From Candidatus Versatilivorator sp. (GTDB taxonomy: Bacteria; Acidobacteriota; Terriglobia; Versatilivoradales; Versatilivoraceae): 64,000 nt of DNA. Both the position numbers and the translations under genes were made by a program. Numbering within the stretch: position 1 is the first letter of the stretch; the number at the start of each line of letters is the position of its first letter. Positions 1-64,000 of this stretch are shown piece by piece. The stretch is taken from positions 4,805,109 to 4,869,108 of the forward strand of contig OZ241970.1 in the NCBI GenBank assembly GCA_965204005.1, written 5' to 3'. Under the pieces are notes generated by a model. That model saw only the letters and a list, made by a program, of their open reading frames with translations, was not told the origin of the DNA and ran no database searches.

Positions 1-798
1 ATCAACGATGAGATCCTCATGCAGCTGGCCGCCGCCGACAGTCTGACCGCCAGCGATGCCGAGGTCAGCACCCGGTTCACCGACTTCAAGAAGAACTACA
101 CCGAGGAGAAGTTTCAGGAGTTCCTCAAGGAGCAGGGGGTCACCGAGGAGGAGTTCAAACAGACCCTGCGCAAGGGAGCCACCATCGAGAAGCTCTACAA
201 CAAGGAGATCACCTCCAAGATCTCGGTGACCGAGGCCGAGATCGAGCAGCACTTCGAAGAGAACAAGTCCAACTACAACCTCCCCAAGGGTTGGCGCCTC
301 GCCCACATTCTCATAACGGATTCCAAGGAGTCCGGGATCAACAATACCCGGAGCGACGACGCCGCCACTCCCGCCGAGGCCCAGAAAAAGGCCCAGCTTC
401 TGATGCGGCGGCTGCTGAACGGCGAGGATTTTGCCCGCTTGGCGGTGGAGTACTCCGAGGACGCCGAGTCCGCCCCTCGGGGCGGGGACCTGGGATTCGT
501 CACCGAGCAGCAGATGGAGACCGTCAGCCCCGAGCTCAAGAAAACGGTCCAGAAACTCAAGGTGGAGCAGGTCTTTCCCAGCCCCATCCGCATCGGCTAC
601 GGCTACCACCTGGTCAAGCTCCTGGCCAAGGAACGCGGCGGGCAGCATGAGCTGAGCGAACCGCAGGTCCAGGCGGATGTTCGCCGGACCATCTTCAACC
701 GCAAGGAAAACCTGCTGAAGACAGCCTACGTGGAAGTTATCCGCAACCAGGCCCAGATCAGGAACGTGCTCGCCGAGAAGCTCCTGGACAGCCGGTAG
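1..798 (+). CDS. Parvulin-type peptidyl-prolyl cis-trans isomerase (SurA/PrsA-like). The 5' end lies outside the window.
   Basis: The frame is open from base 1. The rotamase-like segment reads WRLAHILI...GEDFARLAVEYSEDAESAPRGGDLGFV...GYGYHLVKL, and the N-terminal part resembles a SurA-type chaperone. Stop at 796-798. Confidence 0.8.
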   Translation: MNDEILMQLAAADSLTASDAEVSTRFTDFKKNYTEEKFQEFLKEQGVTEEEFKQTLRKGATIEKLYNKEITSKISVTEAEIEQHFEENKSNYNLPKGWRLAHILITDSKESGINNTRSDDAATPAEAQKKAQLLMRRLLNGEDFARLAVEYSEDAESAPRGGDLGFVTEQQMETVSPELKKTVQKLKVEQVFPSPIRIGYGYHLVKLLAKERGGQHELSEPQVQADVRRTIFNRKENLLKTAYVEVIRNQAQIRNVLAEKLLDSR

Positions 799-799
799 T
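752..799 (+). repeat. Copy A of an imperfect direct repeat (3' end of the PPIase gene including its stop codon). The partner is at 1923-1970.
   Basis: By-eye alignment gives about 42/48 identical bases: cccagatcaggaacgtgctcgccgagaagctcctggacagccggtagt versus ccccgatcagaaacgtgcatgccgagaatctcctggacagccggaagt. Confidence 0.7.
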
Positions 800-967
800 T
801 CCGCATGCCGGCGCCGTCCTCCCTGCTCCCTCGGCTCGTCCCGCAAAGCCCCGCCGCCAATCCGCAAGCCTTCCCAACACATCCGGTAAGAGCCTGAAGA
901 TAAACGGTCTTTCCTGACAATTACCACGACCTGCCGAGAAATGCGGGCTAGAATGGAGTATCCCCGC

Positions 968-1057
968 GGAGGCGTGGCAGAGTGGTCGATTGCGGCGGTC
1001 TTGAAAACCGTTGTACCTTGACGGGTACCGTGGGTTCGAATCCTACCGCCTCCGCCA
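968..1057 (+). tRNA. tRNA-Ser (anticodon UGA), encoded CCA end
   Basis: Acceptor stem GGAGGCG/CGCCTCC, anticodon loop CTTGAAA (UGA), long variable arm GTACC...GGTAC, T-arm GTGGGTTCGAATCCTAC, discriminator G plus CCA. Confidence 0.9.
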
Positions 1058-1186
1058 AACACCCTTCCAAAGCCGTCCAATAAAATCCAACTCATCGCCG
1101 TGCACACTTGGCGGCAATCGTGCGGCTTGCGATCAACCAGGACCGCAAGCCGATTCGGCCTCAATAAGATTGCATTCATTTCCGTT

Positions 1187-1214
1187 ATATCTTACTATTC
1201 GTAAAATAAGATAT
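1187..1214. promoter_or_regulatory. AT-rich inverted repeat upstream of the antitoxin gene; candidate operator/promoter for TA autoregulation
   Basis: ATATCTTA (1187-1194) and TAAGATAT (1207-1214) form a perfect 8-bp inverted repeat with a 12-nt spacer. It sits 17 nt upstream of the 1231 ATG, in the only AT-rich stretch of the region. Confidence 0.3.
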
Positions 1215-1230
1215 TTAGTGAAACCAGCCA

Positions 1231-1455
1231 ATGGAACTCGCCAAGATTACCGCACGCGGGCAGACGACGATTCCCAAGAACATCCGTGAGGCGGCCAATC
1301 TGGTTGAGGGAGATGTGATTGCTTTCGTGATCGAGGGAGATCATCTGGTGGTGCGCAAGGTGACGCCCGGGCGGGACGACTACCTGCAAGGCCTCTCCGA
1401 AGTTCTGAGTGAATGGATTTCGCCCGAAGACGAGGAAGCGTGGCGTGACCTTTGA
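1231..1455 (+). CDS. AbrB/SpoVT/MazE-type antitoxin
   Basis: 74 aa. The N-terminus ITARGQTTIPKNIREAANLVEGDVIAFVIEGDHLVVRKV is a typical swapped-hairpin AbrB fold motif, followed by an acidic C-terminal tail. It overlaps the downstream toxin gene. Confidence 0.75.
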   Translation: MELAKITARGQTTIPKNIREAANLVEGDVIAFVIEGDHLVVRKVTPGRDDYLQGLSEVLSEWISPEDEEAWRDL

Positions 1456-1780
1456 ATCGCTTGATGTGGTTGTCGTCCCTTTTCCTTTCACGGATCGCCG
1501 GACCAGCAAGCGCCGGCCGGCATTGATCGTCTCATCGTCAGACTTCAATCGAGCCCACGAACAATTGATCCTGGCCATGATCACCTCGGCCGGGAGCGAC
1601 TGGCCCAGCGACGTGGCGGTCCGGGGATGGCGGGAAGCCGGCCTCAACGTTCCCTGCAAGGTCCGCTTCAAGCTCTTCACTCTCGACGACTCTCTGATTG
1701 TCCGCAAGCTCGGGAGGTTGTCGAAAGAGGATGGCGAAGAAGTGAAAAATGCAGTGGGACAGGTTGTGGCGAGCAACTGA
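1445..1780 (+). CDS. PemK/MazF-family toxin (endoribonuclease-like)
   Basis: LDVVVVPFPFTDRRTSKRRPALIVS...ILAMITS...PCKVRFKLFTLD matches the MazF/PemK signature. The likely GTG start at 1445 overlaps the antitoxin stop (1453-1455). The ORF track gives an earlier start at 1409. Confidence 0.7.
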   Translation: MTFESLDVVVVPFPFTDRRTSKRRPALIVSSSDFNRAHEQLILAMITSAGSDWPSDVAVRGWREAGLNVPCKVRFKLFTLDDSLIVRKLGRLSKEDGEEVKNAVGQVVASN

Positions 1781-1922
1781 CAACGGTCCTGCGCCGCCAG
1801 CGAATCTGTCGGTTCACTCCGGTGTCTTCGGGTGTGGGTCGCTCCTCTTCCGGGACCAATCACGCGATTGCTCCGGGATGGGAACCTCCAGTCGGGGTTG
1901 GTGAGAATTCCCCGTAGCGATG

Positions 1923-1970
1923 CCCCGATCAGAAACGTGCATGCCGAGAATCTCCTGGACAGCCGGAAGT
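1923..1970 (+). repeat. Copy B of the PPIase 3'-end direct repeat (stop codon TAG replaced by AAG)
   Basis: Translates as IRNVHAENLLDSRK, compared with IRNVLAEKLLDSR* at the real gene end. Confidence 0.7.
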
Positions 1971-2017
1971 CCGGGCCGTCGGCAGCGCTCCTCTATCCCG
2001 GGGCAGGGCGCCACTGA

Positions 2018-2581
2018 CCCTGTGCAGACATCGGTGCCCGCCACGCCCTGCCGGAGGTGGCGGAGTGGGCCCGGCAGGATGCGGCCCTCACCCATCCGAA
2101 CCCGGTCTGCCGGCAGGCAAACGCCCTGTTCGCCATGGCGATTGCCCATGCGGTCCGTTCGGCCCGCAGCGCCATGGAAGTCCACCATGGGATCGCGGAG
2201 TGGGCCCGGCAGGGGGACGTCGATGCTTCGATTCTTGACGTCGTTGGTACGTCCGCCAGTGCTCCTCCAACGGAGTACTCCTGTCATAAAGGCTGGGTTC
2301 TCATTGCCTTCCATAACGCTCTCTGGCAGTTGCTCCATGCTTCGAACCTGGAGGAAGCCGTGGTCGATACCGTCATGAGAGGTGGGGACACCGACACCAA
2401 CGCGGCCATCTGCGGAGCCTTGCTCGGGGCCGTGCACGGGCTGGAGGCCGTTCCCGACCGATGGACGGCGTGCCTTCGGAACTGTCGCCCCCTGGCTGGA
2501 CAGGCTCATGTCTTCCGCCCTCGCCCCCGGCGATTCTGGCCGGTGGATGCGCTGGAGTTGGCGGAGCGGCTGATCCGGTAG
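2018..2581 (+). pseudogene. ADP-ribosylglycohydrolase (ARH/DraG family), 5'-truncated remnant
   Basis: The C-terminal family signature VMRGGDTDTNAAICGALLGAVHG is present. The frame opens only at 2018, directly after a TGA, and roughly 100 N-terminal residues expected for the family are absent. Confidence 0.6.
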
Positions 2582-2691
2582 GATTGGGCCAGGGCGGGAC
2601 AAGCGACGGTTCCCGGGATGAGCGCGTCGCATACCCCTTCTTGTCAACGGACAGTGCGTGGGAGTTAATCTGGTGAGCTGAAGCCCGCTCG

Positions 2692-2860
2692 ATGAGGTCA
2701 GGACTGACCCGGGACCCTTCGATCGACTTGCGGGTAACCGAGCGCGACTTCAACCTTGCTCACTCAAGGGCCAGGGAAGAAGGGATTCCCTGTCAGACAC
2801 TCTTGTCCAGCGTCATCCACAAGTACCTGCCCGGCGGTCTCACGGAGAAGAGACAGGCTG
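2692..2860 (+). pseudogene. Ribbon-helix-helix (CopG/BrnA-like) antitoxin-type gene, interrupted near its 3' end by an IS
   Basis: EEGIPCQTLLSSVIHKYLPGGL resembles the conserved BrnA/CopG-type C-terminus. The reading frame continues after the IS at 4726 (AVPIGLLVTGAVV*) once one copy of the duplicated GACAGGCTG is removed. Confidence 0.5.
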
Positions 2861-2897
2861 GGGTGCACGTCAGATTTTTGATTTTTGAGATTTCCCA

Positions 2898-4193
2898 TCA
2901 CACTCTGACTGCCCGACGCTCCCAGAAGTCCTCGAAACGACCGCTGAGGTAGCAGCAGCGTAGCGCAATGATGGCATTGGCTCCAGCGACGGTCCAATGC
3001 ATCCCGGCACGCTTGAGGCGAGTGCCAATGATGGTCTTGCAACCGGCCTCAATGACTCCAGAGCCCACGGTCAGTCCTTGGGCACGAAAGTCGGCGTACT
3101 GCATCCGCTCACGATTGCGCTCGACATAGTCGGCGCACTGACGCACCGGCTCACACTCGCCAGCCCCGGACCGCAGGATGTCGAGAAGGTCCTCCAGGCG
3201 ACCCTCGGCCAAGGCCTCGCAACCGGCTTCAGCCCACTGCTGAATCCGTGGCGGGTCTCCTGCATGGAGCGCCTTGGAGGCGTCCCAGATCTTCTCCTGG
3301 GCGTGGTAGAGGTCGACGATCTGAATCGCCTCGGGGAACTGTTCGCCGGTCAGGTTCCAGATCCAGGCGGCGCCGTCGCCCAGCACGACCCGACGCCTCG
3401 CCCCTCCAAAGCCCCGGCGCTCGGCCTCGCGGCCCACCCGCCGGGCAAAGGCCGACCATTCGGGATCGGTATCTCGGGTGGCGGCACTCTCGATCGCCGC
3501 TGAGTAGCTGACCGAGCCCCGATCGCGCCTCGGCCGGTCTTGGGCGTCGAGGGATTCCGCTGTCCACAGGGCCACCAGCTTGACCTCGCGCGTCTTGGCC
3601 GACCCGTCGGGCTGCTTGCCCGCACGGCCCTCGGTCTCCTCCTGGCGCACCGGCACTCCGGTCCCGTCCATGCCCAGATACATCGTCGGAGCCGAGGGCG
3701 GTTCCCCCTCAACCCAAAGGCACTCGTCCTCACCAATCTCCCGTCCCAGCGCCTCAGCCGCGCGCTCCACCCGCTTCGGGTCGATCCGCACCCCCCCCAA
3801 CTCCGCCAGCAACTCGCTGCTCTCGGCGAAACTCACCCTCGCCGCCGCCGTCCCCACCATCCGCACCGCCCCCGGAGTCAGCGAGCCTCCCTCCAATCCC
3901 AACTCCCGGTCCCGCGGGTAGAAGCCCGATCCGCAACCCACGCAGTGATAATAGGCTCGCTCCAACTCCAGCGGACCCAGCACGCTGGTGAATCGCTTGC
4001 GGCGGCGTCCCGCATAACGCGCCGACCCTCCGCACTCGCAAGCCAACCAGGGCCCCCGGTGGTCGCTGGTGTCGGCGTTGAGCTTCTCCTCCAGCGCCCG
4101 CGCCGCCACCCCCAGGGCGCAACGCCGTGCCGCCGTCTCCCAGGCCTCCAGATCCAACGCCTCGGTCGCACCCTTGCCTAAGAGCGCTTCCAC
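2898..4193 (-). CDS. ISKra4-family transposase, catalytic portion (downstream frame)
   Basis: Has a zinc-finger-like YYHCVGCGSGFYPRDRELGL and DDE-type C-terminal region typical of ISKra4-family transposases. The frame stays open upstream of the annotated GTG through the A9 tract. Confidence 0.75.
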   Translation of the reverse strand: MEALLGKGATEALDLEAWETAARRCALGVAARALEEKLNADTSDHRGPWLACECGGSARYAGRRRKRFTSVLGPLELERAYYHCVGCGSGFYPRDRELGLEGGSLTPGAVRMVGTAAARVSFAESSELLAELGGVRIDPKRVERAAEALGREIGEDECLWVEGEPPSAPTMYLGMDGTGVPVRQEETEGRAGKQPDGSAKTREVKLVALWTAESLDAQDRPRRDRGSVSYSAAIESAATRDTDPEWSAFARRVGREAERRGFGGARRRVVLGDGAAWIWNLTGEQFPEAIQIVDLYHAQEKIWDASKALHAGDPPRIQQWAEAGCEALAEGRLEDLLDILRSGAGECEPVRQCADYVERNRERMQYADFRAQGLTVGSGVIEAGCKTIIGTRLKRAGMHWTVAGANAIIALRCCYLSGRFEDFWERRAVRV

Positions 4194-4603
4194 CTCGGCC
4201 TCGATCTCGGTGACGAACGCCCTCGCAAAGGCGTTTTTTTTTCCGCCTCGCCTCCCTCGCGGTCCCCCTCAGCCAGTCGTGCCTGGCAGAGTTGCTCGCT
4301 GAGGTCGACAAACTCCGCCGCCAGGGCGCGGAAACGCTTGTGCTCGGCAATCTGCGCCCGGGTGCGCTCGACGGCGGCCTGCGGAATCAGACGGGTCACG
4401 GTCTTCCCCTGGACCTTGAAGGTCAGCGACCAGTAGGGGCCGTGACCCGTTGCGCCATCGACTTGGCAGCGGCAACCCCGCTTGCCACACTGAAGAAAGC
4501 GGCGAGTCAGAGAGCCGGGACGCAACTCACCGACGGAGACCAACTCCTGTTGGATCCGGTTCCGTCGAAGGGTGACAGCAGCGAGGGTGTCAGGTGTGGG
4601 CAT
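4178..4603 (-). CDS. N-terminal ORF of the IS transposase (DUF6788-like zinc-binding region)
   Basis: GSLTRRFLQCGKRGCRCQVDGATGHGPYWSLTFKVQGKTVTRLIP matches the N-terminal module commonly found in ISKra4-like transposases. It runs through an A9 tract (plus-strand T9, 4234-4242), and the downstream ORF is in the -1 frame. Confidence 0.65.
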   Translation of the reverse strand: MPTPDTLAAVTLRRNRIQQELVSVGELRPGSLTRRFLQCGKRGCRCQVDGATGHGPYWSLTFKVQGKTVTRLIPQAAVERTRAQIAEHKRFRALAAEFVDLSEQLCQARLAEGDREGGEAEKKTPLRGRSSPRSRPRWKRS

Positions 4604-4877
4604 GGTGGCCTCCTTTCTTGCAGTCTATAACACTGTAAGAAGGAAATCCATAACCTCCCTCTTGTGAACCAACAACCCACTGCCAGTTCTTCAGAGCAAA
4701 AAGCTGACGTGCACCCGACAGGCTGTTCCGATTGGATTGCTTGTCACAGGTGCGGTAGTATAACCGTGTACCGGCGGGATAGGGCAGGGCGGCCCCGGTT
4801 GGCTGTCAGTCCCCTGTTGAGGTTGGCCGGAGGGGATTGCAGTTCCGGAGACGGAAAATGGAGGTCAGCGCACGGCC

Positions 4878-7800
4878 ATGAACTCCGCCAATTCCGATAA
4901 CGCCGTCGCCATCGTCGGATACGCCTACCGCATGCCGGGCGGAATCCGCACCGACGACGACTTCTGGCGTCTGCTCAGTCAACGCGAGATTATCCAGGAG
5001 CCGGTCACCGACCGCTACGGCAGGGGCTATCAACCCGTAGGTGGATTCTCCGGCACGGTTCGCTTCGCCAGCCCCTTCGAGGGCCTGATCCGCGACGACG
5101 GGGAGAAGCTGTTCGATCGCGGTCTCTTCGGGCTGTCACAACACGAAATGTTGTCAACCGACCCGCAGCTGAGAATGCTGTTGATGTGCGCCTGGGACAC
5201 CTGCGAGCGGAGCGGCTGGGAACTACACTCGCTACGCAACAGTCCCACCGGAGTGTTTGTCGGCGCGCAAACCCCCCCGGTGGCGAACTGGCGTCCGTTG
5301 CGCGGCGCCGGTCCGTTTGACGTCACCAGCATCAGTCTGGCCATGCTGGCCAATCGCATTTCCTACCACTTCAACTTGATGGGACCGTCAACCACCTATT
5401 GCACGGCTTGTTCCGCCAGCCTCACCGCCTTGAACGCCGCGATGAACGCACTCCAGTGCGGCGATTGCGAGCAAGCCATCGTCGCCTCCGTCAATTACCT
5501 GGGAACGGCCCGGCTCAGCGCTGCCTTTAACGCCCTGGGCGTCATCAGCCCGGACGGCAAGTGCCACTCCTTCGATGCGGAGGCCAACGGCTACATGCGC
5601 TCGGAAGGGGCGTTCGTCTTTGCCATCAAGCCCCTGGAAGCGGCCGAGCGGGACGGGGACCCTATCCACGCCGTGGTGGAGGCAACGGCAGTCAACGCGG
5701 CCGGGGCTGCCGACGGCAGCAGCGGCCTGGCTCAGGGGCGTTACATCACCGCCCCGACCCGTCACGCGCAGGCGGATCTGATGCGCCTGGCCTGCGCTCG
5801 TTCCGGCCGCCAGCCGAGAGAATTCGACTACATAGAGGCCCATGCCACCGGCACCGTGGTGGGCGACCGCATCGAGGGGAACGCCATCACCGAGGCGTTC
5901 GGCGGTTCCGGCCGCGAAGCGCCGCTGCGGATTTCCAGCATCAAGAGCAACGTCGGGCACATGGAAGCCGCCGCGTTCCATTGCGCCCTGCTCAAGGTCG
6001 TGTTGATGATGCAGCGGCGCACCTTCGCGCCGATTTCGAAGAATTACCTGGTGCCGAATCCCGAGATCGATTTCGAGAGCTGCCCCATGCAGGTGCAGAC
6101 GACGTGTGAGCCCTTTCCCGAACCTCCCGTCGTGGTCGGCATCAATTCATTCGGTTTTGGCGGCGCCAACGGGCACTGCGTGGTGCGGGAATACCGCCCC
6201 GCGCAGCCGCGGCCCTGGTCGGTTGGGCTGGCCCCGCAAGCCGGCCACATGATTCCCCTGTCGGCGCGCACTTCCGGCTTGCTGGCGCGCAGCGCCCAGC
6301 AGCTACGCGAAGCCTTGGGCGGGCAGGAGTTGGATCTGTACACCCTGGCAGGCAATCTCAGCCGCCGCCGCACCCACTTCGCCGCCCGTACGTCCTTTGC
6401 GGTGCGCAACCGGCAGGAACTGGCCGAGGCGCTGGACGCCTTCATCCATGACCCCGCGCCGGTGGCCACGGTGGATGAGAGCGAGCGGCGGGTGGCCCTG
6501 GTATTCTCCGGGCAGGGCACTCAGTGGGCCGGTTGCGGCCGTGCGCTTTACGACGCCGACCCCGTTTTCCACCGCGTGATCGATGCGATTGAGGAACACT
6601 GGCGAGAGCACTCGGACAGATCGCTTCGCGATGCCGGTCTTACGGCCTGTCAGGAGGAACTCGACGAAGTCCGGTTGGCCCAGCCGGTCATTTTCATGAT
6701 CCAGTGCGCCCTGGTGGAGTTGCTCAAGACCTGGGGAGTCCATGCGGACTGCGTGGTCGGCCACAGCTCCGGCGAGGTCGCTGCAGCCTACGCCTGCGGG
6801 GCGCTGTCGTTGGCGGACGCCACCCGACTGGTTTTCCACCGCGCCACCCTGCAGCAGCGCGTTGCGGGTTCGGGTCGCATGCTGGCGGTCGGCCTCGACC
6901 GGACGGGCGTGGAGGAAATGCTCGATACCCTGGGCGTTCCCTTCCGGCCGGAGGAAGACCGTCCCGCGCGAGTGGAGATCGCCTGCGAGAATGCGCCGGC
7001 CAACACCGTCATCTGCGGCAGGGAGGCCGCCCTGCGGCCGATCATGGCGGAGTTGGACCGACGCAATCTGCAGAACCAGTTGCTGCCGGGCAATATCGCC
7101 TTCCACTCCACCGCCATGGACCCCATCAAGGACGACGCGCTGTCGGCGCTGTCCTTTCTCAACGGGTGCGCCTTCGACGCCGAGGTGCCGTTCGTTTCCT
7201 CGGTGACCGGCGTCCGCACAGAGCGATTGGACAACCACTACTGGTGGTCGAATATTCGCCGGCCGGTGCGGTTCGCGGCGGCCATGGAAACCATCCGGCG
7301 GGAGTACCGCCCCGACGTGGTGCTGGAAATCGCGCCGCACAGCGCCCTGCAAACCACCATCGCGCAGTGCCTGGAAAGCAGTGTGGCGCCGCCGCCGGCC
7401 TGTATTCCGACACTGATGAGAGACAGCGATGTGTGTCTGGGCTTCAATCGGGCTCTGGGTGCGCTTTTCATGGCCGGCGTCGATCTGGACTTCGCCGCCC
7501 AGTATCCGCGACCGGAGCCGGTCGCCCACCTGCTGCCCGGTCATCCCAGAGAAGAGCAGGCGACGATGGATATCATGTGCGACAACGAGATGTTTGTCCG
7601 GCAGGGGGAGTACTCCCATGGGCCGTTGGTCGGACACAAGGTTCCTGCCGATCACCTGCTCTTCGAGGCGCGGCTTTCCGAGAAGGACTTTCCCTGGCTG
7701 GCGGACCACCGCGTCCACCATGCGGCGATCATGCCGGGGGCCGGTTACATCGAACTCATCCTGGAAGCCCTGGGGGGCGTTCCCGTCTGCTTCGACGTGA

Positions 7801-10800
7801 TAGAGTTCCTCCAGCCCTGCCCCGTTCCCAAGACGTCGGTACGTCTGCAAACGGCCTTGCATCCGGTGGCCGCGGCTCCGGACGAATGGACCTTCACCAT
7901 TTCTTCCCGGCGGTACGACGTCGACGCCAACAGCGAGTTGCACTGCCGCGGGAAGGTGCGCCTGGTGGGCGACGACCACGCGGTGGCGGTGCCGTGCCGG
8001 CTCGCTGACATCGATACGACCCACTTCAAGCCCTCGTTTCTGGCGGACGACCGGAATTTCTACGAGCGCCTGGAGGCGGTCCTCAGCGAGACGTTCCAGT
8101 ACGGTCCCTATTTCAGGACCATCCAGCGCGTATTGGTGGATACGACCTCGAAGGCTTATCTTTTCGATGTAGAGATGGATAAGGGGCTATGGACGACGGG
8201 CCGGGAAGAGGGCTATGTCTCCTGTCCTCCGTTGTTCGACGGGGCGTTGCAGATCTTTCTGTACCACTTGCTGACCGCCGCCGACCTGTTCGCCATCCCC
8301 CAGCGAGCCGAAGGCGTGACATTCTTTCGCCCGCCCTCCGGCCCGCGGATCACCTGCCACGTGACCAAGCCCCGCGACGACTGGATGGATGCCAACGAGC
8401 GGGGACAGTATTCCGTTCGCCGCGGCGAACGGTCCGGCGGCAGTGTCAGTCTCTACGACAGCGCCACCGGAGACCTGGTCGCTCATATCGGCGAATACAC
8501 CTATTTCACCTCCAACCCGCGATGGAACGACCTGCCGGAAAGCAAGCACCGGATATCCTGGCAGCCGAAGTTCATCCCCGACGGCCCATGGCTCGCCGGC
8601 AGACTTCCCGAGGGCGAGATCGAAACCGCCGCCCTGATGGCCGCCCTCGAAAACCGGGAACAGGGCGAGCCCTACGCCTGTCACGCCGTCGAGTTCGCGG
8701 GCTGCCGGGGGCCGGAGCAGACCCTTCTCTGTCAGTGCATCGACCATCTCTCCAACGGCGGCGCACAGACCGAGTACTGGCTGGTTGGCGATACCGAAGA
8801 GAGTATCCGGGCCCACTACGACGCCTTCGGTCAACGCGATGCCGCCTTGCGTTTCGAGCGCCTGGACCCGTCTGCTCAACCGCAACTGGACTCGGGTCTG
8901 CTGCGTCCGGGCAGCGCCGAAATCATTTTTCTGCATGGGGATGGCGAGGCGGTCCGGCCGGAGGAATGGGAATTGGCGCGCCGATTGGCGGTGGCCGGCG
9001 GCCTGGCCCTGGTCTCTCATGGCGAAGGCGACCTCATCCGGCCCGTGGCCGGCTGGACCGTCGTTCGGGCCGGGCGGCGCACGACCCTGCTGCAGGCGCC
9101 GCAGTCCCGCGCGGAACCTCCCGGCCCACCAGAGCCGGTGGGCCCGCGATGGGTGCTCGGGGAGCGGGGAAGCCTGGCGCCGGACTGGGTGGCCCTGCTC
9201 GATGCGCCGGATGCGCATCCGGTCCCCGATGAAGCTCTCGCCGCCAACGCCCTCCATCTGCTCGAAACGTGGCCGCGGGCGGGCGGCCTGCGCGCCGTCG
9301 ACTTCTTCTGTGGCGAGGACCCGCAAGACCCGACGGGGGAAAAGGTGGTGTCGCGCTTCGTCGCCTTTGTCCAGGCTCTGGTTTCATACAGGATGGAGAA
9401 TGCGAACCACTCGTGCCGCTTGACCGTGGCGACGCGCGGAGCCGTGCTCGATGTGGATGATCCGCGCGGGAGTGCCCTGTGGGGGGCGGTTCGCAGCATG
9501 GCCGTGGAAATCGACGAGGAAGCCCGCATCGATTTTCGCCTGGTGGACCTGGGTGATGCCGGCGATCTGGAAACGATGGCCTGGCTGGCTCGGTGCGACT
9601 TGCGCGAGCGCGAACTGGCGGTGCGGGAGAACCGCTTGTGGGCGCCCAGGTGGATCGACATTACGGACCGGTATTCCCGCGTATCCGCCCGGGAGAAGCT
9701 CGCCTACCGGCTCGCTCTGGACAATCCGGGCCAGATCGCCGGTCTCGAGATGAAGACCCGCGAGCTCCCGGCGTTGGGGCCGGACGAAGTGGAGATCGAA
9801 GTGACGGCCGCCGCCCTCAATTTTCGAGACGTCATGGTCACGCTGGGCCTGCTGCCGGCGTTGGCCTATGAACGCTCGGCGCTGGGGCGTGAAGTCGGCA
9901 TGGAGGGAAGCGGGATCGTCCGGCGCGTCGGGTCGGCGGTGCGGGGTTGCCGGGCCGGTGACGAGGTGGCGTTCATACAGGGCGGCTGCATCGCCAATCG
10001 CGTCGTGGTCAGCCAGCATCTCGTTTTCGCCAAGCCGGACCGCCTGAGCATGGAAGAAGCCGCCTCGGTCCTGTCGGTCTATGTCACCGCCTACTATTCC
10101 CTGATTCACCTGGCCCGCCTGCGCAAGGGCCAGCGAGTCCTCATCCACTCGGCCATGGGCGGCGTGGGGCAGGCCGCCATTGCGCTGGCCAGGCACGTGG
10201 GAGCGGAGATTTACGCTACCGCCGGCAGCGAAGACAAGCGGGAGAAGCTGTTGTCGCTGGGCGCCCGAGCGGCTTTCGATTCGCACAGCCACGCCTGGCA
10301 TGACGACCTGATGGCGGCGACCGGAGGCGAGGGCGTCGACGTGGTGCTGAACTCCCTGGCCGGACGCCACGTTGAACTCTGTCTTCAGGCCCTGCGCCCG
10401 GGGGGCTGGCATTGCGAGATCGGCAAGGTCGACATTTACCGGGACAACGACCTCGGCCTGCGCATCTTCCGCAAGAACCTGCGCTTCGCGGCCATCGACG
10501 TGGACCGGCTGATGATCGATGATCCCCATCTATCGCGCGAGCTCTCCCAAGCCTGCCTGGCTTTGCTCGAAGAAGGCGCGCTGCCGCCGCTTCCGGTCAC
10601 CGTCTTTCCGTACAAGGACTACGCCAAGGCCCTTCGCCTGATGACCACCGGCCGCCACCAGGGGAAACTGGTGCTGAAAGCTCCCGAGGCTGCCGGCGAT
10701 GCGGGTTTCACGGTTGCCGATGTGCGGCCGTTTCTCGATCCCGAAGCGACCTACCTGGTCACCGGCGGCCTGGGCGGGTTCGGACTGCGACTGCTGCCTT

Positions 10801-11981
10801 ACCTGGTGGCCGCGGGCGCGCGCCATATCACCCTGATGGACCGCGACCCCGATCGCCGTCGGGACGCCGAGTGGGTCCGTCATTCGAGCGCTTTGGTGTA
10901 CATGGATGAGGATGCCGAATTCGATGTCCTATCGGGCGACGTGGCGGTGGAAGAAGATGTCCGGCGCTGCGTGTCTCAACTCAAAAGGCCGCTCAAGGGT
11001 GTGTTCCACCTCGCCGGCGCGCTGGACGACCGCTTGCTGGACGATCTGTCGGCCGAATCCGTGGCGACGGTTTTCGCACCCAAGGCCCACGGAGCTCTCC
11101 ATCTCCACCGCGCCACCGAGGGTTGCCCACTCGATACCTTTGTCCTGTTTTCCTCGACCGCCTCGGCCCTGGGCAACCCCGGACAGATCAACTACAGCGC
11201 GGCCAACGCATTTCTGGACGGCTTCGCCGCCTGGCGCCGCCGTCAGGGTCTTCCCTGTCTGTCCTACAACATGGCCGCCGTCGCCGACGCCGGCATGGCC
11301 GCGCGCAGTCTCCCCGTGTTGCGCATGATGAGGGCCGCCGGCCTTCCGCCGGTCAGCAGCGACTTCGCCATCGCCAACCTCGACTATGCCCTGCGCGCCA
11401 TGTCCGATCGAGACCACTTGATTACGGCCCTGTTCAAGCACCCGGCATGGACGATTGACTACCCGGACTACATGCGCATCGGGCGCTTGATGAACAATCA
11501 GGACGCCTTCAAGGCCGGCGTGGAGGGCGAGTTGACGCTGGAGAGCGTCGTGGCCCAGATTGCCGCCAAGGTCGCCGAGCTCTGCGGCCACGAGGAGGGC
11601 GACGTGGAGGAGCCGCTGGCCAGTTTCGGGCTCACCTCCATCTCGGTGGCCGAGCTGGGCACGTTCATCCAGACGCAGTTCAACTACCGGGTGAGCGCCT
11701 TGGAGCTGATGACTACCGCCTCGTGTCTGTCGCTGGCACGGGGTATCATCCATGGAAAAGAGAATGTCGAGGACGATGCGGCCGAGGCGGATACGGCCGT
11801 TTCCGAGGATGCCACCCTGGTTGCGCGGCAGCGCGCCCGCCGAGCGCCATCGGTATTCGCCAACGCGATCGAGGACCACTTTCCCCCTCCGCGAGATGGG
11901 TCCGGTACCGCCCCAGAATCCCCTGTCCCGAAACGGCCCCGGGCGGCCGACATGGCAATGGAGGAACAGGGGAAGGCGTAG
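4878..11981 (+). CDS. Type I polyketide synthase, single fully reducing module. Domain order: KS-AT-DH-(pseudo-MT/pseudo-KR spacer)-ER-KR-ACP, no TE.
   Basis: - KS: TACSAS with Cys codon at 5409-5411, plus EAHATGT and KSNVGHMEAAA.
- AT: GHSSGE with Ser codon at 6765-6767; IAFHS at 7095-7109.
- DH: LADHRVHHAAIMPGAGY with His codon at 7707-7709.
- ER: LNFRDV and HSAMGGVGQAAIALA (about 10146).
- KR: YLVTGGLGGFGL (about 10751) and NYSAANAFLD.
- ACP: FGLTSIS with Ser codon at 11637-11639. Confidence 0.93.
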   Translation: MNSANSDNAVAIVGYAYRMPGGIRTDDDFWRLLSQREIIQEPVTDRYGRGYQPVGGFSGTVRFASPFEGLIRDDGEKLFDRGLFGLSQHEMLSTDPQLRMLLMCAWDTCERSGWELHSLRNSPTGVFVGAQTPPVANWRPLRGAGPFDVTSISLAMLANRISYHFNLMGPSTTYCTACSASLTALNAAMNALQCGDCEQAIVASVNYLGTARLSAAFNALGVISPDGKCHSFDAEANGYMRSEGAFVFAIKPLEAAERDGDPIHAVVEATAVNAAGAADGSSGLAQGRYITAPTRHAQADLMRLACARSGRQPREFDYIEAHATGTVVGDRIEGNAITEAFGGSGREAPLRISSIKSNVGHMEAAAFHCALLKVVLMMQRRTFAPISKNYLVPNPEIDFESCPMQVQTTCEPFPEPPVVVGINSFGFGGANGHCVVREYRPAQPRPWSVGLAPQAGHMIPLSARTSGLLARSAQQLREALGGQELDLYTLAGNLSRRRTHFAARTSFAVRNRQELAEALDAFIHDPAPVATVDESERRVALVFSGQGTQWAGCGRALYDADPVFHRVIDAIEEHWREHSDRSLRDAGLTACQEELDEVRLAQPVIFMIQCALVELLKTWGVHADCVVGHSSGEVAAAYACGALSLADATRLVFHRATLQQRVAGSGRMLAVGLDRTGVEEMLDTLGVPFRPEEDRPARVEIACENAPANTVICGREAALRPIMAELDRRNLQNQLLPGNIAFHSTAMDPIKDDALSALSFLNGCAFDAEVPFVSSVTGVRTERLDNHYWWSNIRRPVRFAAAMETIRREYRPDVVLEIAPHSALQTTIAQCLESSVAPPPACIPTLMRDSDVCLGFNRALGALFMAGVDLDFAAQYPRPEPVAHLLPGHPREEQATMDIMCDNEMFVRQGEYSHGPLVGHKVPADHLLFEARLSEKDFPWLADHRVHHAAIMPGAGYIELILEALGGVPVCFDVIEFLQPCPVPKTSVRLQTALHPVAAAPDEWTFTISSRRYDVDANSELHCRGKVRLVGDDHAVAVPCRLADIDTTHFKPSFLADDRNFYERLEAVLSETFQYGPYFRTIQRVLVDTTSKAYLFDVEMDKGLWTTGREEGYVSCPPLFDGALQIFLYHLLTAADLFAIPQRAEGVTFFRPPSGPRITCHVTKPRDDWMDANERGQYSVRRGERSGGSVSLYDSATGDLVAHIGEYTYFTSNPRWNDLPESKHRISWQPKFIPDGPWLAGRLPEGEIETAALMAALENREQGEPYACHAVEFAGCRGPEQTLLCQCIDHLSNGGAQTEYWLVGDTEESIRAHYDAFGQRDAALRFERLDPSAQPQLDSGLLRPGSAEIIFLHGDGEAVRPEEWELARRLAVAGGLALVSHGEGDLIRPVAGWTVVRAGRRTTLLQAPQSRAEPPGPPEPVGPRWVLGERGSLAPDWVALLDAPDAHPVPDEALAANALHLLETWPRAGGLRAVDFFCGEDPQDPTGEKVVSRFVAFVQALVSYRMENANHSCRLTVATRGAVLDVDDPRGSALWGAVRSMAVEIDEEARIDFRLVDLGDAGDLETMAWLARCDLRERELAVRENRLWAPRWIDITDRYSRVSAREKLAYRLALDNPGQIAGLEMKTRELPALGPDEVEIEVTAAALNFRDVMVTLGLLPALAYERSALGREVGMEGSGIVRRVGSAVRGCRAGDEVAFIQGGCIANRVVVSQHLVFAKPDRLSMEEAASVLSVYVTAYYSLIHLARLRKGQRVLIHSAMGGVGQAAIALARHVGAEIYATAGSEDKREKLLSLGARAAFDSHSHAWHDDLMAATGGEGVDVVLNSLAGRHVELCLQALRPGGWHCEIGKVDIYRDNDLGLRIFRKNLRFAAIDVDRLMIDDPHLSRELSQACLALLEEGALPPLPVTVFPYKDYAKALRLMTTGRHQGKLVLKAPEAAGDAGFTVADVRPFLDPEATYLVTGGLGGFGLRLLPYLVAAGARHITLMDRDPDRRRDAEWVRHSSALVYMDEDAEFDVLSGDVAVEEDVRRCVSQLKRPLKGVFHLAGALDDRLLDDLSAESVATVFAPKAHGALHLHRATEGCPLDTFVLFSSTASALGNPGQINYSAANAFLDGFAAWRRRQGLPCLSYNMAAVADAGMAARSLPVLRMMRAAGLPPVSSDFAIANLDYALRAMSDRDHLITALFKHPAWTIDYPDYMRIGRLMNNQDAFKAGVEGELTLESVVAQIAAKVAELCGHEEGDVEEPLASFGLTSISVAELGTFIQTQFNYRVSALELMTTASCLSLARGIIHGKENVEDDAAEADTAVSEDATLVARQRARRAPSVFANAIEDHFPPPRDGSGTAPESPVPKRPRAADMAMEEQGKA

Positions 11982-11983
11982 CC

Positions 11984-13726
11984 ATGCCGAATGCTCTGTT
12001 GGTCTATCCCGAAAATCCCCCTTCCTATTGGGGCGCGAACTTCGCACTGGACATGCTGGGCATCAAGGCAGCCTTCCCGCCTCTGGGTCTGCTCACCGTC
12101 GCCGCCATGTTTCCGCCGGACTACGACCTCCGCGTCGTGGACATGAATGTGACTCCCCTGGGAGAGTCGGACCTGGAGTGGGCGGACCTGGTGTTTACCT
12201 CCAGCATGATCGTACAGCGAGAGTCGCTGCGGACCGTCATCGGGCGGTGCAACCGGGCCGGTGTTCCGGTGGTGGCGGGAGGACCCTATCCCACCTCCTT
12301 TCACGATGAGATCCACGGTGTCGACCACTTCGTGCTGGATGAGGTGGAGGAGACCTTCGGCGATTTCCTGCGCGACCTGGAGAGCGGCACGGCCAATGCC
12401 GTTTATCGCGAGCCGCGGAAACCGGATGTGACCCGGACACCCGTCCCGCGCTTCGACCTCATCGATACGAAGAACTACCACTCGATGTGCGTGCAGTTCT
12501 CCCGGGGCTGCCCGTTCGACTGCGAGTTCTGCGACATCACCAAGCTCTACGGTCGCGTGGCCCGGACCAAGTCGCCGGATCAGATGGTGGAGGAGTTCGA
12601 GGCCTTGTATCGACTGGGCTGGCGTGGCCGCCTCTTCCTGGTTGACGACAACTTCATCGGCAACAAGCGAGCGGCAATGACGCTGCTGTGGGTCATCGCC
12701 GAATGGCAGCAGGCTCGTGGCTATCCCTTCTCCCTGTTCACCGAAGCGAGCATGAACCTGGCCCGAATGGACGAACTGATGGACGTCATGGTTGAAGCCG
12801 GATTCAATTCCGTCTTCGTGGGTATTGAAACGCCCAATCCCAAGGCCTTGCTGAAGATGAAGAAACCGCAGAACGTGGACAAGCGGGACGATAGCTACCT
12901 TCTCAATTCCGTCCGAACCATCCAGCGGAAAGGGATGCAGGTCATGGGAGGGTTCATCCTGGGCCTGGACGGGGACGATGAGAGCGTGTTCGACCTGCAA
13001 ATCGACTTTATCCAGGCAGCCGGCATTCCGATGGCTCTGATCGGGTTGCTGGGCGCCCTGAGGGGCACGGACCTGTATCGGCGCCTGGAGTCGGAAAACC
13101 GGCTGTTGGACGTTTCCATCGGCACGAGCTCCACGGCCCTCAACTTCGTGCCGGAGATGGATCCCGAGGTGTTGATCGAGGGATACCGGCGCGTGACCGC
13201 CAGTGTCTACGACCCGACTCTGGAGAATTACTTCCAGCGTTGCCTGACGTTCTTCGAACACCTGACACCCGTTCCGCACCTGCACAAACCCCGGAACAAG
13301 ATCGCGCTCTACACGGACATTATGGGTCTGCGCCGAAAGCTGTCCAACGAGCAGTTCCCGGCCTTGGTGGAGTTCATTGGCAAGGTCTCCAAGCGCCATC
13401 CCCGCATGCTCCCGGAGGCAATTCGCCTGGCCGCATTGGGTTACCATTTCGAAAAGGCCACCCGCCAGCAGATGACCATCCACGACTTCAAGGCATTTTT
13501 GGAGGCCGAGGCGGAACGTTTCAGGGGAACCTCTTCCGGTTCAGTCAAGGAAGTGGAGGAAATCGGAGCTCGCCGGCAAGAGTTGTTGGTGCGAGCACAG
13601 GCGCGCAACCGATCGATTCCGGACGACTTTCGATATCTTGGAGATGGAATCGAGTCTGCGTTGGAGTCCTTTCGAGTCTCGGTGAATGCTCAGGCGGAAC
13701 ACCTCGCCCGCTCGGCGGCAGTGTAG
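11984..13726 (+). CDS. B12-binding radical SAM protein (class B rSAM, DUF4070-type C-terminus), paralog 1
   Basis: The ATG lies 2 nt after the PKS stop. The N-terminus LLVYPENPPSYWGANFAL...PPLGLLTVAAMFP is the cobalamin-binding-type module. The CPFDCEFC cluster motif is at 12509-12532. The ORF-track start at 11723 runs inside the PKS and is rejected. Confidence 0.88.
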   Translation: MPNALLVYPENPPSYWGANFALDMLGIKAAFPPLGLLTVAAMFPPDYDLRVVDMNVTPLGESDLEWADLVFTSSMIVQRESLRTVIGRCNRAGVPVVAGGPYPTSFHDEIHGVDHFVLDEVEETFGDFLRDLESGTANAVYREPRKPDVTRTPVPRFDLIDTKNYHSMCVQFSRGCPFDCEFCDITKLYGRVARTKSPDQMVEEFEALYRLGWRGRLFLVDDNFIGNKRAAMTLLWVIAEWQQARGYPFSLFTEASMNLARMDELMDVMVEAGFNSVFVGIETPNPKALLKMKKPQNVDKRDDSYLLNSVRTIQRKGMQVMGGFILGLDGDDESVFDLQIDFIQAAGIPMALIGLLGALRGTDLYRRLESENRLLDVSIGTSSTALNFVPEMDPEVLIEGYRRVTASVYDPTLENYFQRCLTFFEHLTPVPHLHKPRNKIALYTDIMGLRRKLSNEQFPALVEFIGKVSKRHPRMLPEAIRLAALGYHFEKATRQQMTIHDFKAFLEAEAERFRGTSSGSVKEVEEIGARRQELLVRAQARNRSIPDDFRYLGDGIESALESFRVSVNAQAEHLARSAAV

Positions 13727-13768
13727 GAAACAGCCCTGTAATTTGCGCGACAGGACAAGAAGGTTGCC

Positions 13769-15541
13769 ATGCCCAATGCGCTTCTGGTGTATCCCCAATA
13801 TCCTCCTTCCTACTGGGGAGTCAATTTCGCGCTGGAGATCTTCCGGATCAAGGCTGCCTTTCCACCCCTGGGTCTGCTCACCGTCGCCGCCATGTTCCCC
13901 CCGAAATACAACCTGCGCGTGGTGGACATGAACGTGGCTCCCCTGGAGGAGGCCGACCTGGAGTGGGCGGACCTGGTCTTTACCTCCACCATGGTAGTCC
14001 AGCGGGAATCCCTGCGGACCGTTACGGAGCGGTGCAACCGGGCCGGCGTCCCGGTGGTGGCCGGAGGGCCCTATCCCACCACCTATCATGGCGAGATCGG
14101 CGGTGTGGACCATTTTGTGCTGGATGAGGTGGAGGAGACCTTTGAAGATTTTCTGCGAGACCTGGAGAACGGCACGGCCGCAGCCATCTACCGCGAGCCG
14201 CGAAAACCGGATGTGACCAGGACACCTGTTCCGCGCTTCGACCTCATCGACACGAAGGCCTACTACTCCATGTCCGTACAGTTCTCCCGCGGATGCCCGT
14301 TCGACTGTGAATTCTGCGACATCACCAAGCTCTACGGCCGGGTGGCCCGGACCAAGTCGCCGGACCAGGTGCTGGACGAATTCGACGTGCTCTATCGCCT
14401 GGGCTGGCGGAGCCATGTCTTTCTGGTTGACGACAACTTCATCGGCAACAAGCGGGAGGCGATGAAGTTGGTGCGTGCCATTGTCGAATGGCAGAAGGCC
14501 CGCGGCTACCCGTTTTCCCTGTTTACCGAAGCCAGCGTGAACCTGGCTGGTATGGATGAATTGATGGACGGCATGATTGAAGCGGGCTTCGATTCCGTGT
14601 TCCTGGGGATCGAAACGCCGAATCCCAAGGCCTTGCGCAAGATGAAGAAACCGCAGAACGTCAGCAAGCGGGAAGAGAATTACCTTTTCAACTGCGTTCG
14701 CAAGATCCAACAGAAGGGGATGCGGGTCGATGGAGGATTCATCCTGGGTCTGGATGACGATGACGAGGGCGCCTTCGATGCCCAGATCGATTTCATTCAG
14801 GAAGTCGGCATTCCCATGGCCATGGTCGGGTTGTTGAACGCTCTGAAAGACACCAATCTCCATGATCGCCTGAAAAGGGAAAACCGGCTATTGGAAGAGC
14901 CTTTCGGAAGCAGCACCGACGGCGTCTTCAACCTGACGAGTGTCAACGTCGCCCTCAACTTCAAGCCGGAGATGAATGTCGAGACATTGATGGAGGGATA
15001 CCGGCGCGTCATCACCACCATCTATGACCCGACTCTCGAGAAATACTTCCTGCGCTGCCTGACGTTGCTTGAACACCTCAGGCCCATTCCGCACCTGCCG
15101 AAGCCCACGAGCAAGAACTCGCTTTTCTTGGCCATCATGTCTGTTCGCCGGCAACTCTCCGCCAAGCAGATCCCGGCCTATACGAAGTTCATCGCCAAAG
15201 TCTCCCGGGCCCATCCCGGCTTGCTGCCGGAGGCGATCCGCCTGGCCGCCCTGGGCTACCACTTTGAAAAGATCACCAGTCAGCAAATTGCCATCGGCGA
15301 CTTCAAGCGGTTTTTGGCGACCGAATTGGGGAGATTCAAGGAAGCGGTTTCGCACGATGTTCGGGATGGGGAAGAAATCGAGAAACGGAGGCAGGCGTTG
15401 TTCACGCAAACCGATGCGCGCCATGCGTCGATACCCGATGAATTCCGCTACCTCGGCGATGGAATCGACGATGCCCTGGAATCGTTCCGGTCCGCCGTGA
15501 GCGATCAGGTAGACCGGTTCACACGATCGCCGGCGATATAA
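13769..15541 (+). CDS. B12-binding radical SAM protein, paralog 2
   Basis: Collinear with paralog 1 and roughly 70-75% identical by eye. CPFDCEFC is at 14294-14317. An RBS-like AAGAAGG lies upstream. Confidence 0.88.
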   Translation: MPNALLVYPQYPPSYWGVNFALEIFRIKAAFPPLGLLTVAAMFPPKYNLRVVDMNVAPLEEADLEWADLVFTSTMVVQRESLRTVTERCNRAGVPVVAGGPYPTTYHGEIGGVDHFVLDEVEETFEDFLRDLENGTAAAIYREPRKPDVTRTPVPRFDLIDTKAYYSMSVQFSRGCPFDCEFCDITKLYGRVARTKSPDQVLDEFDVLYRLGWRSHVFLVDDNFIGNKREAMKLVRAIVEWQKARGYPFSLFTEASVNLAGMDELMDGMIEAGFDSVFLGIETPNPKALRKMKKPQNVSKREENYLFNCVRKIQQKGMRVDGGFILGLDDDDEGAFDAQIDFIQEVGIPMAMVGLLNALKDTNLHDRLKRENRLLEEPFGSSTDGVFNLTSVNVALNFKPEMNVETLMEGYRRVITTIYDPTLEKYFLRCLTLLEHLRPIPHLPKPTSKNSLFLAIMSVRRQLSAKQIPAYTKFIAKVSRAHPGLLPEAIRLAALGYHFEKITSQQIAIGDFKRFLATELGRFKEAVSHDVRDGEEIEKRRQALFTQTDARHASIPDEFRYLGDGIDDALESFRSAVSDQVDRFTRSPAI

Positions 15542-15584
15542 GGCACCATTCCGAGTCGCCGCTGATCGGGGAGGGAAAGAAACC

Positions 15585-18092
15585 ATGACCGAAAGAACGG
15601 CCGCCGACACAGCGGTGGCGCCGCTCAATGGCAACTTGCCGCGGCACTGTCAGAAAGACGTCGATTCCCTGCGTCGATTCGTTCACGAAACCGTCAGCCG
15701 GGAAGCGCCGGCGGCCGCCGTTTCGCCCAGTGATTTCAAGGAGGTATTCCTGACCGGGGCGACCGGATTCATCGGTCGTTTCTTCCTGCGCGACCTCTTG
15801 AGACAGGACCCCGAGCTCCTGGTGCACTGCATCGTCCGGGCCAAGAGTGTCGATCACGGTTTCGGGCGCATACGCGCCGCCTTCGAGCGGGCCGGCATCT
15901 GGGACGAATCCTTCGCGCCGCGCATATGCGTCGCAGTCGGTGACGTCGCCGAGACGCGATTCGGCCTGGGCGAAGCGGATTTCGATGCCCTGTGCCGGCG
16001 GGTCGACGCCGCCTATCATCTTGCGGCCTCCATAGATCTTGTGTCGTCCTATCTCGCCATACGCAAGGTCAATACGTTCAGCCTTCGCAACGTGCTCGAA
16101 TTGTGTTTGCGCCAACGCTTCAAGCACCTGTTCTACGCCTCGACCATGGGTGTGTTCCCCCAGTATTTCTGCAGCTTCGCACATGAATTCAAGAACAGCC
16201 GCATCGACCACCAGATGCAGCCGGACCTCGAAAGCATGAAGAGAATGTTCCCGCTTGGGATGCTCGGCTACCCCTGGAGCAAGCTGACATCCGAGCAGGT
16301 GCTCCTGTTCGCGCAACAGGCCGGTATGCCGCTGGGGATTTTCAGGTTGCCGCAAACCGGCATGTCCAGCTCGGGATATACGCCGGAGCACGATCTCAGC
16401 GTGCGCCTGTTTGCCGCGGTGGTCGATGCCAAGACGTTGCCCCAGGAATTCACCTTTCGATCCAGCAACGAAGCCGTCGATGCGCTGAGCGAAGCCTGTA
16501 CGGCCATTTCCCTGAATCCCCGACGTCGTTTCACGATCTACCATTGCTGCAACCCGCAGTTGGATCATTACGACCTGGAACCGGCCGATTTCGGGCTCTA
16601 TTGGCCCGAGGTTCCCTACGAGGCGTTCAAGCGCGCCTGCCAGGCGCGCGGTGAAAATTCCCCGCTCCATGGCCGCTGGGCCGTGTTCGATCACTTGGGG
16701 AAATACTGGTTCAGCAGGAACAAGCCGAAGGACAGGCTGCCCATTTGCGACCGCGCCATCCGCGAGGACGGCTTGCGCCCGATCAAGTGGATGGGCATGT
16801 TGAGCAAGCTGAGACGCTCGGGGCAGTGGGTCAGGGACCATCGGGAAGACTGGCCGCATCAGATTCCGCAAACCCGCCTGGACTTCGACTGCCTGACCGC
16901 CCGGGCCGAGCGCTACGCCGAGGAGGAGGGCGTCCCCTTCGACTCGGCCTGTCCGGAGTGGATGCGTCAGGGCCTGCAGCAACTGGTCGGAGCTTTGAAT
17001 TCGCCGGATGCGCGGCTGTTGGAGGACAAGGTTGGCGACGTCGTCTTTGAAATGAACCGTTTCTTGCGCAACAACGCACGGTTGGCCCGCGAACGGGGGC
17101 AGCACCCCGAGATCGAACGGGAGCAGACCCTCCGGCCGGTCTTCATCGTCGGCATCAACCGCACCGGCACGACCTACCTGCACCGGCTGATGTCGCGCGA
17201 CAGGCGGTTCTGGACGTTGCGGCTGTACGAGTACGCCGAGCCGGTCCTCTCGACAGAGGAGTACGCCACGGTTGCGGGCACGCCCGACGACCCTCGCCGA
17301 TTGCGAACCGAGGAAGGGCTGCGAGCATCCGACATCTTCAAGGTCCTGGAGGGGGTTCACGATTTCAACGTCGACGAACCGGAAGAGGAATTCCCGATTT
17401 TCAGGATGGCATTCTCGGCATGGGTCTCTACCTCTCGATTCCATGTGCCGGAATATGGCCGGTGGCTGGACGCGAACGGCTGCGGAGAGGCTTACGCCTT
17501 CTTTCGCCGCACCCTGCAGCATTTCGCCTGGCAGCGGCGTCAGCGTGAGCCCGGGCGCCAGGGCCAGTGGTTGCTCAAGATGCCCTTTCACCTCATGGAA
17601 ATGGAAACCCTCATCCAGACCTGCCCGGACGCCCTGTTCATCCAGACCCACCGCGAGCCCTCGCAGTTCATGGGATCCTGGAACAGCCTGGTGGAGCGGG
17701 TACGCTCCCTTTGCAGCGAGCCCCTGCCGCCGCATGAGTTCGGCCGCGAGCAGTTGTCCTTCATGAGCGGCATGGTGGGCAGGGCCGTTCAGTTCCGGGA
17801 AAGCCGTCCCGAACTGGAGCACCGCTGGATGGACGTGAACTACGTCGATCTGGTCGAGGATCCCATGGCGGTCGTCCAGGCCATCTATGAGCGGTTCAAC
17901 TGGCCGCTCAATCAAGGGGCGATCAACGCCATGGAGGACTGGCTGTTCCGGCAGGCGGAGCGCCGCCGCGGCGAGCCGCGGCATCGCTACGACCTGGGGG
18001 ACTACGGCCTGACGCCAGAGGACGTCAACGCCGCCTTTGCGGGTTATCGCGACTTTCTGACTCGCAGGGCCATTCGGAAACCCGGCCCGTAG
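15585..18092 (+). CDS. Fusion protein: N-terminal thioester/acyl reductase (NAD_binding_4-like SDR) plus C-terminal PAPS-type sulfotransferase
   Basis: Reductase half: FLTGATGFIGRFFLRDLL (about 15752) and YPWSK (YxxxK). Sulfotransferase half: PVFIVGINRTGTTYLHRLM (5'-PSB-like loop, about 17158) and IQTHREPSQFMGS (3'-PB-like). GGAGG RBS upstream. Confidence 0.8.
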   Translation: MTERTAADTAVAPLNGNLPRHCQKDVDSLRRFVHETVSREAPAAAVSPSDFKEVFLTGATGFIGRFFLRDLLRQDPELLVHCIVRAKSVDHGFGRIRAAFERAGIWDESFAPRICVAVGDVAETRFGLGEADFDALCRRVDAAYHLAASIDLVSSYLAIRKVNTFSLRNVLELCLRQRFKHLFYASTMGVFPQYFCSFAHEFKNSRIDHQMQPDLESMKRMFPLGMLGYPWSKLTSEQVLLFAQQAGMPLGIFRLPQTGMSSSGYTPEHDLSVRLFAAVVDAKTLPQEFTFRSSNEAVDALSEACTAISLNPRRRFTIYHCCNPQLDHYDLEPADFGLYWPEVPYEAFKRACQARGENSPLHGRWAVFDHLGKYWFSRNKPKDRLPICDRAIREDGLRPIKWMGMLSKLRRSGQWVRDHREDWPHQIPQTRLDFDCLTARAERYAEEEGVPFDSACPEWMRQGLQQLVGALNSPDARLLEDKVGDVVFEMNRFLRNNARLARERGQHPEIEREQTLRPVFIVGINRTGTTYLHRLMSRDRRFWTLRLYEYAEPVLSTEEYATVAGTPDDPRRLRTEEGLRASDIFKVLEGVHDFNVDEPEEEFPIFRMAFSAWVSTSRFHVPEYGRWLDANGCGEAYAFFRRTLQHFAWQRRQREPGRQGQWLLKMPFHLMEMETLIQTCPDALFIQTHREPSQFMGSWNSLVERVRSLCSEPLPPHEFGREQLSFMSGMVGRAVQFRESRPELEHRWMDVNYVDLVEDPMAVVQAIYERFNWPLNQGAINAMEDWLFRQAERRRGEPRHRYDLGDYGLTPEDVNAAFAGYRDFLTRRAIRKPGP

Positions 18093-18321
18093 TTCTGCCG
18101 AGCCCCAATGGCTGGCGGGGTCGCCGGGTGAAAGAAGGGAACCTCTGGCTTGTGTCGATAGATCAGTCTGGCGGGCTGCAGGTTGCGCCGGGCAAGTCCC
18201 CGCCGGCCATTCGGGCCGAACCGCAAGCAGGATCCCCGGACAGCCTGGTGCAAGCCGGGCCACGGAATTCCACTCGGATCTTCATCCTGGCGGACGATCC
18301 CCCCCGTGGCCGCTATGGCCG

Positions 18322-18972
18322 TCATTTTTCCGATTTTGCGACGACCTTTTCGAGCACTGCTTCGGCGGATTTGAACATCTCCGTCAGAAGCTGCTTGCGC
18401 CGGGTCTTCAGGCGCTCAATATACATCCACAGGGCATTGGTGATGCCGGCAACGACCGCCTCCCGTGTGTTGAGCGAAAGGGTACGGTCGTTCTGGTACT
18501 CGTATTTCTCAATGGTGAAGTTGGCGATGTGCTGGATGTTCTCTCCGATGACATCGAAATCGACAGAGTCACGCATCGGAATGGTAGCGGATGCTTCTGC
18601 TGCTCCCTCACCCCCGCCGACGTCGGCCTTCCCGGTGATGGCTTCGATGGCCGCACTCTGCGAATCGTAAATCGACATGATTCCATGAAAGCCGCTGACG
18701 GTGACAATTTCGCGGATCGAATCGGAGAGGTTGCAGATACCGAAGGCCTTGCCTTCCGGGTTGAATTTCTTGGCGATGATCAGGCAGACGCGAAGGCCTG
18801 CGCTGCTGATGTAGCCCAATTGCCCGAAGTCCAGGATCATGGCCCGTTCATCGGGATCGATTCCGGCTTCCAAGACATTCTGGACTTCAATGTAGTTGTT
18901 CCCGTCGATACGACCGATCGGCGCAGCGATCAGAATGCCTTCTCTACGGCTCCACTTGACTTGGGCTGGCAT
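18322..18972 (-). CDS. STAS-domain protein (anti-sigma-antagonist fold) with an uncharacterised C-terminal extension of about 100 aa
   Basis: IDGNNYIEVQNVLEAGI...MILDFGQLGYISSAGLRVCLIIAKK...FGICNLSDSIREIVTVSGF is a typical STAS/SpoIIAA pattern. An AAGGAG RBS precedes the ATG. Confidence 0.7.
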   Translation of the reverse strand: MPAQVKWSRREGILIAAPIGRIDGNNYIEVQNVLEAGIDPDERAMILDFGQLGYISSAGLRVCLIIAKKFNPEGKAFGICNLSDSIREIVTVSGFHGIMSIYDSQSAAIEAITGKADVGGGEGAAEASATIPMRDSVDFDVIGENIQHIANFTIEKYEYQNDRTLSLNTREAVVAGITNALWMYIERLKTRRKQLLTEMFKSAEAVLEKVVAKSEK

Positions 18973-19156
18973 GGCGTTACTCCTTTCAGGTCAGACATCC
19001 GGAAAAAACCTGTCCATCATAGCATGATACGTGGCGGATGCGGTCGTATTGGGTTGCCGTACGGTGTGTTTCTGTAGACACCGCGAAGTTTGTTCACGGA
19101 ATTGCAACAGCCCGAGGTCGCCACTTGAGCCGGATTGAAAAACGTGAGCGAGGACG

Positions 19157-20785
19157 ATGCCATTGAACCCGGACTCGAATCTCCGGACGAGAGCCGCCAC
19201 CGATCCATCGGCGGCGGGAGGCTCCCTGCAACTTTCCGGAAGACAGCTTTTGCTGGCCATGACCGGCGTGATGACGGCCATGTTTCTGGCAGCCGTGAGT
19301 CAGATCAATATCGCCACCGCAATGCCTCGCATCCTGGCCGACCTGGGCGGGTTCGACCGCTACGCCTGGGCTTCGACCGCATACCTGGTTGCCTCCACCA
19401 TTGCGATTCCCATCGCGGGCAGATTGGCCGATCTGTTCGGACGCAGGCTGTTCTTCATCCTGGGCCTGGCGATCTTCATGATCGGCTCGATCGCGGCGGG
19501 TTTGAGCCAGTCCATGAACCAGCTCATCGCTTCCCGCGCCATCATGGGCATCGGTGGCGGCACTCTCATGACCAACAGTATCGCCGCCGTGGCAGACCTG
19601 TTCCCAGCGGGAGAACGGGGCAGGTACATGGGGTTGATCGGTCTTGTCTTCGGCCTGTCTTCGGTGATCGGGCCGCCGGTGGCCGGTTTGATCACCGACA
19701 CCTTGTCCTGGAACTGGGTCTTTCTGATGAATGTTCCGGCCGGAATCCCGGTGTTGCTGTTGATCGTTCGGGCTTTCCCCGGGATCGCTCCCGCTGGCGG
19801 GAAGCGCAGGCTGGACACCCCGGGAATGGCCACCCTGACACTGGCGGTGGCCTGCCTGATGATCGCGCTCTCCCTCGGAGGCGTTCACTACCGGTGGAGT
19901 TCGCTTCAGGTCAGCGGACTCCTGGGTTTCGGATTGGCAATGGCCGTGATTTTCCTGGTGATCGAGTCCAGGTCCGACTCTCCCATCATGCCCCTGGAAA
20001 TTTACAGAAACCGGGCGGTGGCGGTTTCCGTGATGGTCACCCTGCTGACCGGGTTCGGATTGCACAGCACGGCGCTCTTGATCCTGCTCTACTTCCAGGG
20101 GGTGGCGGGCTCAACCGCGACCGGCAGCGGCGGCCTGCTGACCCCCATGATGCTTGCTATGGTATTCGGGGCCATCGTGTCCGGGAGACGGCTCTCCGGA
20201 ATCGGGGGAAACTACCGGAGGCAGGCCCTGATTTCCTCGGGAGCCATGGCAGTGGGCATCTTTCTCCTCTCCACCATGAACGAGAATACGAGTCTTGCCC
20301 GGGCGGTGGCCTACGTTTCGCTTGCGGGGCTGGGACTGGGCGGCGCCATGTCCACCTCCAACCTGGCCGTCCAGAACTCGGTCCCCCTCCGGCTGGTTGG
20401 CAGCGCCACCGCCGCGATTCAGTTCTCCAGGTTGTTCAGCGGCACGCTGGGTCTGGCCGTGTTGGGGGTCGTGTTGGCGGTGAGCTTCTCATCCAGGTTG
20501 GAGGAAACCCTCCCGGAATCCGTCAGTGCCGGGCTTGCCCGAGGGCAGTTCGAGGCCGTCAGGCAGAACCCGCGGGCGCTTGTCGATCCCTCGGCGATCG
20601 AGGCGCTGAGAACCGGCTTCGAGGAGAGGGGGCTGGACGGCACTCAGATGGCGGACAAGTTGCTCGGCGCACTCAGGTCGGCGCTGGTCGGGGGATTGGG
20701 AGATGCCTTCACGCTGAGCGCGCTGGTGGTGGCGCTTTCGTTCCTCGCCGCACTGTTCCTGAGAGTCGAGAAGCGGAGAGGCTGA
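19157..20785 (+). CDS. MFS transporter, DHA2 (EmrB/QacA-like, 14-TMS type) drug:H+ antiporter family
   Basis: GRLADLFGRRLFFILGLAIFMIGSIAAG and FPAGERGRYMGL are motifs typical of DHA2 exporters. The 542-aa protein is hydrophobic throughout. Confidence 0.85.
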   Translation: MPLNPDSNLRTRAATDPSAAGGSLQLSGRQLLLAMTGVMTAMFLAAVSQINIATAMPRILADLGGFDRYAWASTAYLVASTIAIPIAGRLADLFGRRLFFILGLAIFMIGSIAAGLSQSMNQLIASRAIMGIGGGTLMTNSIAAVADLFPAGERGRYMGLIGLVFGLSSVIGPPVAGLITDTLSWNWVFLMNVPAGIPVLLLIVRAFPGIAPAGGKRRLDTPGMATLTLAVACLMIALSLGGVHYRWSSLQVSGLLGFGLAMAVIFLVIESRSDSPIMPLEIYRNRAVAVSVMVTLLTGFGLHSTALLILLYFQGVAGSTATGSGGLLTPMMLAMVFGAIVSGRRLSGIGGNYRRQALISSGAMAVGIFLLSTMNENTSLARAVAYVSLAGLGLGGAMSTSNLAVQNSVPLRLVGSATAAIQFSRLFSGTLGLAVLGVVLAVSFSSRLEETLPESVSAGLARGQFEAVRQNPRALVDPSAIEALRTGFEERGLDGTQMADKLLGALRSALVGGLGDAFTLSALVVALSFLAALFLRVEKRRG

Positions 20786-20820
20786 CGGCCCTTTTCTCCG
20801 CAGGGAACGGGGGATAAGGA

Positions 20821-20847
20821 TGCGGGCGGGACGCCCGCGCTCCCGGG
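20821..20847. repeat. Short copy of the GCGGGC-loop-GCCCGC hairpin motif, also present in the 40754 and 41059 repeats
   Basis: tgcgggcgggacgcccgcgctcccggg lies between the convergent MFS and ankyrin genes. Confidence 0.6.
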
Positions 20848-20934
20848 GGGCGACGCGCGGCCACGCCGGGTCGCTTCATGACCAACTCGAATGCCTGCAG
20901 GCGAGCGTCCAGCCTGTCATCGCCCCCGAACTCC

Positions 20935-21627
20935 TCAGTTGGACGACTCGAACTGCGCCACGTGAAGGCGGATATAGGTCCTGGTTCCCTTGAGCGCCTC
21001 GTTGGCCTGGGCCAGGTCCCAGGGCGTCTTGCCCTCGGCATTCCGAGCATTGGCGTCGGCTCCGGCCTCCAGCAGCAGGTCGATCACGGCTGGAACCCTG
21101 CCGCTTGCAGCGGACTGATGCAGGGGTGTGCGGCCGGCATTATCCCGGGCCTCCAGGTTCGCCCCGGCCTCGATCAGCACCCTCGTCACTGCCGGGTTCG
21201 GGTTTGCCCGGGCGGCATCGTGCAGTGGCGTGTTGCCGGACTTGTTGCGCACGTTCGGATCGGCTCCGGCGGCAAGTAGCGCCTCGATGACCGCCGGATT
21301 CCGGTTGCCCCAGGCCGCCAATACCAGCGGGGAATTGCCGTTCCTGCTCCGGGCATCCGGTTTTGCTCCAGCCGCCAGCAGCGTTTTGACCACCGCAGGA
21401 TTCCTGCTGTTCCAGGCCGCGAAGTGCAGAGGCGTGCGGCCGTTTTCCGTCTGGGCTCCGACGTCGGCGCCGGCATCCAGACAGGAGGTTACCTCCTCGA
21501 CGGTTGCTTTCAGGAAATACTCCCGCGTGTTCCACTGTTCGCAGGCCGGGTCCGGCTGAGCTGCAAGAGTGGAAGCAAGCAGCAACAGCGCAACCCGGCT
21601 ACCGCCAGAAATGAGCTTGAATGTCAT
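20935..21627 (-). CDS. Secreted ankyrin-repeat protein
   Basis: Start moved to the ATG at 21627, which has an AGGAGG RBS 8 nt upstream. The signal-like N-terminus is MTFKLISGGSRVALLLLASTLAAQ. It has 5-6 ANK repeats (GRTPLHFAAW..., GNSPLVLAAW..., GNTPLHDAAR..., GRTPLHQSAA..., GKTPWDLA). Confidence 0.8.
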   Translation of the reverse strand: MTFKLISGGSRVALLLLASTLAAQPDPACEQWNTREYFLKATVEEVTSCLDAGADVGAQTENGRTPLHFAAWNSRNPAVVKTLLAAGAKPDARSRNGNSPLVLAAWGNRNPAVIEALLAAGADPNVRNKSGNTPLHDAARANPNPAVTRVLIEAGANLEARDNAGRTPLHQSAASGRVPAVIDLLLEAGADANARNAEGKTPWDLAQANEALKGTRTYIRLHVAQFESSN

Positions 21628-21815
21628 GGCATTACCCCTCCTGTAAAATACTGCTGGTAAGGAAGTTGATCCGTTCCAACCGGGAAAGCCAGCGCTCACG
21701 CAGTCTACCACCAAACCGCCGGAGTTTGAAGGCATCCGGCAATCCTTGGAGAAATTTGGGGCGTGATGGATCTTAGTGGGTGTACGGCTTAATCGCGATG
21801 CGGTAAACTACGGGC

Positions 21816-22793
21816 ATGAAAAAACCGCATTGTCATTCAATGGTTATCCCCTTGCTTCTCTCCCTGGTCTCTCCGGCCCTGGCTGCCGAGGATACTTGCG
21901 CAGACCGCTCCATCGTGGCCGGCGCCGTCCGGACGTTGCAGGACGCCAAGACTCTGACGCAGTGCGCCTACGAGTTTGTCCAGGAGGTGGGCTTCGAGGA
22001 GGCCCGCAGGGCCTTCAACGAGGAGGAGCGCTGGAAGAGCGGCCCGACCTATGTCTTCGTCTCCGAAGTCACGCCGTTGAGCGACCAGGCCCGGCTGTTC
22101 GTCTTTCCGCCGGCCCGGGAAAGGGAAGGGGGCTCTCTGGGCCTGCTGATCGATGTCTACGGCAACGACTACTACAAGGAACAGCACCGCATCGCCAGCG
22201 GGTTCGGCGAGGGCTTCATCTATTACTCCTTCCTCAACCCGGAGACAGGCAGGGACGAGCCCAAGGCCACCTACATCAAGAGCATCGACTGGGAGGGGAA
22301 CTCGGCAGCGATCGGGGTGGGGGTCTACCGGCGCGACCTGCCCGGCACCTGCCGGAGCGAGGAGGTCAGCGCCTCCATGCTCGACTCGGAGCCTTCCGAG
22401 GCGCGGCTGCAGGAGTTCGTCCGCTGCGCCGCCATGGCGCTGGATTCCATGGGGTATTTCGCCTCGGTGAGCCTGGCCAACGACCCCCGCTGGCGCAGCG
22501 GCTCCATCTACCTGTTCGGACTGGACACCTACGGCTACACCTTCTTCAGCGGCTCTCCGATGGATTCCCGGATCGGTTCGGAGCTGTCCTCCGACACCAT
22601 CGGGGGCTTCGGGGGCCGGAATGTTCTGGGGGTAGCCGATGCCTTCGGCGAGTCCTTCCTCTACTACTCCAACCGGAATCCGGCCACCGGCCAGTGGCAA
22701 CGCAAAGTAACCTTCGTCAAGAGGGTCACCTCCTTCGGGGTTCCGGTGCTGATCGGCGCAGGCTATTACCTGGATTCAAGCCAACCGGAATAA
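21816..22793 (+). CDS. Secreted protein with two tandem Cache-like (sCache_2-type) sensor domains and no output domain
   Basis: Signal peptide MKKPHCHSMVIPLLLSLVSPALA. Two repeats of the pattern YVFV/YLFG...G...GEGFIYYSFLNPETG...K.TYIK...IGVGVY and GESFLYYSNRNPATGQWQRKVTFVK...IGAGYY. Confidence 0.55.
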   Translation: MKKPHCHSMVIPLLLSLVSPALAAEDTCADRSIVAGAVRTLQDAKTLTQCAYEFVQEVGFEEARRAFNEEERWKSGPTYVFVSEVTPLSDQARLFVFPPAREREGGSLGLLIDVYGNDYYKEQHRIASGFGEGFIYYSFLNPETGRDEPKATYIKSIDWEGNSAAIGVGVYRRDLPGTCRSEEVSASMLDSEPSEARLQEFVRCAAMALDSMGYFASVSLANDPRWRSGSIYLFGLDTYGYTFFSGSPMDSRIGSELSSDTIGGFGGRNVLGVADAFGESFLYYSNRNPATGQWQRKVTFVKRVTSFGVPVLIGAGYYLDSSQPE

Positions 22794-22794
22794 C

Positions 22795-25700
22795 ATGCGT
22801 TCCTGGCTGTCTATCCTGTTTCTGACCGGTCTCGGCATCTCGATCAGTTCCCACCAGGGCCTCACCCGGACCGCCGACGTCTCGAGAGCTCTGAGCCCGG
22901 TCCTATCCAACTACGAACTGGTTCGCATGCCGCCCGGGGCGATCGAACGGCAGGTGCGTACTACGGGAGAGCTGCGGTTCCGGTTCAACGACACCGACTT
23001 CTACTTCAATCTCGAACCTCATGATATGCGTGCCCCCAACTACCGGGCGGTGGAGGTAGGACCCGGAGGGGTGAGGAGGACCCTTCCCCCCAAGCCGGTG
23101 CACACCTTCAAGGGAGTGTTGGCGGGACGGGAGGACACCCGCGGCCGATTCAACCTGATCGACGGCGGGGTGGAGGGAGTCGTCTACGCCCCCGAGGGCT
23201 GGGTCTACCTGGAGCCTTTGGGGAACTATCTTCCCAGCGCCCCAACCGGAGAGTTGGTGGTCTACAGGCATGCGGACATCAAGCCTGGTGAAGAACCGGA
23301 GCGCGGCCTCTCACTGCCCCGGCGCTTGCAGCGGGGCGTGAATCGGGTGGAGGCGCGGGTTCATGGGGCTACGCACACCCGCTATGTGGTTGATGTGGCC
23401 ACCGAAGCCGACTACGAATACGTGCGGGTGTTGGGAGGGTCAGCCGAGGCTAACCGTGAAATCGGGGGCATCCTGAACCTGGTGGATGGGGTGTATCGGA
23501 ATGAACTGCGGCTGCGGTTGCAAATTGGCTTCCAGCACACCTGGGATACTCCCAACGATCCCTACTCGGCCACTAACGTTTTTGATCTGTTGAACCAGTT
23601 CGAAGCCTATTGGAACTCCAACTTCGCGGCGGAGCGGGATTATGACCTCGCCCACCTCTGGACCGGGACGGACCATGACGTTCACCGGGGAGTGGCCTAC
23701 CAGTCGGTTGTTTGTGCGGTCAGATCCAAGAGCTACGGTCTCTCAAAGCACAACCATGTCGGACTCCACATGCTGGCAAAGTACATTAACTGCCGCCCAC
23801 GAGATCGGCCACAATCTGGGAGCCACCCATCCGTTCCGCGCGGGTAGTTCCTATTCTCCTTCCGAAGGAGCCTGCTCCACCAGCATCATGTGGCCTGGAA
23901 CGGTTCAAGGCTCGGGGTTGACGTTCTGCAGATTGTCACGAGAAGAAATTGAAGAATACCTCTCAGGCAACAATCACTGCCTGACCCGGGAACCGCTCCT
24001 TTTGGAGCCGCCGACTCACCTCAGGATCTCGCGTTCTTCCTTCTCACCGGCGACTTCCTCCCGGGTTGACCTGGCCTGGCGGGACAACAGCGCCGTTGAG
24101 ACGGGATTCATCGTGGAGCGCCGCAGGGTAGGTTGGAGCCAATGGTCCGAACTGGAAAGAACAGGGCCCAACATAAGGACATTCTCAAACACGGGGTTGT
24201 TCCCCGGAATCACCTACATCTACCGGGTGCGGGCCTTCAATGACGCCGAATATTCCGCCTACTCGAATGAAGTCGAGGCGACGGCCGCATCCGGGCCGCG
24301 GACACCGGAGAATTGGATCATCGACACCGTCGCCGGCAGCGGGAGGGGCAGACCGCATCACCGCTATCCGGGAAATTTTGTCGGCAGCTACGGGGGAGAC
24401 GGGGGCCCGGCGGTCGAGGGCGATCTGAATTATCCGCAGGGCGTAGCCGTGGACGGGTCGGGGAACCTTTACATCGCCGACACTGGGAACCACCGCATCC
24501 GTCGGGTAGATGCCAACGGGGTCATCAGTACTGTTGCGGGTACCGGACAGCGTACCGATAGAGAAGTTCATGTTGGAGGCTGGATCGGGAAATACGGGGG
24601 GGACGGCGGTCCGGCGGTCAAGGCGCACCTCAACTTTCCGACAGCGGTGGCCGTGGATGGGGCAGGAAACCTCTACGTCGCCGATTCCTGGAACAACCTC
24701 ATTCGCCGGGTAGATGCCGAGGGAACCATCAGCACCGTCGCCGGCAGCGGGACGGGAACAGGGAGGGATAGGTACTACAATCAACGCAGCTACAGTGGAG
24801 ACGGCGGTCCGGCGATTGAGGCGCGCCTGTACCATCCGGCAGGCGTGGCCGTGGACGGGTCGGGGAACCTCTACATCGCCGATACCGGGAACGGCCGCAT
24901 CCGTCGGGTGGATCGTAGCGGGATCATCACCACCGTCGCTGGGAACGGGATGTCCGACTACAGTGGAGACGGGGGCCCGGCGGTCGAGGCGAGTTTCCGA
25001 GCTGCGGTAACGGTTGCCCTGGATGGGTTGGGGAACCTCTACATCGCCGATGCCGGGAACGGCCGCATCCGTCGGGTGGATCGCAGCGGGATCATCACCA
25101 CCATCGCGGGTATCGGTCAGGGCCGATTCAGCAGATTGCCCGGACCGGCGAATATGGCCGTCCTGGACAATCCCACGGGAGTCGCCGCGGACGGATTGGG
25201 CAACGTCTTCGTCTCTGATACATGGAACAACCACATCCGCCGGATCGATGCCATGGGCATCATGACCACGATCGCTGGCACGTTGAACCCTCTGGGCTAT
25301 CCGCAAGAGGATTTCAGCGGAGACGGCGGACCGGCGATCCGGGCGGGTTTGGGCTTCCCCAGGCGCATTGCGGTGAGCACTTCGGGAACCGTCTATTTCG
25401 CCGATACATGGAACCACCGCATTCGAGCGTTGGCAAGGCCGCCACAGGCTCCCACCCGCCTGGCGGCAACAGCAGTCTCTTCCTCCCGGATCAAACTCGC
25501 CTGGCAGAGCAACAGCGCCAACCAGGAGGGGTTCAGGATTGAGCGACGGGTCGCAAGGAGGGCGAATTGGAGTGAGATCGGGAGGACAGCCGCCAACGCC
25601 CGCCGGTTTACGGATATGGGTCTGAAGCCGAGCACAACCCATGAGTACCGCGTGCGGGCGTTCAACGCCGTTCAGTCTTCCGACCACTCCAACGTGGCCA

Positions 25701-27427
25701 GGGCGACGACCCTGGAGGCATTGCCCCCGGCCCTGATGCGGTTTGCACCGGCGCAGGGGCCCGTGGGAACCCGGGTTACGCTTACAGGTACCGGTCTATT
25801 CGAAGCCACTTCTATCGAGTTCAACGGAGTCAGCGCGCCCGACTTTGAGATCGTGTCGGGGACGACTATCGAAGTTTTCGTCCCCAAGGGAGCTGCCAGC
25901 GGCCCGATCAGCGTGGTGGCGCCTGGAGGGACGGTCGTTAGCGCCGATCCCTTCACCGTCACGACCGGGATCCGCAGCCGCTTGTTCGTGCCCATTGTGC
26001 TGCGGGCGCAGGGGCGCACGCCGGGCTCCTTCTTTACCTCCGAGCTGACTCTCACCAATCCGGGAACCACTACGGCAACCATCCGCCATACCTACGAGGC
26101 AGCTTTCGGGGGAGGCTCAGGCACGGCCGTGGATTCCCTGGAGCCCGGCCGGCAACGGGTCATTCCCGACGCCATTGCCTATCTGACCTCCCTGGGCGTT
26201 CCCATCGGGAGCGGTTCGGCAGGCGGCACGCTGGCGGTGGATTTCTCCAACCTCTCCTCCCCCTCGGCTGCCGCCGTCACCGTGAGGGTCAGCACCCCGG
26301 TCGAAGAGGGAAGCGGGCGTGCCGGCCTGGCCTTCCCGGGATTGACCCCCGATGGCCTGCTCACCGGCCCTGCTTTCGTTACCGGTTTGCGACAGAACCG
26401 GCAGGATCGCTCCAACCTGGCAGTCCAGAACGCGGACGTCGGCGGTGAGGAGCGCATCACCTTGAGGGTGACGGTTTACTCCGGAGACGCGGAAGCACCG
26501 GGAAGCCTGGTGCTGCCGGAGCTGTCGCTGCCTCCGGGAGGATTCCACCAGTACAACGGCATCCTTACCCAGGCCGGCTTCGACAACGGCTACGTGAAGG
26601 TGGAGCGGGTTGAGGGGGAAGCGCCCTACTATGCCTACGGGGTCATCAACGACAACTTCAACTCGGACGGGTCGTTTGTCTTTCCGGTGAGAGAGGACTC
26701 CTTGGCAGGCAAGACGGGGCAGACCCTGCCGGTCATCATCGAAACCAGGGACTTCGCGAGCGAATTGACGGTGACGAACTTCTCTTCGGCGCCCAGGATG
26801 GTGGAGTTCCGCTTCGTGGCCGAGGCGGTGGAGACCGATGACGACACGGCCAGGTTCAGTCTGAGGCTGGAGGCGGGTGAGCAGCGAATCCTTCCCGCGA
26901 TGGTCGACTGGCTGCGACGGCAGGAGGTGGCGGGGATTGGCGCAGCCGACGAGGTCTTCGTGGGGGCGGTGTTCGCCACGGTGGCCGAGGGAGACATGAG
27001 CGGGATCGTATTGGGAGCCAGGACGGGGTCGCCGGACGGGAGAGGGGGGCAGTATGGCCTCTTCTACAACGGGGTTCCGTATGGTTCGGCCTCAACGACG
27101 AGTGCCTGGATCTATGGTCTGCAGCAGAACGAGGAGAACCGGAGCAACCTGGCGCTGGTCAACACGGGGGTGGTCGACGATAGCGATATTACCCTTGAGA
27201 TCGACATTTACGACGGTGCCGAAGACTCTCAGCCGATCACCAGGAGCGTGAGGCTCGGTCCCCGGCGTTGGCACCAGCTCAACGGGATTCCGGGCAGCAG
27301 GAGACAAGGATACGTCGAGGTGAGGAAGACCCTGGGAGAGAACCCGTTTATCGCCTACGGGGTGATCAACGACGGTGCCAGGCGGGGTCAGCGAAGCGGA
27401 GACGGCGCCTTCCTGCCCAGCCAATAA
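22795..27427 (+). pseudogene. Giant secreted reprolysin-like zinc metalloprotease - FN3 - NHL beta-propeller repeats - FN3 - IPT/TIG - duplicated C-terminal domain. Interrupted by a +1 frameshift near 23745-23795 (a pseudogene or an assembly error).
   Basis: Frame 1 (22795-23847) carries the propeptide and start of the catalytic domain. The zinc motif AAHEIGHNLGATH lies in frame 2 (ORF 23642-27427). There are at least 6 NHL-type repeats (GDGGPA...P.GVAVDG.GNLYIADTGN.RIRRVD), two FN3 domains (YRVRAFN) and one TIG-like domain. Confidence 0.75.
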
Positions 27428-27499
27428 CCGAGTCGGCCATCACTCGATCCGGAACTTTCATATCGGCCGGAAACTCGTCGCTGAGGATCTTGGCATGGA

Positions 27500-28429
27500 T
27501 CAGATCTCCGGGATGGCCAGGTCGGACGCGCCCGGCTGGGACATGACGGCGTCCGGGTAGTAGCGCTCGATCAGGTCGGCCGCGATGCGGGCGCGGCGGA
27601 CGCGTTCCCTGGAAAGGGCGATGGCGGTAGGATCGATGTGGGTCCCGCTGGGGTAGATGTCGGGGGCGTTGCGCAGGCCCAGCTTGACATAGACGGGGGA
27701 GAGCAGCCGGATGAATTCGGGGATCTCGAAGTGGCGGACGAATCCTCCGAAGTTGTCGGGAGTCTCCACGTAGAGGTCCAGCGGCAGGGAGACCGCCTCC
27801 CGGATGGAGGCCAGCAGCGGCAGCGGCAGGTCGGAGGAGACGTTGAAGGTGTTGCCCCCGAAATCTTCCAATATCTTGACGGAAATCGGATTGGTGGCGC
27901 TGAGCTGGACCGAGATCTTGACCACCAGGTTGGCGGGCAGCTCCCCCGATTGCTTCAGTTGATTGACCAGCCACAACAGCCCCAGGTCGGCCACCAGGAT
28001 GCCCCGCAACCCCAGTTCGCATCCCCGCTTGATGTCCTCCACGGCGTATACGACCTGGTCCATCCCCCTCAAGCCCAGGCCGATGTTCTTGCCGGCGGCC
28101 GTCAGGGGCTGAGCTCCGATATCGAAGGTGGCCCGCGGTCCCACGAACAGGCTCACCTCCATCTGCCGGTCTCGGGCCATCTTCAGCATGTCCTTGATCT
28201 CGTCGTCGGTCATCAGCATGATTCCGCTGCCCTGGCTGACCCGATGGATGGTGAGCCGGTAGCGCTCGGCTTCCTCGATGACCGCCCGCAGGCAGCGCGG
28301 GCCCTCGACGCTGGGGATTTCGAAGCGATACTGAGCCCCGTCCGGAAAACGCTTGGGCGTGCTCCGGAGGGCGTAGCCGTCGCCCCAGGGGAGACCGAGC
28401 TTTTTCAAGTAATCGCGAGTCGCCTTCAT
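27500..28429 (-). CDS. Conserved hypothetical protein (possibly TIM-barrel-like); family not recognised
   Basis: Start moved to the ATG at 28429 (MKATRDYLKKLGLPWGD...), which has an RBS-like GGAAAGGAA. The upstream extension in the ORF track runs through a repeat element. Confidence 0.5.
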   Translation of the reverse strand: MKATRDYLKKLGLPWGDGYALRSTPKRFPDGAQYRFEIPSVEGPRCLRAVIEEAERYRLTIHRVSQGSGIMLMTDDEIKDMLKMARDRQMEVSLFVGPRATFDIGAQPLTAAGKNIGLGLRGMDQVVYAVEDIKRGCELGLRGILVADLGLLWLVNQLKQSGELPANLVVKISVQLSATNPISVKILEDFGGNTFNVSSDLPLPLLASIREAVSLPLDLYVETPDNFGGFVRHFEIPEFIRLLSPVYVKLGLRNAPDIYPSGTHIDPTAIALSRERVRRARIAADLIERYYPDAVMSQPGASDLAIPEI

Positions 28430-28481
28430 GGTTGGTTCCTTTCCAGTCAAATGGGACGGTTTCGAGCGGCGCCCCGGGGTC

Positions 28482-28538
28482 GTTTCAGGCAAGCCGCGCC
28501 CCCGCCCCCACGACGGGCGGATCATTCGAGAGTGAAAC
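28482..28538 (+). repeat. REP-like nested palindrome, family R1, copy 1
   Basis: GTTTCAGGCAAG-CCGCGCCCCCGCCCCCACGACGGGCGG-ATCATTCGAGAGTGAAAC. The outer arms GTTTCA/TGAAAC enclose a GC-rich inner hairpin. Confidence 0.8.
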
Positions 28539-28557
28539 AGGGGGGCGTTGATAAAGA

Positions 28558-28597
28558 CGAACCACGAATGAACACGAATAGACACGAATACGAATGG
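28558..28597 (-). repeat. Tandem ATTCGTG-type 10-bp periodic run (reverse orientation)
   Basis: The reverse complement ccattcgtattcgtgtctattcgtgttcattcgtggttcg is related to the runs at 33282-33311 and 51431-51470. Confidence 0.7.
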
Positions 28598-28685
28598 ATC
28601 TCTTTCGGCTTTTCTTCGTGGCCTATCGGCAACAAGGACCCTGTCCGGTTGATCCGGTTATCTACCTATTGAACATCGATGCACA

Positions 28686-28803
28686 GGATGCACAGGATTA
28701 ACAGGACGAGAGGCTGTTGCAAAGGAAGCTGACTCACGCGAAACGAGACACTGGATACCTGCAATCGGGGCAAGGGGGTTGAGGACGATAATCCTGTGCA
28801 TCC
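28686..28803. repeat. Long-loop hairpin whose arms are tandem GCACAGGAT units
   Basis: ggatgcacaggat (28686-28698) is perfectly complementary to atcctgtgcatcc (28791-28803). The left arm is embedded in gatgcacaggatgcacaggattaacagga. Confidence 0.65.
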
Positions 28804-28904
28804 ATGTAAAAAATCTTTTTGCGCTCGGGGCCGAGACCAAACGCCGGAACTTGAAGGGCGTCACTTCGTGTCCTTGGTGGATTTCTTTTTCCCCTTCCTG
28901 TTTT

Positions 28905-28955
28905 CTTCGTGGCTCTTCGTCGTCCTTCGTGCGTCTTCGTGGATAACTCTTTTTT
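28905..28955 (+). repeat. CTTCGTG tandem-run module ending in GGATAACTCTTTTTT, fused to R1 copy 2
   Basis: cttcgtggctcttcgtcgtccttcgtgcgtcttcgtggataactctttttt is about 90% identical to 33354-33400. Confidence 0.75.
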
Positions 28956-29012
28956 GTTTCAGACAAGTTCCGCCCCCGCCCCGACGACGGGCAGATCATT
29001 CGAGGGTGAAAC
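28956..29012 (+). repeat. REP-like nested palindrome, family R1, copy 2
   Basis: gtttcagacaagttccgcccccgccccgacgacgggcagatcattcgagggtgaaac. Confidence 0.8.
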
Positions 29013-29094
29013 CAATCGTATTTCAAGACAGAAGCCATCAAGTCTCATGGTTTCAATCGGTTCCACGGGATGCAGCTACCTGGGCGCCAGAATT

Positions 29095-29153
29095 GTTTCA
29101 GACAAGCCGCGCCCCCGCCCCCGACGACGGGGCGGATCATTCGAGGGTGAAAC
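29095..29153 (+). repeat. REP-like nested palindrome, family R1, copy 3
   Basis: gtttcagacaagccgcgcccccgcccccgacgacggggcggatcattcgagggtgaaac. Confidence 0.8.
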
Positions 29154-29362
29154 AACGGATCAATGTGAAAGAATAGGCCCCCAGCGAGACTCCGGCAGCT
29201 ACGCCCCGTTTAGGCATTGGTGCCCCGTGCCCCAAGACAAGTCTGGGTCCGAGCAGGCCATCATTCATTAGTGAGGCTTCCCCGGAAGCTCTCCTCAAGG
29301 CAAGAATCCGAACGACCACGCCAACTCGGGCCGGAGCCCTCGCCCTCGAGGAGGCCAATCTC

Positions 29363-30757
29363 ATGCAAAAGAGCAGGAAAGTCAACACGAAGGCGAAGAA
29401 GAAGCGCAGCCGTTCGACAGCCTTGTCGCGGATCCACCCCCAGGTGGCAGGGATCGACCTGGGGAGTCGGGAGCACTGGGTGTGCGCTCCGGAGGTAACC
29501 CCAGGGAAGCCGAACGTGCGCACCTTCGGCACCACCATGGAGCAACTGCAGCACCTGGCCGACTGGTTGCTGGAGCAAGGGGTGGAGTCGGTAGCGATGG
29601 AGAGCACCTCGGTGTATTGGATTCCGCTCTATGAACTGCTGGAGTCCTGCGGCATGGAGGTCTTGCTGGTCAACGCCCGGCAGCTGCGCCACGTTCCGGG
29701 CCGCAAGACCGACATGCGGGACTGCCAGTGGATTCAGTTGCTGCACAGCTGCGGCTTGCTGCGGGGATCCTTCCGTCCGCACGAGATCACCGTCCGGATC
29801 CGGACCCTGCACCGGCAACTGAGCACTCTGATGGCCGAGAGTACCCGCTTTGTGCAGTGGATGCAGAAGGCGCTGGATCAGATGAACGTCCAGATCCATC
29901 GTGCGGTCACCGATCTGACCGGTCAGACGGGGATGGCGATCGTGCGGGCGATTGTCGACGGAGAACGGGACCCGGTCCGGCTGGCAGCCCTGCGCGATGG
30001 ACGGTGTAAGAAGTCCAGCCGGGAGTTTGCCGAGCACCTCAGAGGCAACTGGCGCGACGAGCATCTGTTCAACCTCCAGTCGGCGCTGAAGCTCTACGAC
30101 ATGACGCAACGCGAGATCGCGGCCTACGAGGCACGCATCCTGGAGGAAATCCGAGCGCTGCAACCGGTGGAGCGCCGCGACCAGTCCGTGCCGAAGCATC
30201 CCAATGCGATCAAGGAAAAGGCGATTCGCCGCCGAGGCGGGCACCACCTGCGCACCGAACTGTGGCGCTTTGCCGGGGTCGACCTGACGCGCATCGACGG
30301 CATCGGCACCGAAGCTGCCCTGACCCTGCTGACTGAGGCCGGCCTCGACCTGACGGCCTTCCCCTCGGAGAAGCACTTCGTGTCCTGGCTGCGCCTGGCT
30401 CCAAAAACGGCCTTTTCCGCAGGCAAGCCGCTCCGCTACAAGAAGGCCAACGGCACCGGGTCTACTCGCGCCGCCGCCGTCCTGCGCATGGCAGCCGTCT
30501 CTCTGAAGCACTCCAAGACCGCTCTCGGAGCCGCCTTCCGTCGCAAGGCCCGCCACAAGGGATGGAGTGTCGCCGTCTTCTCCATGGCCCGCAGACTCGC
30601 CGTTCTCGTCTACCGAATGCTGCGCTACGGCCAGGACTACATCGACATCGGGGAAGCGTGCTACGAAGACCGGTTCCGGCGACGCCGCCTCGCGGGCCTC
30701 ACAGATGCTGCTAAGTCTCTTGGTTTCAAACTGGTGCCACAATCTACAGCCGCCTGA
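29363..30757 (+). CDS. IS110-family (DEDD) transposase/recombinase
   Basis: VAGIDLGSREHWV, VAMESTSVYWIPLYELL and GRKTDMRDCQWIQLLH are hallmark IS110 N-terminal RuvC-like motifs. The C-terminal part is a Tnp_20-like domain. GAGGAGG RBS. Confidence 0.9.
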   Translation: MQKSRKVNTKAKKKRSRSTALSRIHPQVAGIDLGSREHWVCAPEVTPGKPNVRTFGTTMEQLQHLADWLLEQGVESVAMESTSVYWIPLYELLESCGMEVLLVNARQLRHVPGRKTDMRDCQWIQLLHSCGLLRGSFRPHEITVRIRTLHRQLSTLMAESTRFVQWMQKALDQMNVQIHRAVTDLTGQTGMAIVRAIVDGERDPVRLAALRDGRCKKSSREFAEHLRGNWRDEHLFNLQSALKLYDMTQREIAAYEARILEEIRALQPVERRDQSVPKHPNAIKEKAIRRRGGHHLRTELWRFAGVDLTRIDGIGTEAALTLLTEAGLDLTAFPSEKHFVSWLRLAPKTAFSAGKPLRYKKANGTGSTRAAAVLRMAAVSLKHSKTALGAAFRRKARHKGWSVAVFSMARRLAVLVYRMLRYGQDYIDIGEACYEDRFRRRRLAGLTDAAKSLGFKLVPQSTAA

Positions 30758-30761
30758 ACTG

Positions 30762-32861
30762 CAGGGCCATCCCACGCTAACAAAGCATGACAAGGAATTG
30801 CAGCAGTGACCGGGGGTTTGGAGATTTTACTGGCTTTTTTACTCCCGAAGGGGCATGCTTGGGTTGGGGAGCGAACCAATGGACTTGCCAACGATCTTCC
30901 AGGCCCCCCCGGAAGGGTATTGCTTGAAAGAAGTGGAGGTGCGTCTTGCCGGCCCCGAGGAGCGGGTGCGATGGGACCAGACGGTGGATCGGCACCACTA
31001 TCTGGGCTTCAAGCGGTTTGCGGGACGGGGTCTGCGCTACATTGTCGAGTGGCGGGGGCAGTGGCTTGCGCTCGCCGGCTGGCAGTCGGGGGCGTTCAAG
31101 AGCCGGCATCGGGACCGCTGGGTCGGCTGGAAGCGGGAGTTGCGCTACCGGCGGCTGCACCTGATCGGGAACAACACCCGCTTTGTCATCTTGAGTCGGC
31201 CGGGGGTGTTTCCTCATCTTGCCTCCCGTGCGCTGGCCGCGATGACGCGGCGACTGAGTCGGGACTGGCAGACGGCCTACGGACACCCGGTGCTGATTGG
31301 GGAGAGTTTCGTCGACCCGGCCCACTTCCAGGGGACGCTCTACCGGGCGGCGAACTGGCGCTATCTCGGCAACACCCGGGGGTTTGCGCGGCACAACGGC
31401 CGCTATACCGACCCGCACGGCAAACCGAAGCGGCTCTACGTCTATCCGCTGCAGCGCAACGCGCGGCGGCGTCTGCGCGACCCCGGTCCGCTGCCAGCGG
31501 CCTGGGAGCCAAAGGGGCATAGCGAGCGGGCGCCGAGCGAGTTGCGCTCGCTCTATGAGGAACTGGGGAGGGTCCAGGACTTCCGCCGCGCCCAGGGGCG
31601 CAAGCACCCGGTCGCCTCGGTGCTCGCGGTCTACCTGCTCGCGTCGCTCGCAAACCTGCGCGGTCCGGTCGCCGCTGCCGAGTATGCGAGCAAGCTCACC
31701 CAGAGGGAGTTGCAGGCGATCGGCGCCTGGAGGAACCCGAAGACCGGCCGCTGGGTGCCGGTCTCGAAGTCCACCCTGCACCGGGTCATCGCCTCGGTCG
31801 ACCCCGCCGAGATCGAGGCCGTGCTGCAGCGGTTCTCCCTGCCGAGACTGGAGTTGGGCCGTGCCGTCGCACTCGACGGCAAGCGCATCCGGGGCGCGAA
31901 CCGCAACGGAACCCAGCATTACGAGACCGCAACCCTGGTGGAGCACTCCACCCACCGGCCGGTCGCGATCCATGGCTACCAGGAGCAGGGCGGCGAGACC
32001 GCCGCTGTGCGCGCCCTGCTGGAACAGGTCCCCATCCGGGGGCGCCTTCTCACCATCGACGCGCTGTTTACGACTCGCGAGATCGCACGCCTGCTGGTCG
32101 AGGCCCACGGCGCCGACTACCTGATGAGCGTCAAGAAGAACGCCTCCGAGACCCACCATCTCCTCAGCACCATCTGCTGGGACCGGGACGCGACCGGTGG
32201 CTTCCGCGAGGCACTCGACAAGGGCCACGGGCGTATCCAACAGCGGTCGATCCAGGTCCTGACCCCTCCCCGCCACCTCCTCAACTACCCCCATGTCTCC
32301 CAGGTCTTCCGCATCACTCGCAAACGTACCGATGCCAGGCATCACGGAACCGGCAGCACCTCGACCGAAACCGCCTACGGGTTCACCTCGGTCCCCGCCT
32401 CCCGTGCGACCCCGCAGCAACTGCTCGCCTGGAACCGCGGCCACTGGTCGGTCGAAGTCAACCATCACATCCGCGACACCACCTTCGCCGAAGACGCCTG
32501 CCTCGCCCGCACCCGCTTCGCCCCCCAAAACAACGCGACCTGCACCAATCTCGCCCTCGCCCTCATCCTTCACCGCACCCGCTTCGACAGCATCGCCTCG
32601 GCGACCCGTCACTTTGCGCTCCAACGCTCCGACGCCTTCCAGGCCCTGCTGTCTCCCTGAACGCCGATCCGACCCCTTCCAGACTCGCAGCCACCCCCAG
32701 TCTGTCTCCACCGCCCCAAATCCCTGCCATCCCATGTCTGAAAGGGCCTTTCCACCCTGTCGAGACGGGTCCCTTCCCCTGCCCCCTTCATCCCCACCCG
32801 TCCCCACCCCATTGATCCTGCCCTCGGTCCACCGTGTACGCAGAGCGTGAGATCACCCTGG
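30762..32861 (+). mobile_element. ISAs1-like insertion sequence (2100 bp) with a 10-bp target-site duplication
   Basis: The IRs are CAGGGCCATCCCACGCT (30762-30778) and the complement of AGCGTGAGATCACCCTG (32845-32861), matching 14/17. GCCTGAACTG flanks the element at 30752-30761 and 32862-32871. The left copy contains the IS110 transposase stop codon. Confidence 0.75.
30855..32660 (+). CDS. ISAs1-family DDE transposase with an N-terminal DUF4338-like domain
   Basis: The N-terminus reads HHYLGFKRFAGRGLRYIVEWRGQWLALAGW...NNTRFVIL (DUF4338-like). The middle reads DFRRAQGRKHPVASVLAVYLLASL (DDE_Tnp_1_assoc-like). The C-terminus reads ALDGKRIRG...LTIDALFT...HWSVEVNHHIRDTTFAEDA (ISAs1 DDE). Confidence 0.8.
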   Translation: MLGLGSEPMDLPTIFQAPPEGYCLKEVEVRLAGPEERVRWDQTVDRHHYLGFKRFAGRGLRYIVEWRGQWLALAGWQSGAFKSRHRDRWVGWKRELRYRRLHLIGNNTRFVILSRPGVFPHLASRALAAMTRRLSRDWQTAYGHPVLIGESFVDPAHFQGTLYRAANWRYLGNTRGFARHNGRYTDPHGKPKRLYVYPLQRNARRRLRDPGPLPAAWEPKGHSERAPSELRSLYEELGRVQDFRRAQGRKHPVASVLAVYLLASLANLRGPVAAAEYASKLTQRELQAIGAWRNPKTGRWVPVSKSTLHRVIASVDPAEIEAVLQRFSLPRLELGRAVALDGKRIRGANRNGTQHYETATLVEHSTHRPVAIHGYQEQGGETAAVRALLEQVPIRGRLLTIDALFTTREIARLLVEAHGADYLMSVKKNASETHHLLSTICWDRDATGGFREALDKGHGRIQQRSIQVLTPPRHLLNYPHVSQVFRITRKRTDARHHGTGSTSTETAYGFTSVPASRATPQQLLAWNRGHWSVEVNHHIRDTTFAEDACLARTRFAPQNNATCTNLALALILHRTRFDSIASATRHFALQRSDAFQALLSP

Positions 32862-32878
32862 CCTGAACTGCAGGGGTT

Positions 32879-32937
32879 GTTTCAGGCAAGTTCCGCCCCC
32901 GCCCCCGACGACGGGGCGGATCATTCGAGGATGAATC
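32879..32937 (+). repeat. REP-like nested palindrome, family R1, copy 4 (3' arm degenerate)
   Basis: gtttcaggcaagttccgcccccgcccccgacgacggggcggatcattcgaggatgaatc. Confidence 0.75.
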
Positions 32938-33105
32938 AGGGACCTGGATGGTGTATCGGGAGCAGGGATGAGTTCCGGTTCGCCTCGGCGTCATTCTTCG
33001 TGTCCCTTCGTGGATTTCTTTTTTGGCCTTTGTGAATAACGCAGCCCTTTTCAAAATTCGGAAGCGCGCATCTCCATTGCCCGGCCAATGGGGTAAACGA
33101 CTCAA

Positions 33106-33175
33106 CCACAAAAAGCACAAAAGGCACAAAAAAAGGCTCCAGTCTTACCCAGTCCCGTTTTTATGCCTTTTGTGG
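33106..33175. repeat. Hairpin whose arms are CACAAAAG tandem units
   Basis: The left arm is ccacaaaaagcacaaaaggcacaaaaaaagg. cacaaaaggc (33116-33125) is complementary to gccttttgtg (33165-33174). Confidence 0.6.
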
Positions 33176-33281
33176 CCATTCAGACACAGAGCGGGCTTGC
33201 CCCTCGAACTGCCTATCCCCTTTCCCGACCCACTAAGCCGTTGACTGCGGAATATTGCAAAAGGCTCAGCGAAGTGTATTG

Positions 33282-33311
33282 GTGTTCATTCGTGTCCATT
33301 CGTGGTTCGCC
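33282..33311 (+). repeat. ATTCGTG 10-bp periodic run
   Basis: gtgttcattcgtgtccattcgtggttcgcc is identical to 51441-51470. Confidence 0.75.
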
Positions 33312-33353
33312 GTTGTCCTTGGCATCCCGTCACGGTTAACCTCAACGCCTTAG

Positions 33354-33417
33354 TGGCCCTTCGTCGTTCTTCGTGTGTCTTCGTGGATAACTCTTTTTTT
33401 CTGTTGTTCCAGACAAG
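33354..33417 (+). repeat. Second copy of the CTTCGTG-run/GGATAACTCTTTTTT module plus GTTCCAGACAAG
   Basis: tggcccttcgtcgttcttcgtgtgtcttcgtggataactctttttttctgttgttccagacaag. It ends 6 nt before the M23 peptidase stop codon. Confidence 0.75.
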
Positions 33418-33423
33418 TCCCCT

Positions 33424-34866
33424 TCAAGACCCGTCAGACGAGTCTACCCCGGCCTGGTGCTCCCGGATTCTATCCAGGACGCGCTCCCGAATCCACTTGG
33501 GGTCCCACCACTCGGTGGGGTTGACGGGGATTCCGTGCAGGAAGAGCCCGAAATGAAGATGGTCGCCGGCCGCCAGGCCGGTGGCGCCGCTACGGCCCAG
33601 CACCTGGCCCTTGCCGACCCGGTCGCCGGCCGCTACGGAGATGGAGCTGAGGTGTCCATAGAGGGATAACAGCCCGCAGCCGTGGTCCAGCAGGATGGTG
33701 TTCCCATAGATGCCCAGCAGGTCGGCGTAGCGCACCACGCCGTCGTTGGAGGCTTCGATGGGGTAGTGCTTCACGACCGACAGGTCAAAACCGACGTGGT
33801 CCTGGCGGTCGATCTCCCGGCCCTCATAGAGGTAGGTGCGGTGATCGGCGAAGAGGGACTCCACCTTGGATCGGCTGAGCTGGGCGAAGGCCTCGGTCCA
33901 TAGAAACCGCGGCTCGGACCGGCTGGACAACTGCTTGATCTTCTCGTGGTTGGCCTGCCGCAGCCCGTCGTTGATCTGGAGGAAGTCTTTCACCAGGTCG
34001 CCCTGGCTGGAGAGCTGAGGATTTTCGTTGAGGATCGCCGGAACCACCTGTTGCAGGAAGGCCGGACTGAGCCGGATGGTGCGCTGCCGGAACTTTCTGG
34101 GAAAGAGCTTGTACTGAAAGCGGGCCTCCGACCGGTTCCCGGCCGCGTCCACGGCCACCAGCTTCATTTCCGGATCGGGTCCCAGGTTGTAGCGATAGCC
34201 GAAAACGCAGAAACGGACCTGCTTGTCGCCGTCGGGATCGGCCGCGTATCCCGGAAAGAAGTCGGGACCCACCTGGACTCCCGAGACCTCGGTGTCTTCT
34301 CCCACCCGGTAGAGAACGCAGGCCGAGCCGCCTTGGGTGATGTAGTGCTGCGCCGACAGCGCCTGGAGGGTGGGGGGGCGGATGTCGAAGCTGAAATCCC
34401 GTTGCAACCGAGTCCGGTTCCCGCCGAAGAACCGGCGATAGGAGTGGTCGCGGGCGCTGATCGACAGCCGCGCGGGGCCTTCCCGGATCTGGTGGCTGGC
34501 CGCCATCATCTCGCCCAGGTCGAAGCGGGCCGAAGATTGAGCGCCGCTCCGCTGGAAGAAGAGCAGCCACGGCCCCGGGTAGCTCCGGTCGATCAGAGGG
34601 AACATCCGGTCCTCTACCTCGAGCACCGCCGAAAGCTGCTTCAACCCGGACTGGGCATCCTCGACCTCGATCACCAGAGAGGGGTTCTTGCCCAGGGCGG
34701 TAAAGTCGCGGTCCAGGCTCACGGCGGGCGGCTGCCCCTCCCAGCGGCCCAGCCAAAGCGAGAGCAGGCACCAGAGGAGGAAGGCTCCCAGCGGCAGGGC
34801 CCACAAGATCAGTGGCGGTAAGCGATTGGGGAGAGCCGGCTTACGGTAGGGTATGAATGGTTTCAC
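33424..34866 (-). CDS. M23 family (LytM-type) metallopeptidase with an N-terminal membrane anchor
   Basis: The C-terminus HVGFDLS...GNTILLDHGCGLLSLYGHLSSISVAAGDRVGKGQVLGRSGATGLAAGDHLHFGLFLHG matches the HxxxD and HxH motifs of M23. One TM helix sits at the N-terminus. Confidence 0.88.
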   Translation of the reverse strand: MKPFIPYRKPALPNRLPPLILWALPLGAFLLWCLLSLWLGRWEGQPPAVSLDRDFTALGKNPSLVIEVEDAQSGLKQLSAVLEVEDRMFPLIDRSYPGPWLLFFQRSGAQSSARFDLGEMMAASHQIREGPARLSISARDHSYRRFFGGNRTRLQRDFSFDIRPPTLQALSAQHYITQGGSACVLYRVGEDTEVSGVQVGPDFFPGYAADPDGDKQVRFCVFGYRYNLGPDPEMKLVAVDAAGNRSEARFQYKLFPRKFRQRTIRLSPAFLQQVVPAILNENPQLSSQGDLVKDFLQINDGLRQANHEKIKQLSSRSEPRFLWTEAFAQLSRSKVESLFADHRTYLYEGREIDRQDHVGFDLSVVKHYPIEASNDGVVRYADLLGIYGNTILLDHGCGLLSLYGHLSSISVAAGDRVGKGQVLGRSGATGLAAGDHLHFGLFLHGIPVNPTEWWDPKWIRERVLDRIREHQAGVDSSDGS

Positions 34867-34946
34867 GTTTTTTGCCGTCCGGTCCCGAATTCCCCCGGAT
34901 TATAGCTCGGTCCGGAGGAGGGAGAAAGAGGTGGCTCCCCACTCCC

Positions 34947-35648
34947 TCACAGCAGGCGGTGCTCGGCGAAGCTGAAGCAGTCGTTGCCGCCGATGACGAT
35001 GTGGTCCAGCAGGGAGATGTCCATCAGGCCGCAGGCCCGCTGCAGCTCCCGGGTCACCTGGCGGTCGTCCGGGCTGGGGGAAGGGTTGCCCGAGGGATGG
35101 TTGTGGACGGCCACCATGGCGGCGGCATTCAACTGCAGGGCCCTCCTGACGATTTCCCTCGGAAACACGGTGGCGCTGTTGAGGGTGCCCTGAAACATCT
35201 CCTCCACCGCCAGGACGTGATGCCTGGTATCCAGAAAGACCACGGCGAAGGTCTCCCGGTCCCGATCCCGGAACCTGCCGCAGAGCAGCCGCTGGACGTC
35301 CCGGGAGTGTCCGATGAACGGTCCCCGCTGCATTTCCTCGGCCATGTAGCGCACGGTCACGGCCGCCAGCGCCTTCAGGGTCGCCACCTTGGCCTCCCCC
35401 AGCCCCTTGATGCCGCCCAGCTCCTGCTGGCTGGCCTTCAGCAGGCCGCGAAACCCGCCGAAGTTCTGGAGGAGTTGGCGGGAAAGGTCGAGCACACTGG
35501 TCCCCTTGATTCCCACCCGCAGGAAGATGGCCAGCAGTTCCGCGTCGCTGAGGGCATCGGCGCCGCGGGTCAGGAGACGTTGGCGGGGCTGCTCCGACTT
35601 CGGCCAGCCGCTGACCCATTTTTCGGAGACACGTCGCTTGGAAGCCAC
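34947..35648 (-). CDS. radC: RadC-like JAB-domain protein
   Basis: LSDAELLAIFLRVGIKGTSVLDLSRQLL, the HhH region, and the JAMM motif AVHNHPSGNPSPSPDD. Confidence 0.9.
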   Translation of the reverse strand: MASKRRVSEKWVSGWPKSEQPRQRLLTRGADALSDAELLAIFLRVGIKGTSVLDLSRQLLQNFGGFRGLLKASQQELGGIKGLGEAKVATLKALAAVTVRYMAEEMQRGPFIGHSRDVQRLLCGRFRDRDRETFAVVFLDTRHHVLAVEEMFQGTLNSATVFPREIVRRALQLNAAAMVAVHNHPSGNPSPSPDDRQVTRELQRACGLMDISLLDHIVIGGNDCFSFAEHRLL

Positions 35649-35830
35649 GGTTGGGGTAGGGTTCCAACGGATTCAAAGCGGGACCGTACAAGGCGCAACA
35701 GCACGGCCGCTCTGAATGCATCGATGGACTTTGGATCGGGGAGAAGGTTTAAGGGAGGGAGAGCAATCGGACAGGTATTCTACCCCGGTTGACCTCGCCG
35801 CTCAACAGGAACGGCGTGAAAACCCGCCGA

Positions 35831-36385
35831 TTACAGTCCCAGCCGGGCTGCAATGCCGCTCATGGCCTGAATGCAGAAGGCGATGTGCTCGTTCAGCTCC
35901 ACCTCCAGGTCGGCCGCGCCGGTGAGGATGTCCTCCCGGCTCACCGATCGGGCAAAGGCCTTGTCCTTCAGCTTCTTCCTGACCGATTTCGGCCGGAGCC
36001 CCTCGATCTTGCGGTCCGGGCGCACCAGGGTCACCGCCGTGATGAAGCCGGAGAGTTCGTCGCAGGCGAACAGCACCTTGTCCACCAGGTGGTTCCGGGG
36101 GCAGCCGGTCCAGTGAGCATGGGACTTGATGGCGTAGATCACGTCCTCCGGATAACCCCGCTGCTTCAGGATCCGGGCGCCCTTTTCGGGGTGGTCGGGA
36201 GGGTTGGGGAATCTCTGGTAATCGAAGTCGTGCAACAGGCCCACGATGCCCCATTTCTCCACGTCCTCGCCGTACTTGCCGGCATAGGCCCGCATGCAGG
36301 CCTCCACGGCCAGGGCGTGCTTGATGAGGCTGGGGTTGGTGGTGTACTCCGCCAGCAGCTCGAAGGCGGATTGCCGCTCCAGCAT
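35831..36385 (-). CDS. HD/HDIG-domain phosphohydrolase
   Basis: Start moved to the ATG at 36385 (MLERQSAFELL...). It has H...LLHDFDY (the HD motif) and a downstream histidine-rich segment KSHAHW. Confidence 0.8.
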   Translation of the reverse strand: MLERQSAFELLAEYTTNPSLIKHALAVEACMRAYAGKYGEDVEKWGIVGLLHDFDYQRFPNPPDHPEKGARILKQRGYPEDVIYAIKSHAHWTGCPRNHLVDKVLFACDELSGFITAVTLVRPDRKIEGLRPKSVRKKLKDKAFARSVSREDILTGAADLEVELNEHIAFCIQAMSGIAARLGL

Positions 36386-36455
36386 ATGACCTCTCTTTCC
36401 AATGAAACCGTCGTGGTCCACAGGGGCTCTCCGCGGCCGGCGGCCGAGGAAGCCT

Positions 36456-39086
36456 TCAGGTTTCCATCCAGTTCCGGCCGACCGCCACGTCCGCCACCAG
36501 GGGGACCGAGAGCGAATGGACCGACTCCATTTTCTCCTTGACCAGAGCCTGCAGGGCCTCCAACTCCTCATCGGGGACTTCGAATACCAGCTCGTCGTGG
36601 ACTTGCAGCAACATCCTGGAGTGGAGCTTTCGTTCGCGCATCTCTCGGTGGATGCGGATCATGGCCAGCTTGATCAGGTCGGCGGCGGTGCCCTGAATGG
36701 GTGAATTGACGGCCGTCCTCTCGGCAAACTGGCGCAGGCCGGGATTGCGGCTGTTGATGTCCGGGATCTGCCGCAGCCTTCCGAAGAGAGTGCGTGTCGT
36801 CCGGCTTTGGCGAGTGTCCCGGATGGTCTGATCGATGAACTGCTTGACGCCCCGATACCGTTCGAAGTAGCGCTGGATGAATTCCTGGGCGTCGCGGTGG
36901 GAGATCTGCAGCTCCCTGGCCAGGCCAAAGGCCGTCTGGCCGTAGATGATTCCGAAGTTGATGGCCTTGGCGCGCCGGCGCATCTCGCCGGTCTGGAGCA
37001 GGGGGTCGATGCCGAACACCTCGCTGGCGGTCCGGGTGTGGATGTCCTCGTTCTTGCGGAAGGCATCGAGCAGCACCGGGTCCTCGGAAAGATGGGCCAG
37101 GATCCTCAGCTCGATTTGCGAATAGTCGGCCGACAGCAACCGGCAGCCCTGGCCGGCCACGAAAGCCGATCGGATCTGTGCGCCGAGCTCGGAGCGGATG
37201 GGGATGTTCTGCAGGTTGGGGTCGCTGCAGGACAGCCGGCCGGTGGCGGCCACCGTCTGGTGGAAGGAGGGATGAACTCGCCGGGTCCGAGGATCCACCA
37301 GGCGGGGAAGCGCGTCCAGGTATCCGGACTTGAGCTTGGCGATCCGGCGGTACTCCAGCATCAGGCGGGGCACCTCGTAGTCCTTGGCCAGGTGTTCCAG
37401 CACCTCCACCGAGGTGGAATACTGGCCGGATTTCTTGAGTCTTCGAGGCGTGGGCAGGTTGAGCCTGTCAAAGAGAACCTCTCCGAGCTGCTTGGGCGAA
37501 TTGAGGTTGAACTCGGTCCCGGCCACCTCGTAGATCCTCTGGGTCAGGGAGTCGGCGGTCCGCTCGAATTCCTCCGACATCTTCCGGAGTGCGGCGGCGT
37601 CGACCTGAATCCCGTTCCACTCCAGCTCTGCCAGCACCTCGACCAGGGGCAGGTCGATCTGCCGGTAAGCCTGCTCCAGCCCCGAGGATTCCAGTTGGGG
37701 ACTCAACTGCCCAAAGAGCCGTTCAACGGTGGCGCAGCGGCCCCCGGCGTCCGGCGGCGCCTCTTCCCCCAGCAGGGCGAAGGAGATTTCGCTCAAGCCA
37801 TGGTTGCTCCGATTGGGCTGCAGCAGGTAGGAGATGAGCATGGCGTCTCCCTGCAGACCCTTCAGCTCCAGGCCGAGATGCCTGGATACCAGGTGGGCCG
37901 GCTTGGCATCGTAGAAGACCTTGCCGATTTCCGGATCTTCCCAGAATATCCTGAGGTCCTTCAGGCCCGGGGCGGCTCCATCTTCCAGGTCGAGGGTCCA
38001 ACCGGATTTCCCGGCCATCACCGCCAGGCTGCGGGGACGGCGGCACAGCGAATCCTCCGGGTCGGTTTCCAGCCAGCAGGTGCAGGAAGTGGACGAGCGC
38101 GCCTGCTCCAGCAAAGTCCGAAGCTGGCGAGGGGAGGCCAGTCGCTGAAATTCCACCGGCTCGGCCCGGGCCGGCGACGCGCCCCCCTCCACTTCCTTCA
38201 GCATGGTTTGAAAGCCGAGTTGGGTCAGCAGGGGCCGGAGTCGGTCCGGGTCGGGTTCCCGAACCTGCAGGGTTTCCCAACTGAAGTCGATGGGCACCGC
38301 GGTATCGATGGTGACCAGCTCCTTGCTCTGCACGATCTGCTCCCGGTGGTTCTGCAGGGACTCGCGGTAGGTCTTGCGCGAGACCTGTTCGCTTTGCTCC
38401 AGCAGGGCTTCCAGGCTTCCGAAGCGAAGCACCAGGTTGCGGGCTCCCTTCCCGCCGATGCCCGGGGCGCCCGGGACGTTGTCCACGCTGTCTCCCATGA
38501 GCCCCAGCACGTCCACCACCCGTTCGGGGGCGACCCCGAAGAACTCCTCCACCTTGGAGGCGTCGAAGAGCGTGTCGGTCTTGGATTGGTGAAGCACCCG
38601 GGTCCTGTCATTCACCAGTTGGAACATGTCCTTGTCGTTGGAGACGATGGTGGTTTCCCAGCGATTCTCGCCGGCCTTCCTGGCCAGGGTTCCGATGATA
38701 TCGTCGGCTTCGAAGCGGTCCTTCTGCAGGATGGGGATCCGCATGGCCCGGCAGAACTCCCGAATCACCGGGAGCTGGGAGGCCAGGTCTTCAGGCATCC
38801 GGGGACGATTGGCCTTGTACTGCTCGAAGGCCTCATGCCTGAAGGTCGGTTGGTCGGTGTCGAAGATGACGGCCAGGTAGTCGGGCCGGTGCTGCCGGAT
38901 CAGCTTGCGCAGCATGGCCGCAAATCCATAGACGGCGTTGGTGGGATGCCCCTGGCTGTCGGTCAGGCCGCGGATGGCATAGTAGGCCCGAAAGATGTGG
39001 GACATGCCGTCCACCAGAAACAAGCGCCGGGCCGGGGTTGGGGCAGGGGACGGAGAGGGGGTAGCCACCGTTGGATCTTCCTCCAA
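36456..39086 (-). CDS. polA: DNA polymerase I
   Basis: 876 aa. The 5'-3' exonuclease N-terminus reads LFLVDGMSHIFRAYYA. The polymerase motifs are LLSADYSQIELRILAH, RRRAKAINFGIIYG and LLQVHDELVFE. Confidence 0.97.
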   Translation of the reverse strand: MEEDPTVATPSPSPAPTPARRLFLVDGMSHIFRAYYAIRGLTDSQGHPTNAVYGFAAMLRKLIRQHRPDYLAVIFDTDQPTFRHEAFEQYKANRPRMPEDLASQLPVIREFCRAMRIPILQKDRFEADDIIGTLARKAGENRWETTIVSNDKDMFQLVNDRTRVLHQSKTDTLFDASKVEEFFGVAPERVVDVLGLMGDSVDNVPGAPGIGGKGARNLVLRFGSLEALLEQSEQVSRKTYRESLQNHREQIVQSKELVTIDTAVPIDFSWETLQVREPDPDRLRPLLTQLGFQTMLKEVEGGASPARAEPVEFQRLASPRQLRTLLEQARSSTSCTCWLETDPEDSLCRRPRSLAVMAGKSGWTLDLEDGAAPGLKDLRIFWEDPEIGKVFYDAKPAHLVSRHLGLELKGLQGDAMLISYLLQPNRSNHGLSEISFALLGEEAPPDAGGRCATVERLFGQLSPQLESSGLEQAYRQIDLPLVEVLAELEWNGIQVDAAALRKMSEEFERTADSLTQRIYEVAGTEFNLNSPKQLGEVLFDRLNLPTPRRLKKSGQYSTSVEVLEHLAKDYEVPRLMLEYRRIAKLKSGYLDALPRLVDPRTRRVHPSFHQTVAATGRLSCSDPNLQNIPIRSELGAQIRSAFVAGQGCRLLSADYSQIELRILAHLSEDPVLLDAFRKNEDIHTRTASEVFGIDPLLQTGEMRRRAKAINFGIIYGQTAFGLARELQISHRDAQEFIQRYFERYRGVKQFIDQTIRDTRQSRTTRTLFGRLRQIPDINSRNPGLRQFAERTAVNSPIQGTAADLIKLAMIRIHREMRERKLHSRMLLQVHDELVFEVPDEELEALQALVKEKMESVHSLSVPLVADVAVGRNWMET

Positions 39087-39093
39087 CCGGCCG

Positions 39094-39441
39094 CTATTCG
39101 GCGAATTTCCGGATGACTTCGGTCACCAGGGCCTTGATGGTTTCCGGGCTCAGGTTTTTCTTGGTGCCCTTGCCGAAGGCCGGCATCTTGATCGTTCCCT
39201 CGCCGGACCCCTTGGTGATGGCCTCGATCAACTGCTCGTCGGTGCGTTCGGCCTGCCAGTCCTTGCTGGTGAAGTCGGGGGTCTTCATGACGGAAAGCCC
39301 CTTGCCGTCGGCCTTGTGGCACATGGCGCATTCCTTCTTGTAAATCCCCGAGACGTCCGGCGGGTCTTCCGCAAATCCCGGTGGGGCGTTCAGCAGCATC
39401 AATCCTAGAATTCCGGCTGGTAATCCGAATCGACCGATCAT
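39094..39441 (-). CDS. Class I c-type cytochrome (monohaem), secreted
   Basis: Signal peptide plus the haem-binding CAMCH motif and a distal Met region (IKMPAFGKG). Confidence 0.8.
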   Translation of the reverse strand: MIGRFGLPAGILGLMLLNAPPGFAEDPPDVSGIYKKECAMCHKADGKGLSVMKTPDFTSKDWQAERTDEQLIEAITKGSGEGTIKMPAFGKGTKKNLSPETIKALVTEVIRKFAE

Positions 39442-39712
39442 CGGGTCCTGTCCTCCTGGGTTGTTTCAAGAAACGGGCTCGCCTCCCTGGTGAATGGCTG
39501 CCATCCGGTCGGGAAGCGGCGGGCGGGATACTGACTCCGCCCGAAATTATAGCCCAACTTCCGGCGAGGGAACCGCCAAAGGGGGATATCTCCTGGAAAA
39601 TCCTTTGTCACCAGGGGCGTATTGACCTCGAAATGCCGCAGCCGCGAAGCGGCGAATCAGTGGCGTCGTTCGGGAATGCACCGACGTGTCAAGAGCACGT
39701 TTTCGGCTCCCT

Positions 39713-39768
39713 GTTTCATCCCGTATGATCCGCCCCGTCGTGGGGGCAGGGGCCCGGCTTGCCGGAAC
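39713..39768 (-). repeat. R1 REP-like unit in inverted orientation
   Basis: gtttcatcccgtatgatccgccccgtcgtgggggcaggggcccggcttgccggaac is approximately the reverse complement of the R1 consensus. Confidence 0.7.
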
Positions 39769-39774
39769 ACCCGT

Positions 39775-39962
39775 GTTCCGGACAAGTGGAGAGTGACGAG
39801 TGGATTGTTATTTGATCGACAGGTTAAGCATCTTGTCGGTCTCGGTGTAACCGTTCAAGCGCATCCACGTCACACGGCGCCGGTCTGCTCCCAAAACCCT
39901 CCGCCGACCCCTCCCCACACTTCAAACTTCACACTTCAAACTTCACACTTCAAACTTCACAC
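39775..39962 (+). repeat. Family R3 composite element, copy A: conserved core flanked by short-tandem-repeat runs
   Basis: The order is GTTCCGGACAAG, then GTGGAGAGTGACGAGTGG, then the core GTTATTTGATCGACAGGTTAAGCATCTTGTCGGTCTCGG, and finally 3.3 copies of the 14-bp unit CACACTTCAAACTT (39917-39962). It abuts the GT2 stop codon. Confidence 0.7.
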
Positions 39963-39964
39963 CC

Positions 39965-40696
39965 TCACCGATATCTGCCGGTTAGCTGATTCCAACGAAT
40001 CAGGAACAAGCCGAGAATCATCTTGACGCCGTCCTGCAGCAGGCGGACCTTGGTTCCTTCGGCATGGTTCCATCGTATGGGAATCTCTTCGAGCCGGAGG
40101 CCGCGAGTCCTGGCCAGGAAAAGGATCTCCGGATCGAATCCGAAACCGGCGATGCGCTGGCGCGCCAGCACGGGGAGCATGGGTTCTCGCCGGAAAGCCT
40201 TGAAACCACACTGAGTGTCCCGAAAGGGCAGGCCGGTCAGGAGGTATACCAGGCGGTTGAAGAGGCGCCCGGCGTACTCCCGGAAGGCGGACTGGCGTGT
40301 TCCGATGAGTGAACGGTCCAGAGCCCTGGAACCGAGTGTGAGGTCCCGCTTGCCCCGGACAATGGGGTCCAGAAGCTTGCACATTTCCTCGATGGGTGCG
40401 GACAGGTCGGCGTCGCTGATCAACACCACCTGCCCCTTGGCTTCCAGGACGCCGTTTCTGACGCTGAATCCCTTGCCCAGGTTTCGAGGGTTGTCCACCA
40501 GGCGCAGGTTGGGCCAATGCCTGGCGCAGCCGGCAACCAGGGGGCCCGTCCGGTCCCGGGACCCGTCGTTGACCACCAGGACTTCCGCCCGCAGCGACTG
40601 GCTCCGGAGGTAGTTGCGCACCGTCTCCAGGGTCTGCTCGATTCGTTCCGCTTCGTTGTAGGCGGGGATGACAATGGAAAGGAAGGGCGGCTCCAT
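39965..40696 (-). CDS. Family 2 glycosyltransferase (polyprenyl-phosphate sugar synthase-like)
   Basis: LSIVIPAYNEAERI, VLVVNDGSRDRT and VLISDADLS are GT2 DxD-type motifs. 243 aa. Confidence 0.85.
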   Translation of the reverse strand: MEPPFLSIVIPAYNEAERIEQTLETVRNYLRSQSLRAEVLVVNDGSRDRTGPLVAGCARHWPNLRLVDNPRNLGKGFSVRNGVLEAKGQVVLISDADLSAPIEEMCKLLDPIVRGKRDLTLGSRALDRSLIGTRQSAFREYAGRLFNRLVYLLTGLPFRDTQCGFKAFRREPMLPVLARQRIAGFGFDPEILFLARTRGLRLEEIPIRWNHAEGTKVRLLQDGVKMILGLFLIRWNQLTGRYR

Positions 40697-40753
40697 ATCG
40701 CTTACCCATTATGATACACGAGCGACGGACTGGAGGTGTCGTTCTGAGGAGTT

Positions 40754-40861
40754 TGTGCGGGCGGGACGCCCGCGTTCCCGGGTGGGCCATCAACCACCCA
40801 ACCAACCGGGAACATGATTTACACCCCGCCCAGGAATGGGGCAAGGGGCTGTTTGCAAGCC
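40754..40861 (+). repeat. 108-bp direct repeat, copy 1 (family R4)
   Basis: tgtgcgggcgggacgcccgcgttcccgggtggg...acaccccgcccaggaatggggcaaggggctgtttgcaagcc is about 90% identical to 41059-41165. Confidence 0.8.
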
Positions 40862-41058
40862 TCAAGAATCACCCCCGGGACCGCGGGCGTCTCGCCCGCA
40901 ACCTTATTCCTGGCTGGAGGAGATGGAGCGACAGCGCAACGTTGCCGGCAGGCAGCCACCCCGCCGGCGTGAACGGCATTGGCCAGTCCAAATGAAGGGC
41001 AAGGCCCCGTTGCCGTTCCATCCCGGCGGCGGAGTCGGCCAAGGCTGTGGCGGGCTAA

Positions 41059-41165
41059 TGTGCGGGCGGGACGCCCGCGTTCCCGGGTGGGCATCATCCA
41101 CCCAACAAACCGGGACCATGGTTTACACCCCGCCCAGGAATGGGGCAAGGGGCCGTTTGCAAGCC
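41059..41165 (+). repeat. 107-bp direct repeat, copy 2 (family R4)
   Basis: See copy 1. The copies are separated by 197 bp, which contains another GCGGGC-GTCTC-GCCCGC hairpin (about 40884-40900). Confidence 0.8.
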
Positions 41166-41396
41166 GGAGAATCGCTCCCCCCTCGAGGGGGAGCCGGCGA
41201 GTTTCTTGAACGATGTTGGACGAAATTGGGGAGCAGACGACCGGAGGCAGTCATTTGAAAAGGACTCCCCGATCCCCCGCCTCCCCGCCGTTTTGACAAC
41301 CTTTCGGGGCCTTCTCTATACTGATCTGTTCGGCCTTGCCCGGCGGCGTCTGCCGTAGGACCCTGAAAGCGTTCACCCATTCAACCCCTCCGCTCC

Positions 41397-44297
41397 ATGG
41401 ACCGGGAAGTTCTTCAAGTTCGAGGCGCCAAGGTACACAATCTCAGAAATGTCGACTGCCAGATCCCTCATGAAAGTCTGACCGTGATCACGGGAGTGAG
41501 CGGATCGGGGAAGTCCAGCCTGGCCTTCGATACCATTTATGCCGAGGGGCAGCGGCGCTATGTAGAGTCGCTCTCCGCCTACGCCCGCCAGTTCCTGGAA
41601 CGCATCCAGAAACCCGACGTGGAAGAGGTGGCGGGCATCTCGCCGGCGATCGCCATCAAGCAGAAGAACAGCCTGCGCAATCCCCGCTCCACGGTGGGAA
41701 CGGTCACGGAAATCTATGATTACTTGCGCCTGCTCTACGCCCGAATCGGCCGCACCTTCTGTTGGCAGTGCGGAACCGAGGTCAAAAAGGACGTCCTGGA
41801 CCAGGCGGTCACCCGTCTGATGGCGCTTCCCGCGGGAACGCGTCTCTACATCCTCTTTCCCTTTGCCCACTATCGTCGTTATCAGGAGCTGAAAAAGAGC
41901 CGTTCGGGCTCCAGGCCGCGCCCCGGGGGGCGGGAGCCGGAACTCCTCGCGACCGTGTTGCGGGACCTGCGCCGACATGGCTTCAACCGCCTCTACCGGG
42001 AGGGACGCATCTACGAGCTGTCCGACCCCGAGTCGCTGCTGGACCTGGACTTCTCCGCTCCCCTGGAGGTTCTGGTCGATCGGGTCGTCATTGGGCCCGG
42101 GCTGCGCCAGCGCCTGGCTGACTCGCTGGAGATCTGCTACCGGGAAGGCTCGGGCCGCGCCCTGGTGGAAGTGGTGGGCCGGCCGGATGCAGTCCCGGAC
42201 TCGGCGGCGGTCGATTCCGAAGTCAATGGAGCGGAGGTGGGCACTCGCTTCTCCTTCAACGAGGGATTCGTATGCCGCCGGTGCCACATCGCATACGAGC
42301 AACCCGAGCCCCGCCTGTTCTCCTTCAACAACCCCTTTGGGGCCTGTCCCCGCTGCCAGGGGTTCGGCAACACCATGGATATCGATTTGAAGCGGGTGAT
42401 CCCCGATCCGGACAAGAGTCTGCGGCAGGGGGCCATCGAGCCCTGGACCAAGCCTCGCTATCGGCGGCTGCGGGCCGAGTTCAAGCGCTTTGCCCAGCGA
42501 CACGGCATTCCCTGGGAAATCCCCTACCGCGACCTGCTCCCCCTGCAGAAAGACCTGATCAATGCCGGGGACGAGAGTTTTCGAGGCATCCGGCGCTTCT
42601 TCGATTATCTGGAAACCAAGAAGTACAAGCTCTACATCCGCGTGTTCCTGAGCCGCTACCGCGGATACACTCGCTGCCTGAGCTGTTCCGGAACCCGGCT
42701 GCGCGCCGAAGCCCGGGCCGTCAAGATCGCCGGGAGGGAAATCGGCGAGGTCACTGCCATGACCGTCGGCGAGGCCCGCCGGTTCTTCCGGAGTCTGAAG
42801 CTGACCGCCTACGAATCCAGCGTAGCCCATCGGATCCTGGAAGAGCTGCGCATGCGCCTCGGATTTCTCTACCGGGTGGGCCTGGAGTACCTGACGCTGG
42901 ACCGGCTGGCGGCCACCCTGTCCGGGGGCGAAGCACAGAGGATCCAGTTGGCCACCTCCCTGGGCTCCTCCCTGGTGGGAGCCCTTTACGTCCTGGACGA
43001 ACCCTCGATCGGTCTGCATCCCCGAGACAATGCGCGGCTGATCGAGATCCTCAAGAGCCTGAGGGATATGGGCAATACCATCCTGGTGGTGGAGCACGAG
43101 CCGGCCATGATCCAGTCCGCCGACCGCATCATCGACATGGGCCCCGGCGCGGGGGAACAGGGGGGGCGGGTGGTATTCTCCGGGGACTTCCCCAACCTGA
43201 TCCATTGCCGCGGTTCGCTCACGGGCAAGTACCTGAGCAGGGAGCTGGAGATCCCCGTTCCTTCGTCCCGGTCTTCTCCCGACAGCCGCTGGTTGAGGCT
43301 CTACGGGGCCGAGGAGAACAACCTGAAACGGCTGGACGTGGAGATTCCCCTGGGAATCGTCACCTGCATCACCGGAGTCTCCGGGTCGGGGAAGTCGACA
43401 TTGGTCCACCAGGTCCTCTACGCGGCTCTGAAGGCCCGCAAGGGGGAGGCGCCCGATCGCGGCAACTACCGGAGCATGGAGGGCGAGCACTGGATCTCGG
43501 ACGTGCGCCTGGTGGACCAGTCGCCCATCGGCCGAACTCCGCGTTCCAATCCGATCACCTACATCAAGGCCTTCGATGCCGTTCGAGAGCTGTTTGCCTC
43601 CACCCGGGAGGCTCGGGAGCGGCGCCTGAGCGCCGGTGACTTCTCCTTCAACCTGGCGGGAGGGCGCTGCGATCACTGCCAGGGGGACGGCACCGTAACC
43701 GTGGAGATGCAGTTCCTGGCCGACGTGGAGCTGGTGTGCGAGGAATGCAAGGGGACTCGCTACAAATCGAGCTTGCTGGAGGTGCGCTACAAAGGCAAGA
43801 ATATCCACGAAGTGCTGCAGATGACCGTGCGGGAGGCCATGAGCTTCTTCTCCGCCGTCCCCAGGCTGACCAGGAAACTGAAGGTGTTGGAGGACGTAGG
43901 GCTGGGCTACCTCCGGCTGGGACAATCCGCCACCACGCTCTCGGGCGGGGAAGCCCAACGGATCAAGCTGGCCTTTCACCTCTCCCGTCAAGTGGGCAAG
44001 CACGCGCTCTACCTGTTCGACGAACCCACCACCGGTCTGCATTTCGACGACGTCCACAAGTTGCTGCGGGCCTTTCGCCGCCTGGTTCGGGCCGGAGCCA
44101 CCATCCTGGTCATCGAGCACAACCTGGACGTGATCAAGACGGCCGACTGGATCATCGACCTGGGACCCGAGGGGGGAGAGCAGGGAGGCACCGTGGTGGC
44201 AGCCGGACCTCCCGAGCGGGTGGCCTCCGCCGAAGGGAGTCACACGGGCCGGTTCCTGAAGGAAGTGCTGGCCGGCAACGGCCAACGGGTGATCTGA
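41397..44297 (+). CDS. uvrA: Excinuclease ABC subunit A
   Basis: 966 aa. Has GVSGSGKSSLAFDTIYAEGQRRY, two ABC modules (LSGGEAQRI twice), and zinc-finger cysteines. Confidence 0.97.
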   Translation: MDREVLQVRGAKVHNLRNVDCQIPHESLTVITGVSGSGKSSLAFDTIYAEGQRRYVESLSAYARQFLERIQKPDVEEVAGISPAIAIKQKNSLRNPRSTVGTVTEIYDYLRLLYARIGRTFCWQCGTEVKKDVLDQAVTRLMALPAGTRLYILFPFAHYRRYQELKKSRSGSRPRPGGREPELLATVLRDLRRHGFNRLYREGRIYELSDPESLLDLDFSAPLEVLVDRVVIGPGLRQRLADSLEICYREGSGRALVEVVGRPDAVPDSAAVDSEVNGAEVGTRFSFNEGFVCRRCHIAYEQPEPRLFSFNNPFGACPRCQGFGNTMDIDLKRVIPDPDKSLRQGAIEPWTKPRYRRLRAEFKRFAQRHGIPWEIPYRDLLPLQKDLINAGDESFRGIRRFFDYLETKKYKLYIRVFLSRYRGYTRCLSCSGTRLRAEARAVKIAGREIGEVTAMTVGEARRFFRSLKLTAYESSVAHRILEELRMRLGFLYRVGLEYLTLDRLAATLSGGEAQRIQLATSLGSSLVGALYVLDEPSIGLHPRDNARLIEILKSLRDMGNTILVVEHEPAMIQSADRIIDMGPGAGEQGGRVVFSGDFPNLIHCRGSLTGKYLSRELEIPVPSSRSSPDSRWLRLYGAEENNLKRLDVEIPLGIVTCITGVSGSGKSTLVHQVLYAALKARKGEAPDRGNYRSMEGEHWISDVRLVDQSPIGRTPRSNPITYIKAFDAVRELFASTREARERRLSAGDFSFNLAGGRCDHCQGDGTVTVEMQFLADVELVCEECKGTRYKSSLLEVRYKGKNIHEVLQMTVREAMSFFSAVPRLTRKLKVLEDVGLGYLRLGQSATTLSGGEAQRIKLAFHLSRQVGKHALYLFDEPTTGLHFDDVHKLLRAFRRLVRAGATILVIEHNLDVIKTADWIIDLGPEGGEQGGTVVAAGPPERVASAEGSHTGRFLKEVLAGNGQRVI

Positions 44298-45689
44298 ATG
44301 GTGCCGAGCGCACACAGCAGGGAAGCGTCGTTCCTCCCTCCGCCCACCCGGTCCGGACGGGTCTGTTTTTGGGCCATCCTGCTCGGGCTGGTTCTGGCCA
44401 CCGACTCCGGTGCCGGCGGTCCGCCCCGGGATCTACCCGCCCCTGGAACAGCGGCAGAGGAGACGATCGAGCCCGAAGAAGCCGAGCTGGACTATCTCGG
44501 CCTGGCCGAGGGCCACCGCCAGGCCGGGGAGTATCTGCAAGCCGTCTCGGCCTACCAGTTGGCCCTGATCGAGGATCCTCACAATTCCGTGGCCTGGTTT
44601 GGCCTGGCGCTGTCCCAGTACGAAGCCGGCCAGGTCCAGGAGGCCATCGGCTCCTACAAGGAAGCCCTGAAGAACGATCCCGGCCTGTGGGAGGCGGAGA
44701 TGAACCTGGGGGTGATCTGGTTCAACCGCAAGAACCCGGGTCAGGCCCTTGTCCATTTCGAGCGGGCCCAGGCCCTGAGCCCGGAAAGCTGGCGGCCCTT
44801 CTTCCTGGCGGGGGAGGTCCACCGCCTGCGGGACGACCTGCCGGAAGCGGAAGCCGGCTACAAGCGGGCGCTGGATCTGATCCGGGAAGGTGAGGAGCAA
44901 GCCGTCATCCGCCAGGCGCTGGTCTCCGTCTATCTGGCGAAAAAGGACTATGCCGCAGCCGCCAGGCAGGTCATGGCCTCCCGTCCCCATGCGACGGACA
45001 TGGAAGCAAGCGACCGCCAGTTGGCGGGGCTTTACCTGGAGATGGACCAGGAGGAGAAGGCCCTGCCCTATCTGGAGCGCCTGGCGGCCAATCCCTCGGC
45101 GGATCCGCGATTGCACGAGACCATCGGTTGGATGCGGGTGGATCGGAAGGACTACGACCGGGGCCTCCGCTCGCTTGAAATCGCGCTGGAGCGGCAACCC
45201 GACCTCGCGCGGAGGGAGGAGCTCTCCCTGCGGATGGTCAAGCTCCACATTCGCCTGGAGCAGTTCGACGAGGCCGTCGCCCTGCTGGAGAGGGGACTGC
45301 CCGGCTCCGCCAATCCGGAACGGTATTTTCTGTTGGGGTCGCTCCACCTGCAAGCGGACCGGCTGGAGCCTGCCGGGAAGAGGCTGGCCCAGGCCCTGCA
45401 TCTGGACGCCGACTGCGCCCAGTGCTACAACAAGCTCGCCGCCATTTACCTGAAGCAGGAAGACTTCGGCCGGGCCATCCCCCTGCTGGAACGCTATCGG
45501 GAACTGCAGCCGGAGGAGGCGATGACCTACTTCTACCTGGGAGTTGCCTACGACAGGTTGAGGCACTATCGTAAGTCCATCCCGCCGTATGAGAAGTTTC
45601 TCGAGCTGGACCAGGGACGGCACGATCGGGAGAGCTTTCAGGTCCGCCAGAGGTTGAAGGGCCTGAAGAAGCGGGTAGGGAGACGGTGA
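44298..45689 (+). CDS. TPR-repeat protein with an N-terminal signal/anchor
   Basis: Multiple 34-aa TPR-like repeats (AWFGLALSQYEAGQVQEAIGSYKEALKNDP and others). The ATG immediately follows the uvrA stop. Confidence 0.75.
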   Translation: MVPSAHSREASFLPPPTRSGRVCFWAILLGLVLATDSGAGGPPRDLPAPGTAAEETIEPEEAELDYLGLAEGHRQAGEYLQAVSAYQLALIEDPHNSVAWFGLALSQYEAGQVQEAIGSYKEALKNDPGLWEAEMNLGVIWFNRKNPGQALVHFERAQALSPESWRPFFLAGEVHRLRDDLPEAEAGYKRALDLIREGEEQAVIRQALVSVYLAKKDYAAAARQVMASRPHATDMEASDRQLAGLYLEMDQEEKALPYLERLAANPSADPRLHETIGWMRVDRKDYDRGLRSLEIALERQPDLARREELSLRMVKLHIRLEQFDEAVALLERGLPGSANPERYFLLGSLHLQADRLEPAGKRLAQALHLDADCAQCYNKLAAIYLKQEDFGRAIPLLERYRELQPEEAMTYFYLGVAYDRLRHYRKSIPPYEKFLELDQGRHDRESFQVRQRLKGLKKRVGRR

Positions 45690-45690
45690 T

Positions 45691-46326
45691 TTGAAAGCGA
45701 TGGCCACCATCGACGGCGCGACCGGGCCCCCAAGGGGGCGCCATCTCGTCTCGGAGGGGAGTCGGCGGCGCCGGTGCCGGGTCCGGTCTCTTCCGGCTTG
45801 TCTGGCGATCCTGTCGCTGGCGGTCCCCGTCCTGGCCCAGGATGCCAAGCTGGAGCGCCGCTACCAGGGCCAGCAAGGAAAGCTGAAACGGCAGGGTAAC
45901 AGCGTCAAGAAGGTGAAGATCCTGATCCGGATGTCGGCTATCGACCTGGAAATCGTCAGCCGCAGGGTGCGGAGGGGTCTTTATTCCGAAGCCGATCGCA
46001 TCCTGGAGCGGTACGCCGGCACCGTCGGCCGGGCCGATCGGGTTCTGAAGGACTCCAAGCGGGACCCTCAGCGCAAGCCCGGCGGTTTCAAGCACCTGGA
46101 AATTTCCCTGCGAAAGCAGTTGCGGCAACTGACCGACCTGAGGGACCGCTACCCCTTTGACCGGCAACAGGTGATCGACCGCACCATCGCCTGCGCCGAA
46201 GCGGTCAAGCAGGGCATGATTGCGGCGCTGTTCGGACCCGACAACACCGGCCGTTCCAATGGCGGATCTGCCGGGTCCGGGCAGGCGGAGACTGCCGAGG
46301 GTCCTTCCCCGTGCCGGATGGAGTGA
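45691..46326 (+). CDS. Hypothetical secreted protein
   Basis: The ORF has a signal-like LPACLAILSLAVPVLAQDAK. The start is uncertain (TTG 45691 or ATG 45700). No recognisable domain. Confidence 0.4.
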   Translation: MKAMATIDGATGPPRGRHLVSEGSRRRRCRVRSLPACLAILSLAVPVLAQDAKLERRYQGQQGKLKRQGNSVKKVKILIRMSAIDLEIVSRRVRRGLYSEADRILERYAGTVGRADRVLKDSKRDPQRKPGGFKHLEISLRKQLRQLTDLRDRYPFDRQQVIDRTIACAEAVKQGMIAALFGPDNTGRSNGGSAGSGQAETAEGPSPCRME

Positions 46327-46330
46327 GACC

Positions 46331-47020
46331 ATGAGAACAGGATGCCTTCGCGCGCGCGCCGGTCTTTTGCGGCGGCATTGGAACCGTTGGCCCGATTGGG
46401 CGCCCGCGTTGGCGGCTTGGACCTTGCTGCTGCCGGCGGCCGGCGGGCTCCATGCCCTCGCCGTCGACTATCTGAGCCACGAAGAGATCGAAAAGGTTCG
46501 AGATGCCCAGAGGCCCCACCAGCGGATGTCGGTTCTGAACGACATTTTCAAGCGCCGCATGGAGGGCGCCATGGCCAGTTGGGAGGATTCCGAGGCCGGG
46601 GACGGCAGTCCCCGAGCCCAATCCCGGCGCCAGGGGAAGGAAGCGGGCAAGCCTGGCCGTTCCCTTTCCTTCAGGGGATGGATGAAAGAAGTGGCCATGT
46701 GCCTGGAGGACATCGAGACCAACCTGGAAGGCTACCCCCTGGATGGGCCTCTCAGCGTTTGGGACTTGGAAACGGGACGGCCCCTACGCATGAACACCAA
46801 GAAGTTCCGCAAGGCGTTGAAGAAGCTGCGGAAATCCCTGACCGAGTTCGACGGCTGGCTCTCCCCCAGGCTGGATCGAGTGGCGGGAGCCGAGAGTCGA
46901 TTGGCGGAGGAGGTTGCCGACATTCTGTCGGATCTGGACGAGGCGTTGGAGGAGACCATCGAGCTGGCAGGCGGAGTCATAAACGAGGAGGGTCCGGCAA
47001 AGCGCCGGGCCAGGCCGTGA
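46331..47020 (+). CDS. Hypothetical secreted protein
   Basis: The ATG at 46331 is preferred over the ORF-track start at 46220. It has the hydrophobic segment WAPALAAWTLLLPAAGGLHA. No recognisable domain. Confidence 0.4.
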   Translation: MRTGCLRARAGLLRRHWNRWPDWAPALAAWTLLLPAAGGLHALAVDYLSHEEIEKVRDAQRPHQRMSVLNDIFKRRMEGAMASWEDSEAGDGSPRAQSRRQGKEAGKPGRSLSFRGWMKEVAMCLEDIETNLEGYPLDGPLSVWDLETGRPLRMNTKKFRKALKKLRKSLTEFDGWLSPRLDRVAGAESRLAEEVADILSDLDEALEETIELAGGVINEEGPAKRRARP

Positions 47021-47026
47021 GGGACG

Positions 47027-47758
47027 ATGAACACGCAGCCTGAGCGGAACATCGGTCGCGGGGGGTTGACGCTTGCGCAGATCGGCCGAATCTTTGCCGC
47101 GGCCTACCACAGGCTCGAAAGTGAACGGCCCTGTCCCCCGATCCGGGTCGAGTATTACCGCTTCGTGGGAATCAACCACACCGTTCGACTCCGGCAGGGC
47201 CGGCTCCTGGTTCGGCTCAGCGATCTCTTCAGGCAGGCCCCGGCCCCGGTCCTGGAGGCCTTGGCCGCCATCCTGCTGGCAAAGTTGTACCGGCGCAACC
47301 TGCCGCGGGAAGCCCGGGCAGCCTACAGGGAGTACAGCAACTCTCCGGAGATGAGGCGCAAGGCTCAGGCCTCCCGGCGGAGGCGGGGACGCAAGCTGCT
47401 GGCGGGCCCGGAGGGCAGCCGTTACGATCTGACGGCCCTGTTCGACGATCTCAACCGGCAGTATTTCAACGGACGCCTGCCCCCTGTCCGGTTGGGGTGG
47501 AGCTTGAGGAAGAGCCGCAGAATCCTGGGTCACTTCGATCCCTCCCACCGGAGCATCACGCTCAGCCGGTGGCTGGACCATCCCCGGGTTCCGGAGGTGG
47601 TGGTGCGTTTCGTTCTCTTTCACGAGATGCTGCACGCCAAGCTTCTGGCCCTCTCCTTCTTCGATGTCAGGAACCCCCACTCCCGGCAGTTTCGTGAGGA
47701 AGAGCAGACCTTTCGCGGGCATGAGGAAGCCAGGAACTGGATACGAAACTGTTCGTGA
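47027..47758 (+). CDS. SprT-like / DUF45-type zinc metalloprotease-fold protein
   Basis: VVRFVLFHEMLHAKL contains an HExxH motif in a context typical of SprT-like domains. 243 aa. Confidence 0.55.
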   Translation: MNTQPERNIGRGGLTLAQIGRIFAAAYHRLESERPCPPIRVEYYRFVGINHTVRLRQGRLLVRLSDLFRQAPAPVLEALAAILLAKLYRRNLPREARAAYREYSNSPEMRRKAQASRRRRGRKLLAGPEGSRYDLTALFDDLNRQYFNGRLPPVRLGWSLRKSRRILGHFDPSHRSITLSRWLDHPRVPEVVVRFVLFHEMLHAKLLALSFFDVRNPHSRQFREEEQTFRGHEEARNWIRNCS

Positions 47759-48068
47759 GCGGGAATGGTGAACACGGAGCAGTGCAATCTGCTCCAAACG
47801 CGGATTTCCTTGCAGTTGCGTAAACTCGACGGGAGTTTTTCACAGCTTTTTCCACAGATTCTGTTGAAAACCGACCCGGCCGGCACCCTGGGCCGGTCGC
47901 TTCGTGGGAGCCTTGGCGTGAAGAGACTGACATCGGAACAGCGACGCTTTTTTCGGGAGAAGGGCTATCTGCCGCTGGATTTCCGCTATACCGGTCCGGA
48001 GGAGGAGCGGCCGCCGTTCCGCGTGGTTCGGGGAAGGCGCTGCGGCGAGGTTGTCTGAGGAGGCCCAC

Positions 48069-49004
48069 ATGAAAGCCAACGGAACAGCCATCGGCGGTGT
48101 GGTTCCCATCATTCCGGTCCCCTTCGACGCCGGGGAGTCGGTGGACGAGGCTGCCCTGCGGCGGCTGGTCGACTTCGCGGTTGCCTGCAAGCTGGATGCC
48201 GTCTGCCTGCCCGCCTACGGAAGCGAGTTCTACAAGCTTTCCGAGGAGGAACGGACCCGGGTAGTGGCCCTGGCGGCCGACCAGGCGGCGGGTCGGCTCA
48301 AGGTGGTCGCCCAGTGCAACCACGGGTCCTCCAGGGTGGCCTCCGCCCTGGCAAAGTCCAATCTGGAGGCCGGCGCGGACCTGGTTTCCATCGCCATCCC
48401 CCGGCAGTTTCCGGTTCCGGAGGATGACCTGTTGAGGTTTCTGGCGGCATTCCTCGACAGCTTCACCGCCCCCTGCCTGCTTCAGGACTTCAATCCGGGA
48501 GGTCCCACGCTGAGCACTTCCTTCCTGACCCGGCTGCGGGCGGAGTGCCCCAATCTGGCCTATTTGAAGCTGGAGGAGCCGCTCAGCGCCTCCAAGGTGG
48601 CCGCAATGGTGGAGGCCACCGGCGGCGAGGTGGGCATCCTCACCGGCTGGGGCGGGCTGTACATGATGGAGTTGATCCCGGCGGGAATCTGCGGTCTGAT
48701 GCCGGGGTTGGGCCTGGCGGATCTCCTGAACCGGATTTTTTGGCTGGCCAAGGAAGGGGACACCGACCGGGCGTTTCACTTCTTCGAGAGAATCGTCCCC
48801 CTGCTGTTCCTGTCGCTGCAACACCTGGAACTCTACCACTACTGCGAAAAACGCCTGCTCCAGGCCAGGGGGTGGCTGGAGGACGCCCGCTGCCGGCAAG
48901 CCGCCTACCAGCCCGATGCCTATACCCGGGGGCACCTGGAACGCCTCCTGCAGCGGGCGCTCCGGACGTTGGAGGACGCGGGACTTGGGAAGTGGGAAGT
49001 GTGA
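48069..49004 (+). CDS. Dihydrodipicolinate synthase/N-acetylneuraminate lyase family (class I aldolase) protein
   Basis: VVPIIPVPFDAGESVDEAALRRLVDF...AVCLPAYGSEFYKLSEEERTRVV is a DapA-family pattern. The start was moved to the ATG at 48069. The last residues overlap a tandem-repeat run. Confidence 0.7.
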   Translation: MKANGTAIGGVVPIIPVPFDAGESVDEAALRRLVDFAVACKLDAVCLPAYGSEFYKLSEEERTRVVALAADQAAGRLKVVAQCNHGSSRVASALAKSNLEAGADLVSIAIPRQFPVPEDDLLRFLAAFLDSFTAPCLLQDFNPGGPTLSTSFLTRLRAECPNLAYLKLEEPLSASKVAAMVEATGGEVGILTGWGGLYMMELIPAGICGLMPGLGLADLLNRIFWLAKEGDTDRAFHFFERIVPLLFLSLQHLELYHYCEKRLLQARGWLEDARCRQAAYQPDAYTRGHLERLLQRALRTLEDAGLGKWEV

Positions 49005-49190
49005 AGTGTGAAGTTTGAAGTGTGGAGAGTGGTCAGCCGTGGGTTTGGGGAGCAGGCAAGCGCCTGGTGGCTGCAAACCGGTTCAACGTCAGGCGGGGGC
49101 CGGACATATTTTAGGGAGTGCGCCGAGACCGACAGGATGCTTCGCGTGTCGATTCCATAACTCTCCACTCTTCACTCTCCACTATCCACC
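48987..49190 (-). repeat. Family R3 composite element, copy B (reverse orientation)
   Basis: The reverse complement contains GTGGAGAGTGAAGAGTGGAGAGTTATGGAATCGACACGCGAAGCATCCTGTCGGTCTCGG and the ...CTGCTCCCCAAACCC... tail, as in copy A. The GGGAAGT/GTGAAGT run spans 48987-49032. The arms gtggagagtg (49022-49031) and cactctccac (49173-49182) are complementary. Confidence 0.7.
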
Positions 49191-49210
49191 AAATACGAAG
49201 GAGATCATCC

Positions 49211-49999
49211 GTGAGGAAAAACAAGCTCAAGCAACAGCTCAAGTCCGGTCAGCCCACGCTGGCGACCCATCTGCACAGTATCTGGCCCTCGGTGGTCGAG
49301 GTGGTGGGACATACGGGCGTTTTCGACTACGTGGAGTTCGTAGCCGAATACGCTCCCTTCGATCTGAACTCGCTGGACAACTTCTGCCGCGCCGTCGAGC
49401 TCCATGACATGTCGGCCATTATCAAGGTGGACCAGGAACCGCGGGGGTTTCTGGCTCAGCGGGGCATCGGGTCCGGGTTTCAGGGAGTTCTCTTTTCGGA
49501 CTGTCGAACCGTGGAGGACGTGCGGGAGTGCATTCGGGCCGTCAAGCCCGAGACCCCGGAGGCAGGCGGCCATCACGGCGTGGCCACCCGCCGCATCACC
49601 TACATGGGCTACGGAGGGTCGCCGGAGTACGCCCGGGCGCTGGACCAGACGGTGGTGGCGCTCATGATCGAAAAGAAAACGGCGGTGGAGCAACTGGACG
49701 AGATTCTGGCCCTGGGCGGCATCGACATGATCCAGTGGGGTCCGGCCGACTATTCCCTCAGCATCGGGCGGCCCGGCGAGTGGCGCCATCCGGATATCAA
49801 GGCGGTGGAGCGGCGGGTCATCGAGGCCGGCCTGAAGACAGGTATTCCCCCGCGGGCGGAAATCGAAAGCGTCGACCAGGCCAAGTACTACCTGGATCTG
49901 GGCGTACGCCACTTCGCCCTGGGAACCGACGTTACGGTCCTGTTCCACTGGCTGAAGGGAAACGGAGAAAATCTGAGGAAGGCGCTCGAGGGGTCCTGA
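49211..49999 (+). CDS. HpcH/HpaI-family aldolase (2-keto-3-deoxy-acid aldolase-like)
   Basis: LKSGQPTLATHLHSIWPSVVEVVGHTGVFDYVEFVAEY and MIEKKTAVEQLDEILALGGIDMIQWGPADYSLS fit the family pattern. The GTG start at 49211 has an AAGGAG RBS. Confidence 0.75.
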   Translation: MRKNKLKQQLKSGQPTLATHLHSIWPSVVEVVGHTGVFDYVEFVAEYAPFDLNSLDNFCRAVELHDMSAIIKVDQEPRGFLAQRGIGSGFQGVLFSDCRTVEDVRECIRAVKPETPEAGGHHGVATRRITYMGYGGSPEYARALDQTVVALMIEKKTAVEQLDEILALGGIDMIQWGPADYSLSIGRPGEWRHPDIKAVERRVIEAGLKTGIPPRAEIESVDQAKYYLDLGVRHFALGTDVTVLFHWLKGNGENLRKALEGS

Positions 50000-50033
50000 C
50001 CGGCAGGTCGATCGGACGGGCCGTTGTCCGGCT

Positions 50034-51164
50034 TCAGTGCTGCAGGACGCCGGCCACGTAGCTCAACAGGTCCCCCTGGCTCCGGGACACTTCCTTGAGC
50101 CGTCGATAGTCCCCGCCGAGCTGGCACAGTTGGGCGACGCTGGGGCAGGTGAGCTGGGCCGGGTCGACGCCGGCAAGGTGCTGGAGAGACACCTCCACGG
50201 CTTCGGGATAGCGCCGGATTCGGGCCAACAAGCCGACCAGAACCTGGGCCGGGTTGAAATCCCCGTCCTCACCCGTTTCCCGGGGGAGCTTGCCGCGAAA
50301 ATGGGCCACGGTCCGATCGACCTCCCGCCCCAGCAGGGCCCGAAGATAGAAGGCGTAATCCAGGTAGCCGTCGAAGGGCGGGGTCCCGCGGTACTGGAAC
50401 TCGGAAGAGAGGTGGGTGCCGTACTCGGCCAGCTCCAGGGCCAGCTTCAGCGTCTCCGGATCTTCCAGGTCCATGCTCATCTGGACCACCGAGAGCAGGT
50501 GGGAACTGTCCACGTAATAGCTGAATTTTCCGAACAACCAGTCCCGCCCCTGGATCAGGGCGGTGACCGAGGAGGTCTCGGGAGCTTTCCCCTCCTTATC
50601 GGCGATGGTGCGTTTCAGGTTGTCCAGCACTTCGCCGTGGAGCGTGCGGACCAGCAGGGCCACGGACTCGGCCCGGCCCTCCTCCGCCGGATACTGCTGG
50701 AGGCCGGTGATGGCCCGGCAGGTCCCATAGCTCTGCAGCAGCAGCTCGAAGCCCTTGCGGGGGTTGACCCGTTCGTAGAGGGCGATCTCGATGATGGCGG
50801 CCATTTCTTCCCTGGGCTCCATCTCTTCGATGGCGGCGGCCACCGGCCCGGTTTCGCCAATGGCCCGGAAGTAGGGCCAGGCCTGTTCGATGGCCCCGTC
50901 CTCCAGGAACAGTTGCCCGACTTCACGGGCCGCTTCGATCTGGGCCTGCTGGTAGAGGGCCGCCTTTTCCTCGGGAAGTTCGGGTTTGGAGTCGAGCTCG
51001 ATGAGTCCCAGGCCCAGCTCGTGCCGCTTCTTCATCAGGCGGGCGTTGAAGATGAGCGGGTAGTTCCTTTCCTGGCGGAATCGTTCGATCAGCAACTCGA
51101 AACCGGCCTCCGAGCCTGAAGATGTCAGGGCCATCTCGACGGTGTCAAACAGGTCTTCGTTCAT
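50034..51164 (-). CDS. Conserved hypothetical protein (alpha-helical); family not recognised
   Basis: A 376-aa ORF with normal amino-acid composition. The opposite-strand ORF 50037-51119 has an Arg/Gly/Pro-rich shadow composition. Confidence 0.5.
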   Translation of the reverse strand: MNEDLFDTVEMALTSSGSEAGFELLIERFRQERNYPLIFNARLMKKRHELGLGLIELDSKPELPEEKAALYQQAQIEAAREVGQLFLEDGAIEQAWPYFRAIGETGPVAAAIEEMEPREEMAAIIEIALYERVNPRKGFELLLQSYGTCRAITGLQQYPAEEGRAESVALLVRTLHGEVLDNLKRTIADKEGKAPETSSVTALIQGRDWLFGKFSYYVDSSHLLSVVQMSMDLEDPETLKLALELAEYGTHLSSEFQYRGTPPFDGYLDYAFYLRALLGREVDRTVAHFRGKLPRETGEDGDFNPAQVLVGLLARIRRYPEAVEVSLQHLAGVDPAQLTCPSVAQLCQLGGDYRRLKEVSRSQGDLLSYVAGVLQH

Positions 51165-51277
51165 GAGTCATTTCCGGGAGGGTTTGCCGAGCAGGCTTGG
51201 CTGGGGACGGCCAACCGCCTGGGAATCATACCATCTTGCCATCGTTTGCGCTCAGGAACCGCTAGTGGTCAGCCCAG

Positions 51278-51318
51278 CCGCCGCCCCACAAGACGGGGCG
51301 GATCATACAGGATGAAAC
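51278..51318 (+). repeat. Partial R1 unit (3' half)
   Basis: ccgccgccccacaagacggggcggatcatacaggatgaaac. Confidence 0.6.
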
Positions 51319-51324
51319 CGGGAG

Positions 51325-51470
51325 GTTTCAGACAAGTGATCAGTGGCCAGTGGATAGTTATTGAATCGATGCGTTAAGCGCCTTGCCGATCTTGGCGTCG
51401 CATGTCCTTGAAGGAGATGCACCTGTTTCCTTGTCTATTCGTGTTCATTCGTGTCCATTCGTGGTTCGCC
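51325..51470 (+). repeat. Family R3 composite element, copy C
   Basis: The order is GTTTCAGACAAG, then TGATCAGTGGCCAGTGGATA, then the core GTTATTGAATCGATGCGTTAAGCGCCTTGCCGATCTTGGCG, and finally the 10-bp periodic run tctattcgtgttcattcgtgtccattcgtggttcgcc. Confidence 0.7.
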
Positions 51471-51565
51471 CTTATAAAATGGTCAGGCATGGTTCCTCGA
51501 ATGATTTACGCCATTGGGCGGGGGGCGAACCGACCACTGATCACTGTCTTTACGGGTTTTCAACC

Positions 51566-52699
51566 ATGAAGCCATTCCAGCCATTCCTCCTGGTCGTTTT
51601 CTTGCTTTGCGCCTGGGCCTGCCAGCCGGCCACCGGTCCCCGGGATCATCGACAGCCGGCCGCCACGGAAATCGTCACCGTGGCCGGCAACGGGTCGGCG
51701 GGTTATTCCGGAGACGGCGGCCCGGCCGTGCAGGCTCAATTGAACCAGCCCTTCGGCGTGGTTCGCGGTCCGGACGGCCACCTCTATATTTGCGACACCG
51801 GGAACCACGTGATCCGCAGCGTTGCTCCCGACGGGACCATTGCCACCGTGGCCGGCAACGGGGAGGTCGGCTATTCCGGGGATGGCGGCCCAGCTCTCGA
51901 GGCCACCCTGAACGAGCCCTACGAGATTCGCTTCGACCGCCAGGGCAATATGTTGTTCGTGGAGCGGGTCAACCAGGTGGTCAGGCGGGTGGACCGCCGA
52001 ACCGGCCTGATTTCCACCCTGGCGGGCACGGGCGAGGAAGGGTTCAGCGGCGACGGGGGTCCGGCGGTCGAGGCCAGGCTGAGCCAGCCCCACAGCATCC
52101 AGCTCGGACCGTCAGGGGACCTCTTCATCTGCGATATCGGCAACCACCGGGTTCGCAGGGTCGGCAGGGAGGACGGCCGCATCCTGACCTTCGCCGGCAC
52201 CGGTGAGCAGGGCAGGACCCCCGACGGGGCTTCCGTGGCGGGGACCCCGCTCAACGGGCCCCGGGCCCTGGATTTCGACGCCGAGGGTGATCTGTGGCTG
52301 GCCCTCCGGGAGGGCAACGCGGTCTATCGCATCGACATGACGGCCCGGTCGATCCACCACGTGGCCGGGACCGGGGAGCCGGGATTCACCGGTCATGGGC
52401 AGCCTGCCCTGCAGGCAACGCTGTCGGGTCCCAAGGGGTTGAGCGTGGGGCCGGACGGCAACATCTACCTGGCCGATACCGAGAGCCACTCCATTCGCAT
52501 GGTGGACCGCGGCCGGGGCACGCTGGAACTGGTTGCGGGAACCGGCGAGCCGGGCGACGGCCCGGAGGGAGACCCCCTCAACTGCAGAATGGGCCGCCCC
52601 CACGGGGTTTTCGTGGACAGCGACGGCTCCGTCTTCGTGGGAGACACCAACGCCCACCGGGTCCGCGTGATCCGTTCCAAGAAGAAGCGGGAGAACTGA
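51566..52699 (+). CDS. NHL-repeat (six-bladed beta-propeller type) lipoprotein
   Basis: Start moved to the ATG at 51566 (MKPFQPFLLVVFLLCAWAC, lipobox-like). It has six repeats of GDGGPA...L..P.gv..gpdG.lyI.DtgNH.iR.v. Confidence 0.8.
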   Translation: MKPFQPFLLVVFLLCAWACQPATGPRDHRQPAATEIVTVAGNGSAGYSGDGGPAVQAQLNQPFGVVRGPDGHLYICDTGNHVIRSVAPDGTIATVAGNGEVGYSGDGGPALEATLNEPYEIRFDRQGNMLFVERVNQVVRRVDRRTGLISTLAGTGEEGFSGDGGPAVEARLSQPHSIQLGPSGDLFICDIGNHRVRRVGREDGRILTFAGTGEQGRTPDGASVAGTPLNGPRALDFDAEGDLWLALREGNAVYRIDMTARSIHHVAGTGEPGFTGHGQPALQATLSGPKGLSVGPDGNIYLADTESHSIRMVDRGRGTLELVAGTGEPGDGPEGDPLNCRMGRPHGVFVDSDGSVFVGDTNAHRVRVIRSKKKREN

Positions 52700-52941
52700 T
52701 CCGGTTCGGATTCGCCCTGGCCGGTGGTTGCCTGGAACCGCCCACCGGACTGGCACCGGCGCGCCCCGGGAACCGCCTTTACAAGCACCTTTCTCCGTGC
52801 TACTCTGCGCCACGTGTTGGAGCCCGAAGGGCCGCGGGCGCCGCCTTCCTCGGCCACAACGTCCGGCCCGCAACGGGTCGGCATCTCACGTCCCGGCCGG
52901 TTGTCCGGAGGCTCCAACGTCACCCGCCCGATTCCACCGGA

Positions 52942-53018
52942 GGGGCTGTAGCTCAGCTTGGGAGAGCGCCTGACTGGCAGTCAGGAGGTCGTGGGTTCGA
53001 TCCCCATCAGCTCCACCA
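52942..53018 (+). tRNA. tRNA-Ala (anticodon GGC), encoded CCA end
   Basis: Acceptor GGGGCTG/CAGCTCC with the G3:U70 identity pair, anticodon loop CTGGCAG, T-arm GTGGGTTCGATCCCCAT. Confidence 0.9.
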
Positions 53019-53104
53019 TTAAAATCAACAACTTAAAGGGATTTGAGGAAGCAGGGGAAAATCACAAGTCACCACTAAGTCACCACCGAAAAGGAGTTGA
53101 GACA

Positions 53105-53239
53105 ATGAGAACCCGTCCAACCCGAAGGCGAAGACCTTCCAAGTGCTCTCGATGCGGCATATGGGTTAGACCACTAGAGCGCCGCCTGCAAGACGGAATG
53201 TGCTATAGCTGCTGGAGAGCTCTTGGTGGGAGGATTTGA
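53105..53239 (+). CDS. Small (44 aa) basic CxxC...CxxC zinc-ribbon-like protein
   Basis: An AAGGAG RBS lies 8 nt upstream of the ATG. The sequence is MRTRPTRRRRPSKCSRCGIWVRPLERRLQDGMCYSCWRALGGRI. It lies in a low-GC tract next to tRNA-Ala. Confidence 0.35.
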   Translation: MRTRPTRRRRPSKCSRCGIWVRPLERRLQDGMCYSCWRALGGRI

Positions 53240-53377
53240 AAAGAGGTGAGGCCTCTGGGGTGGATCAGACACCCCGCCGAAAGTTCGCTGCGATCCGCTC
53301 CGACAGCTTTGATTGTGCGGCCCGCTCAATGCCCTTGAGCTTTCGGCGGTTTTTGCCCAGCAGACCGGGGGATTATT

Positions 53378-53637
53378 GGGGGACGTTGTTGAATTTGTGG
53401 AATTACTCTGTCTGGCGATTCTGTCAGCGCCTGGAGACGGAGAAAAAGCGGAGGGAAAATCTACAGTGTCGTGGGGGAATTGCTTGGTGCAATGATTCGG
53501 ACCCGTTTTGAGGGCGAATGGCAGTGTCAGCAAGTGCGAGTGTACCGAAGCGCTCGGGAAGGCATATGCCTCGCCGTTTTGGCTGGTCGGGAATAAGAAA
53601 GCGGGAAAGTTATTCCAGAAATTCAACAACGTCCCCC
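53378..53637. repeat. 260-bp MITE-like unit bounded by 23-bp terminal inverted repeats
   Basis: GGGGGACGTTGTTGAATTTGTGG (53378-53400) matches the complement of CCAGAAATTCAACAACGTCCCCC (53615-53637) at 22/23 positions. Imperfect pairing extends about 8 nt further inward. Confidence 0.6.
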
Positions 53638-53966
53638 ATTTAGGCTCACGGCGCGGTTGGGGTCTGGAGGACCAAGGGCGTCCCGTATGTTCCTGTCCTG
53701 GAATACAAGCGGGGGGCTCCGGTCGGCCAGGTCACGGGTCTATCCGACGCTGCCGGAGAGAATCCGGCGCAAGCTGGGGACGTGATGGGGCCGGGAAGGA
53801 CCCTGCAAAGGCGGCTGGGTTGGCTGGATTGATGGATGCCAGTGGATCGTTGAGGCTGGCGAAAGAGGCTGAATCCGAAGACGTTATTCTGGACATGGTA
53901 AGATAGTATATTGGACACCAAAACGGGAGAAGCAGCAAACAAGCCCTCTTCCCTATCTCAGTCAAC

Positions 53967-54173
53967 ATGAGCAAATTCTCACCAGATAAGGTCCTTGAAG
54001 CAGTGCCAAGAACCAAAGAGTTTATTTCCCTTGAAGAATTCTTGGTTCTCACGGACGCTGATCGTAGTGAGTTCGAATCTATTCGCATCGTGCCGCCAAA
54101 ACTAGGACGTAAGGGTTTTGGGAAAATGCTTGTTGTTCGTAAGAATCCAGTCTACGAGATTCGTAAGGATTAG
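53967..54173 (+). CDS. Hypothetical small protein (68 aa)
   Basis: An ORF in the low-GC island with plausible composition, no obvious RBS and no recognisable domain. Confidence 0.3.
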   Translation: MSKFSPDKVLEAVPRTKEFISLEEFLVLTDADRSEFESIRIVPPKLGRKGFGKMLVVRKNPVYEIRKD

Positions 54174-54442
54174 ACGAAGCGCTATCAATGGCACAAGATT
54201 CTGAAATTCAACCCAACCCCCTACCTCCCGGGTTTATCGAGTAGTGGATCGACAACCAATCCAAGGAAATTGAGACCAGACGACGGGAGATCGAGCTACG
54301 CGCACAAACAGACAAAAACCAATTCGAATATGCGAAACTTGCCCTGAATGTCCAAGCGAATGACACCAAAGAAGAACGTGACCACGAGTCCAAACAACAT
54401 AGCAAAAAGCTGATATTCGCTGGAATAATGGCCGGAGCACTG

Positions 54443-56535
54443 CTAGCCCATCTTTAACAAGGCTTCCAACTGCACGTTTATTATCAACACGTTACAGACA
54501 CTACAAACCGCAAGTGGCACTACAAACGGGTTGAAACCGGAGATTGGGGGGAGTCAGACGATCATCTTGCGGACGCCACCAGGGGCGGGATCGATGCCCA
54601 GGGCGTCGTAGATGGCCTTCTGATCGGGCTCGGCCCGAGTGGCCTTGCGGACGTGCAAGGTGCGCCCATCTCCACGCCGGAAGGTCACCGTCACCCGCTG
54701 CTGTCCCTCCAGGATGCCCCGCAACGTGGTCCAACTGGAGTCATTGCCCCGCTGCTTGAGGCGCTTGCGGATGACCTGCACCAGTTGGTAGGCAATGACC
54801 GTCAGAAACAGATGGCCTTCCGAGCGCACCGGCTTGTGATGGTAGATGGGGCGCAGACCCAGCTCGGACTTCAGGGAGCGGAACACCGCTTCCACGTCGG
54901 TCAGCAGGGTGTAGGTGCGCCACAAACTCTCCTCATCCCAGTCGGTCTGGTTGCTGCGCAGGCAGTAGACTCCGGGATGAGTGGCCATCGAGCCCGGGCG
55001 GGGCTGGTGCTTCCAGGTCAGAGAAGTTGCCTTCTCACCGCTCTCGTCGGTGAGGACCTCGACGGCGTAGTGCTGAGCCGCCCCCCCGGCTCTGCTCCTT
55101 CAGCCTCCCGATCCTCTCCCGCACCTTGCCGACGCCCTTGGGAGTCCGCGGCCGGCTCAGCCCCTCGGAGAGTCGGGTGAGCCCCTGCTCGAAGCGCCGG
55201 CTGAAGCGCTCCAGGATGCCCCTCTCCTTCTCGGCCCGCTCTTGGGACCGGCAGTAGAGACGGACCTCCTTGCCGTCCTCTGAGACCTGCTTGTGGAGTT
55301 GCAAGGTCTTCTTGGAAGCGGTCTCCACCGTCACCGCCGCCTCGGGGTCGAACTGCCTGCGGCCCTGGCGGCTGACGACCAGGTAACGGTACCCTTCCTG
55401 CTGAAGCCACCCGATGCGATCCTCGGTCGCCACCCCCCGATCCATCACCACCAGCGCTCCCCGGGGCGCCTCCAGCGCCTCCAGCATCCCTGCCAGCGTC
55501 CTGTGCTCATCCACCCGACCGGCAAAGACCTCCGAGCGGCGCACAAACCCCGCCCCGTCCAGCACCAGCCCCAGCGTCAGCAGCCGGCAGTCGCTGCGCT
55601 TCTCCTTGGAGTGCCCCCGCTGGGCCTTGGGTTGACCGGCGGCCTTTCCCTCGAAGAACGTGTTGGTCAGATCGAACAAGGTGACCCTCGGCTCCAGGTC
55701 GAACAACCCCAGTGCCCGGGTGAAGAGGTGACGCTCAATGGCCTCCCGGTGCTTCATCAGGGCGTCGGAGGCGCGATACATCTGCATCAGACTCAGCGTC
55801 TCGAAGTCGAAGTCCAGCAACTCCCCCAAGCCGCTGCGACGGCTGAGCCAGCGCCAGGTGGCCCTCTCCGAGCCCGGTCGGGCCAGACGGCCCACAACCG
55901 CCCCCACCGCCGCCGCCCGCATCGGTCCGTTCAGCCCCAACTCGGCCAGCAACTCCCCCACCCCCAACTGCTCCAGCACCCAGCAGCCCACCTGCTCCAC
56001 CCCCACGCTGCGGGGACGGGTCAACTCCACCGAATCCACCTCCACCGTCTGCATCGGCTCCGAGCAAGCCTCCCCGCCCGTGCCCATGACGTCGGCTTCG
56101 CCCTCCAGCAGGCGGGCGGCCATGCGCTGGGCTTCCACCTCCAAGGGGGTGGAGACCTCCTCCAGCAGGGGCAACTGGCCGCTGAGGATGTCCTCGAGGC
56201 GGCGGCACAGCAGGGGCCAGTCCTCACGGGGGATGGGGAAGTGGCTACCCAGGTTGAGGAGGGTCTGCTGACGGACCTTGCCGGAGAGGCGGCGGGAGCG
56301 GACGAGGCGGTGGGTGAAGTAGGTCTGGCCGGAAGAAATAGAGCGGGTCTGGGTGCGACGGATGAACATGGGAGGGACGGTAACAGAGGGAGGAGAGGGG
56401 GTCAAGCCCATCCCATACGATTATGGCACTACATTAAGGTCCCTCAACCAAGAATCAACAACTTACGGGTGATTTTAGGCCAAAATAGGGGTAAAATGCC
56501 CTAAATTGCCCGGCCTGTTGTTAAAGATGGGCTAG
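54443..56535 (-). mobile_element. IS1634-like (IS4 superfamily) insertion sequence, 2093 bp
   Basis: Perfect 18-bp terminal inverted repeats: CTAGCCCATCTTTAACAA (54443-54460) and TTGTTAAAGATGGGCTAG (56518-56535). No clear target duplication was seen. Confidence 0.8.
54554..56411 (-). pseudogene. IS1634-family transposase split by a frameshift at a G7 run (plus-strand C7, 55081-55087)
   Basis: ORFs 55035-56411 (MFIRRTQTRSISSGQTYFTHRLV...) and 54554-54988 belong to one protein. Removing one G gives the continuous ...LKEQSRGAAQHYAVEVLTDESGEKATSLTWKHQPRPGSMATHPGVYCLRSNQ. Confidence 0.8.
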
Positions 56536-56785
56536 GGTTCTTGGTTTATTCTCTCCATACTGGAAAAGACCAAGTAGCACTCGAAATTCTCAAAGCAGCC
56601 ATATTCATAGGGTCGGGCGGTCTTGGCGGATACGCTTTAGGGACAAGACAGTCCCAAGACAAGAAGACCGGAAAGTAGTAAACCTCGCCTTGTGCTCCGC
56701 GCAGGCCTGCGCGAGCTGAAAAGCCCCAACATTGACTGGCGACTTCGGGTCTGCTGGCCCGAGGGTAAGTCCTGAAGTCTCCGTG

Positions 56786-57127
56786 CTATCCGTGGGAGCA
56801 ATCGTGGTAACTTCCGCCCCGCAACCGAGACTGGCTTGCGCACATCACCACGGTCTGCGCCCCTTGCTTCGGGTCGAACAGTACCAGTGGATCGAGTGCA
56901 AAGCTTGCGCGGCTCAGGGTGACTCCGAGCATTTCTTCCGGTATCGCGCTCCGGGTGATGTTGGTGAAGACCGACCCGGGGTGCACCGCCGTCGAGAGCA
57001 GGTTGTAATCCTTTCCGAACCGTCTTTCGAGCTCGAATGAAAAATGAACCAGCGCCAGTTTCGACAACCCGTACGCATCCCAGGAATTGTAACCTTGGCG
57101 CTCATTGAAGAGGTCCCTGTTCTTCAT
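56786..57127 (-). pseudogene. Short-chain dehydrogenase/reductase, C-terminal fragment only
   Basis: Contains the catalytic YGLSKLA (YxxxK) and downstream VHPGSVFTNI. The N-terminal Rossmann TGxxxGIG region is absent upstream. Confidence 0.55.
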
Positions 57128-57363
57128 CCTGTCGTGGGCAAACCAATGGGGCAGGACGGCAGGCGCGGTTTAATCGGGGATTGAAACACCCCCCCTGCCG
57201 GTGACAAAATAGGCGGGTTGATCTACGAGAATGTCTGAAGGCGCCTTCAAGGGCGCGTATGAAACTCCGAGTCCTCCGAGGCGAACCGGGTGATCGAATG
57301 CCTGGTTTCGTTTCCGGCAGTGGGGTTTCCAAGACAAGGTCCCAACCCGGACCAGCCGAGGCA

Positions 57364-58830
57364 ATGAGGCGACTTTCCCTTCTGCTGCTTGCCGTCCTTC
57401 TGCCGGTGACCGGGTGCTACCGCTCGGGGGCCCCTCTTCAGCGCCAGCCCAAAGTGCAGGTTCCGGCAGTCTGGAACTCGGGGGAGGCGGCGGAGAGAAC
57501 TGTCGACGTCCATTGGTGGAAACAGTTCGGAGACCCCCAACTGGACGCCTTGATCGAGGAGGCCCTGAGCAACAATCATCAGCTCCTTGCCGCCGCCGAC
57601 CGGTTGGAGGCGGCACTCATCCAGGCCCAAATCGCCGGCGCCGACCTGGTGCCGTCCATGGGTTTTGCCGTGAACAGCAGCCGCCAGCGGCAGAACTTCA
57701 TCGGCTTGCCCCTTCCCGGTTTCGCCGGTCGCGTGCCGCGAGCAACCTACACCCTCATGGGAGTTGGTCTCGACATCAGTTGGGAGCCGGACCTTTGGGG
57801 AAGAATCCGCAGCGGCCAGGTTCAGGCCGGAGCTCTGGCCTCCGCGCAGTCCGCCGACCTTGCGGCAGCCAGGCATTCCCTGGCGGGCCAGACGGCCAAG
57901 GCCTGGTTCGCCTCCGCCGCGGCACACCTTCAATTGCGCCTGGCTCGCGAGATGGTGGACAGCTACAGGACAACCTCCCAGTGGGTTCAACAGCGCTTCG
58001 AGGCGGGTTTCCAGACGGCTTTGGAATTGCGCATGGCCCTGGCGGACTTGTCCGAGGCTGAATCGCTGGTTCATCTCCGCCGCGAGCAACTGGACCGCGG
58101 CATCCTGCAGATCGAACTTCTGGCCGGGCGCTATCCTGCCGGGGGGTTGAAGGTTCGAGACGGTCTCCCCGCGGTTTCCTCGGAAGTTCCGGCCGGCCTC
58201 CCCTCCGAACTCCTGACCCGACGGCCCGATCTCATCGCGGCCCAGCGGCGCCTGCTGGCCTCGGATGCAGGCATCGTCCAGTCTCAGGCGGCCCTCCATC
58301 CTCGATTCAGTCTCACGACCGGCGGTGGAACGGCCACCGATTCACTGCTGAGCCTGTTGAATGGGAACTACGCCGTCTGGAGCCTGCTGGGAAACCTGGT
58401 TCAGCCCATCTTTCAGGGAGGGCGTCTCCGGCGCCAGGTCGACATCGCCCGCAGCCGCTCCGAGGAGGCCCTGGAGATCTATACCGACGCCGTCCTGAAG
58501 GCCTTCGGGGAGGTGGAGACGGCCCTTTCGGTCGAGATTCTCCTGCATGACCGGCTGCGTGAGCTGGAAGAATCGGCCGCGGAGGCCCGAGGGGCCCGGA
58601 AACAGGCCCGGCTTCGCTATCGCCATGGTCAGGGCGGCCTGCTGACGGTGTTGGAGACCGAACGGCGGATCCTCGGCATGAAGAGCCGGATCCTGGCCCT
58701 GCAACATCTCCTGCTGGACAATCGGATCGATCTTCACTTGGCGCTGGGAGGCGGCTTTGACCCCAACGCCCCGTCGGACTCGCCGGGAGCCCTCATCCCA
58801 GTGATGTTTGAGGGAGAGCAGGGTCATTGA
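57364..58830 (+). CDS. RND efflux outer-membrane lipoprotein, NodT family (TolC-like)
   Basis: Start moved to the ATG at 57364 (MRRLSLLLLAVLLPVTGC lipobox). It has WWKQFGDPQLDALIEEALSNN and the two-repeat OEP architecture. Confidence 0.88.
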   Translation: MRRLSLLLLAVLLPVTGCYRSGAPLQRQPKVQVPAVWNSGEAAERTVDVHWWKQFGDPQLDALIEEALSNNHQLLAAADRLEAALIQAQIAGADLVPSMGFAVNSSRQRQNFIGLPLPGFAGRVPRATYTLMGVGLDISWEPDLWGRIRSGQVQAGALASAQSADLAAARHSLAGQTAKAWFASAAAHLQLRLAREMVDSYRTTSQWVQQRFEAGFQTALELRMALADLSEAESLVHLRREQLDRGILQIELLAGRYPAGGLKVRDGLPAVSSEVPAGLPSELLTRRPDLIAAQRRLLASDAGIVQSQAALHPRFSLTTGGGTATDSLLSLLNGNYAVWSLLGNLVQPIFQGGRLRRQVDIARSRSEEALEIYTDAVLKAFGEVETALSVEILLHDRLRELEESAAEARGARKQARLRYRHGQGGLLTVLETERRILGMKSRILALQHLLLDNRIDLHLALGGGFDPNAPSDSPGALIPVMFEGEQGH

Positions 58831-58969
58831 CTACGTTCTTCGCTCGCGAGCACGCGCTGAGGGGAAAACTCCTGCGCCACCATCACGCCCCCCTGGTGAG
58901 AAATGCAGGTTGAGCCAGCGCGTATGGATTCCGCAAGCAGTCTCGAGTCTCCATGAGAGAGTATGGACC

Positions 58970-60723
58970 ATGAGATTCGCCGAAGAAATGCTCCTGCTGT
59001 TGCTCGACGAAAAGACGGGCTATTTCATCCCGATCCCGGAGTGGAAAATGTCCTGCGCGCTGGCGGGGAGCGTCCTGATCGACCTTGCGCTGGAAGACCG
59101 CATCGACTCGGACCTGGAATTCCTTTCCTTGATCGATCCCAGACCTGCCGGCGATGACCTCCTGGACCCCGTGCTGCGGGAAATCGTGGAAGATGCGCAG
59201 GTGCATTCTCCGCAATACTGGGTTGAACGAGCGGCCCGGCGCTCGGATGAGATCAGCACCAAGGCCATCGATCGCCTCGAGATCCTGACCGGAATCGATT
59301 TGATTGGTCGGACCATCGGAGACGCGGTGCGCAGTTCCTACCGCCCCCCGGGGAGCATACGCTCGGTGCAGCGCCGGCCCATCCCGACCGTGGGGCTGTT
59401 GGGCATGTTGTCGTCTCGAACGTTGCGTTCGGGGAACCTGCCCAAGTTCATGTGTGAAAAGAGCAAGGAATTGGGGCCGATCTTTCAGATCAACGCCGGT
59501 GGCCGCCGCCTGGTGGTTCTGGCCGGTGCCCACCTGAACCGGTGGGTCGGCCGCAAGGGTCGACTCCATTTGAGGACGCGGGATTATCTCGAGGCTTTTC
59601 AGCAGGAGTGGGGAACGGCCCGGTCCATCGCCAGTCTGGACGGGGCCGATCATTTTCGCATGCGCAAGGCGGTTCACGCGGGCAACTCCCGTGATGTCAT
59701 CATGGACCGGATGGATGAGCTGTTGGCCATGGCCCGAGGCGCTTTCGCCCAATGGGGCATCGGGAAGGTCATCCCCGGCGAGTGGAGTTGCCAGCGAATG
59801 ATCGGCGACCAGGTCGCGCAGCTCAGCGTGAGCATCGTGCCCTCCGACATTCTGGACGACCTCCTCAAGTTCGAATACCGGGCATTGCTGGTCCATGTGC
59901 ATGGTCTCCTGCCCCGATTCCTGCTGCGTACGCCGGCGATGAAGCGGTACGAAGCGCGCGTTCTGGAGCTCTATGCCCAGATTCACGCATCGCACACGCC
60001 GGCGCAGCGGAAGGGCAAACGGCGGGATCTTGTCGACGACCTGATGAGCTGCATCAGTCCGATCCTCAGTTCCTGCCGGAAACCGATCTGGGTTTCGCGT
60101 TTATCGCACCGATTATCGCGGGTCACTACACGGGAAGCGCGACGGCTTTCGCGATCTACGAAATGCTGGCGAACCCTCATCTGCGGGATCGGATCGTGGC
60201 CGAAGCCGACGCGCTCTTTGCGGACGGCGATCCGGTTGCCGCCAACCTTGACCGGTCGGCGATCGATGTGACCCACCGGTTCATCATGGAGGTGTTGCGG
60301 CTGCATCCGGTGGTGCCGGTGCACATGCGTACCGCCATGAGTGCCTTCGAAATCGAGGGCATGGAGATACCGGCCTACAGCAAGATTATGATCGCCTTTA
60401 CCGCACGTCATTACGACGAGCGGTACTTCAAGGACCCCGACACCTGCGATATCGAACGGTACGCGGCCCCCCGAAACGAACACAGGCAGAGCGGGGCTTG
60501 CGCACCCTTCGGCGTCGGGACCCACGTATGTGGGGGTGCCCTCTGGGCCAAGTTGCAATGGACTCTCAACCTGCTCTTGATCGCCCGTCACCTGGAGTTG
60601 GAGCTGGTCCCGGCGAACTACAAGCTGAAGATCAGTCCATTCCCCAAGCTCAGTCCCGGAAAGAGCTTCAAATTTCGGGTGGTGCGACATCGGCACCCCC
60701 TCAAAGCTGCCGCGAGAGCCTAG
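58970..60723 (+). pseudogene. GPP34/GOLPH3-like domain fused to a cytochrome P450, with a single-nucleotide frameshift near 60045-60052
   Basis: The N-terminus MRFAEEMLLLLLDEKTGYF...CALAGSVLIDLALEDRI has the GPP34 family pattern. The P450 part carries the I-helix-like AGHYTGS, the EVLRLHP (ExxR region) and the haem loop FGVGTHVCGG, all in the second frame (ORF 59752-60723). Confidence 0.7.
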
Positions 60724-60838
60724 AGGGAAGCTGGCCGGCCACTGTCATGGAAAGAACCAACGTCCGAGTTCAGCCTGATCCCCATTGCCCCGGTCCCTCC
60801 GGCGCTCTGTCCTCCCGAGCGTGCAACAGGTGCAGCCG

Positions 60839-63800
60839 ATGAATGGTACCGATCCTCACCAGGGGGAGCCGGGCGGTCCCATTGCCTATATGGCGAGCAA
60901 CCCCGTTGCCGCCAATCTCTTGATGTTCAGCATCCTGGCGGCCGGCCTGGTGGCTCTGGGGGCCCTGGAGCGGGAAGCCTGGCCGACGGTTCCCTTCAAT
61001 ACCATCGAAGTGTCAGTGGCCTATCCCGGCGCCTCACCCGACGAAGTGGAGGAATCGATCGTTGTCAAGATCGAGGAGCGGGTGGAGGCGCTGCAGGATG
61101 TCAAGGCGGTCAAGTCCCTGGCGGCCCCGGGGCTGGCATCGGTGCGGGTCGAATTGAAGATGGGCGCCGACATCAGCGAGGCCATGGACGAAGTCAAGGC
61201 CGCGGTCGGGCTCATCCAGTCGTTTCCCGGCGCAGCCGAACGCCCCCGGTTCAGGGAGATGGACAACCGCACCAGCATGATCCGCCTGATCGTGTTCGGC
61301 GACATCCCCCCGCGCGCGCTGAAGGAGTTGGCCTACCAGATCGAAGACGACCTGGCGTCGTTGCCCAACGTGTCCCACGTCGAGACCACCGGGACGAAAA
61401 ACTACGAGATCTCGATCGACGTGCCGCTCCTCCGTCTGCGCGCCCTGGGGTTGACGCTGGACGATGTCGCGGCTGCCGTCCGCCGAAGTTCCCTCGACCT
61501 TTCGGCCGGCAGCATCGATACCCGGGAGGCTGAAGTACGCGTGCGGACCATCGGCCAGAGCTACGATCAGCTCGACTTCGAGGAGATCGTCGTCATCGCC
61601 CGCAAAGACGGCACGGTCGTGCGCCTCGGGGATATCGCCCATGTGCGCGATTCCTTCCAGGATACGGACCTGATTCTCCGGCACCAGGATCGGCCGGCGC
61701 TCTTCGTGGAGGTCTATCGGGCCGAGGGCGAGCAGGTGATGGCTATTGCCGAAGCCGTTCAGGGGCACACGGCAAACGTGATTGTTCCATCCCTGCCCCA
61801 AGGCGTCGGGATCACCATCTGGAATGACGACTCCCAGACCTACTCGGAGCGGGTTGACCTTCTCGTCAAAAACGGTCTCATGGGCCTCATCCTGGTGTTC
61901 ATCGCGCTGGCACTGTTTCTCGAGATACGGCTCGCGGTCTGGGTCGTGGCCGGCCTGGTTACCTCGGGCATCGGGGCCTTGGCCGTGATGCTGGTGCTTG
62001 ACCTTGCGATCAATACCATTTCACTGTTCGCGTTCGTTCTGGCTATCGGCATCATCGTCGACGATGCCATTGTGGTGGCCGAGTACATCCACTACGAACG
62101 CAGCCGGGGCGTGCCGGGAGTCGTCGCGGCCATCCGGGGCGCGCGGCGGATCCAGAATGCCTTGATCTTCGCGGTGCTCACTTCGGTGGCGGCCTTCACC
62201 CCGCTTCTCTTCATTCCCGGGGGCATCGGAGAAGTTTGGGCCGCCTTGCCGATAATCATCATCGGTATGCTGCTGATCTCGCTGGCCGAATCGCTCCTGG
62301 TACTGCCCAGCCACTTGTCCCACTTGCATGGAACGGACTGGGTGCCGAAAAACCTGGTGGACCGGTTCTTCGCGGGCACGCGCAACTTCGTGGATCGATG
62401 GCTGAACAGGTTCTTGCATGGCCCGCTGGAGCGGGGGCTGCGCTTCGCGACCAACTGGCCCGCCGTGGTGGTGGCGGGAGCCGTCGGTCTGCTGGTTGTC
62501 AGCCTGTCCCTGGTGCCCGCGGGAATTGTCCCGACGACGTTCGCCGACGTGGTGGAGGGCGACTTCGTCACCGCCACTCTTGAAATGCCTGACGGGACCC
62601 CCGCCGAGCGGACCTACCAGGTTGCGCTGGAGTTGGAGCGGGCGGGAAGGCGGGTCCTGGAACGCCTGGACCGGGAAAGGCCGGACGGTGCTCCCTCGCT
62701 GCTGTCGGGTGTGACCCTGACCGTCGGCCAGAGACCCCGCGTGGAGGGGGGAGGGCTTGACCCGACCCCCACCCGGAATCCGCAAGCAAACATCGCCACC
62801 ATCGACTTCAAGCTGCTGGGCGCCCAGCAGCGGAACCTGTCCACCATCGCCGTGGTGCAGGCTTGGCGGGAAGAGGTCGGGATCCTCCCCTACGTTCGGG
62901 GGATCGCCTTCAGCGGCGAGGTCATCGACCTGGGCAGTCCCGTGGAGGCAGTGATGTCACATCCGGATCCGGAGCGCCTGGTGGAGGTCGCGAATTCGGT
63001 AGTCAACGGCCTTCGCAGCGTGAGTGGGGTCTTCGATGTCCGGTCCGATCATACGCCGGGTGTCGGGGAGATTCAGCTGGAGTTGCGACGGGAGGCGCGA
63101 ACGCTTGGCCTCACGGTCGAGGAATTGGCGCAACAGGTGCGAGCGGCCTTCTTCGGTGTGGAGGTGCTGAGGCTGCAACGCGACCGGGAAGAGGTCAGGG
63201 TCTATGCGCGACTGCCCGCCGACGAGCGTGATGCGATCACCGATGTCGAGGGCTACCTGATCCGCGCCCCGTCGGGAGGGGAGGTGCCGATCGGCCAGGT
63301 GGCGTCCCTGACAATGGGTACGTCGCCGCCGTCAATCCGGCGCAAGGACGGTCAACGCGTAATCACCGTTACGGCGGATGTGGACGAGAGCGTGATCTCA
63401 AGCGGGGAGGCCAATGGAATCCTCAAGGATTCGATCCTTACCCAACTGAGCGCGACCGACCCCAAGCTGACCTTCTCCTTCGGCGGCGAACAGCAGCAGC
63501 AGTTGGAGTCGCTGGATGCTCTCTATCGTGGCTTCGTGCTCGCCATGCTCGCAATTTTCGCGCTGCTGGCCATTCCCCTGAAATCGTATCGCAAACCGTT
63601 CATCATAATGGCCATCATTCCCTTTGGCCTCATCGGCGTGGTTCTCGGTCACCTGGTGCTGGGTGTCGCCCTGAGCGCCGCATCCTTTATGGGGTTCTTC
63701 GGGCTCAGCGGGGTCGTCGTCAACGATTCGCTGGTCATGATCGACTTCATCGACCAGCGGCTGAGGGAGGGCGCCAGTCCGAAGCAAGCCATCATCGATG

Positions 63801-64000
63801 GCGCCAAGGGGCGCTTTCGCCCCATCATCCTGACCTCGGTGACCACCTTTTTGGGCTTCACGCCGCTCATACTGGAACGGGCCATTCAGGCGCAGTTCCT
63901 GGTTCCCTTCGCGGCCTCGCTCGGGGTCGGCGTCATGATTACAACTGCCATACTGATACTGCTGGTGCCTGCCCTGATGGCTGTCTATCTGCGTGCCAAC
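60839..64000 (+). CDS. RND (AcrB/HAE-type) efflux permease. The 3' end lies outside the window.
   Basis: This ORF is not in the ORF track, presumably because no stop falls within the window. The ATG is at 60839, and by-eye translation of the start and end of the frame, with spot checks between, gives SNPVAANLLMFSILAAGLVALG...FNTIEVSVAYPGASPDEVEE...DDAIVVAEYI...VVVNDSLVMIDF... to the last base. Confidence 0.85.
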   Translation, partial: MNGTDPHQGEPGGPIAYMASNPVAANLLMFSILAAGLVALGALEREAWPTVPFNTIEVSVAYPGASPDEVEESIVVKIEERVEALQDVKAVKSLAAPGLASVRVELKMGADISEAMDEVKAAVGLIQSFPGAAERPRFREMDNRTSMIRLIVFGDIPPRALKELAYQIEDDLASLPNVSHVETTGTKNYEISIDVPLLRLRALGLTLDDVAAAVRRSSLDLSAGSIDTREAEVRVRTIGQSYDQLDFEEIVVIARKDGTVVRLGDIAHVRDSFQDTDLILRHQDRPALFVEVYRAEGEQVMAIAEAVQGHTANVIVPSLPQGVGITIWNDDSQTYSERVDLLVKNGLMGLILVFIALALFLEIRLAVWVVAGLVTSGIGALAVMLVLDLAINTISLFAFVLAIGIIVDDAIVVAEYIHYERSRGVPGVVAAIRGARRIQNALIFAVLTSVAAFTPLLFIPGGIGEVWAALPIIIIGMLLISLAESLLVLPSHLSHLHGTDWVPKNLVDRFFAGTRNFVDRWLNRFLHGPLERGLRFATNWPAVVVAGAVGLLVVSLSLVPAGIVPTTFADVVEGDFVTATLEMPDGTPAERTYQVALELERAGRRVLERLDRERPDGAPSLLSGVTLTVGQRPRVEGGGLDPTPTRNPQANIATIDFKLLGAQQRNLSTIAVVQAWREEVGILPYVRGIAFSGEVIDLGSPVEAVMSHPDPERLVEVANSVVNGLRSVSGVFDVRSDHTPGVGEIQLELRREARTLGLTVEELAQQVRAAFFGVEVLRLQRDREEVRVYARLPADERDAITDVEGYLIRAPSGGEVPIGQVASLTMGTSPPSIRRKDGQRVITVTADVDESVISSGEANGILKDSILTQLSATDPKLTFSFGGEQQQQLESLDALYRGFVLAMLAIFALLAIPLKSYRKPFIIMAIIPFGLIGVVLGHLVLGVALSAASFMGFFGLSGVVVNDSLVMIDFIDQRLREGASPKQAIIDGAKGRFRPIILTSVTTFLGFTPLILERAIQAQFLVPFAASLGVGVMITTAILILLVPALMAVYLRAN

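Follow-up and report, generated by a model that had tools for sequence, protein, structure and literature searches.

Described systems related to the locus

The swf (sponge symbiont widespread FAS) clusters were first described in 2013 in bacteria of marine sponges (Della Sala et al. 2013, Environ Microbiol Rep, PMC3908369). They comprise SwfA, the FAS-like PKS, SwfB, in which a thioester reductase (R) and a sulfotransferase (ST) domain are fused, and SwfC, a B12-radical SAM (rSAM) enzyme with a CX3CX2C motif, and the published gene orders are A-B-C, A-C-B or A-B. In the fosmid PS11G3, a 218-aa ORF (STAS and POR_0546-like) and a SupE-like permease adjoin the swf genes. The product was already proposed in 2013 to be an alkyl sulfate that SwfC might methylate, but widespread alkyl sulfates were not known in sponges according to the same authors. 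Svp phosphopantetheinylated a SwfA ACP, and the sole published heterologous expression, that of the PS11G3 cluster in E. coli BAP1 with Svp, gave no product in an LC-MS screen (PMC3908369). The initial annotation of the present locus expected no product to have been assigned to homologous clusters, and this holds for the literature found, which still described the product as unknown in 2022 and 2023.

A PAPS-dependent ST is also coupled to the end of the PKS line in the ACP-ST-TE systems CurM/Ols (curacin A, olefin synthase). SupA, the sponge symbiont ubiquitous PKS, is likewise a mono-modular FAS-like enzyme common in sponge microbiomes, and carries an in-line C-methyltransferase domain; the sup clusters have a homologous SupE-like MFS permease, but neither an R-ST fusion nor an rSAM gene appears in the published sup descriptions found. 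A contiguous C-terminal R-ST didomain with the motif GYPWSK occurs in the coccidian multimodular FAS/PKS (PMC3908369) and in the modular PKSs P0284, P0286, P0300 and P0314, which differ from SwfA in being multimodular and in having the canonical KS motifs DPQQR and HGTGT.

An swf cluster in an acidobacterium

The stretch of DNA analysed here, 64,000 nt long and referred to as the window, belongs to a Ca. Versatilivorator-like acidobacterium and carries, in this order, swfA, swfC1, swfC2, swfB, a STAS/helical-domain gene and an MFS exporter gene (Table 1). ORF analysis bears out the initial annotation of four packed plus-strand genes, separated by 2, 42 and 43 nt; since the gaps are this short and each gene is preceded by a Shine-Dalgarno-like GGAGG or AAGG, the four are read as an operon. 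The domains that had been assigned to it (a fully reducing PKS devoid of thioesterase, two B12-rSAMs and an R-ST fusion) all proved correct in Pfam, and the STAS and DHA2-type MFS genes announced downstream are present, the latter scoring slightly below the DHA2 cutoff (TIGR00711, 225.7 against 230.2 bits). Genes for PAPS synthesis, PPTase or cobalamin were not found in the 64,000-nt window.

Judged from these sequences, the operon and its neighbours are almost certainly an intact swf cluster and thereby add a member to the family. The assignment follows from the domain architecture, the five SwfA motifs, the sizes of SwfB (835 aa, against 832-839 aa) and of the two SwfC proteins (580 and 590 aa, against 585 aa), and the neighbours, a STAS/POR_0546-like gene and a SupE-like permease gene as in PS11G3 (PMC3908369). 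The gene combination is therefore already known, and the earlier view that it lacked a characterised precedent has to be abandoned, as the swf family was published in 2013 with the same alkyl-sulfate hypothesis. The window differs from the published clusters in its order A-C-C'-B with two swfC genes, in its KS motif DPQLR instead of DPQ(I/V)R, and in its acidobacterial host.

Table 1. Features of the swf locus, in positions of the window
Feature	Position	Strand	Basis
swfA, mono-modular fully reducing type I PKS/FAS, 2367 aa	4878..11981	+	Pfam; SwfA signature motifs
KS, aa 8-386	4899..6035	+	PF00109 + PF02801; active-site TACSAS ~aa 177; HATGT at 322
AT, aa 542-869, malonyl-type IAFH motif	6501..7484	+	PF00698, E 7e-66; GHSSGE, IAFH, QCALVEL
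DH, aa 916-1174	7623..8399	+	PF21089 + PF14765
ER, aa 1634-1933	9777..10676	+	PF08240, PF00107, PF13602
KR, aa 1957-2136	10746..11285	+	PF08659, E 3e-52; GGLGGFG NADPH loop at 1964
ACP, aa 2227-2286	11556..11735	+	PF00550; unusual GLTSI serine motif
swfC1, class-B (cobalamin) radical SAM, 580 aa	11984..13726	+	PF02310, PF04055, PF13282; CPFDCEFC at aa 176
swfC2, second class-B radical SAM, 590 aa	13769..15541	+	PF02310, PF04055, PF13282
swfB, thioester reductase + PAPS-type sulfotransferase, 835 aa	15585..18092	+	Pfam; TIGR01746; PDB matches
R domain, aa 54-369, TGATGFIG loop, Y229-x3-K233	15744..16691	+	TIGR01746, PDB, alignment
ST domain, aa 518-775, PAPS-binding RTGTTYLHRL, KMPFH, THREP...S	17136..17909	+	Pfam, PDB, alignment
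STAS (SpoIIAA/RsbV-like) + C-terminal helical-hairpin domain (POR_0546-like)	18322..18972	-	Pfam STAS aa 9-106; AlphaFold; Foldseek
C-terminal helical domain, aa 139-214, invariant GENIxxIANFTIEKYEY	18331..18558	-	sequence comparison, AlphaFold
DHA2-like MFS efflux permease, 542 aa	19157..20785	+	Pfam; TIGR00711

Components of the cluster

SwfA has the domain order KS-AT-DH-ER-KR-ACP, and the Pfam search of its 2367 aa revealed neither a thioesterase nor a methyltransferase domain, the latter absence setting it apart from SupA. All five published signature motifs are present (DPQLR95, HATGT322, QCALVEL609, GHSSGE628 and IAFH740; PMC3908369), and HATGT, GHSSGE and GNIAFHS are kept in 59/59 SwfA orthologues. 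The DH motif, HRVHHAAIMP, is non-canonical (HxxxHxxxxP for HxxxGxxxxP): Gly is replaced by His, while the catalytic His and the Pro are retained, as is the DxxxQ motif (LFDGALQ). The GLTSI serine motif of the ACP recurs in 48/59 orthologues, and a low-complexity tail of ~80 aa follows this domain.

Both halves of SwfB correspond to what had been predicted. The N-terminal half, annotated as an acyl reductase, proves to be a thioester reductase whose catalytic residues resemble those of MxaA (NAD_binding_4, 56-291, E 5e-45), and the C-terminal half matches sulfotransferase models (Sulfotransfer_3, 518-775, E 3e-31); the PDB matches are MxaA 4u7w, 8v1x, 2zq5 and 2z6v. The R domain shares with MxaA-type domains (E 5e-34 to MxaA) the extended-SDR fold, TGxTGFxG and GYxxSK, but scores 180.8 bits, under the curated TIGR01746 cutoff of 213.35, is C-terminally fused to an ST and, in most clusters, is free-standing, in trans to the PKS. 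The ST shares the PAPS-binding loops and K-x-P-x-H with the mycobacterial Stf sulfotransferases (E 5e-33), from which it differs in its fusion to R and in its predicted substrate, a PKS-derived alcohol. We take 2zq5 to be Stf1 and 2z6v to be Stf9, both labelled 'putative uncharacterized protein' by the depositor. Among 20 SwfB homologues, TGxTGFxG and Y229/S232/K233, which align to GYAQSKW of MxaA, are invariant, and so are RTGTT..HRL, K665-x-P-x-H669 and THRxP..S698, which align to Stf1; by these residues, both enzymes look active. Natural one-polypeptide proteins of the order KS-AT-DH-ER-KR-ACP-R-ST with SwfA-type motifs also exist (P0267, of 3179 aa, P0271 and P0278). The existence of these SwfA–SwfB fusions is new here, and because of them it is likely that R-ST works on the chain bound to the SwfA ACP.

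The two SwfC proteins each consist of B12-binding, Radical_SAM and DUF4070 domains. The start of swfC1 is set at the ATG at 11984, and not at the GTG of the ORF from 11723, because all orthologues begin with MPNALLVYPE. SwfC2 is 71% identical to SwfC1 and has a 10-aa insertion (aa 384-393) absent from the swfC1 subtype; the clade of the window is small, and its two copies diverged anciently.

The STAS gene converges with the swf operon and diverges from the MFS gene. The AlphaFold model of its product (pLDDT 78.5) matches SpoIIAA/RsbV in Foldseek with a TM of about 0.85, and its C-terminal helical domain (aa 139-214) belongs to no Pfam family. This domain lies <=1.5 kb from swf in 33/49 complete loci. 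The association of this small helical domain with swf is new here, and the protein is a candidate conserved fourth component of the system. Linkage of the MFS permease, a probable exporter, to swf is confined to the acidobacterial clade and the published PS11G3 fosmid (ORF17, SupE-like permease).

The 75 species-level genomes with R-ST homologues are all MAGs and span roughly ten phyla. The expected synteny in related genomes held: A-C-B is the order in 47 of the 75 loci, four have A-C-C-B-STAS-MFS and about 7 are intact A-B clusters. The co-occurrence of the window's gene set is far beyond chance, and dozens of genomes share it in syntenic form. Some lineages carry eroded swf loci, an observation that is also new here.

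Proposed pathway and alternatives

SwfA would act iteratively on malonyl-CoA, and the acyl chain growing on its own ACP would be largely saturated. Since SwfA has no thioesterase, the chain is expected to pass to the R domain of SwfB, which would use NAD(P)H to release it first as an aldehyde and then as a primary alcohol; the fused Stf-like ST domain would convert this with PAPS into a primary alkyl sulfate. The two cobalamin rSAM enzymes are viewed as optional tailoring enzymes whose most probable reaction is C-methylation at unactivated sp3 carbons in the chain, the MFS pump may send the anionic lipid out of the cell, and the STAS/helical protein could be a regulator or scaffold of the system. 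The order of events given by the initial annotation (PKS, reductive release, O-sulfation, rSAM modification, export) thus stands as the best available reading, its product being predicted and not observed; a (methyl-branched) alkyl sulfate as the end product is proposed tentatively, at slightly less than even probability.

The sulfate could instead be an activating group, as in CurM/Ols, and the alkyl sulfate a leaving group for elimination, alkyl transfer (e.g. to an ether) or rSAM cyclisation or coupling, the mature product being sulfate-free. This idea was raised in the 2013 paper, citing curacin, and the lack of a known widespread sulfated alkyl lipid in sponges and the empty heterologous screen agree with it (PMC3908369), as does the tight coupling of rSAM genes to R-ST in 51 loci. 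However, the cluster encodes no thioesterase or other candidate elimination or transfer enzyme (Pfam), its domain set cannot perform decarboxylative olefin formation, and its ST is Stf-like and fused to a thioester reductase. CurM-type chemistry requires a beta-hydroxy acyl thioester, as in beta-hydroxyacyl-ACP, and not the primary alcohol that is the likely substrate here. Moreover, the efflux pump linked in the clade of the window fits an anionic amphiphile, and intact A-B-only clusters exist, so A-B alone must yield something useful and SwfC is accessory; sulfation as activation is therefore considered unlikely. Sulfation of a secondary hydroxyl in mid-chain, left by a skipped dehydration, with R stopping at the aldehyde or taking a partly reduced chain, would give a hydroxy-aldehyde or hydroxy-alcohol bearing a sulfate. 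The R domain of MxaA, the closest with a solved structure, is known to reduce by four electrons to the alcohol, which speaks against this. Iterative PKSs may use their reducing domains optionally, according to the 2013 authors (PMC3908369), and the DH motif is altered, but its catalytic His, the Pro and DxxxQ are kept, and R-ST directly follows the ACP in P0267-like fusions, which suggests that the two domains work one after the other at a single end of the chain; this route is quite improbable.

What SwfC does to the chain bears on the product as well. Its nearest PDB entries are the B12-rSAM sp3 C-methyltransferases QCMT (9CCB) and CysS, the 2013 phylogeny groups it with methyltransferases, HpnP being nearest (PMC3908369), the B12-binding domain is kept, and methylation fits a PKS whose AT is malonyl-type and which lacks an MT domain. 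On the other hand, SwfC scores at most 66 bits against every curated B12-rSAM family (cutoffs 250-775) and the non-methylating AprD4, a diol dehydratase, is also among its PDB matches, so methylase is kept as a candidate function. Class-B rSAMs are diverse in chemistry (PMC12931638) and two deep subtypes stand side by side in the window, which would suit a tail-to-tail C-C coupling that yields a bolaform alpha,omega-disulfate, or else ring formation, desaturation or hydroxylation, although such non-methylating chemistry is given a low probability. A wcb/rkp-type system making the lipid anchor of a capsular polysaccharide goes back solely to a historical annotation of the 'poribacterial' copy (Siegl et al. 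2011), and is effectively refuted: the KS lacks DPQQR and HGTGT, which WcbR/RkpA keep, Swf stands apart from WcbR/RkpA in the 2013 phylogeny (PMC3908369), and the 64,000-nt window has no polysaccharide synthesis or export genes.

Taken as a whole, the locus is best explained as the swf cluster of a Versatilivorator-like acidobacterium, probably with a lipid-sulfation pathway, and the two divergent SwfC subtypes of this lineage may introduce two modifications.

Membership of the locus in the swf family

The four closely packed plus-strand ORFs described in the initial annotation are present in the ORF map where it placed them, with intergenic gaps of 2, 42 and 43 nt, and Pfam recovers the content proposed for each: a PKS of KS-AT-DH-ER-KR-ACP architecture without a thioesterase, two B12-radical-SAM proteins and a reductase fused to a sulfotransferase (R-ST), followed by the STAS gene and the DHA2-like MFS gene. 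A Shine-Dalgarno-like purine run precedes each of the four start codons. The combination had been presented as one without a known counterpart, a view that has to be given up, since Della Sala et al. had published this type of cluster in 2013, together with the hypothesis for its product, as swf (sponge symbiont widespread FAS). The window locus is, with high confidence, a new member of this family and is distinguished by two SwfC subtypes specific to its lineage.

Features of the window discussed in the text (aa, amino acids)
Feature	Position	Strand	Description
ISKra4-family transposase	2898-4193	-
DUF6788 ORF	4178-4603	-
swfA	4878-11981	+	2367 aa; KS, AT, DH, ER, KR, ACP (Pfam)
SwfA C-terminal tail	11736-11981	+	aa 2287-2367
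swfC1	11984-13726	+	580 aa; B12-binding, Radical_SAM, DUF4070 (Pfam)
swfC2	13769-15541	+	590 aa; B12-binding, Radical_SAM, DUF4070 (Pfam)
swfB	15585-18092	+	835 aa; NAD_binding_4 (PF07993) aa 56-291, Sulfotransfer_3 (PF13469) aa 518-775
SwfB N-terminal extension	15585-15740	+	aa 1-52
STAS gene	18322-18972	-	216 aa
Helical domain	18331-18558	-	~85 aa; invariant motif GENIxxIANFTIEKYEY
DHA2-like MFS gene	19157-20785	+	542 aa
Ankyrin-repeat protein	20935-21735	-	eukaryote-like
Reprolysin-NHL-fn3-TIG protein	22795-27427		two overlapping ORFs
IS110-family transposase	29363-30757	+
DDE transposase	30855-32660	+	N-terminal DruA-like domain, DDE_Tnp_1_assoc
Second NHL-repeat protein	51383-52699	+	eukaryote-like
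Further DDE transposase	55035-56411	-
GPP34 (Golgi phosphoprotein 3) domain protein	58808-60271	+	eukaryote-like

In the founding clusters (PS11G3, PSA11D7 and POR_0547-0550), whose proteins are 58-73% identical to one another, swfA encodes a single-module type I PKS/FAS of 2349-2361 aa with the order KS-AT-DH-ER-KR-ACP and no TE, and swfB is a single ORF of 832-839 aa in which an N-terminal thioester reductase is joined to a sulfotransferase at the C-terminus. The third gene, swfC, encodes a B12-binding radical SAM protein of ~585 aa with a CX3CX2C motif; it is optional, being missing in one of the three founding clusters (PMC3908369). SwfB and both SwfC copies of the window agree with these descriptions in length, and the two SwfCs share the cluster motif CPFDCEFC. 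The KS domain of SwfA is characterized by a change in DPQQR, the second Q giving way to a hydrophobic amino acid, which the original paper reports as I or V (PMC3908369). The window SwfA has DPQLR at aa 95, where the leucine is not literally I or V and represents a conservative variant; among 59 orthologues, which carry four hydrophobic variants, DPQLR is found in five, the other variants being V, M and I. HATGT, the published swap for HGTGT, lies at aa 322 and is present in all 59. The AT motifs GHSSGE (aa 628) and IAFH (aa 740) are found as well, GHSSGE and GNIAFHS being invariant in the 59 orthologues from related loci, and an exact QCALVEL lies at aa 609; this AT signature, the swf-specific PCR target, is published at aa 591-597 (PMC3908369). 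Database members related to the window proteins bear generic names only, such as 'SDR family oxidoreductase', and none is named Swf. Membership is supported indirectly by the 56-91% identity to the 75 syntenic loci described below.

The neighbourhood is also comparable. Beside swf, the PS11G3 fosmid encodes a SupE-like permease and an anti-anti-sigma protein of 218 aa that is similar to POR_0546 in its C-terminal part; the MFS protein and the STAS protein, respectively, are their counterparts in the window.

Other systems with related components differ from this locus. SupA, the sponge ubiquitous PKS, carries an in-line C-methyltransferase domain in its single module, whereas the Pfam scan detects no methyltransferase domain in the window PKS. 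CurM/Ols use an ACP-ST-TE tridomain in which the thioesterase serves decarboxylative elimination, whereas here ST is fused to R, and a thioesterase domain is absent from all four operon proteins in the Pfam and curated profile scans. WcbR/RkpA, PKSs for capsule lipids, have the canonical KS motifs DPQQR and HGTGT, unlike SwfA, and lie adjacent to genes for capsular polysaccharide synthesis and export, none of which is found in the window.

A search of the whole window detected no genes for PAPS synthesis, PPTase or cobalamin. Between 4000 and 21500, a region that includes the 274-nt leader, no riboswitch or other RNA matches Rfam at E <= 1, and the promoter and terminator scans are uninformative because their counts do not exceed the shuffled expectation.

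SwfA, SwfB and natural R-ST fusions

The AT of SwfA is of the malonyl type according to its sequence motifs, and the DH keeps the catalytic His, the Pro and the DxxxQ motif. In the R domain of SwfB, the TGxTGFxG motif (TGATGFIG in the window) and Y229, S232 and K233 are invariant in 20 diverse homologues, these Tyr, Ser and Lys residues aligning to the GYAQSKW motif of the MxaA structure (PDB 4u7w). The domain scores 180.8 bits with TIGR01746, for which the curated cutoff is 213.35. The ST domain retains the PAPS loops of the Stf1 type (RTGTT..HRL, K665-x-P-x-H669 and THRxP..S698).

Among 1.84 billion representative proteins searched are three SwfA-SwfB fusions, P0267 (3179 aa), P0271 (3183 aa) and P0278 (2932 aa), all with the order KS-AT-DH-ER-KR-ACP-R-ST and SwfA-type motifs. 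The occurrence of such natural single-polypeptide ("Rosetta stone") fusions argues that R-ST works on the chain held by the ACP of SwfA. In the fusions, ACP and R are separated by a spacer of ~130 aa, which corresponds to the sum of the low-complexity tail of ~80 aa that follows the ACP in SwfA and the conserved N-terminal extension of ~50 aa of SwfB (invariant P13, L14, L18, P19, C22, D25, L29 and F32). From this match in length, the tail and the extension may be docking elements. R-ST didomains of the GYPWSK type also end multimodular PKSs with canonical KS motifs (P0284, P0286, P0300 and P0314; 4100-6700 aa).

Two SwfC subtypes

SwfC1 and SwfC2 are 71-72% identical, and both present the hallmarks of class B radical SAM enzymes (B12-binding PF02310, PF04055 and CX3CX2C). 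A recent tandem duplication of swfC is rejected, as the two copies are as far apart as single-copy SwfCs from different phyla. In neighbour-joining trees each subtype is monophyletic in 100 of 100 bootstraps, and the two are sister groups in 28. Their separate clades and cross-phylum-level divergence indicate that the window lineage unites two old SwfC subtypes. An insertion of 10 residues in SwfC2 recurs in the single-copy SwfC of Nitrospirales; insertion-bearing sequences were monophyletic in 0 of 100 bootstraps. The first SwfC copy of the acidobacterial locus L003 belongs to a third type, common to the single-copy loci L028 and L057.

Among solved structures, QCMT (9CCB) and CysS, both of them sp3 C-methyltransferases dependent on B12, are the closest; AprD4, a diol dehydratase, is matched as well, and SwfC scores far below the cutoff for every curated B12-rSAM family. 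Methylation is the best guess for the reaction of SwfC. Intact clusters with swfA and swfB alone show the role of SwfC in tailoring to be accessory.

Distribution and horizontal spread

One genome per GTDB species was scanned for relatives of R-ST. They are encoded at 75 loci (56-91% identity), all of them in MAGs, and no cultured host is found among the 75 species. The loci are labelled Acidobacteriota, Nitrospirota, Latescibacterota, Gemmatimonadota, Binatia, Tectimicrobiota, Alpha- and Gammaproteobacteria, Opitutales, Rhodothermales and Syntrophobacterales. A marine-sponge symbiont as host, as described for swf in 2013, is possible for the window: many bin names of the related loci (SB06xx, RHO, IRC, Langseth) match sponge studies, and the window has ankyrin and NHL/fn3 genes.

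Gene orders were mapped by tblastn of the window proteins onto the 75 loci (A, swfA; B, swfB; C, swfC), and the PKS and radical SAM context, which the initial annotation had proposed to survey, proves conserved: 47 loci have the order A-C-B. The window order, A-C-C-B followed by STAS (minus strand) and MFS (plus strand), occurs in four loci, L001, L003, L009 and L031, all from Acidobacteriota. About seven loci have A-B intact without C, two have A-B-C and one has B-A-C. The window layout is also seen in the ENA metagenome scaffold L076, at 96.8% nucleotide identity, and Ca. Versatilivorator sp. (Acidobacteriota, Terriglobia) is ~92% identical to the window at the nucleotide level.

Over ~13 kb (4890-18077), the window shows ~80% nucleotide identity to L011, L006, L007 and L016, loci labelled Tectimicrobiota/Nitrospira. 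Such identity across phyla agrees with a published comment on the independence of swf-like clusters from taxonomy (PMC9426513); it suggests horizontal spread of swf and is consistent with transfer among co-resident symbionts. At the locus L031 (Acidobacteria bacterium SB0661_bin_38), both SwfCs, STAS and MFS are 81-90% identical to those of the window, with 72% for SwfA and 67% for SwfB; this mosaic conservation suggests that parts of the cluster were recombined or replaced at a conserved locus.

Several species-level genomes contain apparently eroded swf loci, reflecting either real decay or assembly error. Large internal deletions are seen in L072 (9409-11352) and L017 (6710-9913), and frameshifts in L065 (8219-9958). 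Remnants of swfB alone remain in L069 (10001-10804), L073 (10001-10754), L074 and L075; L073 keeps the STAS and ankyrin neighbours of the window and has lost A, C, C' (the second swfC) and MFS.

The STAS/helical protein

The protein encoded downstream of swfB harbors an SpoIIAA/RsbV-like STAS domain (Foldseek TM ~0.85) with an invariant SSAGLR serine motif, followed by a disordered linker and a C-terminal helical hairpin (aa 139-214). This helical domain has no credible Pfam match at E <= 10, and Foldseek with the full protein model gives matches to the STAS half only, the STAS-ACP complex 3ny7 among them. When both domains are searched separately in the 49 complete loci, 33 have the helical domain at most 1.5 kb from swf and 22 have the STAS domain nearby, so that the helical domain is the more constant companion of swf. 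In Acidobacteriota it forms one protein with STAS; elsewhere it stands alone, usually as an ORF of ~82 aa immediately preceding swfA, and two copies occur in some cases. Further examples of the domain lie in L004 (93-335 and 815-1063), L005 (707-949) and L027 (919-1170). It is equivalent to POR_0546 and to ORF19 in the tables published in 2013, where they were not counted in the swf operon (PMC3908369). The STAS/helical protein may regulate through partner switching, act as a scaffold or bind the ACP.

Other genes of the window

An ISKra4-family transposase (292.7 bits; cutoff 205) and an overlapping DUF6788 ORF lie directly upstream of swfA. The reprolysin-NHL-fn3-TIG gene is split near 23788 by one extra A (ACATTAACTG vs ACATTACTG), and its counterpart in the 97%-identical scaffold L076 is a single gene of 1543 aa; the split reflects either pseudogene formation by frameshift or an error of assembly. 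Three eukaryote-like proteins are encoded, one with ankyrin repeats, a second NHL-repeat protein and one with a GPP34 domain, and repertoires of this kind typify sponge symbionts. The remainder of the window also encodes PolA, UvrA, several transposases and TPR, NHL and ankyrin proteins.

Proposed pathway and significance

In 2013, SwfB was proposed to turn the terminal carboxyl into a primary sulfate, with possible methylation of the chain by SwfC (PMC3908369). The biochemical reading in the initial annotation is sensible: SwfA would build the chain iteratively, a four-electron reduction would convert it to an alcohol, the alcohol would be O-sulfated and the MFS protein would export the product. 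The heterologous expression that it recommended had already been attempted once without success. Phosphopantetheinylation of the SwfA ACP by Svp was shown in 2013, and expression of the whole cluster in E. coli BAP1 gave no new metabolite (PMC3908369). The Poribacteria assignment of swf was withdrawn in 2014, when swf was ranked among the two most abundant PKS gene families of high-microbial-abundance sponges (PMC4245539). A 2022 MAG study found swf-like clusters in Nitrospirota, Latescibacterota and Acidobacteriota and still called their function unknown (PMC9426513), as was the product of the cluster of 'Thalassonella' in 2023, ten years after the discovery (PMC10227082). In the literature covered, which extends to 2023, no swf product is assigned; a later report is possible.

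The window leaves the picture of swf unchanged and provides a clean, intact two-rSAM example from a near-complete acidobacterial MAG, while the natural SwfA-SwfB fusions link the reductase-sulfotransferase with the PKS carrier protein. The A-B, A-C-B and A-C-C'-B variants predict a product series of 0, +14 and +28 Da, a possible guide for lipidomics. We tentatively propose, with doubt outweighing confidence in the proposal as a whole, that swf represents a widespread and still undetected class of anionic lipids, rSAM-tailored alkyl sulfates, in many phyla of sponge symbionts. As parts of this joint reading, the two SwfC subtypes would install two distinct modifications in the acidobacterial lineage, the POR_0546-like helical domain, whether alone or joined to STAS, would be an unrecognised fourth functional component, and R-ST would serve generally as an offloading module that releases the chain as a sulfate ester, multimodular PKSs included.

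Follow-up and report, generated by a model that had tools for sequence, protein, structure and literature searches.

What is released by a protein that joins a reductase and a sulfotransferase in one chain, and is such a protein new? The window, i.e., the whole 64,000-nucleotide stretch of DNA analyzed in this study, encodes an 835-aa protein of this kind, which is almost certainly the SwfB orthologue of the swf ('sponge symbiont widespread FAS') cluster described from sponge symbionts by Della Sala et al. (2013, Environ Microbiol Rep 5:809; PMC3908369). In that paper, SwfB was presented as a reductase plus sulfotransferase (R+ST) and set against the ST-TE of curacin, and a possibly methylated alkyl sulphate was proposed (PMC3908369). 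Both the R-ST architecture and the alkyl-sulfate hypothesis are already published; the preliminary description of the locus was correct in its domain assignment, but its view of the didomain as unusual is not supported.

The swfB gene and its two domains

The following features were identified in the swfB gene.

15585..18092, + strand: swfB, R-ST didomain protein (ATG start, 835 aa)
15744..16691, + strand, aa 54-369: thioester-reductase domain of the extended SDR type (TIGR01746 and PF07993)
16692..17057, + strand, aa 370-491: inter-domain helical region (structure model, invariant W/D/P columns)
17058..18044, + strand, aa 492-820: PAPS sulfotransferase domain, Sulfotransfer_3, Stf1/Stf9 type (PF13469)

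The exact ORF, the Pfam domains, and the folds agree with the earlier reading of a reductase half and a sulfotransferase half, and the four motifs quoted in that reading (TGATGFIG, YPWSK, INRTGTTYL, and THREPSQFMGS) were all found in the translation. In the R domain, TGATGFIG occupies aa 57-64 (nt 15753-15776) and YPWSK aa 229-233, and the catalytic residues are S186/T187 (nt 16140-16145) and Y229xxxK233 (nt 16269-16283). In the ST domain, the 5'-PSB loop (G)INRTGTT(YL) lies at aa 523-532 (GINRTGTT, nt 17151-17174), followed by the invariant K665...H669 (nt 17577-17591) and the 3'-PB motif THREPSQFMGS at aa 688-698 of the translation (HREPSQFMGS, nt 17649-17678), which forms a conserved block among homologues. 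An opposite-strand ORF of 914 aa (15519..18263) is taken for a high-GC shadow ORF and was rejected as a coding sequence, since homology is confined to the + strand.

The R-ST fusion is real. The preliminary description had named a stop or frameshift in the interval of about 16900-17100 as a sign of an assembly artefact, and none was found there: the swfB ORF is intact, and four independent runs (two of a host organism, one sponge metagenome, and one coral metagenome) gave contigs that cross the junction without indels, with zero gaps over 16201-17183, 16544-17173, and 16547-17162. It had also asked whether homologues exist only as separate genes, which is not the case, as the full-length fusion of about 835 aa is also found in 60+ genomes and, with identities of 63-97 %, in >120 protein clusters. 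The SwfB alignment has a mean column identity of 73 % with invariant catalytic residues, and the two-domain structure model is confident. Although in a few related loci (L069, L072-L075) swfB is present only as fragments, the probability of a decaying pseudogene or of an artefact of assembly or annotation is practically negligible, and the fusion protein is probably active.

For the reductase half, PF07993 (NAD_binding_4) matched aa 56-291 (E=5e-45, 154 bits vs a cut-off of 20), and the NCBIfam thioester-reductase model TIGR01746 matched aa 54-369 with 180.8 bits, short of the 213.35 set as its curated threshold. Fold and sequence comparison matched the R domain to MxaA R (4u7w/4w4t, TM 0.74-0.75) and to CpkC TR (8v1x, TM 0.78-0.79), and TGATGFIG, S186/T187, Y229, and K233 are kept in 20-23 of 23 divergent homologues. 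The R domains of MxaA, CpkC TR, and CAR share with SwfB R the extended-SDR fold, the TGxxGxxG loop, and the S/T-Y-K triad, as well as, by prediction, a carrier-protein thioester as substrate. Unlike the MxaA-type terminal R domain, SwfB R is the N-terminus of a free-standing protein, is fused to an ST domain, and is predicted to act in trans on the SwfA ACP. MxaA R is alcohol-forming, and CpkC TR is aldehyde-forming. Since the closest solved R domains thus include both types, a four-electron reduction by SwfB R is not established, and we know of no reliable sequence signature that separates two-electron from four-electron reduction.

For the sulfotransferase half, PF13469 (Sulfotransfer_3) matched aa 518-775 (E=3e-31, 109.7 bits vs a cut-off of 27), and profile matches to 2zq5 (E=1e-51) and 2z6v (E=4e-38) aligned motif to motif. 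The fold matched Stf1 (2zq5) and Stf9 (2z6v) with TM of 0.82 and 0.79, respectively, over 392-420 columns. GINRTGTT, HREPxxxxGS, and K665/H669 line up with the same motifs of Stf1; R526, K665, and H669 do not vary in any of the 23 homologues, T529, T530, R690, and S698 are present in 21-22 of them, and H669 is a candidate catalytic base. The inter-domain region is highly conserved with invariant W/D/P columns, and in the structure model aa 391-520 have a pLDDT of 74-93, the sole low-confidence linker being at about aa 380-390. According to this model, the inter-domain helices belong to the Stf1-like domain and make up its N-terminal helical portion. The mycobacterial Stf1 and Stf9 share with SwfB ST the fold, the RTGTT 5'-PSB loop, the KxPxH segment, and the HRxP...S 3'-PB, whereas they are stand-alone enzymes of about 380-410 aa and SwfB ST is a C-terminal fusion to a reductase. 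Stf-type sulfotransferases have varied acceptors; in contrast to Stf1 and Stf9, the acceptor of SwfB ST is presumably a simple fatty alcohol.

The swf cluster in the window

The swfB gene is the last gene of a same-strand cluster, swfA-swfC-swfC-swfB, carried by a host-associated, Ca. Versatilivorator-like acidobacterium, and the neighboring features are as follows.

4878..11981, + strand: swfA, mono-modular fully reducing type I PKS/FAS (2367 aa, Pfam domains)
11984..13726, + strand: swfC copy 1, B12-binding radical SAM with DUF4070 (580 aa, Pfam)
13769..15541, + strand: swfC copy 2, B12-binding radical SAM with DUF4070 (590 aa, Pfam and NCBIfam)
18322..18972, - strand: STAS and helical-hairpin fusion gene, conserved swf neighbor (216 aa, Pfam STAS)
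19157..20785, + strand: MFS transporter (542 aa, Pfam MFS_1)

SwfA consists of KS (aa 8-386), AT (542-869), DH (916-1174), ER (1634-1933), KR (1957-2136), and ACP (2227-2286) domains, and its KS triad is complete (TACSA, HATGT, and NVGH). The published SwfA signatures are HATGT instead of HGTGT, DPQ[I/V]R instead of DPQQR, IAFH, GHSSGE, QCALVEL, and FSGQGTQW (PMC3908369). SwfA of the window contains exact copies of FSGQGTQW (aa 543), QCALVEL (aa 609), GHSSGE, IAFH, and HATGT; its DPQLR is a variant of DPQ[I/V]R, with a hydrophobic L at the second Q of DPQQR.

The published SwfC, missing from some clusters, is a B12-binding radical SAM protein with CX3CX2C (PMC3908369). In the mechanical ORF 11723-13726, the true start of swfC copy 1 is at M88, 3 nt past the swfA stop. 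From M88 onward the two copies are 71 % identical, and each has CPFDCEFC (aa 176 in copy 2); copy 2 is a paralogue of copy 1, so that the window cluster carries a tandem swfC duplication. Copy 2 showed sub-threshold similarity to the class-B radical-SAM methylases PhpK, HpnR, and HpnJ, and weak PDB matches to 9ccb and CysS. Based on this sub-threshold family similarity, and because SwfA has no C-MT domain, SwfC is probably a methylase.

The published SwfB proteins, POR_0550 among them, were compared by their description, i.e., by length, domains, motifs, and gene context. Published SwfB proteins are 832-839 aa long vs 835 aa in the window, and both have an N-terminal thioester R and a C-terminal ST. 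The published clusters and that of the window have in common an approximately 2350-aa KS-AT-DH-ER-KR-ACP SwfA, a B12 radical-SAM SwfC, STAS/small-protein neighbors, and an origin from marine host-associated symbionts. The fosmid SwfB proteins share 58-59 % identity with the poribacterial POR_0550 (PMC3908369), and the homologues of the window protein are within this range. The differences are the gene order (A-C-C-B in the window vs A-B-C, A-B, and poribacterial A-C-B), the KS motif DPQLR, the acidobacterial host, and the STAS and hairpin genes, which in the window are fused, downstream, and on the opposite strand.

In the 216-aa neighbor, a STAS module of the SpoIIAA type (aa 1-112, nt 18637-18972) is joined to an approximately 85-aa hairpin (aa 131-215, nt 18328-18582). 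Their counterparts in the published fosmid are ORF18 and ORF19/POR_0546 (PMC3908369), and in other phyla the two are separate genes. Of 72 loci, 43 have the hairpin module next to swf and 31 the STAS module. For the hairpin module, the Pfam and PDB sequence searches were empty, and the fold search gave STAS matches only. The MFS transporter is a possible exporter and a candidate member of the system at most, because it is a neighbor only in the Acidobacteriota lineage (11 loci). No genes for PAPS supply or PPTase were found among the 18 cluster-flanking ORFs scanned, up to about 49 kb. A scan of 4100-19200 for promoters and terminators remained near the shuffle expectation for both (3 vs 2.3 +/- 1.7 and 16 vs 11.3 +/- 3.4). 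Additionally, ankyrin and NHL/fn3 proteins are encoded nearby, which fits a sponge-associated symbiont.

Distribution and relatives of R-ST proteins

The order swfA-(swfC)-swfB is kept in about 60 of 72 loci from at least 10 phyla. The swf cluster was found, among others, in Acidobacteriota, Nitrospirota, Latescibacterota, Gemmatimonadota, Binatia, and Tectimicrobiota, as well as in Alpha- and Gammaproteobacteria, Opitutales, and Rhodothermales. Mosaic exchange of the cluster was also observed. The closest genomes belong to sponge-type MAG series. Sponge-metagenome runs contained about 50 % of the swfB 31-mers, with the best runs coming from a host organism, and swfB was also present in coral and marine metagenomes. 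A contig from a coral metatranscriptome, which may contain DNA, matched 16803-17160 with one mismatch and thereby provides possible RNA evidence for the gene.

Nine loci are natural AB-type clusters without swfC. Judging from their gene content, these show that R-ST would act on the SwfA product as such. Three proteins, P0122, P0126, and P0133, were found to be single chains of the type KS-AT-DH-ER-KR-(ACP)-R-ST; the architecture of P0122 and P0133 was checked with Pfam. At 50 % identity over 3198 columns, P0122 runs colinear with SwfA plus SwfB. Such proteins provide Rosetta-stone support for SwfA and SwfB acting together, and one-chain ACP-R-ST occurs in some bacteria as well as in apicomplexans and chromerids. 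In approximately 10 Nitrospirales loci, swfB is directly followed by a gene for bifunctional CysN/CysC (PAPS synthesis; 844 bits vs a cut-off of 715). This adjacency supports PAPS-dependent sulfation, although it is confined to a single lineage and may be a coincidence.

Type I PKSs of apicomplexans and chromerids end in R-ST with 29-34 % identity to SwfB and keep the catalytic residues. The NAD(P) loop, S/T-Y-K, 5'-PSB, K/H pair, and 3'-PB are kept down to about 27-30 % identity, eukaryotic megasynthases included. In these organisms R-ST is a covalent part of multi-modular synthases of 4-7 kaa, whereas SwfB is separate, and in Chromera P0169 the ST is degenerate. R-ST of Coccidia was mentioned in the 2013 paper (PMC3908369), and the oocyst-wall PKS1 is a system with a C-terminal R-ST (PMC3760245).

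Predicted chemistry and alternative readings

Based on the fold matches, catalytic residues, and gene context, the most reasonable reading is reductive release followed by PAPS-dependent sulfation. SwfA would iterate with malonyl units (IAFH-type AT) to build a saturated acyl chain on its own ACP, and one or two class-B (B12) radical-SAM SwfC proteins probably methylate unactivated carbons. SwfB R would then reduce the acyl-S-ACP thioester through the aldehyde to the primary alcohol with NAD(P)H, like MxaA, and the attached Stf1-type domain would move sulfate from PAPS onto the primary hydroxyl. This would give a primary alkyl sulfate, possibly with methyl branches, and the substrate may be channelled from R to ST. 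We regard the full route from acyl-ACP through alcohol to alkyl sulfate as moderately probable.

A PAPS sulfotransferase in PKS chain termination is common to SwfB and to CurM (curacin A) and the olefin synthases. However, the ST-TE of the latter has a thioesterase, which is absent from both SwfB and SwfA; membership of SwfB in the curacin-like ST-TE type was rejected for this reason, and no decarboxylative elimination is expected for SwfB. Because the SwfB ST follows a reductase, its acceptor is likely to be the C1 alcohol after release rather than a beta-hydroxyacyl-ACP.

The same gene set could nevertheless yield other products. If R released an aldehyde (two-electron) or acted non-reductively, ST might sulfate a beta- or mid-chain hydroxyl, giving a sulfated hydroxy-aldehyde or hydroxy-acid derivative. 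CpkC TR (8v1x), which is known to stop at the aldehyde, is among the closest structural relatives, and Stf-type enzymes take varied acceptors. According to the 2013 paper, use of the reducing domains can be optional in iterative PKSs (PMC3908369). A hydroxyl of this kind would remain where SwfA passes over DH/ER in some cycles. On the other hand, SwfA has a complete DH-ER-KR set, no aldehyde-processing enzyme is conserved in the neighborhood, and the strict covalent pairing of R and ST over huge evolutionary distances is simplest if R makes the acceptor hydroxyl, so that sulfation elsewhere in the chain appears unlikely.

Sulfation might instead be a cryptic activation, in which the sulfate is displaced or eliminated (alkene, ether, or alkyl transfer) and the final metabolite has no sulfate; SwfC, a host enzyme, or an enzyme of another symbiont would possibly displace it. 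Sulfate as a leaving group has a precedent in CurM and the olefin synthases, and such a fate would explain why widespread alkyl sulfates have not been reported from sponges, although standard lipid work-ups would miss them anyway (PMC3908369). Across the 72 loci only STAS/hairpin recur, a thioesterase, an alkyltransferase, or any other downstream enzyme that is conserved being absent, and the AB-type clusters consist of PKS and R-ST alone, which makes a sulfate-free end product quite improbable. Similarly, it is a distant prospect that swf makes an electrophilic alkyl donor for use elsewhere in the holobiont, with the STAS and hairpin proteins handling or regulating it.

The swf cluster is one of the few biosynthetic loci common to many unrelated sponge-symbiont phyla. 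If alkyl sulfates are made, the holobiont would have in them a common anionic lipid or surfactant that chemical analysis has overlooked; whether methyl-branched primary alkyl sulfates are such an overlooked class across holobionts we judge to be evenly balanced. If alkyl sulfates are made, the R-ST off-loading logic would extend to the megasynthases of apicomplexans and chromerids. When a whole swf cluster was expressed in E. coli BAP1 in the 2013 work, no new compound appeared, possibly owing to limits of B12/rSAM function or of extraction, and papers from 2022 and 2023 still give swf no function. Beyond mentions from 2013, 2014, 2022, and 2023, our literature search, which was incomplete, found no later work on swf function or R-ST enzymology. 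The present analysis adds confirmation, together with natural A-B clusters, single-chain A-B fusions, and the cysNC linkage as leads for biochemistry. Minor additions are the tandem swfC, the conserved STAS and hairpin neighbor, and the mosaic cluster exchange.

Architecture of the swf cluster and of SwfB

The reductase-sulfotransferase (R-ST) gene closes a cluster whose genes all lie on one strand, with intergenic gaps of 2, 42, and 43 nt, composed as follows.

The swf cluster's genes within the window
4878-11981, + strand: swfA, type I PKS/FAS (KS-AT-DH-ER-KR-ACP), 2367 aa
11984-13726, + strand: swfC copy 1, B12-binding radical-SAM/DUF4070 protein with CPFDCEFC
13769-15541, + strand: swfC copy 2, B12-binding radical-SAM/DUF4070 protein with CPFDCEFC
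15585-18092, + strand: swfB, ATG start, 835 aa

This organization matches the "sponge symbiont widespread FAS" (swf) cluster defined by Della Sala et al. 2013 (PMC3908369), whose described members are swfA, with KS-AT-DH-ER-KR-ACP in 2349-2361 aa, swfB, with "R + ST domains" in 832-839 aa, and swfC, a B12 radical SAM protein of 585 aa. The SwfA of the window resembles the published SwfA in having HATGT instead of HGTGT, as well as IAFH, GHSSGE, QCALVEL, and FSGQGTQW, the last two being swf-specific PCR primer sites (PMC3908369), and its DPQLR is a variant of the published DPQxR signature. The same study reported that the ACP of SwfA can be phosphopantetheinylated, that no product was detected from the swf cluster in E. 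coli BAP1, and that the sole other contiguous R-ST then known was the C-terminus of a coccidian type I FAS (PMC3908369). In later papers, swf is still described as occurring widely regardless of taxonomy and as having no known function, and no functional follow-up was found in our literature search, whose coverage is incomplete. The R-ST architecture and the alkyl-sulfate hypothesis are already known, both having been published in 2013, and members of the gene family are plentiful in public data sets.

The preliminary description of 15585-18092 as one ORF joining an SDR-type reductase half to a sulfotransferase half was confirmed, and all four motifs that it quoted were located in the translation: TGATGFIG (aa 57-64), YPWSK (aa 229-233), GINRTGTTYL (aa 523-532), and THREPSQFMGS (aa 688-698). 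Pfam assigned aa 56-291 to NAD_binding_4 (E=5e-45) and aa 518-775 to Sulfotransfer_3 (E=3e-31), and aa 54-369 scored 180.8 bits against the NCBIfam thioester-reductase domain TIGR01746 (curated cut-off, 213). An ORF on the opposite strand (15519-18263), although longer than swfB, was rejected as a shadow ORF typical at 62 % GC.

In a Foldseek comparison with the PDB, the top matches of the SwfB model (AlphaFold2 on a 43-sequence alignment; pLDDT 78.7, pTM 0.77) fell into two non-overlapping sets. The predicted N-terminal half resembled terminal R domains, namely those of MxaA (4u7w/4w4t, TM 0.74-0.75) and the CpkC TR (8v1x, TM 0.78-0.79), and the predicted C-terminal half resembled the mycobacterial sulfotransferases Stf1 (2zq5, TM 0.82) and Stf9 (2z6v, TM 0.79). 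Sequence profiles agreed with both assignments, establishing the identity of the two domains; in the profile alignment, GINRTGTT, KMPFHL, and QTHREP...GS of SwfB aligned with GLVRTGTT, KNPSHL, and QTHRPV...AS of Stf1, respectively. Between the two Pfam domains, aa 370-517 are conserved, helical, and mostly confident in the model, with low confidence limited to approximately aa 380-390. A floppy linker was ruled out by this conservation and confident helical model, and most of these residues are modelled as the N-terminal portion of a Stf1-like domain.

Conservation and distribution of the fusion

When 5.8 billion proteins were searched by word index, SwfB had 532 matches at E<=1e-10, the best 120 of which were all ~835 aa long (coverage of 92-100 %, identity of 63-97 %) and came from many independent assemblies. 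Additionally, a scan of GTDB species genomes identified 75 loci in MAGs labeled as Acidobacteriota, Nitrospirota, Latescibacterota, Gemmatimonadota, Binatia, Tectimicrobiota, Gamma- and Alphaproteobacteria, Opitutales, Rhodothermales, and Syntrophobacterales. In four public runs, contigs crossing the junction of the two domains (at 16201-17183, 16544-17173, and 16547-17162) were free of indels, and no stop or frameshift lies between the domains. Given these full-length homologues, loci, and indel-free contigs, the fusion is a real feature: an assembly artefact, considered in the preliminary description, is rejected, and the homologues do not occur only as separate genes.

Residue retention was compared among 23 R-ST regions (27-55 % identity), including bacterial and eukaryotic PKS-fused examples. 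The NAD(P) loop was kept in 20-22 regions, along with S186 (23/23), T187 (20/23), Y229 (21/23), and K233 (22/23) of the reductase. In the sulfotransferase, R526, K665, and H669 were invariant (23/23), and T529, T530, R690, and S698 were kept in 21-22 of the 23. Judged from the alignment, retention of this kind points to purifying selection at the two catalytic centres, and both enzyme halves are very probably functional. In the homologue P0129, the reductase Tyr and Lys were replaced by S and H, and in P0169 of Chromera the sulfotransferase is degenerate, with decayed PAPS-binding motifs; such natural "half-dead" variants could help, as comparative controls, to tell which of the halves is essential.

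Among 72 swfB loci, the gene order was swfA-swfC-swfB in 44 (plus three partial), swfA-swfB in nine, swfA-swfC-swfC-swfB in four, and swfA-swfB-swfC in two. From these orders, SwfC is optional and SwfA-SwfB form the core. The order with two swfC genes, which are in tandem and share 71 % identity in the window, was confined to its four closest loci (L001, L003, L009, and L031). A metatranscriptome contig joined 12115 directly to 13907, leaving out 1791 nt; a single-copy relative would give this junction, as would recombination between the two paralogues. Contigs of one coral metatranscriptome matched the cluster, including a 358-nt contig at 16803-17160 with one mismatch; these matches support transcription weakly, as DNA may have been carried over. 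Five loci (L069, L072, L073, L074, and L075) contained only swfB fragments, sometimes with a STAS/hairpin gene, and no intact cluster, and may be what is left of swf loci after decay or deletion.

Coupling to the carrier protein and proposed chemistry

Searching 1.84 billion representatives exhaustively with HMMER gave ~27 representative clusters with a single match across both halves, several of which were the C-terminal ends of much larger proteins. According to Pfam, the bacterial protein P0122 (3179 aa) combines KS-AT-DH-ER-KR-ACP-R-ST in one chain, and bacterial P0133 (2932 aa) has the same order, with the carrier domain below detection at the threshold used. A third bacterial protein, P0126 (3183 aa), has a C-terminal R-ST and a length like that of P0122, the Pfam scan having covered P0122 and P0133. 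P0122 was colinear with the concatenated SwfA and SwfB of the window (50 % identity over 3198 columns). The R-ST also terminates giant PKSs of Rhytidocystis (P0139), Gregarina (P0141), and Chromera velia (P0169), these apicomplexan and chromerid megasynthases reaching 4.5-6.7 kaa. This gene-fusion evidence shows that the R-ST is coupled to the ACP and serves to off-load the chain bound there.

A same-strand gene for CysN/CysC, a bifunctional sulfate adenylyltransferase subunit 1/APS kinase of PAPS synthesis, comes directly downstream of swfB in ~10 loci of Nitrospirales (e.g., L004:12668-14470, +); it scores 843.6 bits with NF004035 (cut-off, 715). This adjacency is consistent with local PAPS supply and is only supportive because it is confined to one lineage.

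In the best-supported route, SwfA would build the chain iteratively from malonyl units, SwfC would optionally C-methylate it, the R domain of SwfB would release it reductively to an alcohol, and the ST domain would O-sulfate the product in a PAPS-dependent manner. The C-methylation is suggested by weak class-B rSAM similarity and by a SwfA without a C-MT domain. The reduction-then-sulfation logic of the preliminary description is reasonable; within this route, four-electron reduction, a C1 hydroxyl acceptor, the chain length, the methylation, and any channelling are inferred. Alternatively, the R domain may release an aldehyde, with sulfation elsewhere on the chain, or the sulfate may be a transient leaving group.

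Neighbouring genes and mosaic clusters

Features flanking the swf cluster in the window
18322-18972, - strand: STAS-hairpin fusion, 216 aa (SpoIIAA-type STAS module and ~85-aa helical hairpin)
20935-21735, - strand: ankyrin-repeat protein, 266 aa, just past the MFS gene
29363-30757, + strand: IS110-family transposase, ~11 kb downstream of swfB

In other phyla, the STAS and hairpin modules are two adjacent genes, or the hairpin gene occurs alone, usually directly upstream of swfA (e.g., L004:93-335, L027:498-1170, and L005:280-949). Because, among 72 loci, 43 have the hairpin module next to swf and 31 have STAS there, they look like unrecognised accessory genes of the cluster. Their counterparts on the 2013 fosmid are the anti-anti-sigma ORF18 of 115 aa and the 92-aa ORF19/POR_0546, which were tabulated and not counted in the cluster (PMC3908369). 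The hairpin module had no family match in Pfam or a PDB sequence search. In L001, the closest complete genome (Ca. Versatilivorator sp.), swfB and the STAS-fusion gene are separated by an insertion of ~5 kb (L001:12497-17762) relative to the window, L003, and L009.

Three loci (L057, L028, and L031) were compared with window positions 4878-21735. The flanks of L057 (STAS 91 %, MFS 90 %, and ankyrin 87 % identity) were nearer to the window than those of L001, whereas its SwfA, SwfC, and SwfB shared 76 %, 73 %, and 67 % identity; in L031, the SwfC copies shared 89-90 %, SwfA 72 %, and SwfB 67 %. These conflicting identities suggest recombinational swapping of swf modules between related symbionts.

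The ankyrin-repeat protein and the transposase are typical of sponge-symbiont genomes, and the window encodes ankyrin and NHL/fn3/TIG proteins, which are symbiont hallmarks. A reprolysin-type metalloprotease domain was split over overlapping ORFs in different frames (22795-23847 and 23642-27427, + strand), the latter running on into NHL, fn3, and TIG repeats; the two ORFs probably belong to a single large surface protein of eukaryote-like type, interrupted by a frameshift that is either real or due to a sequencing error.
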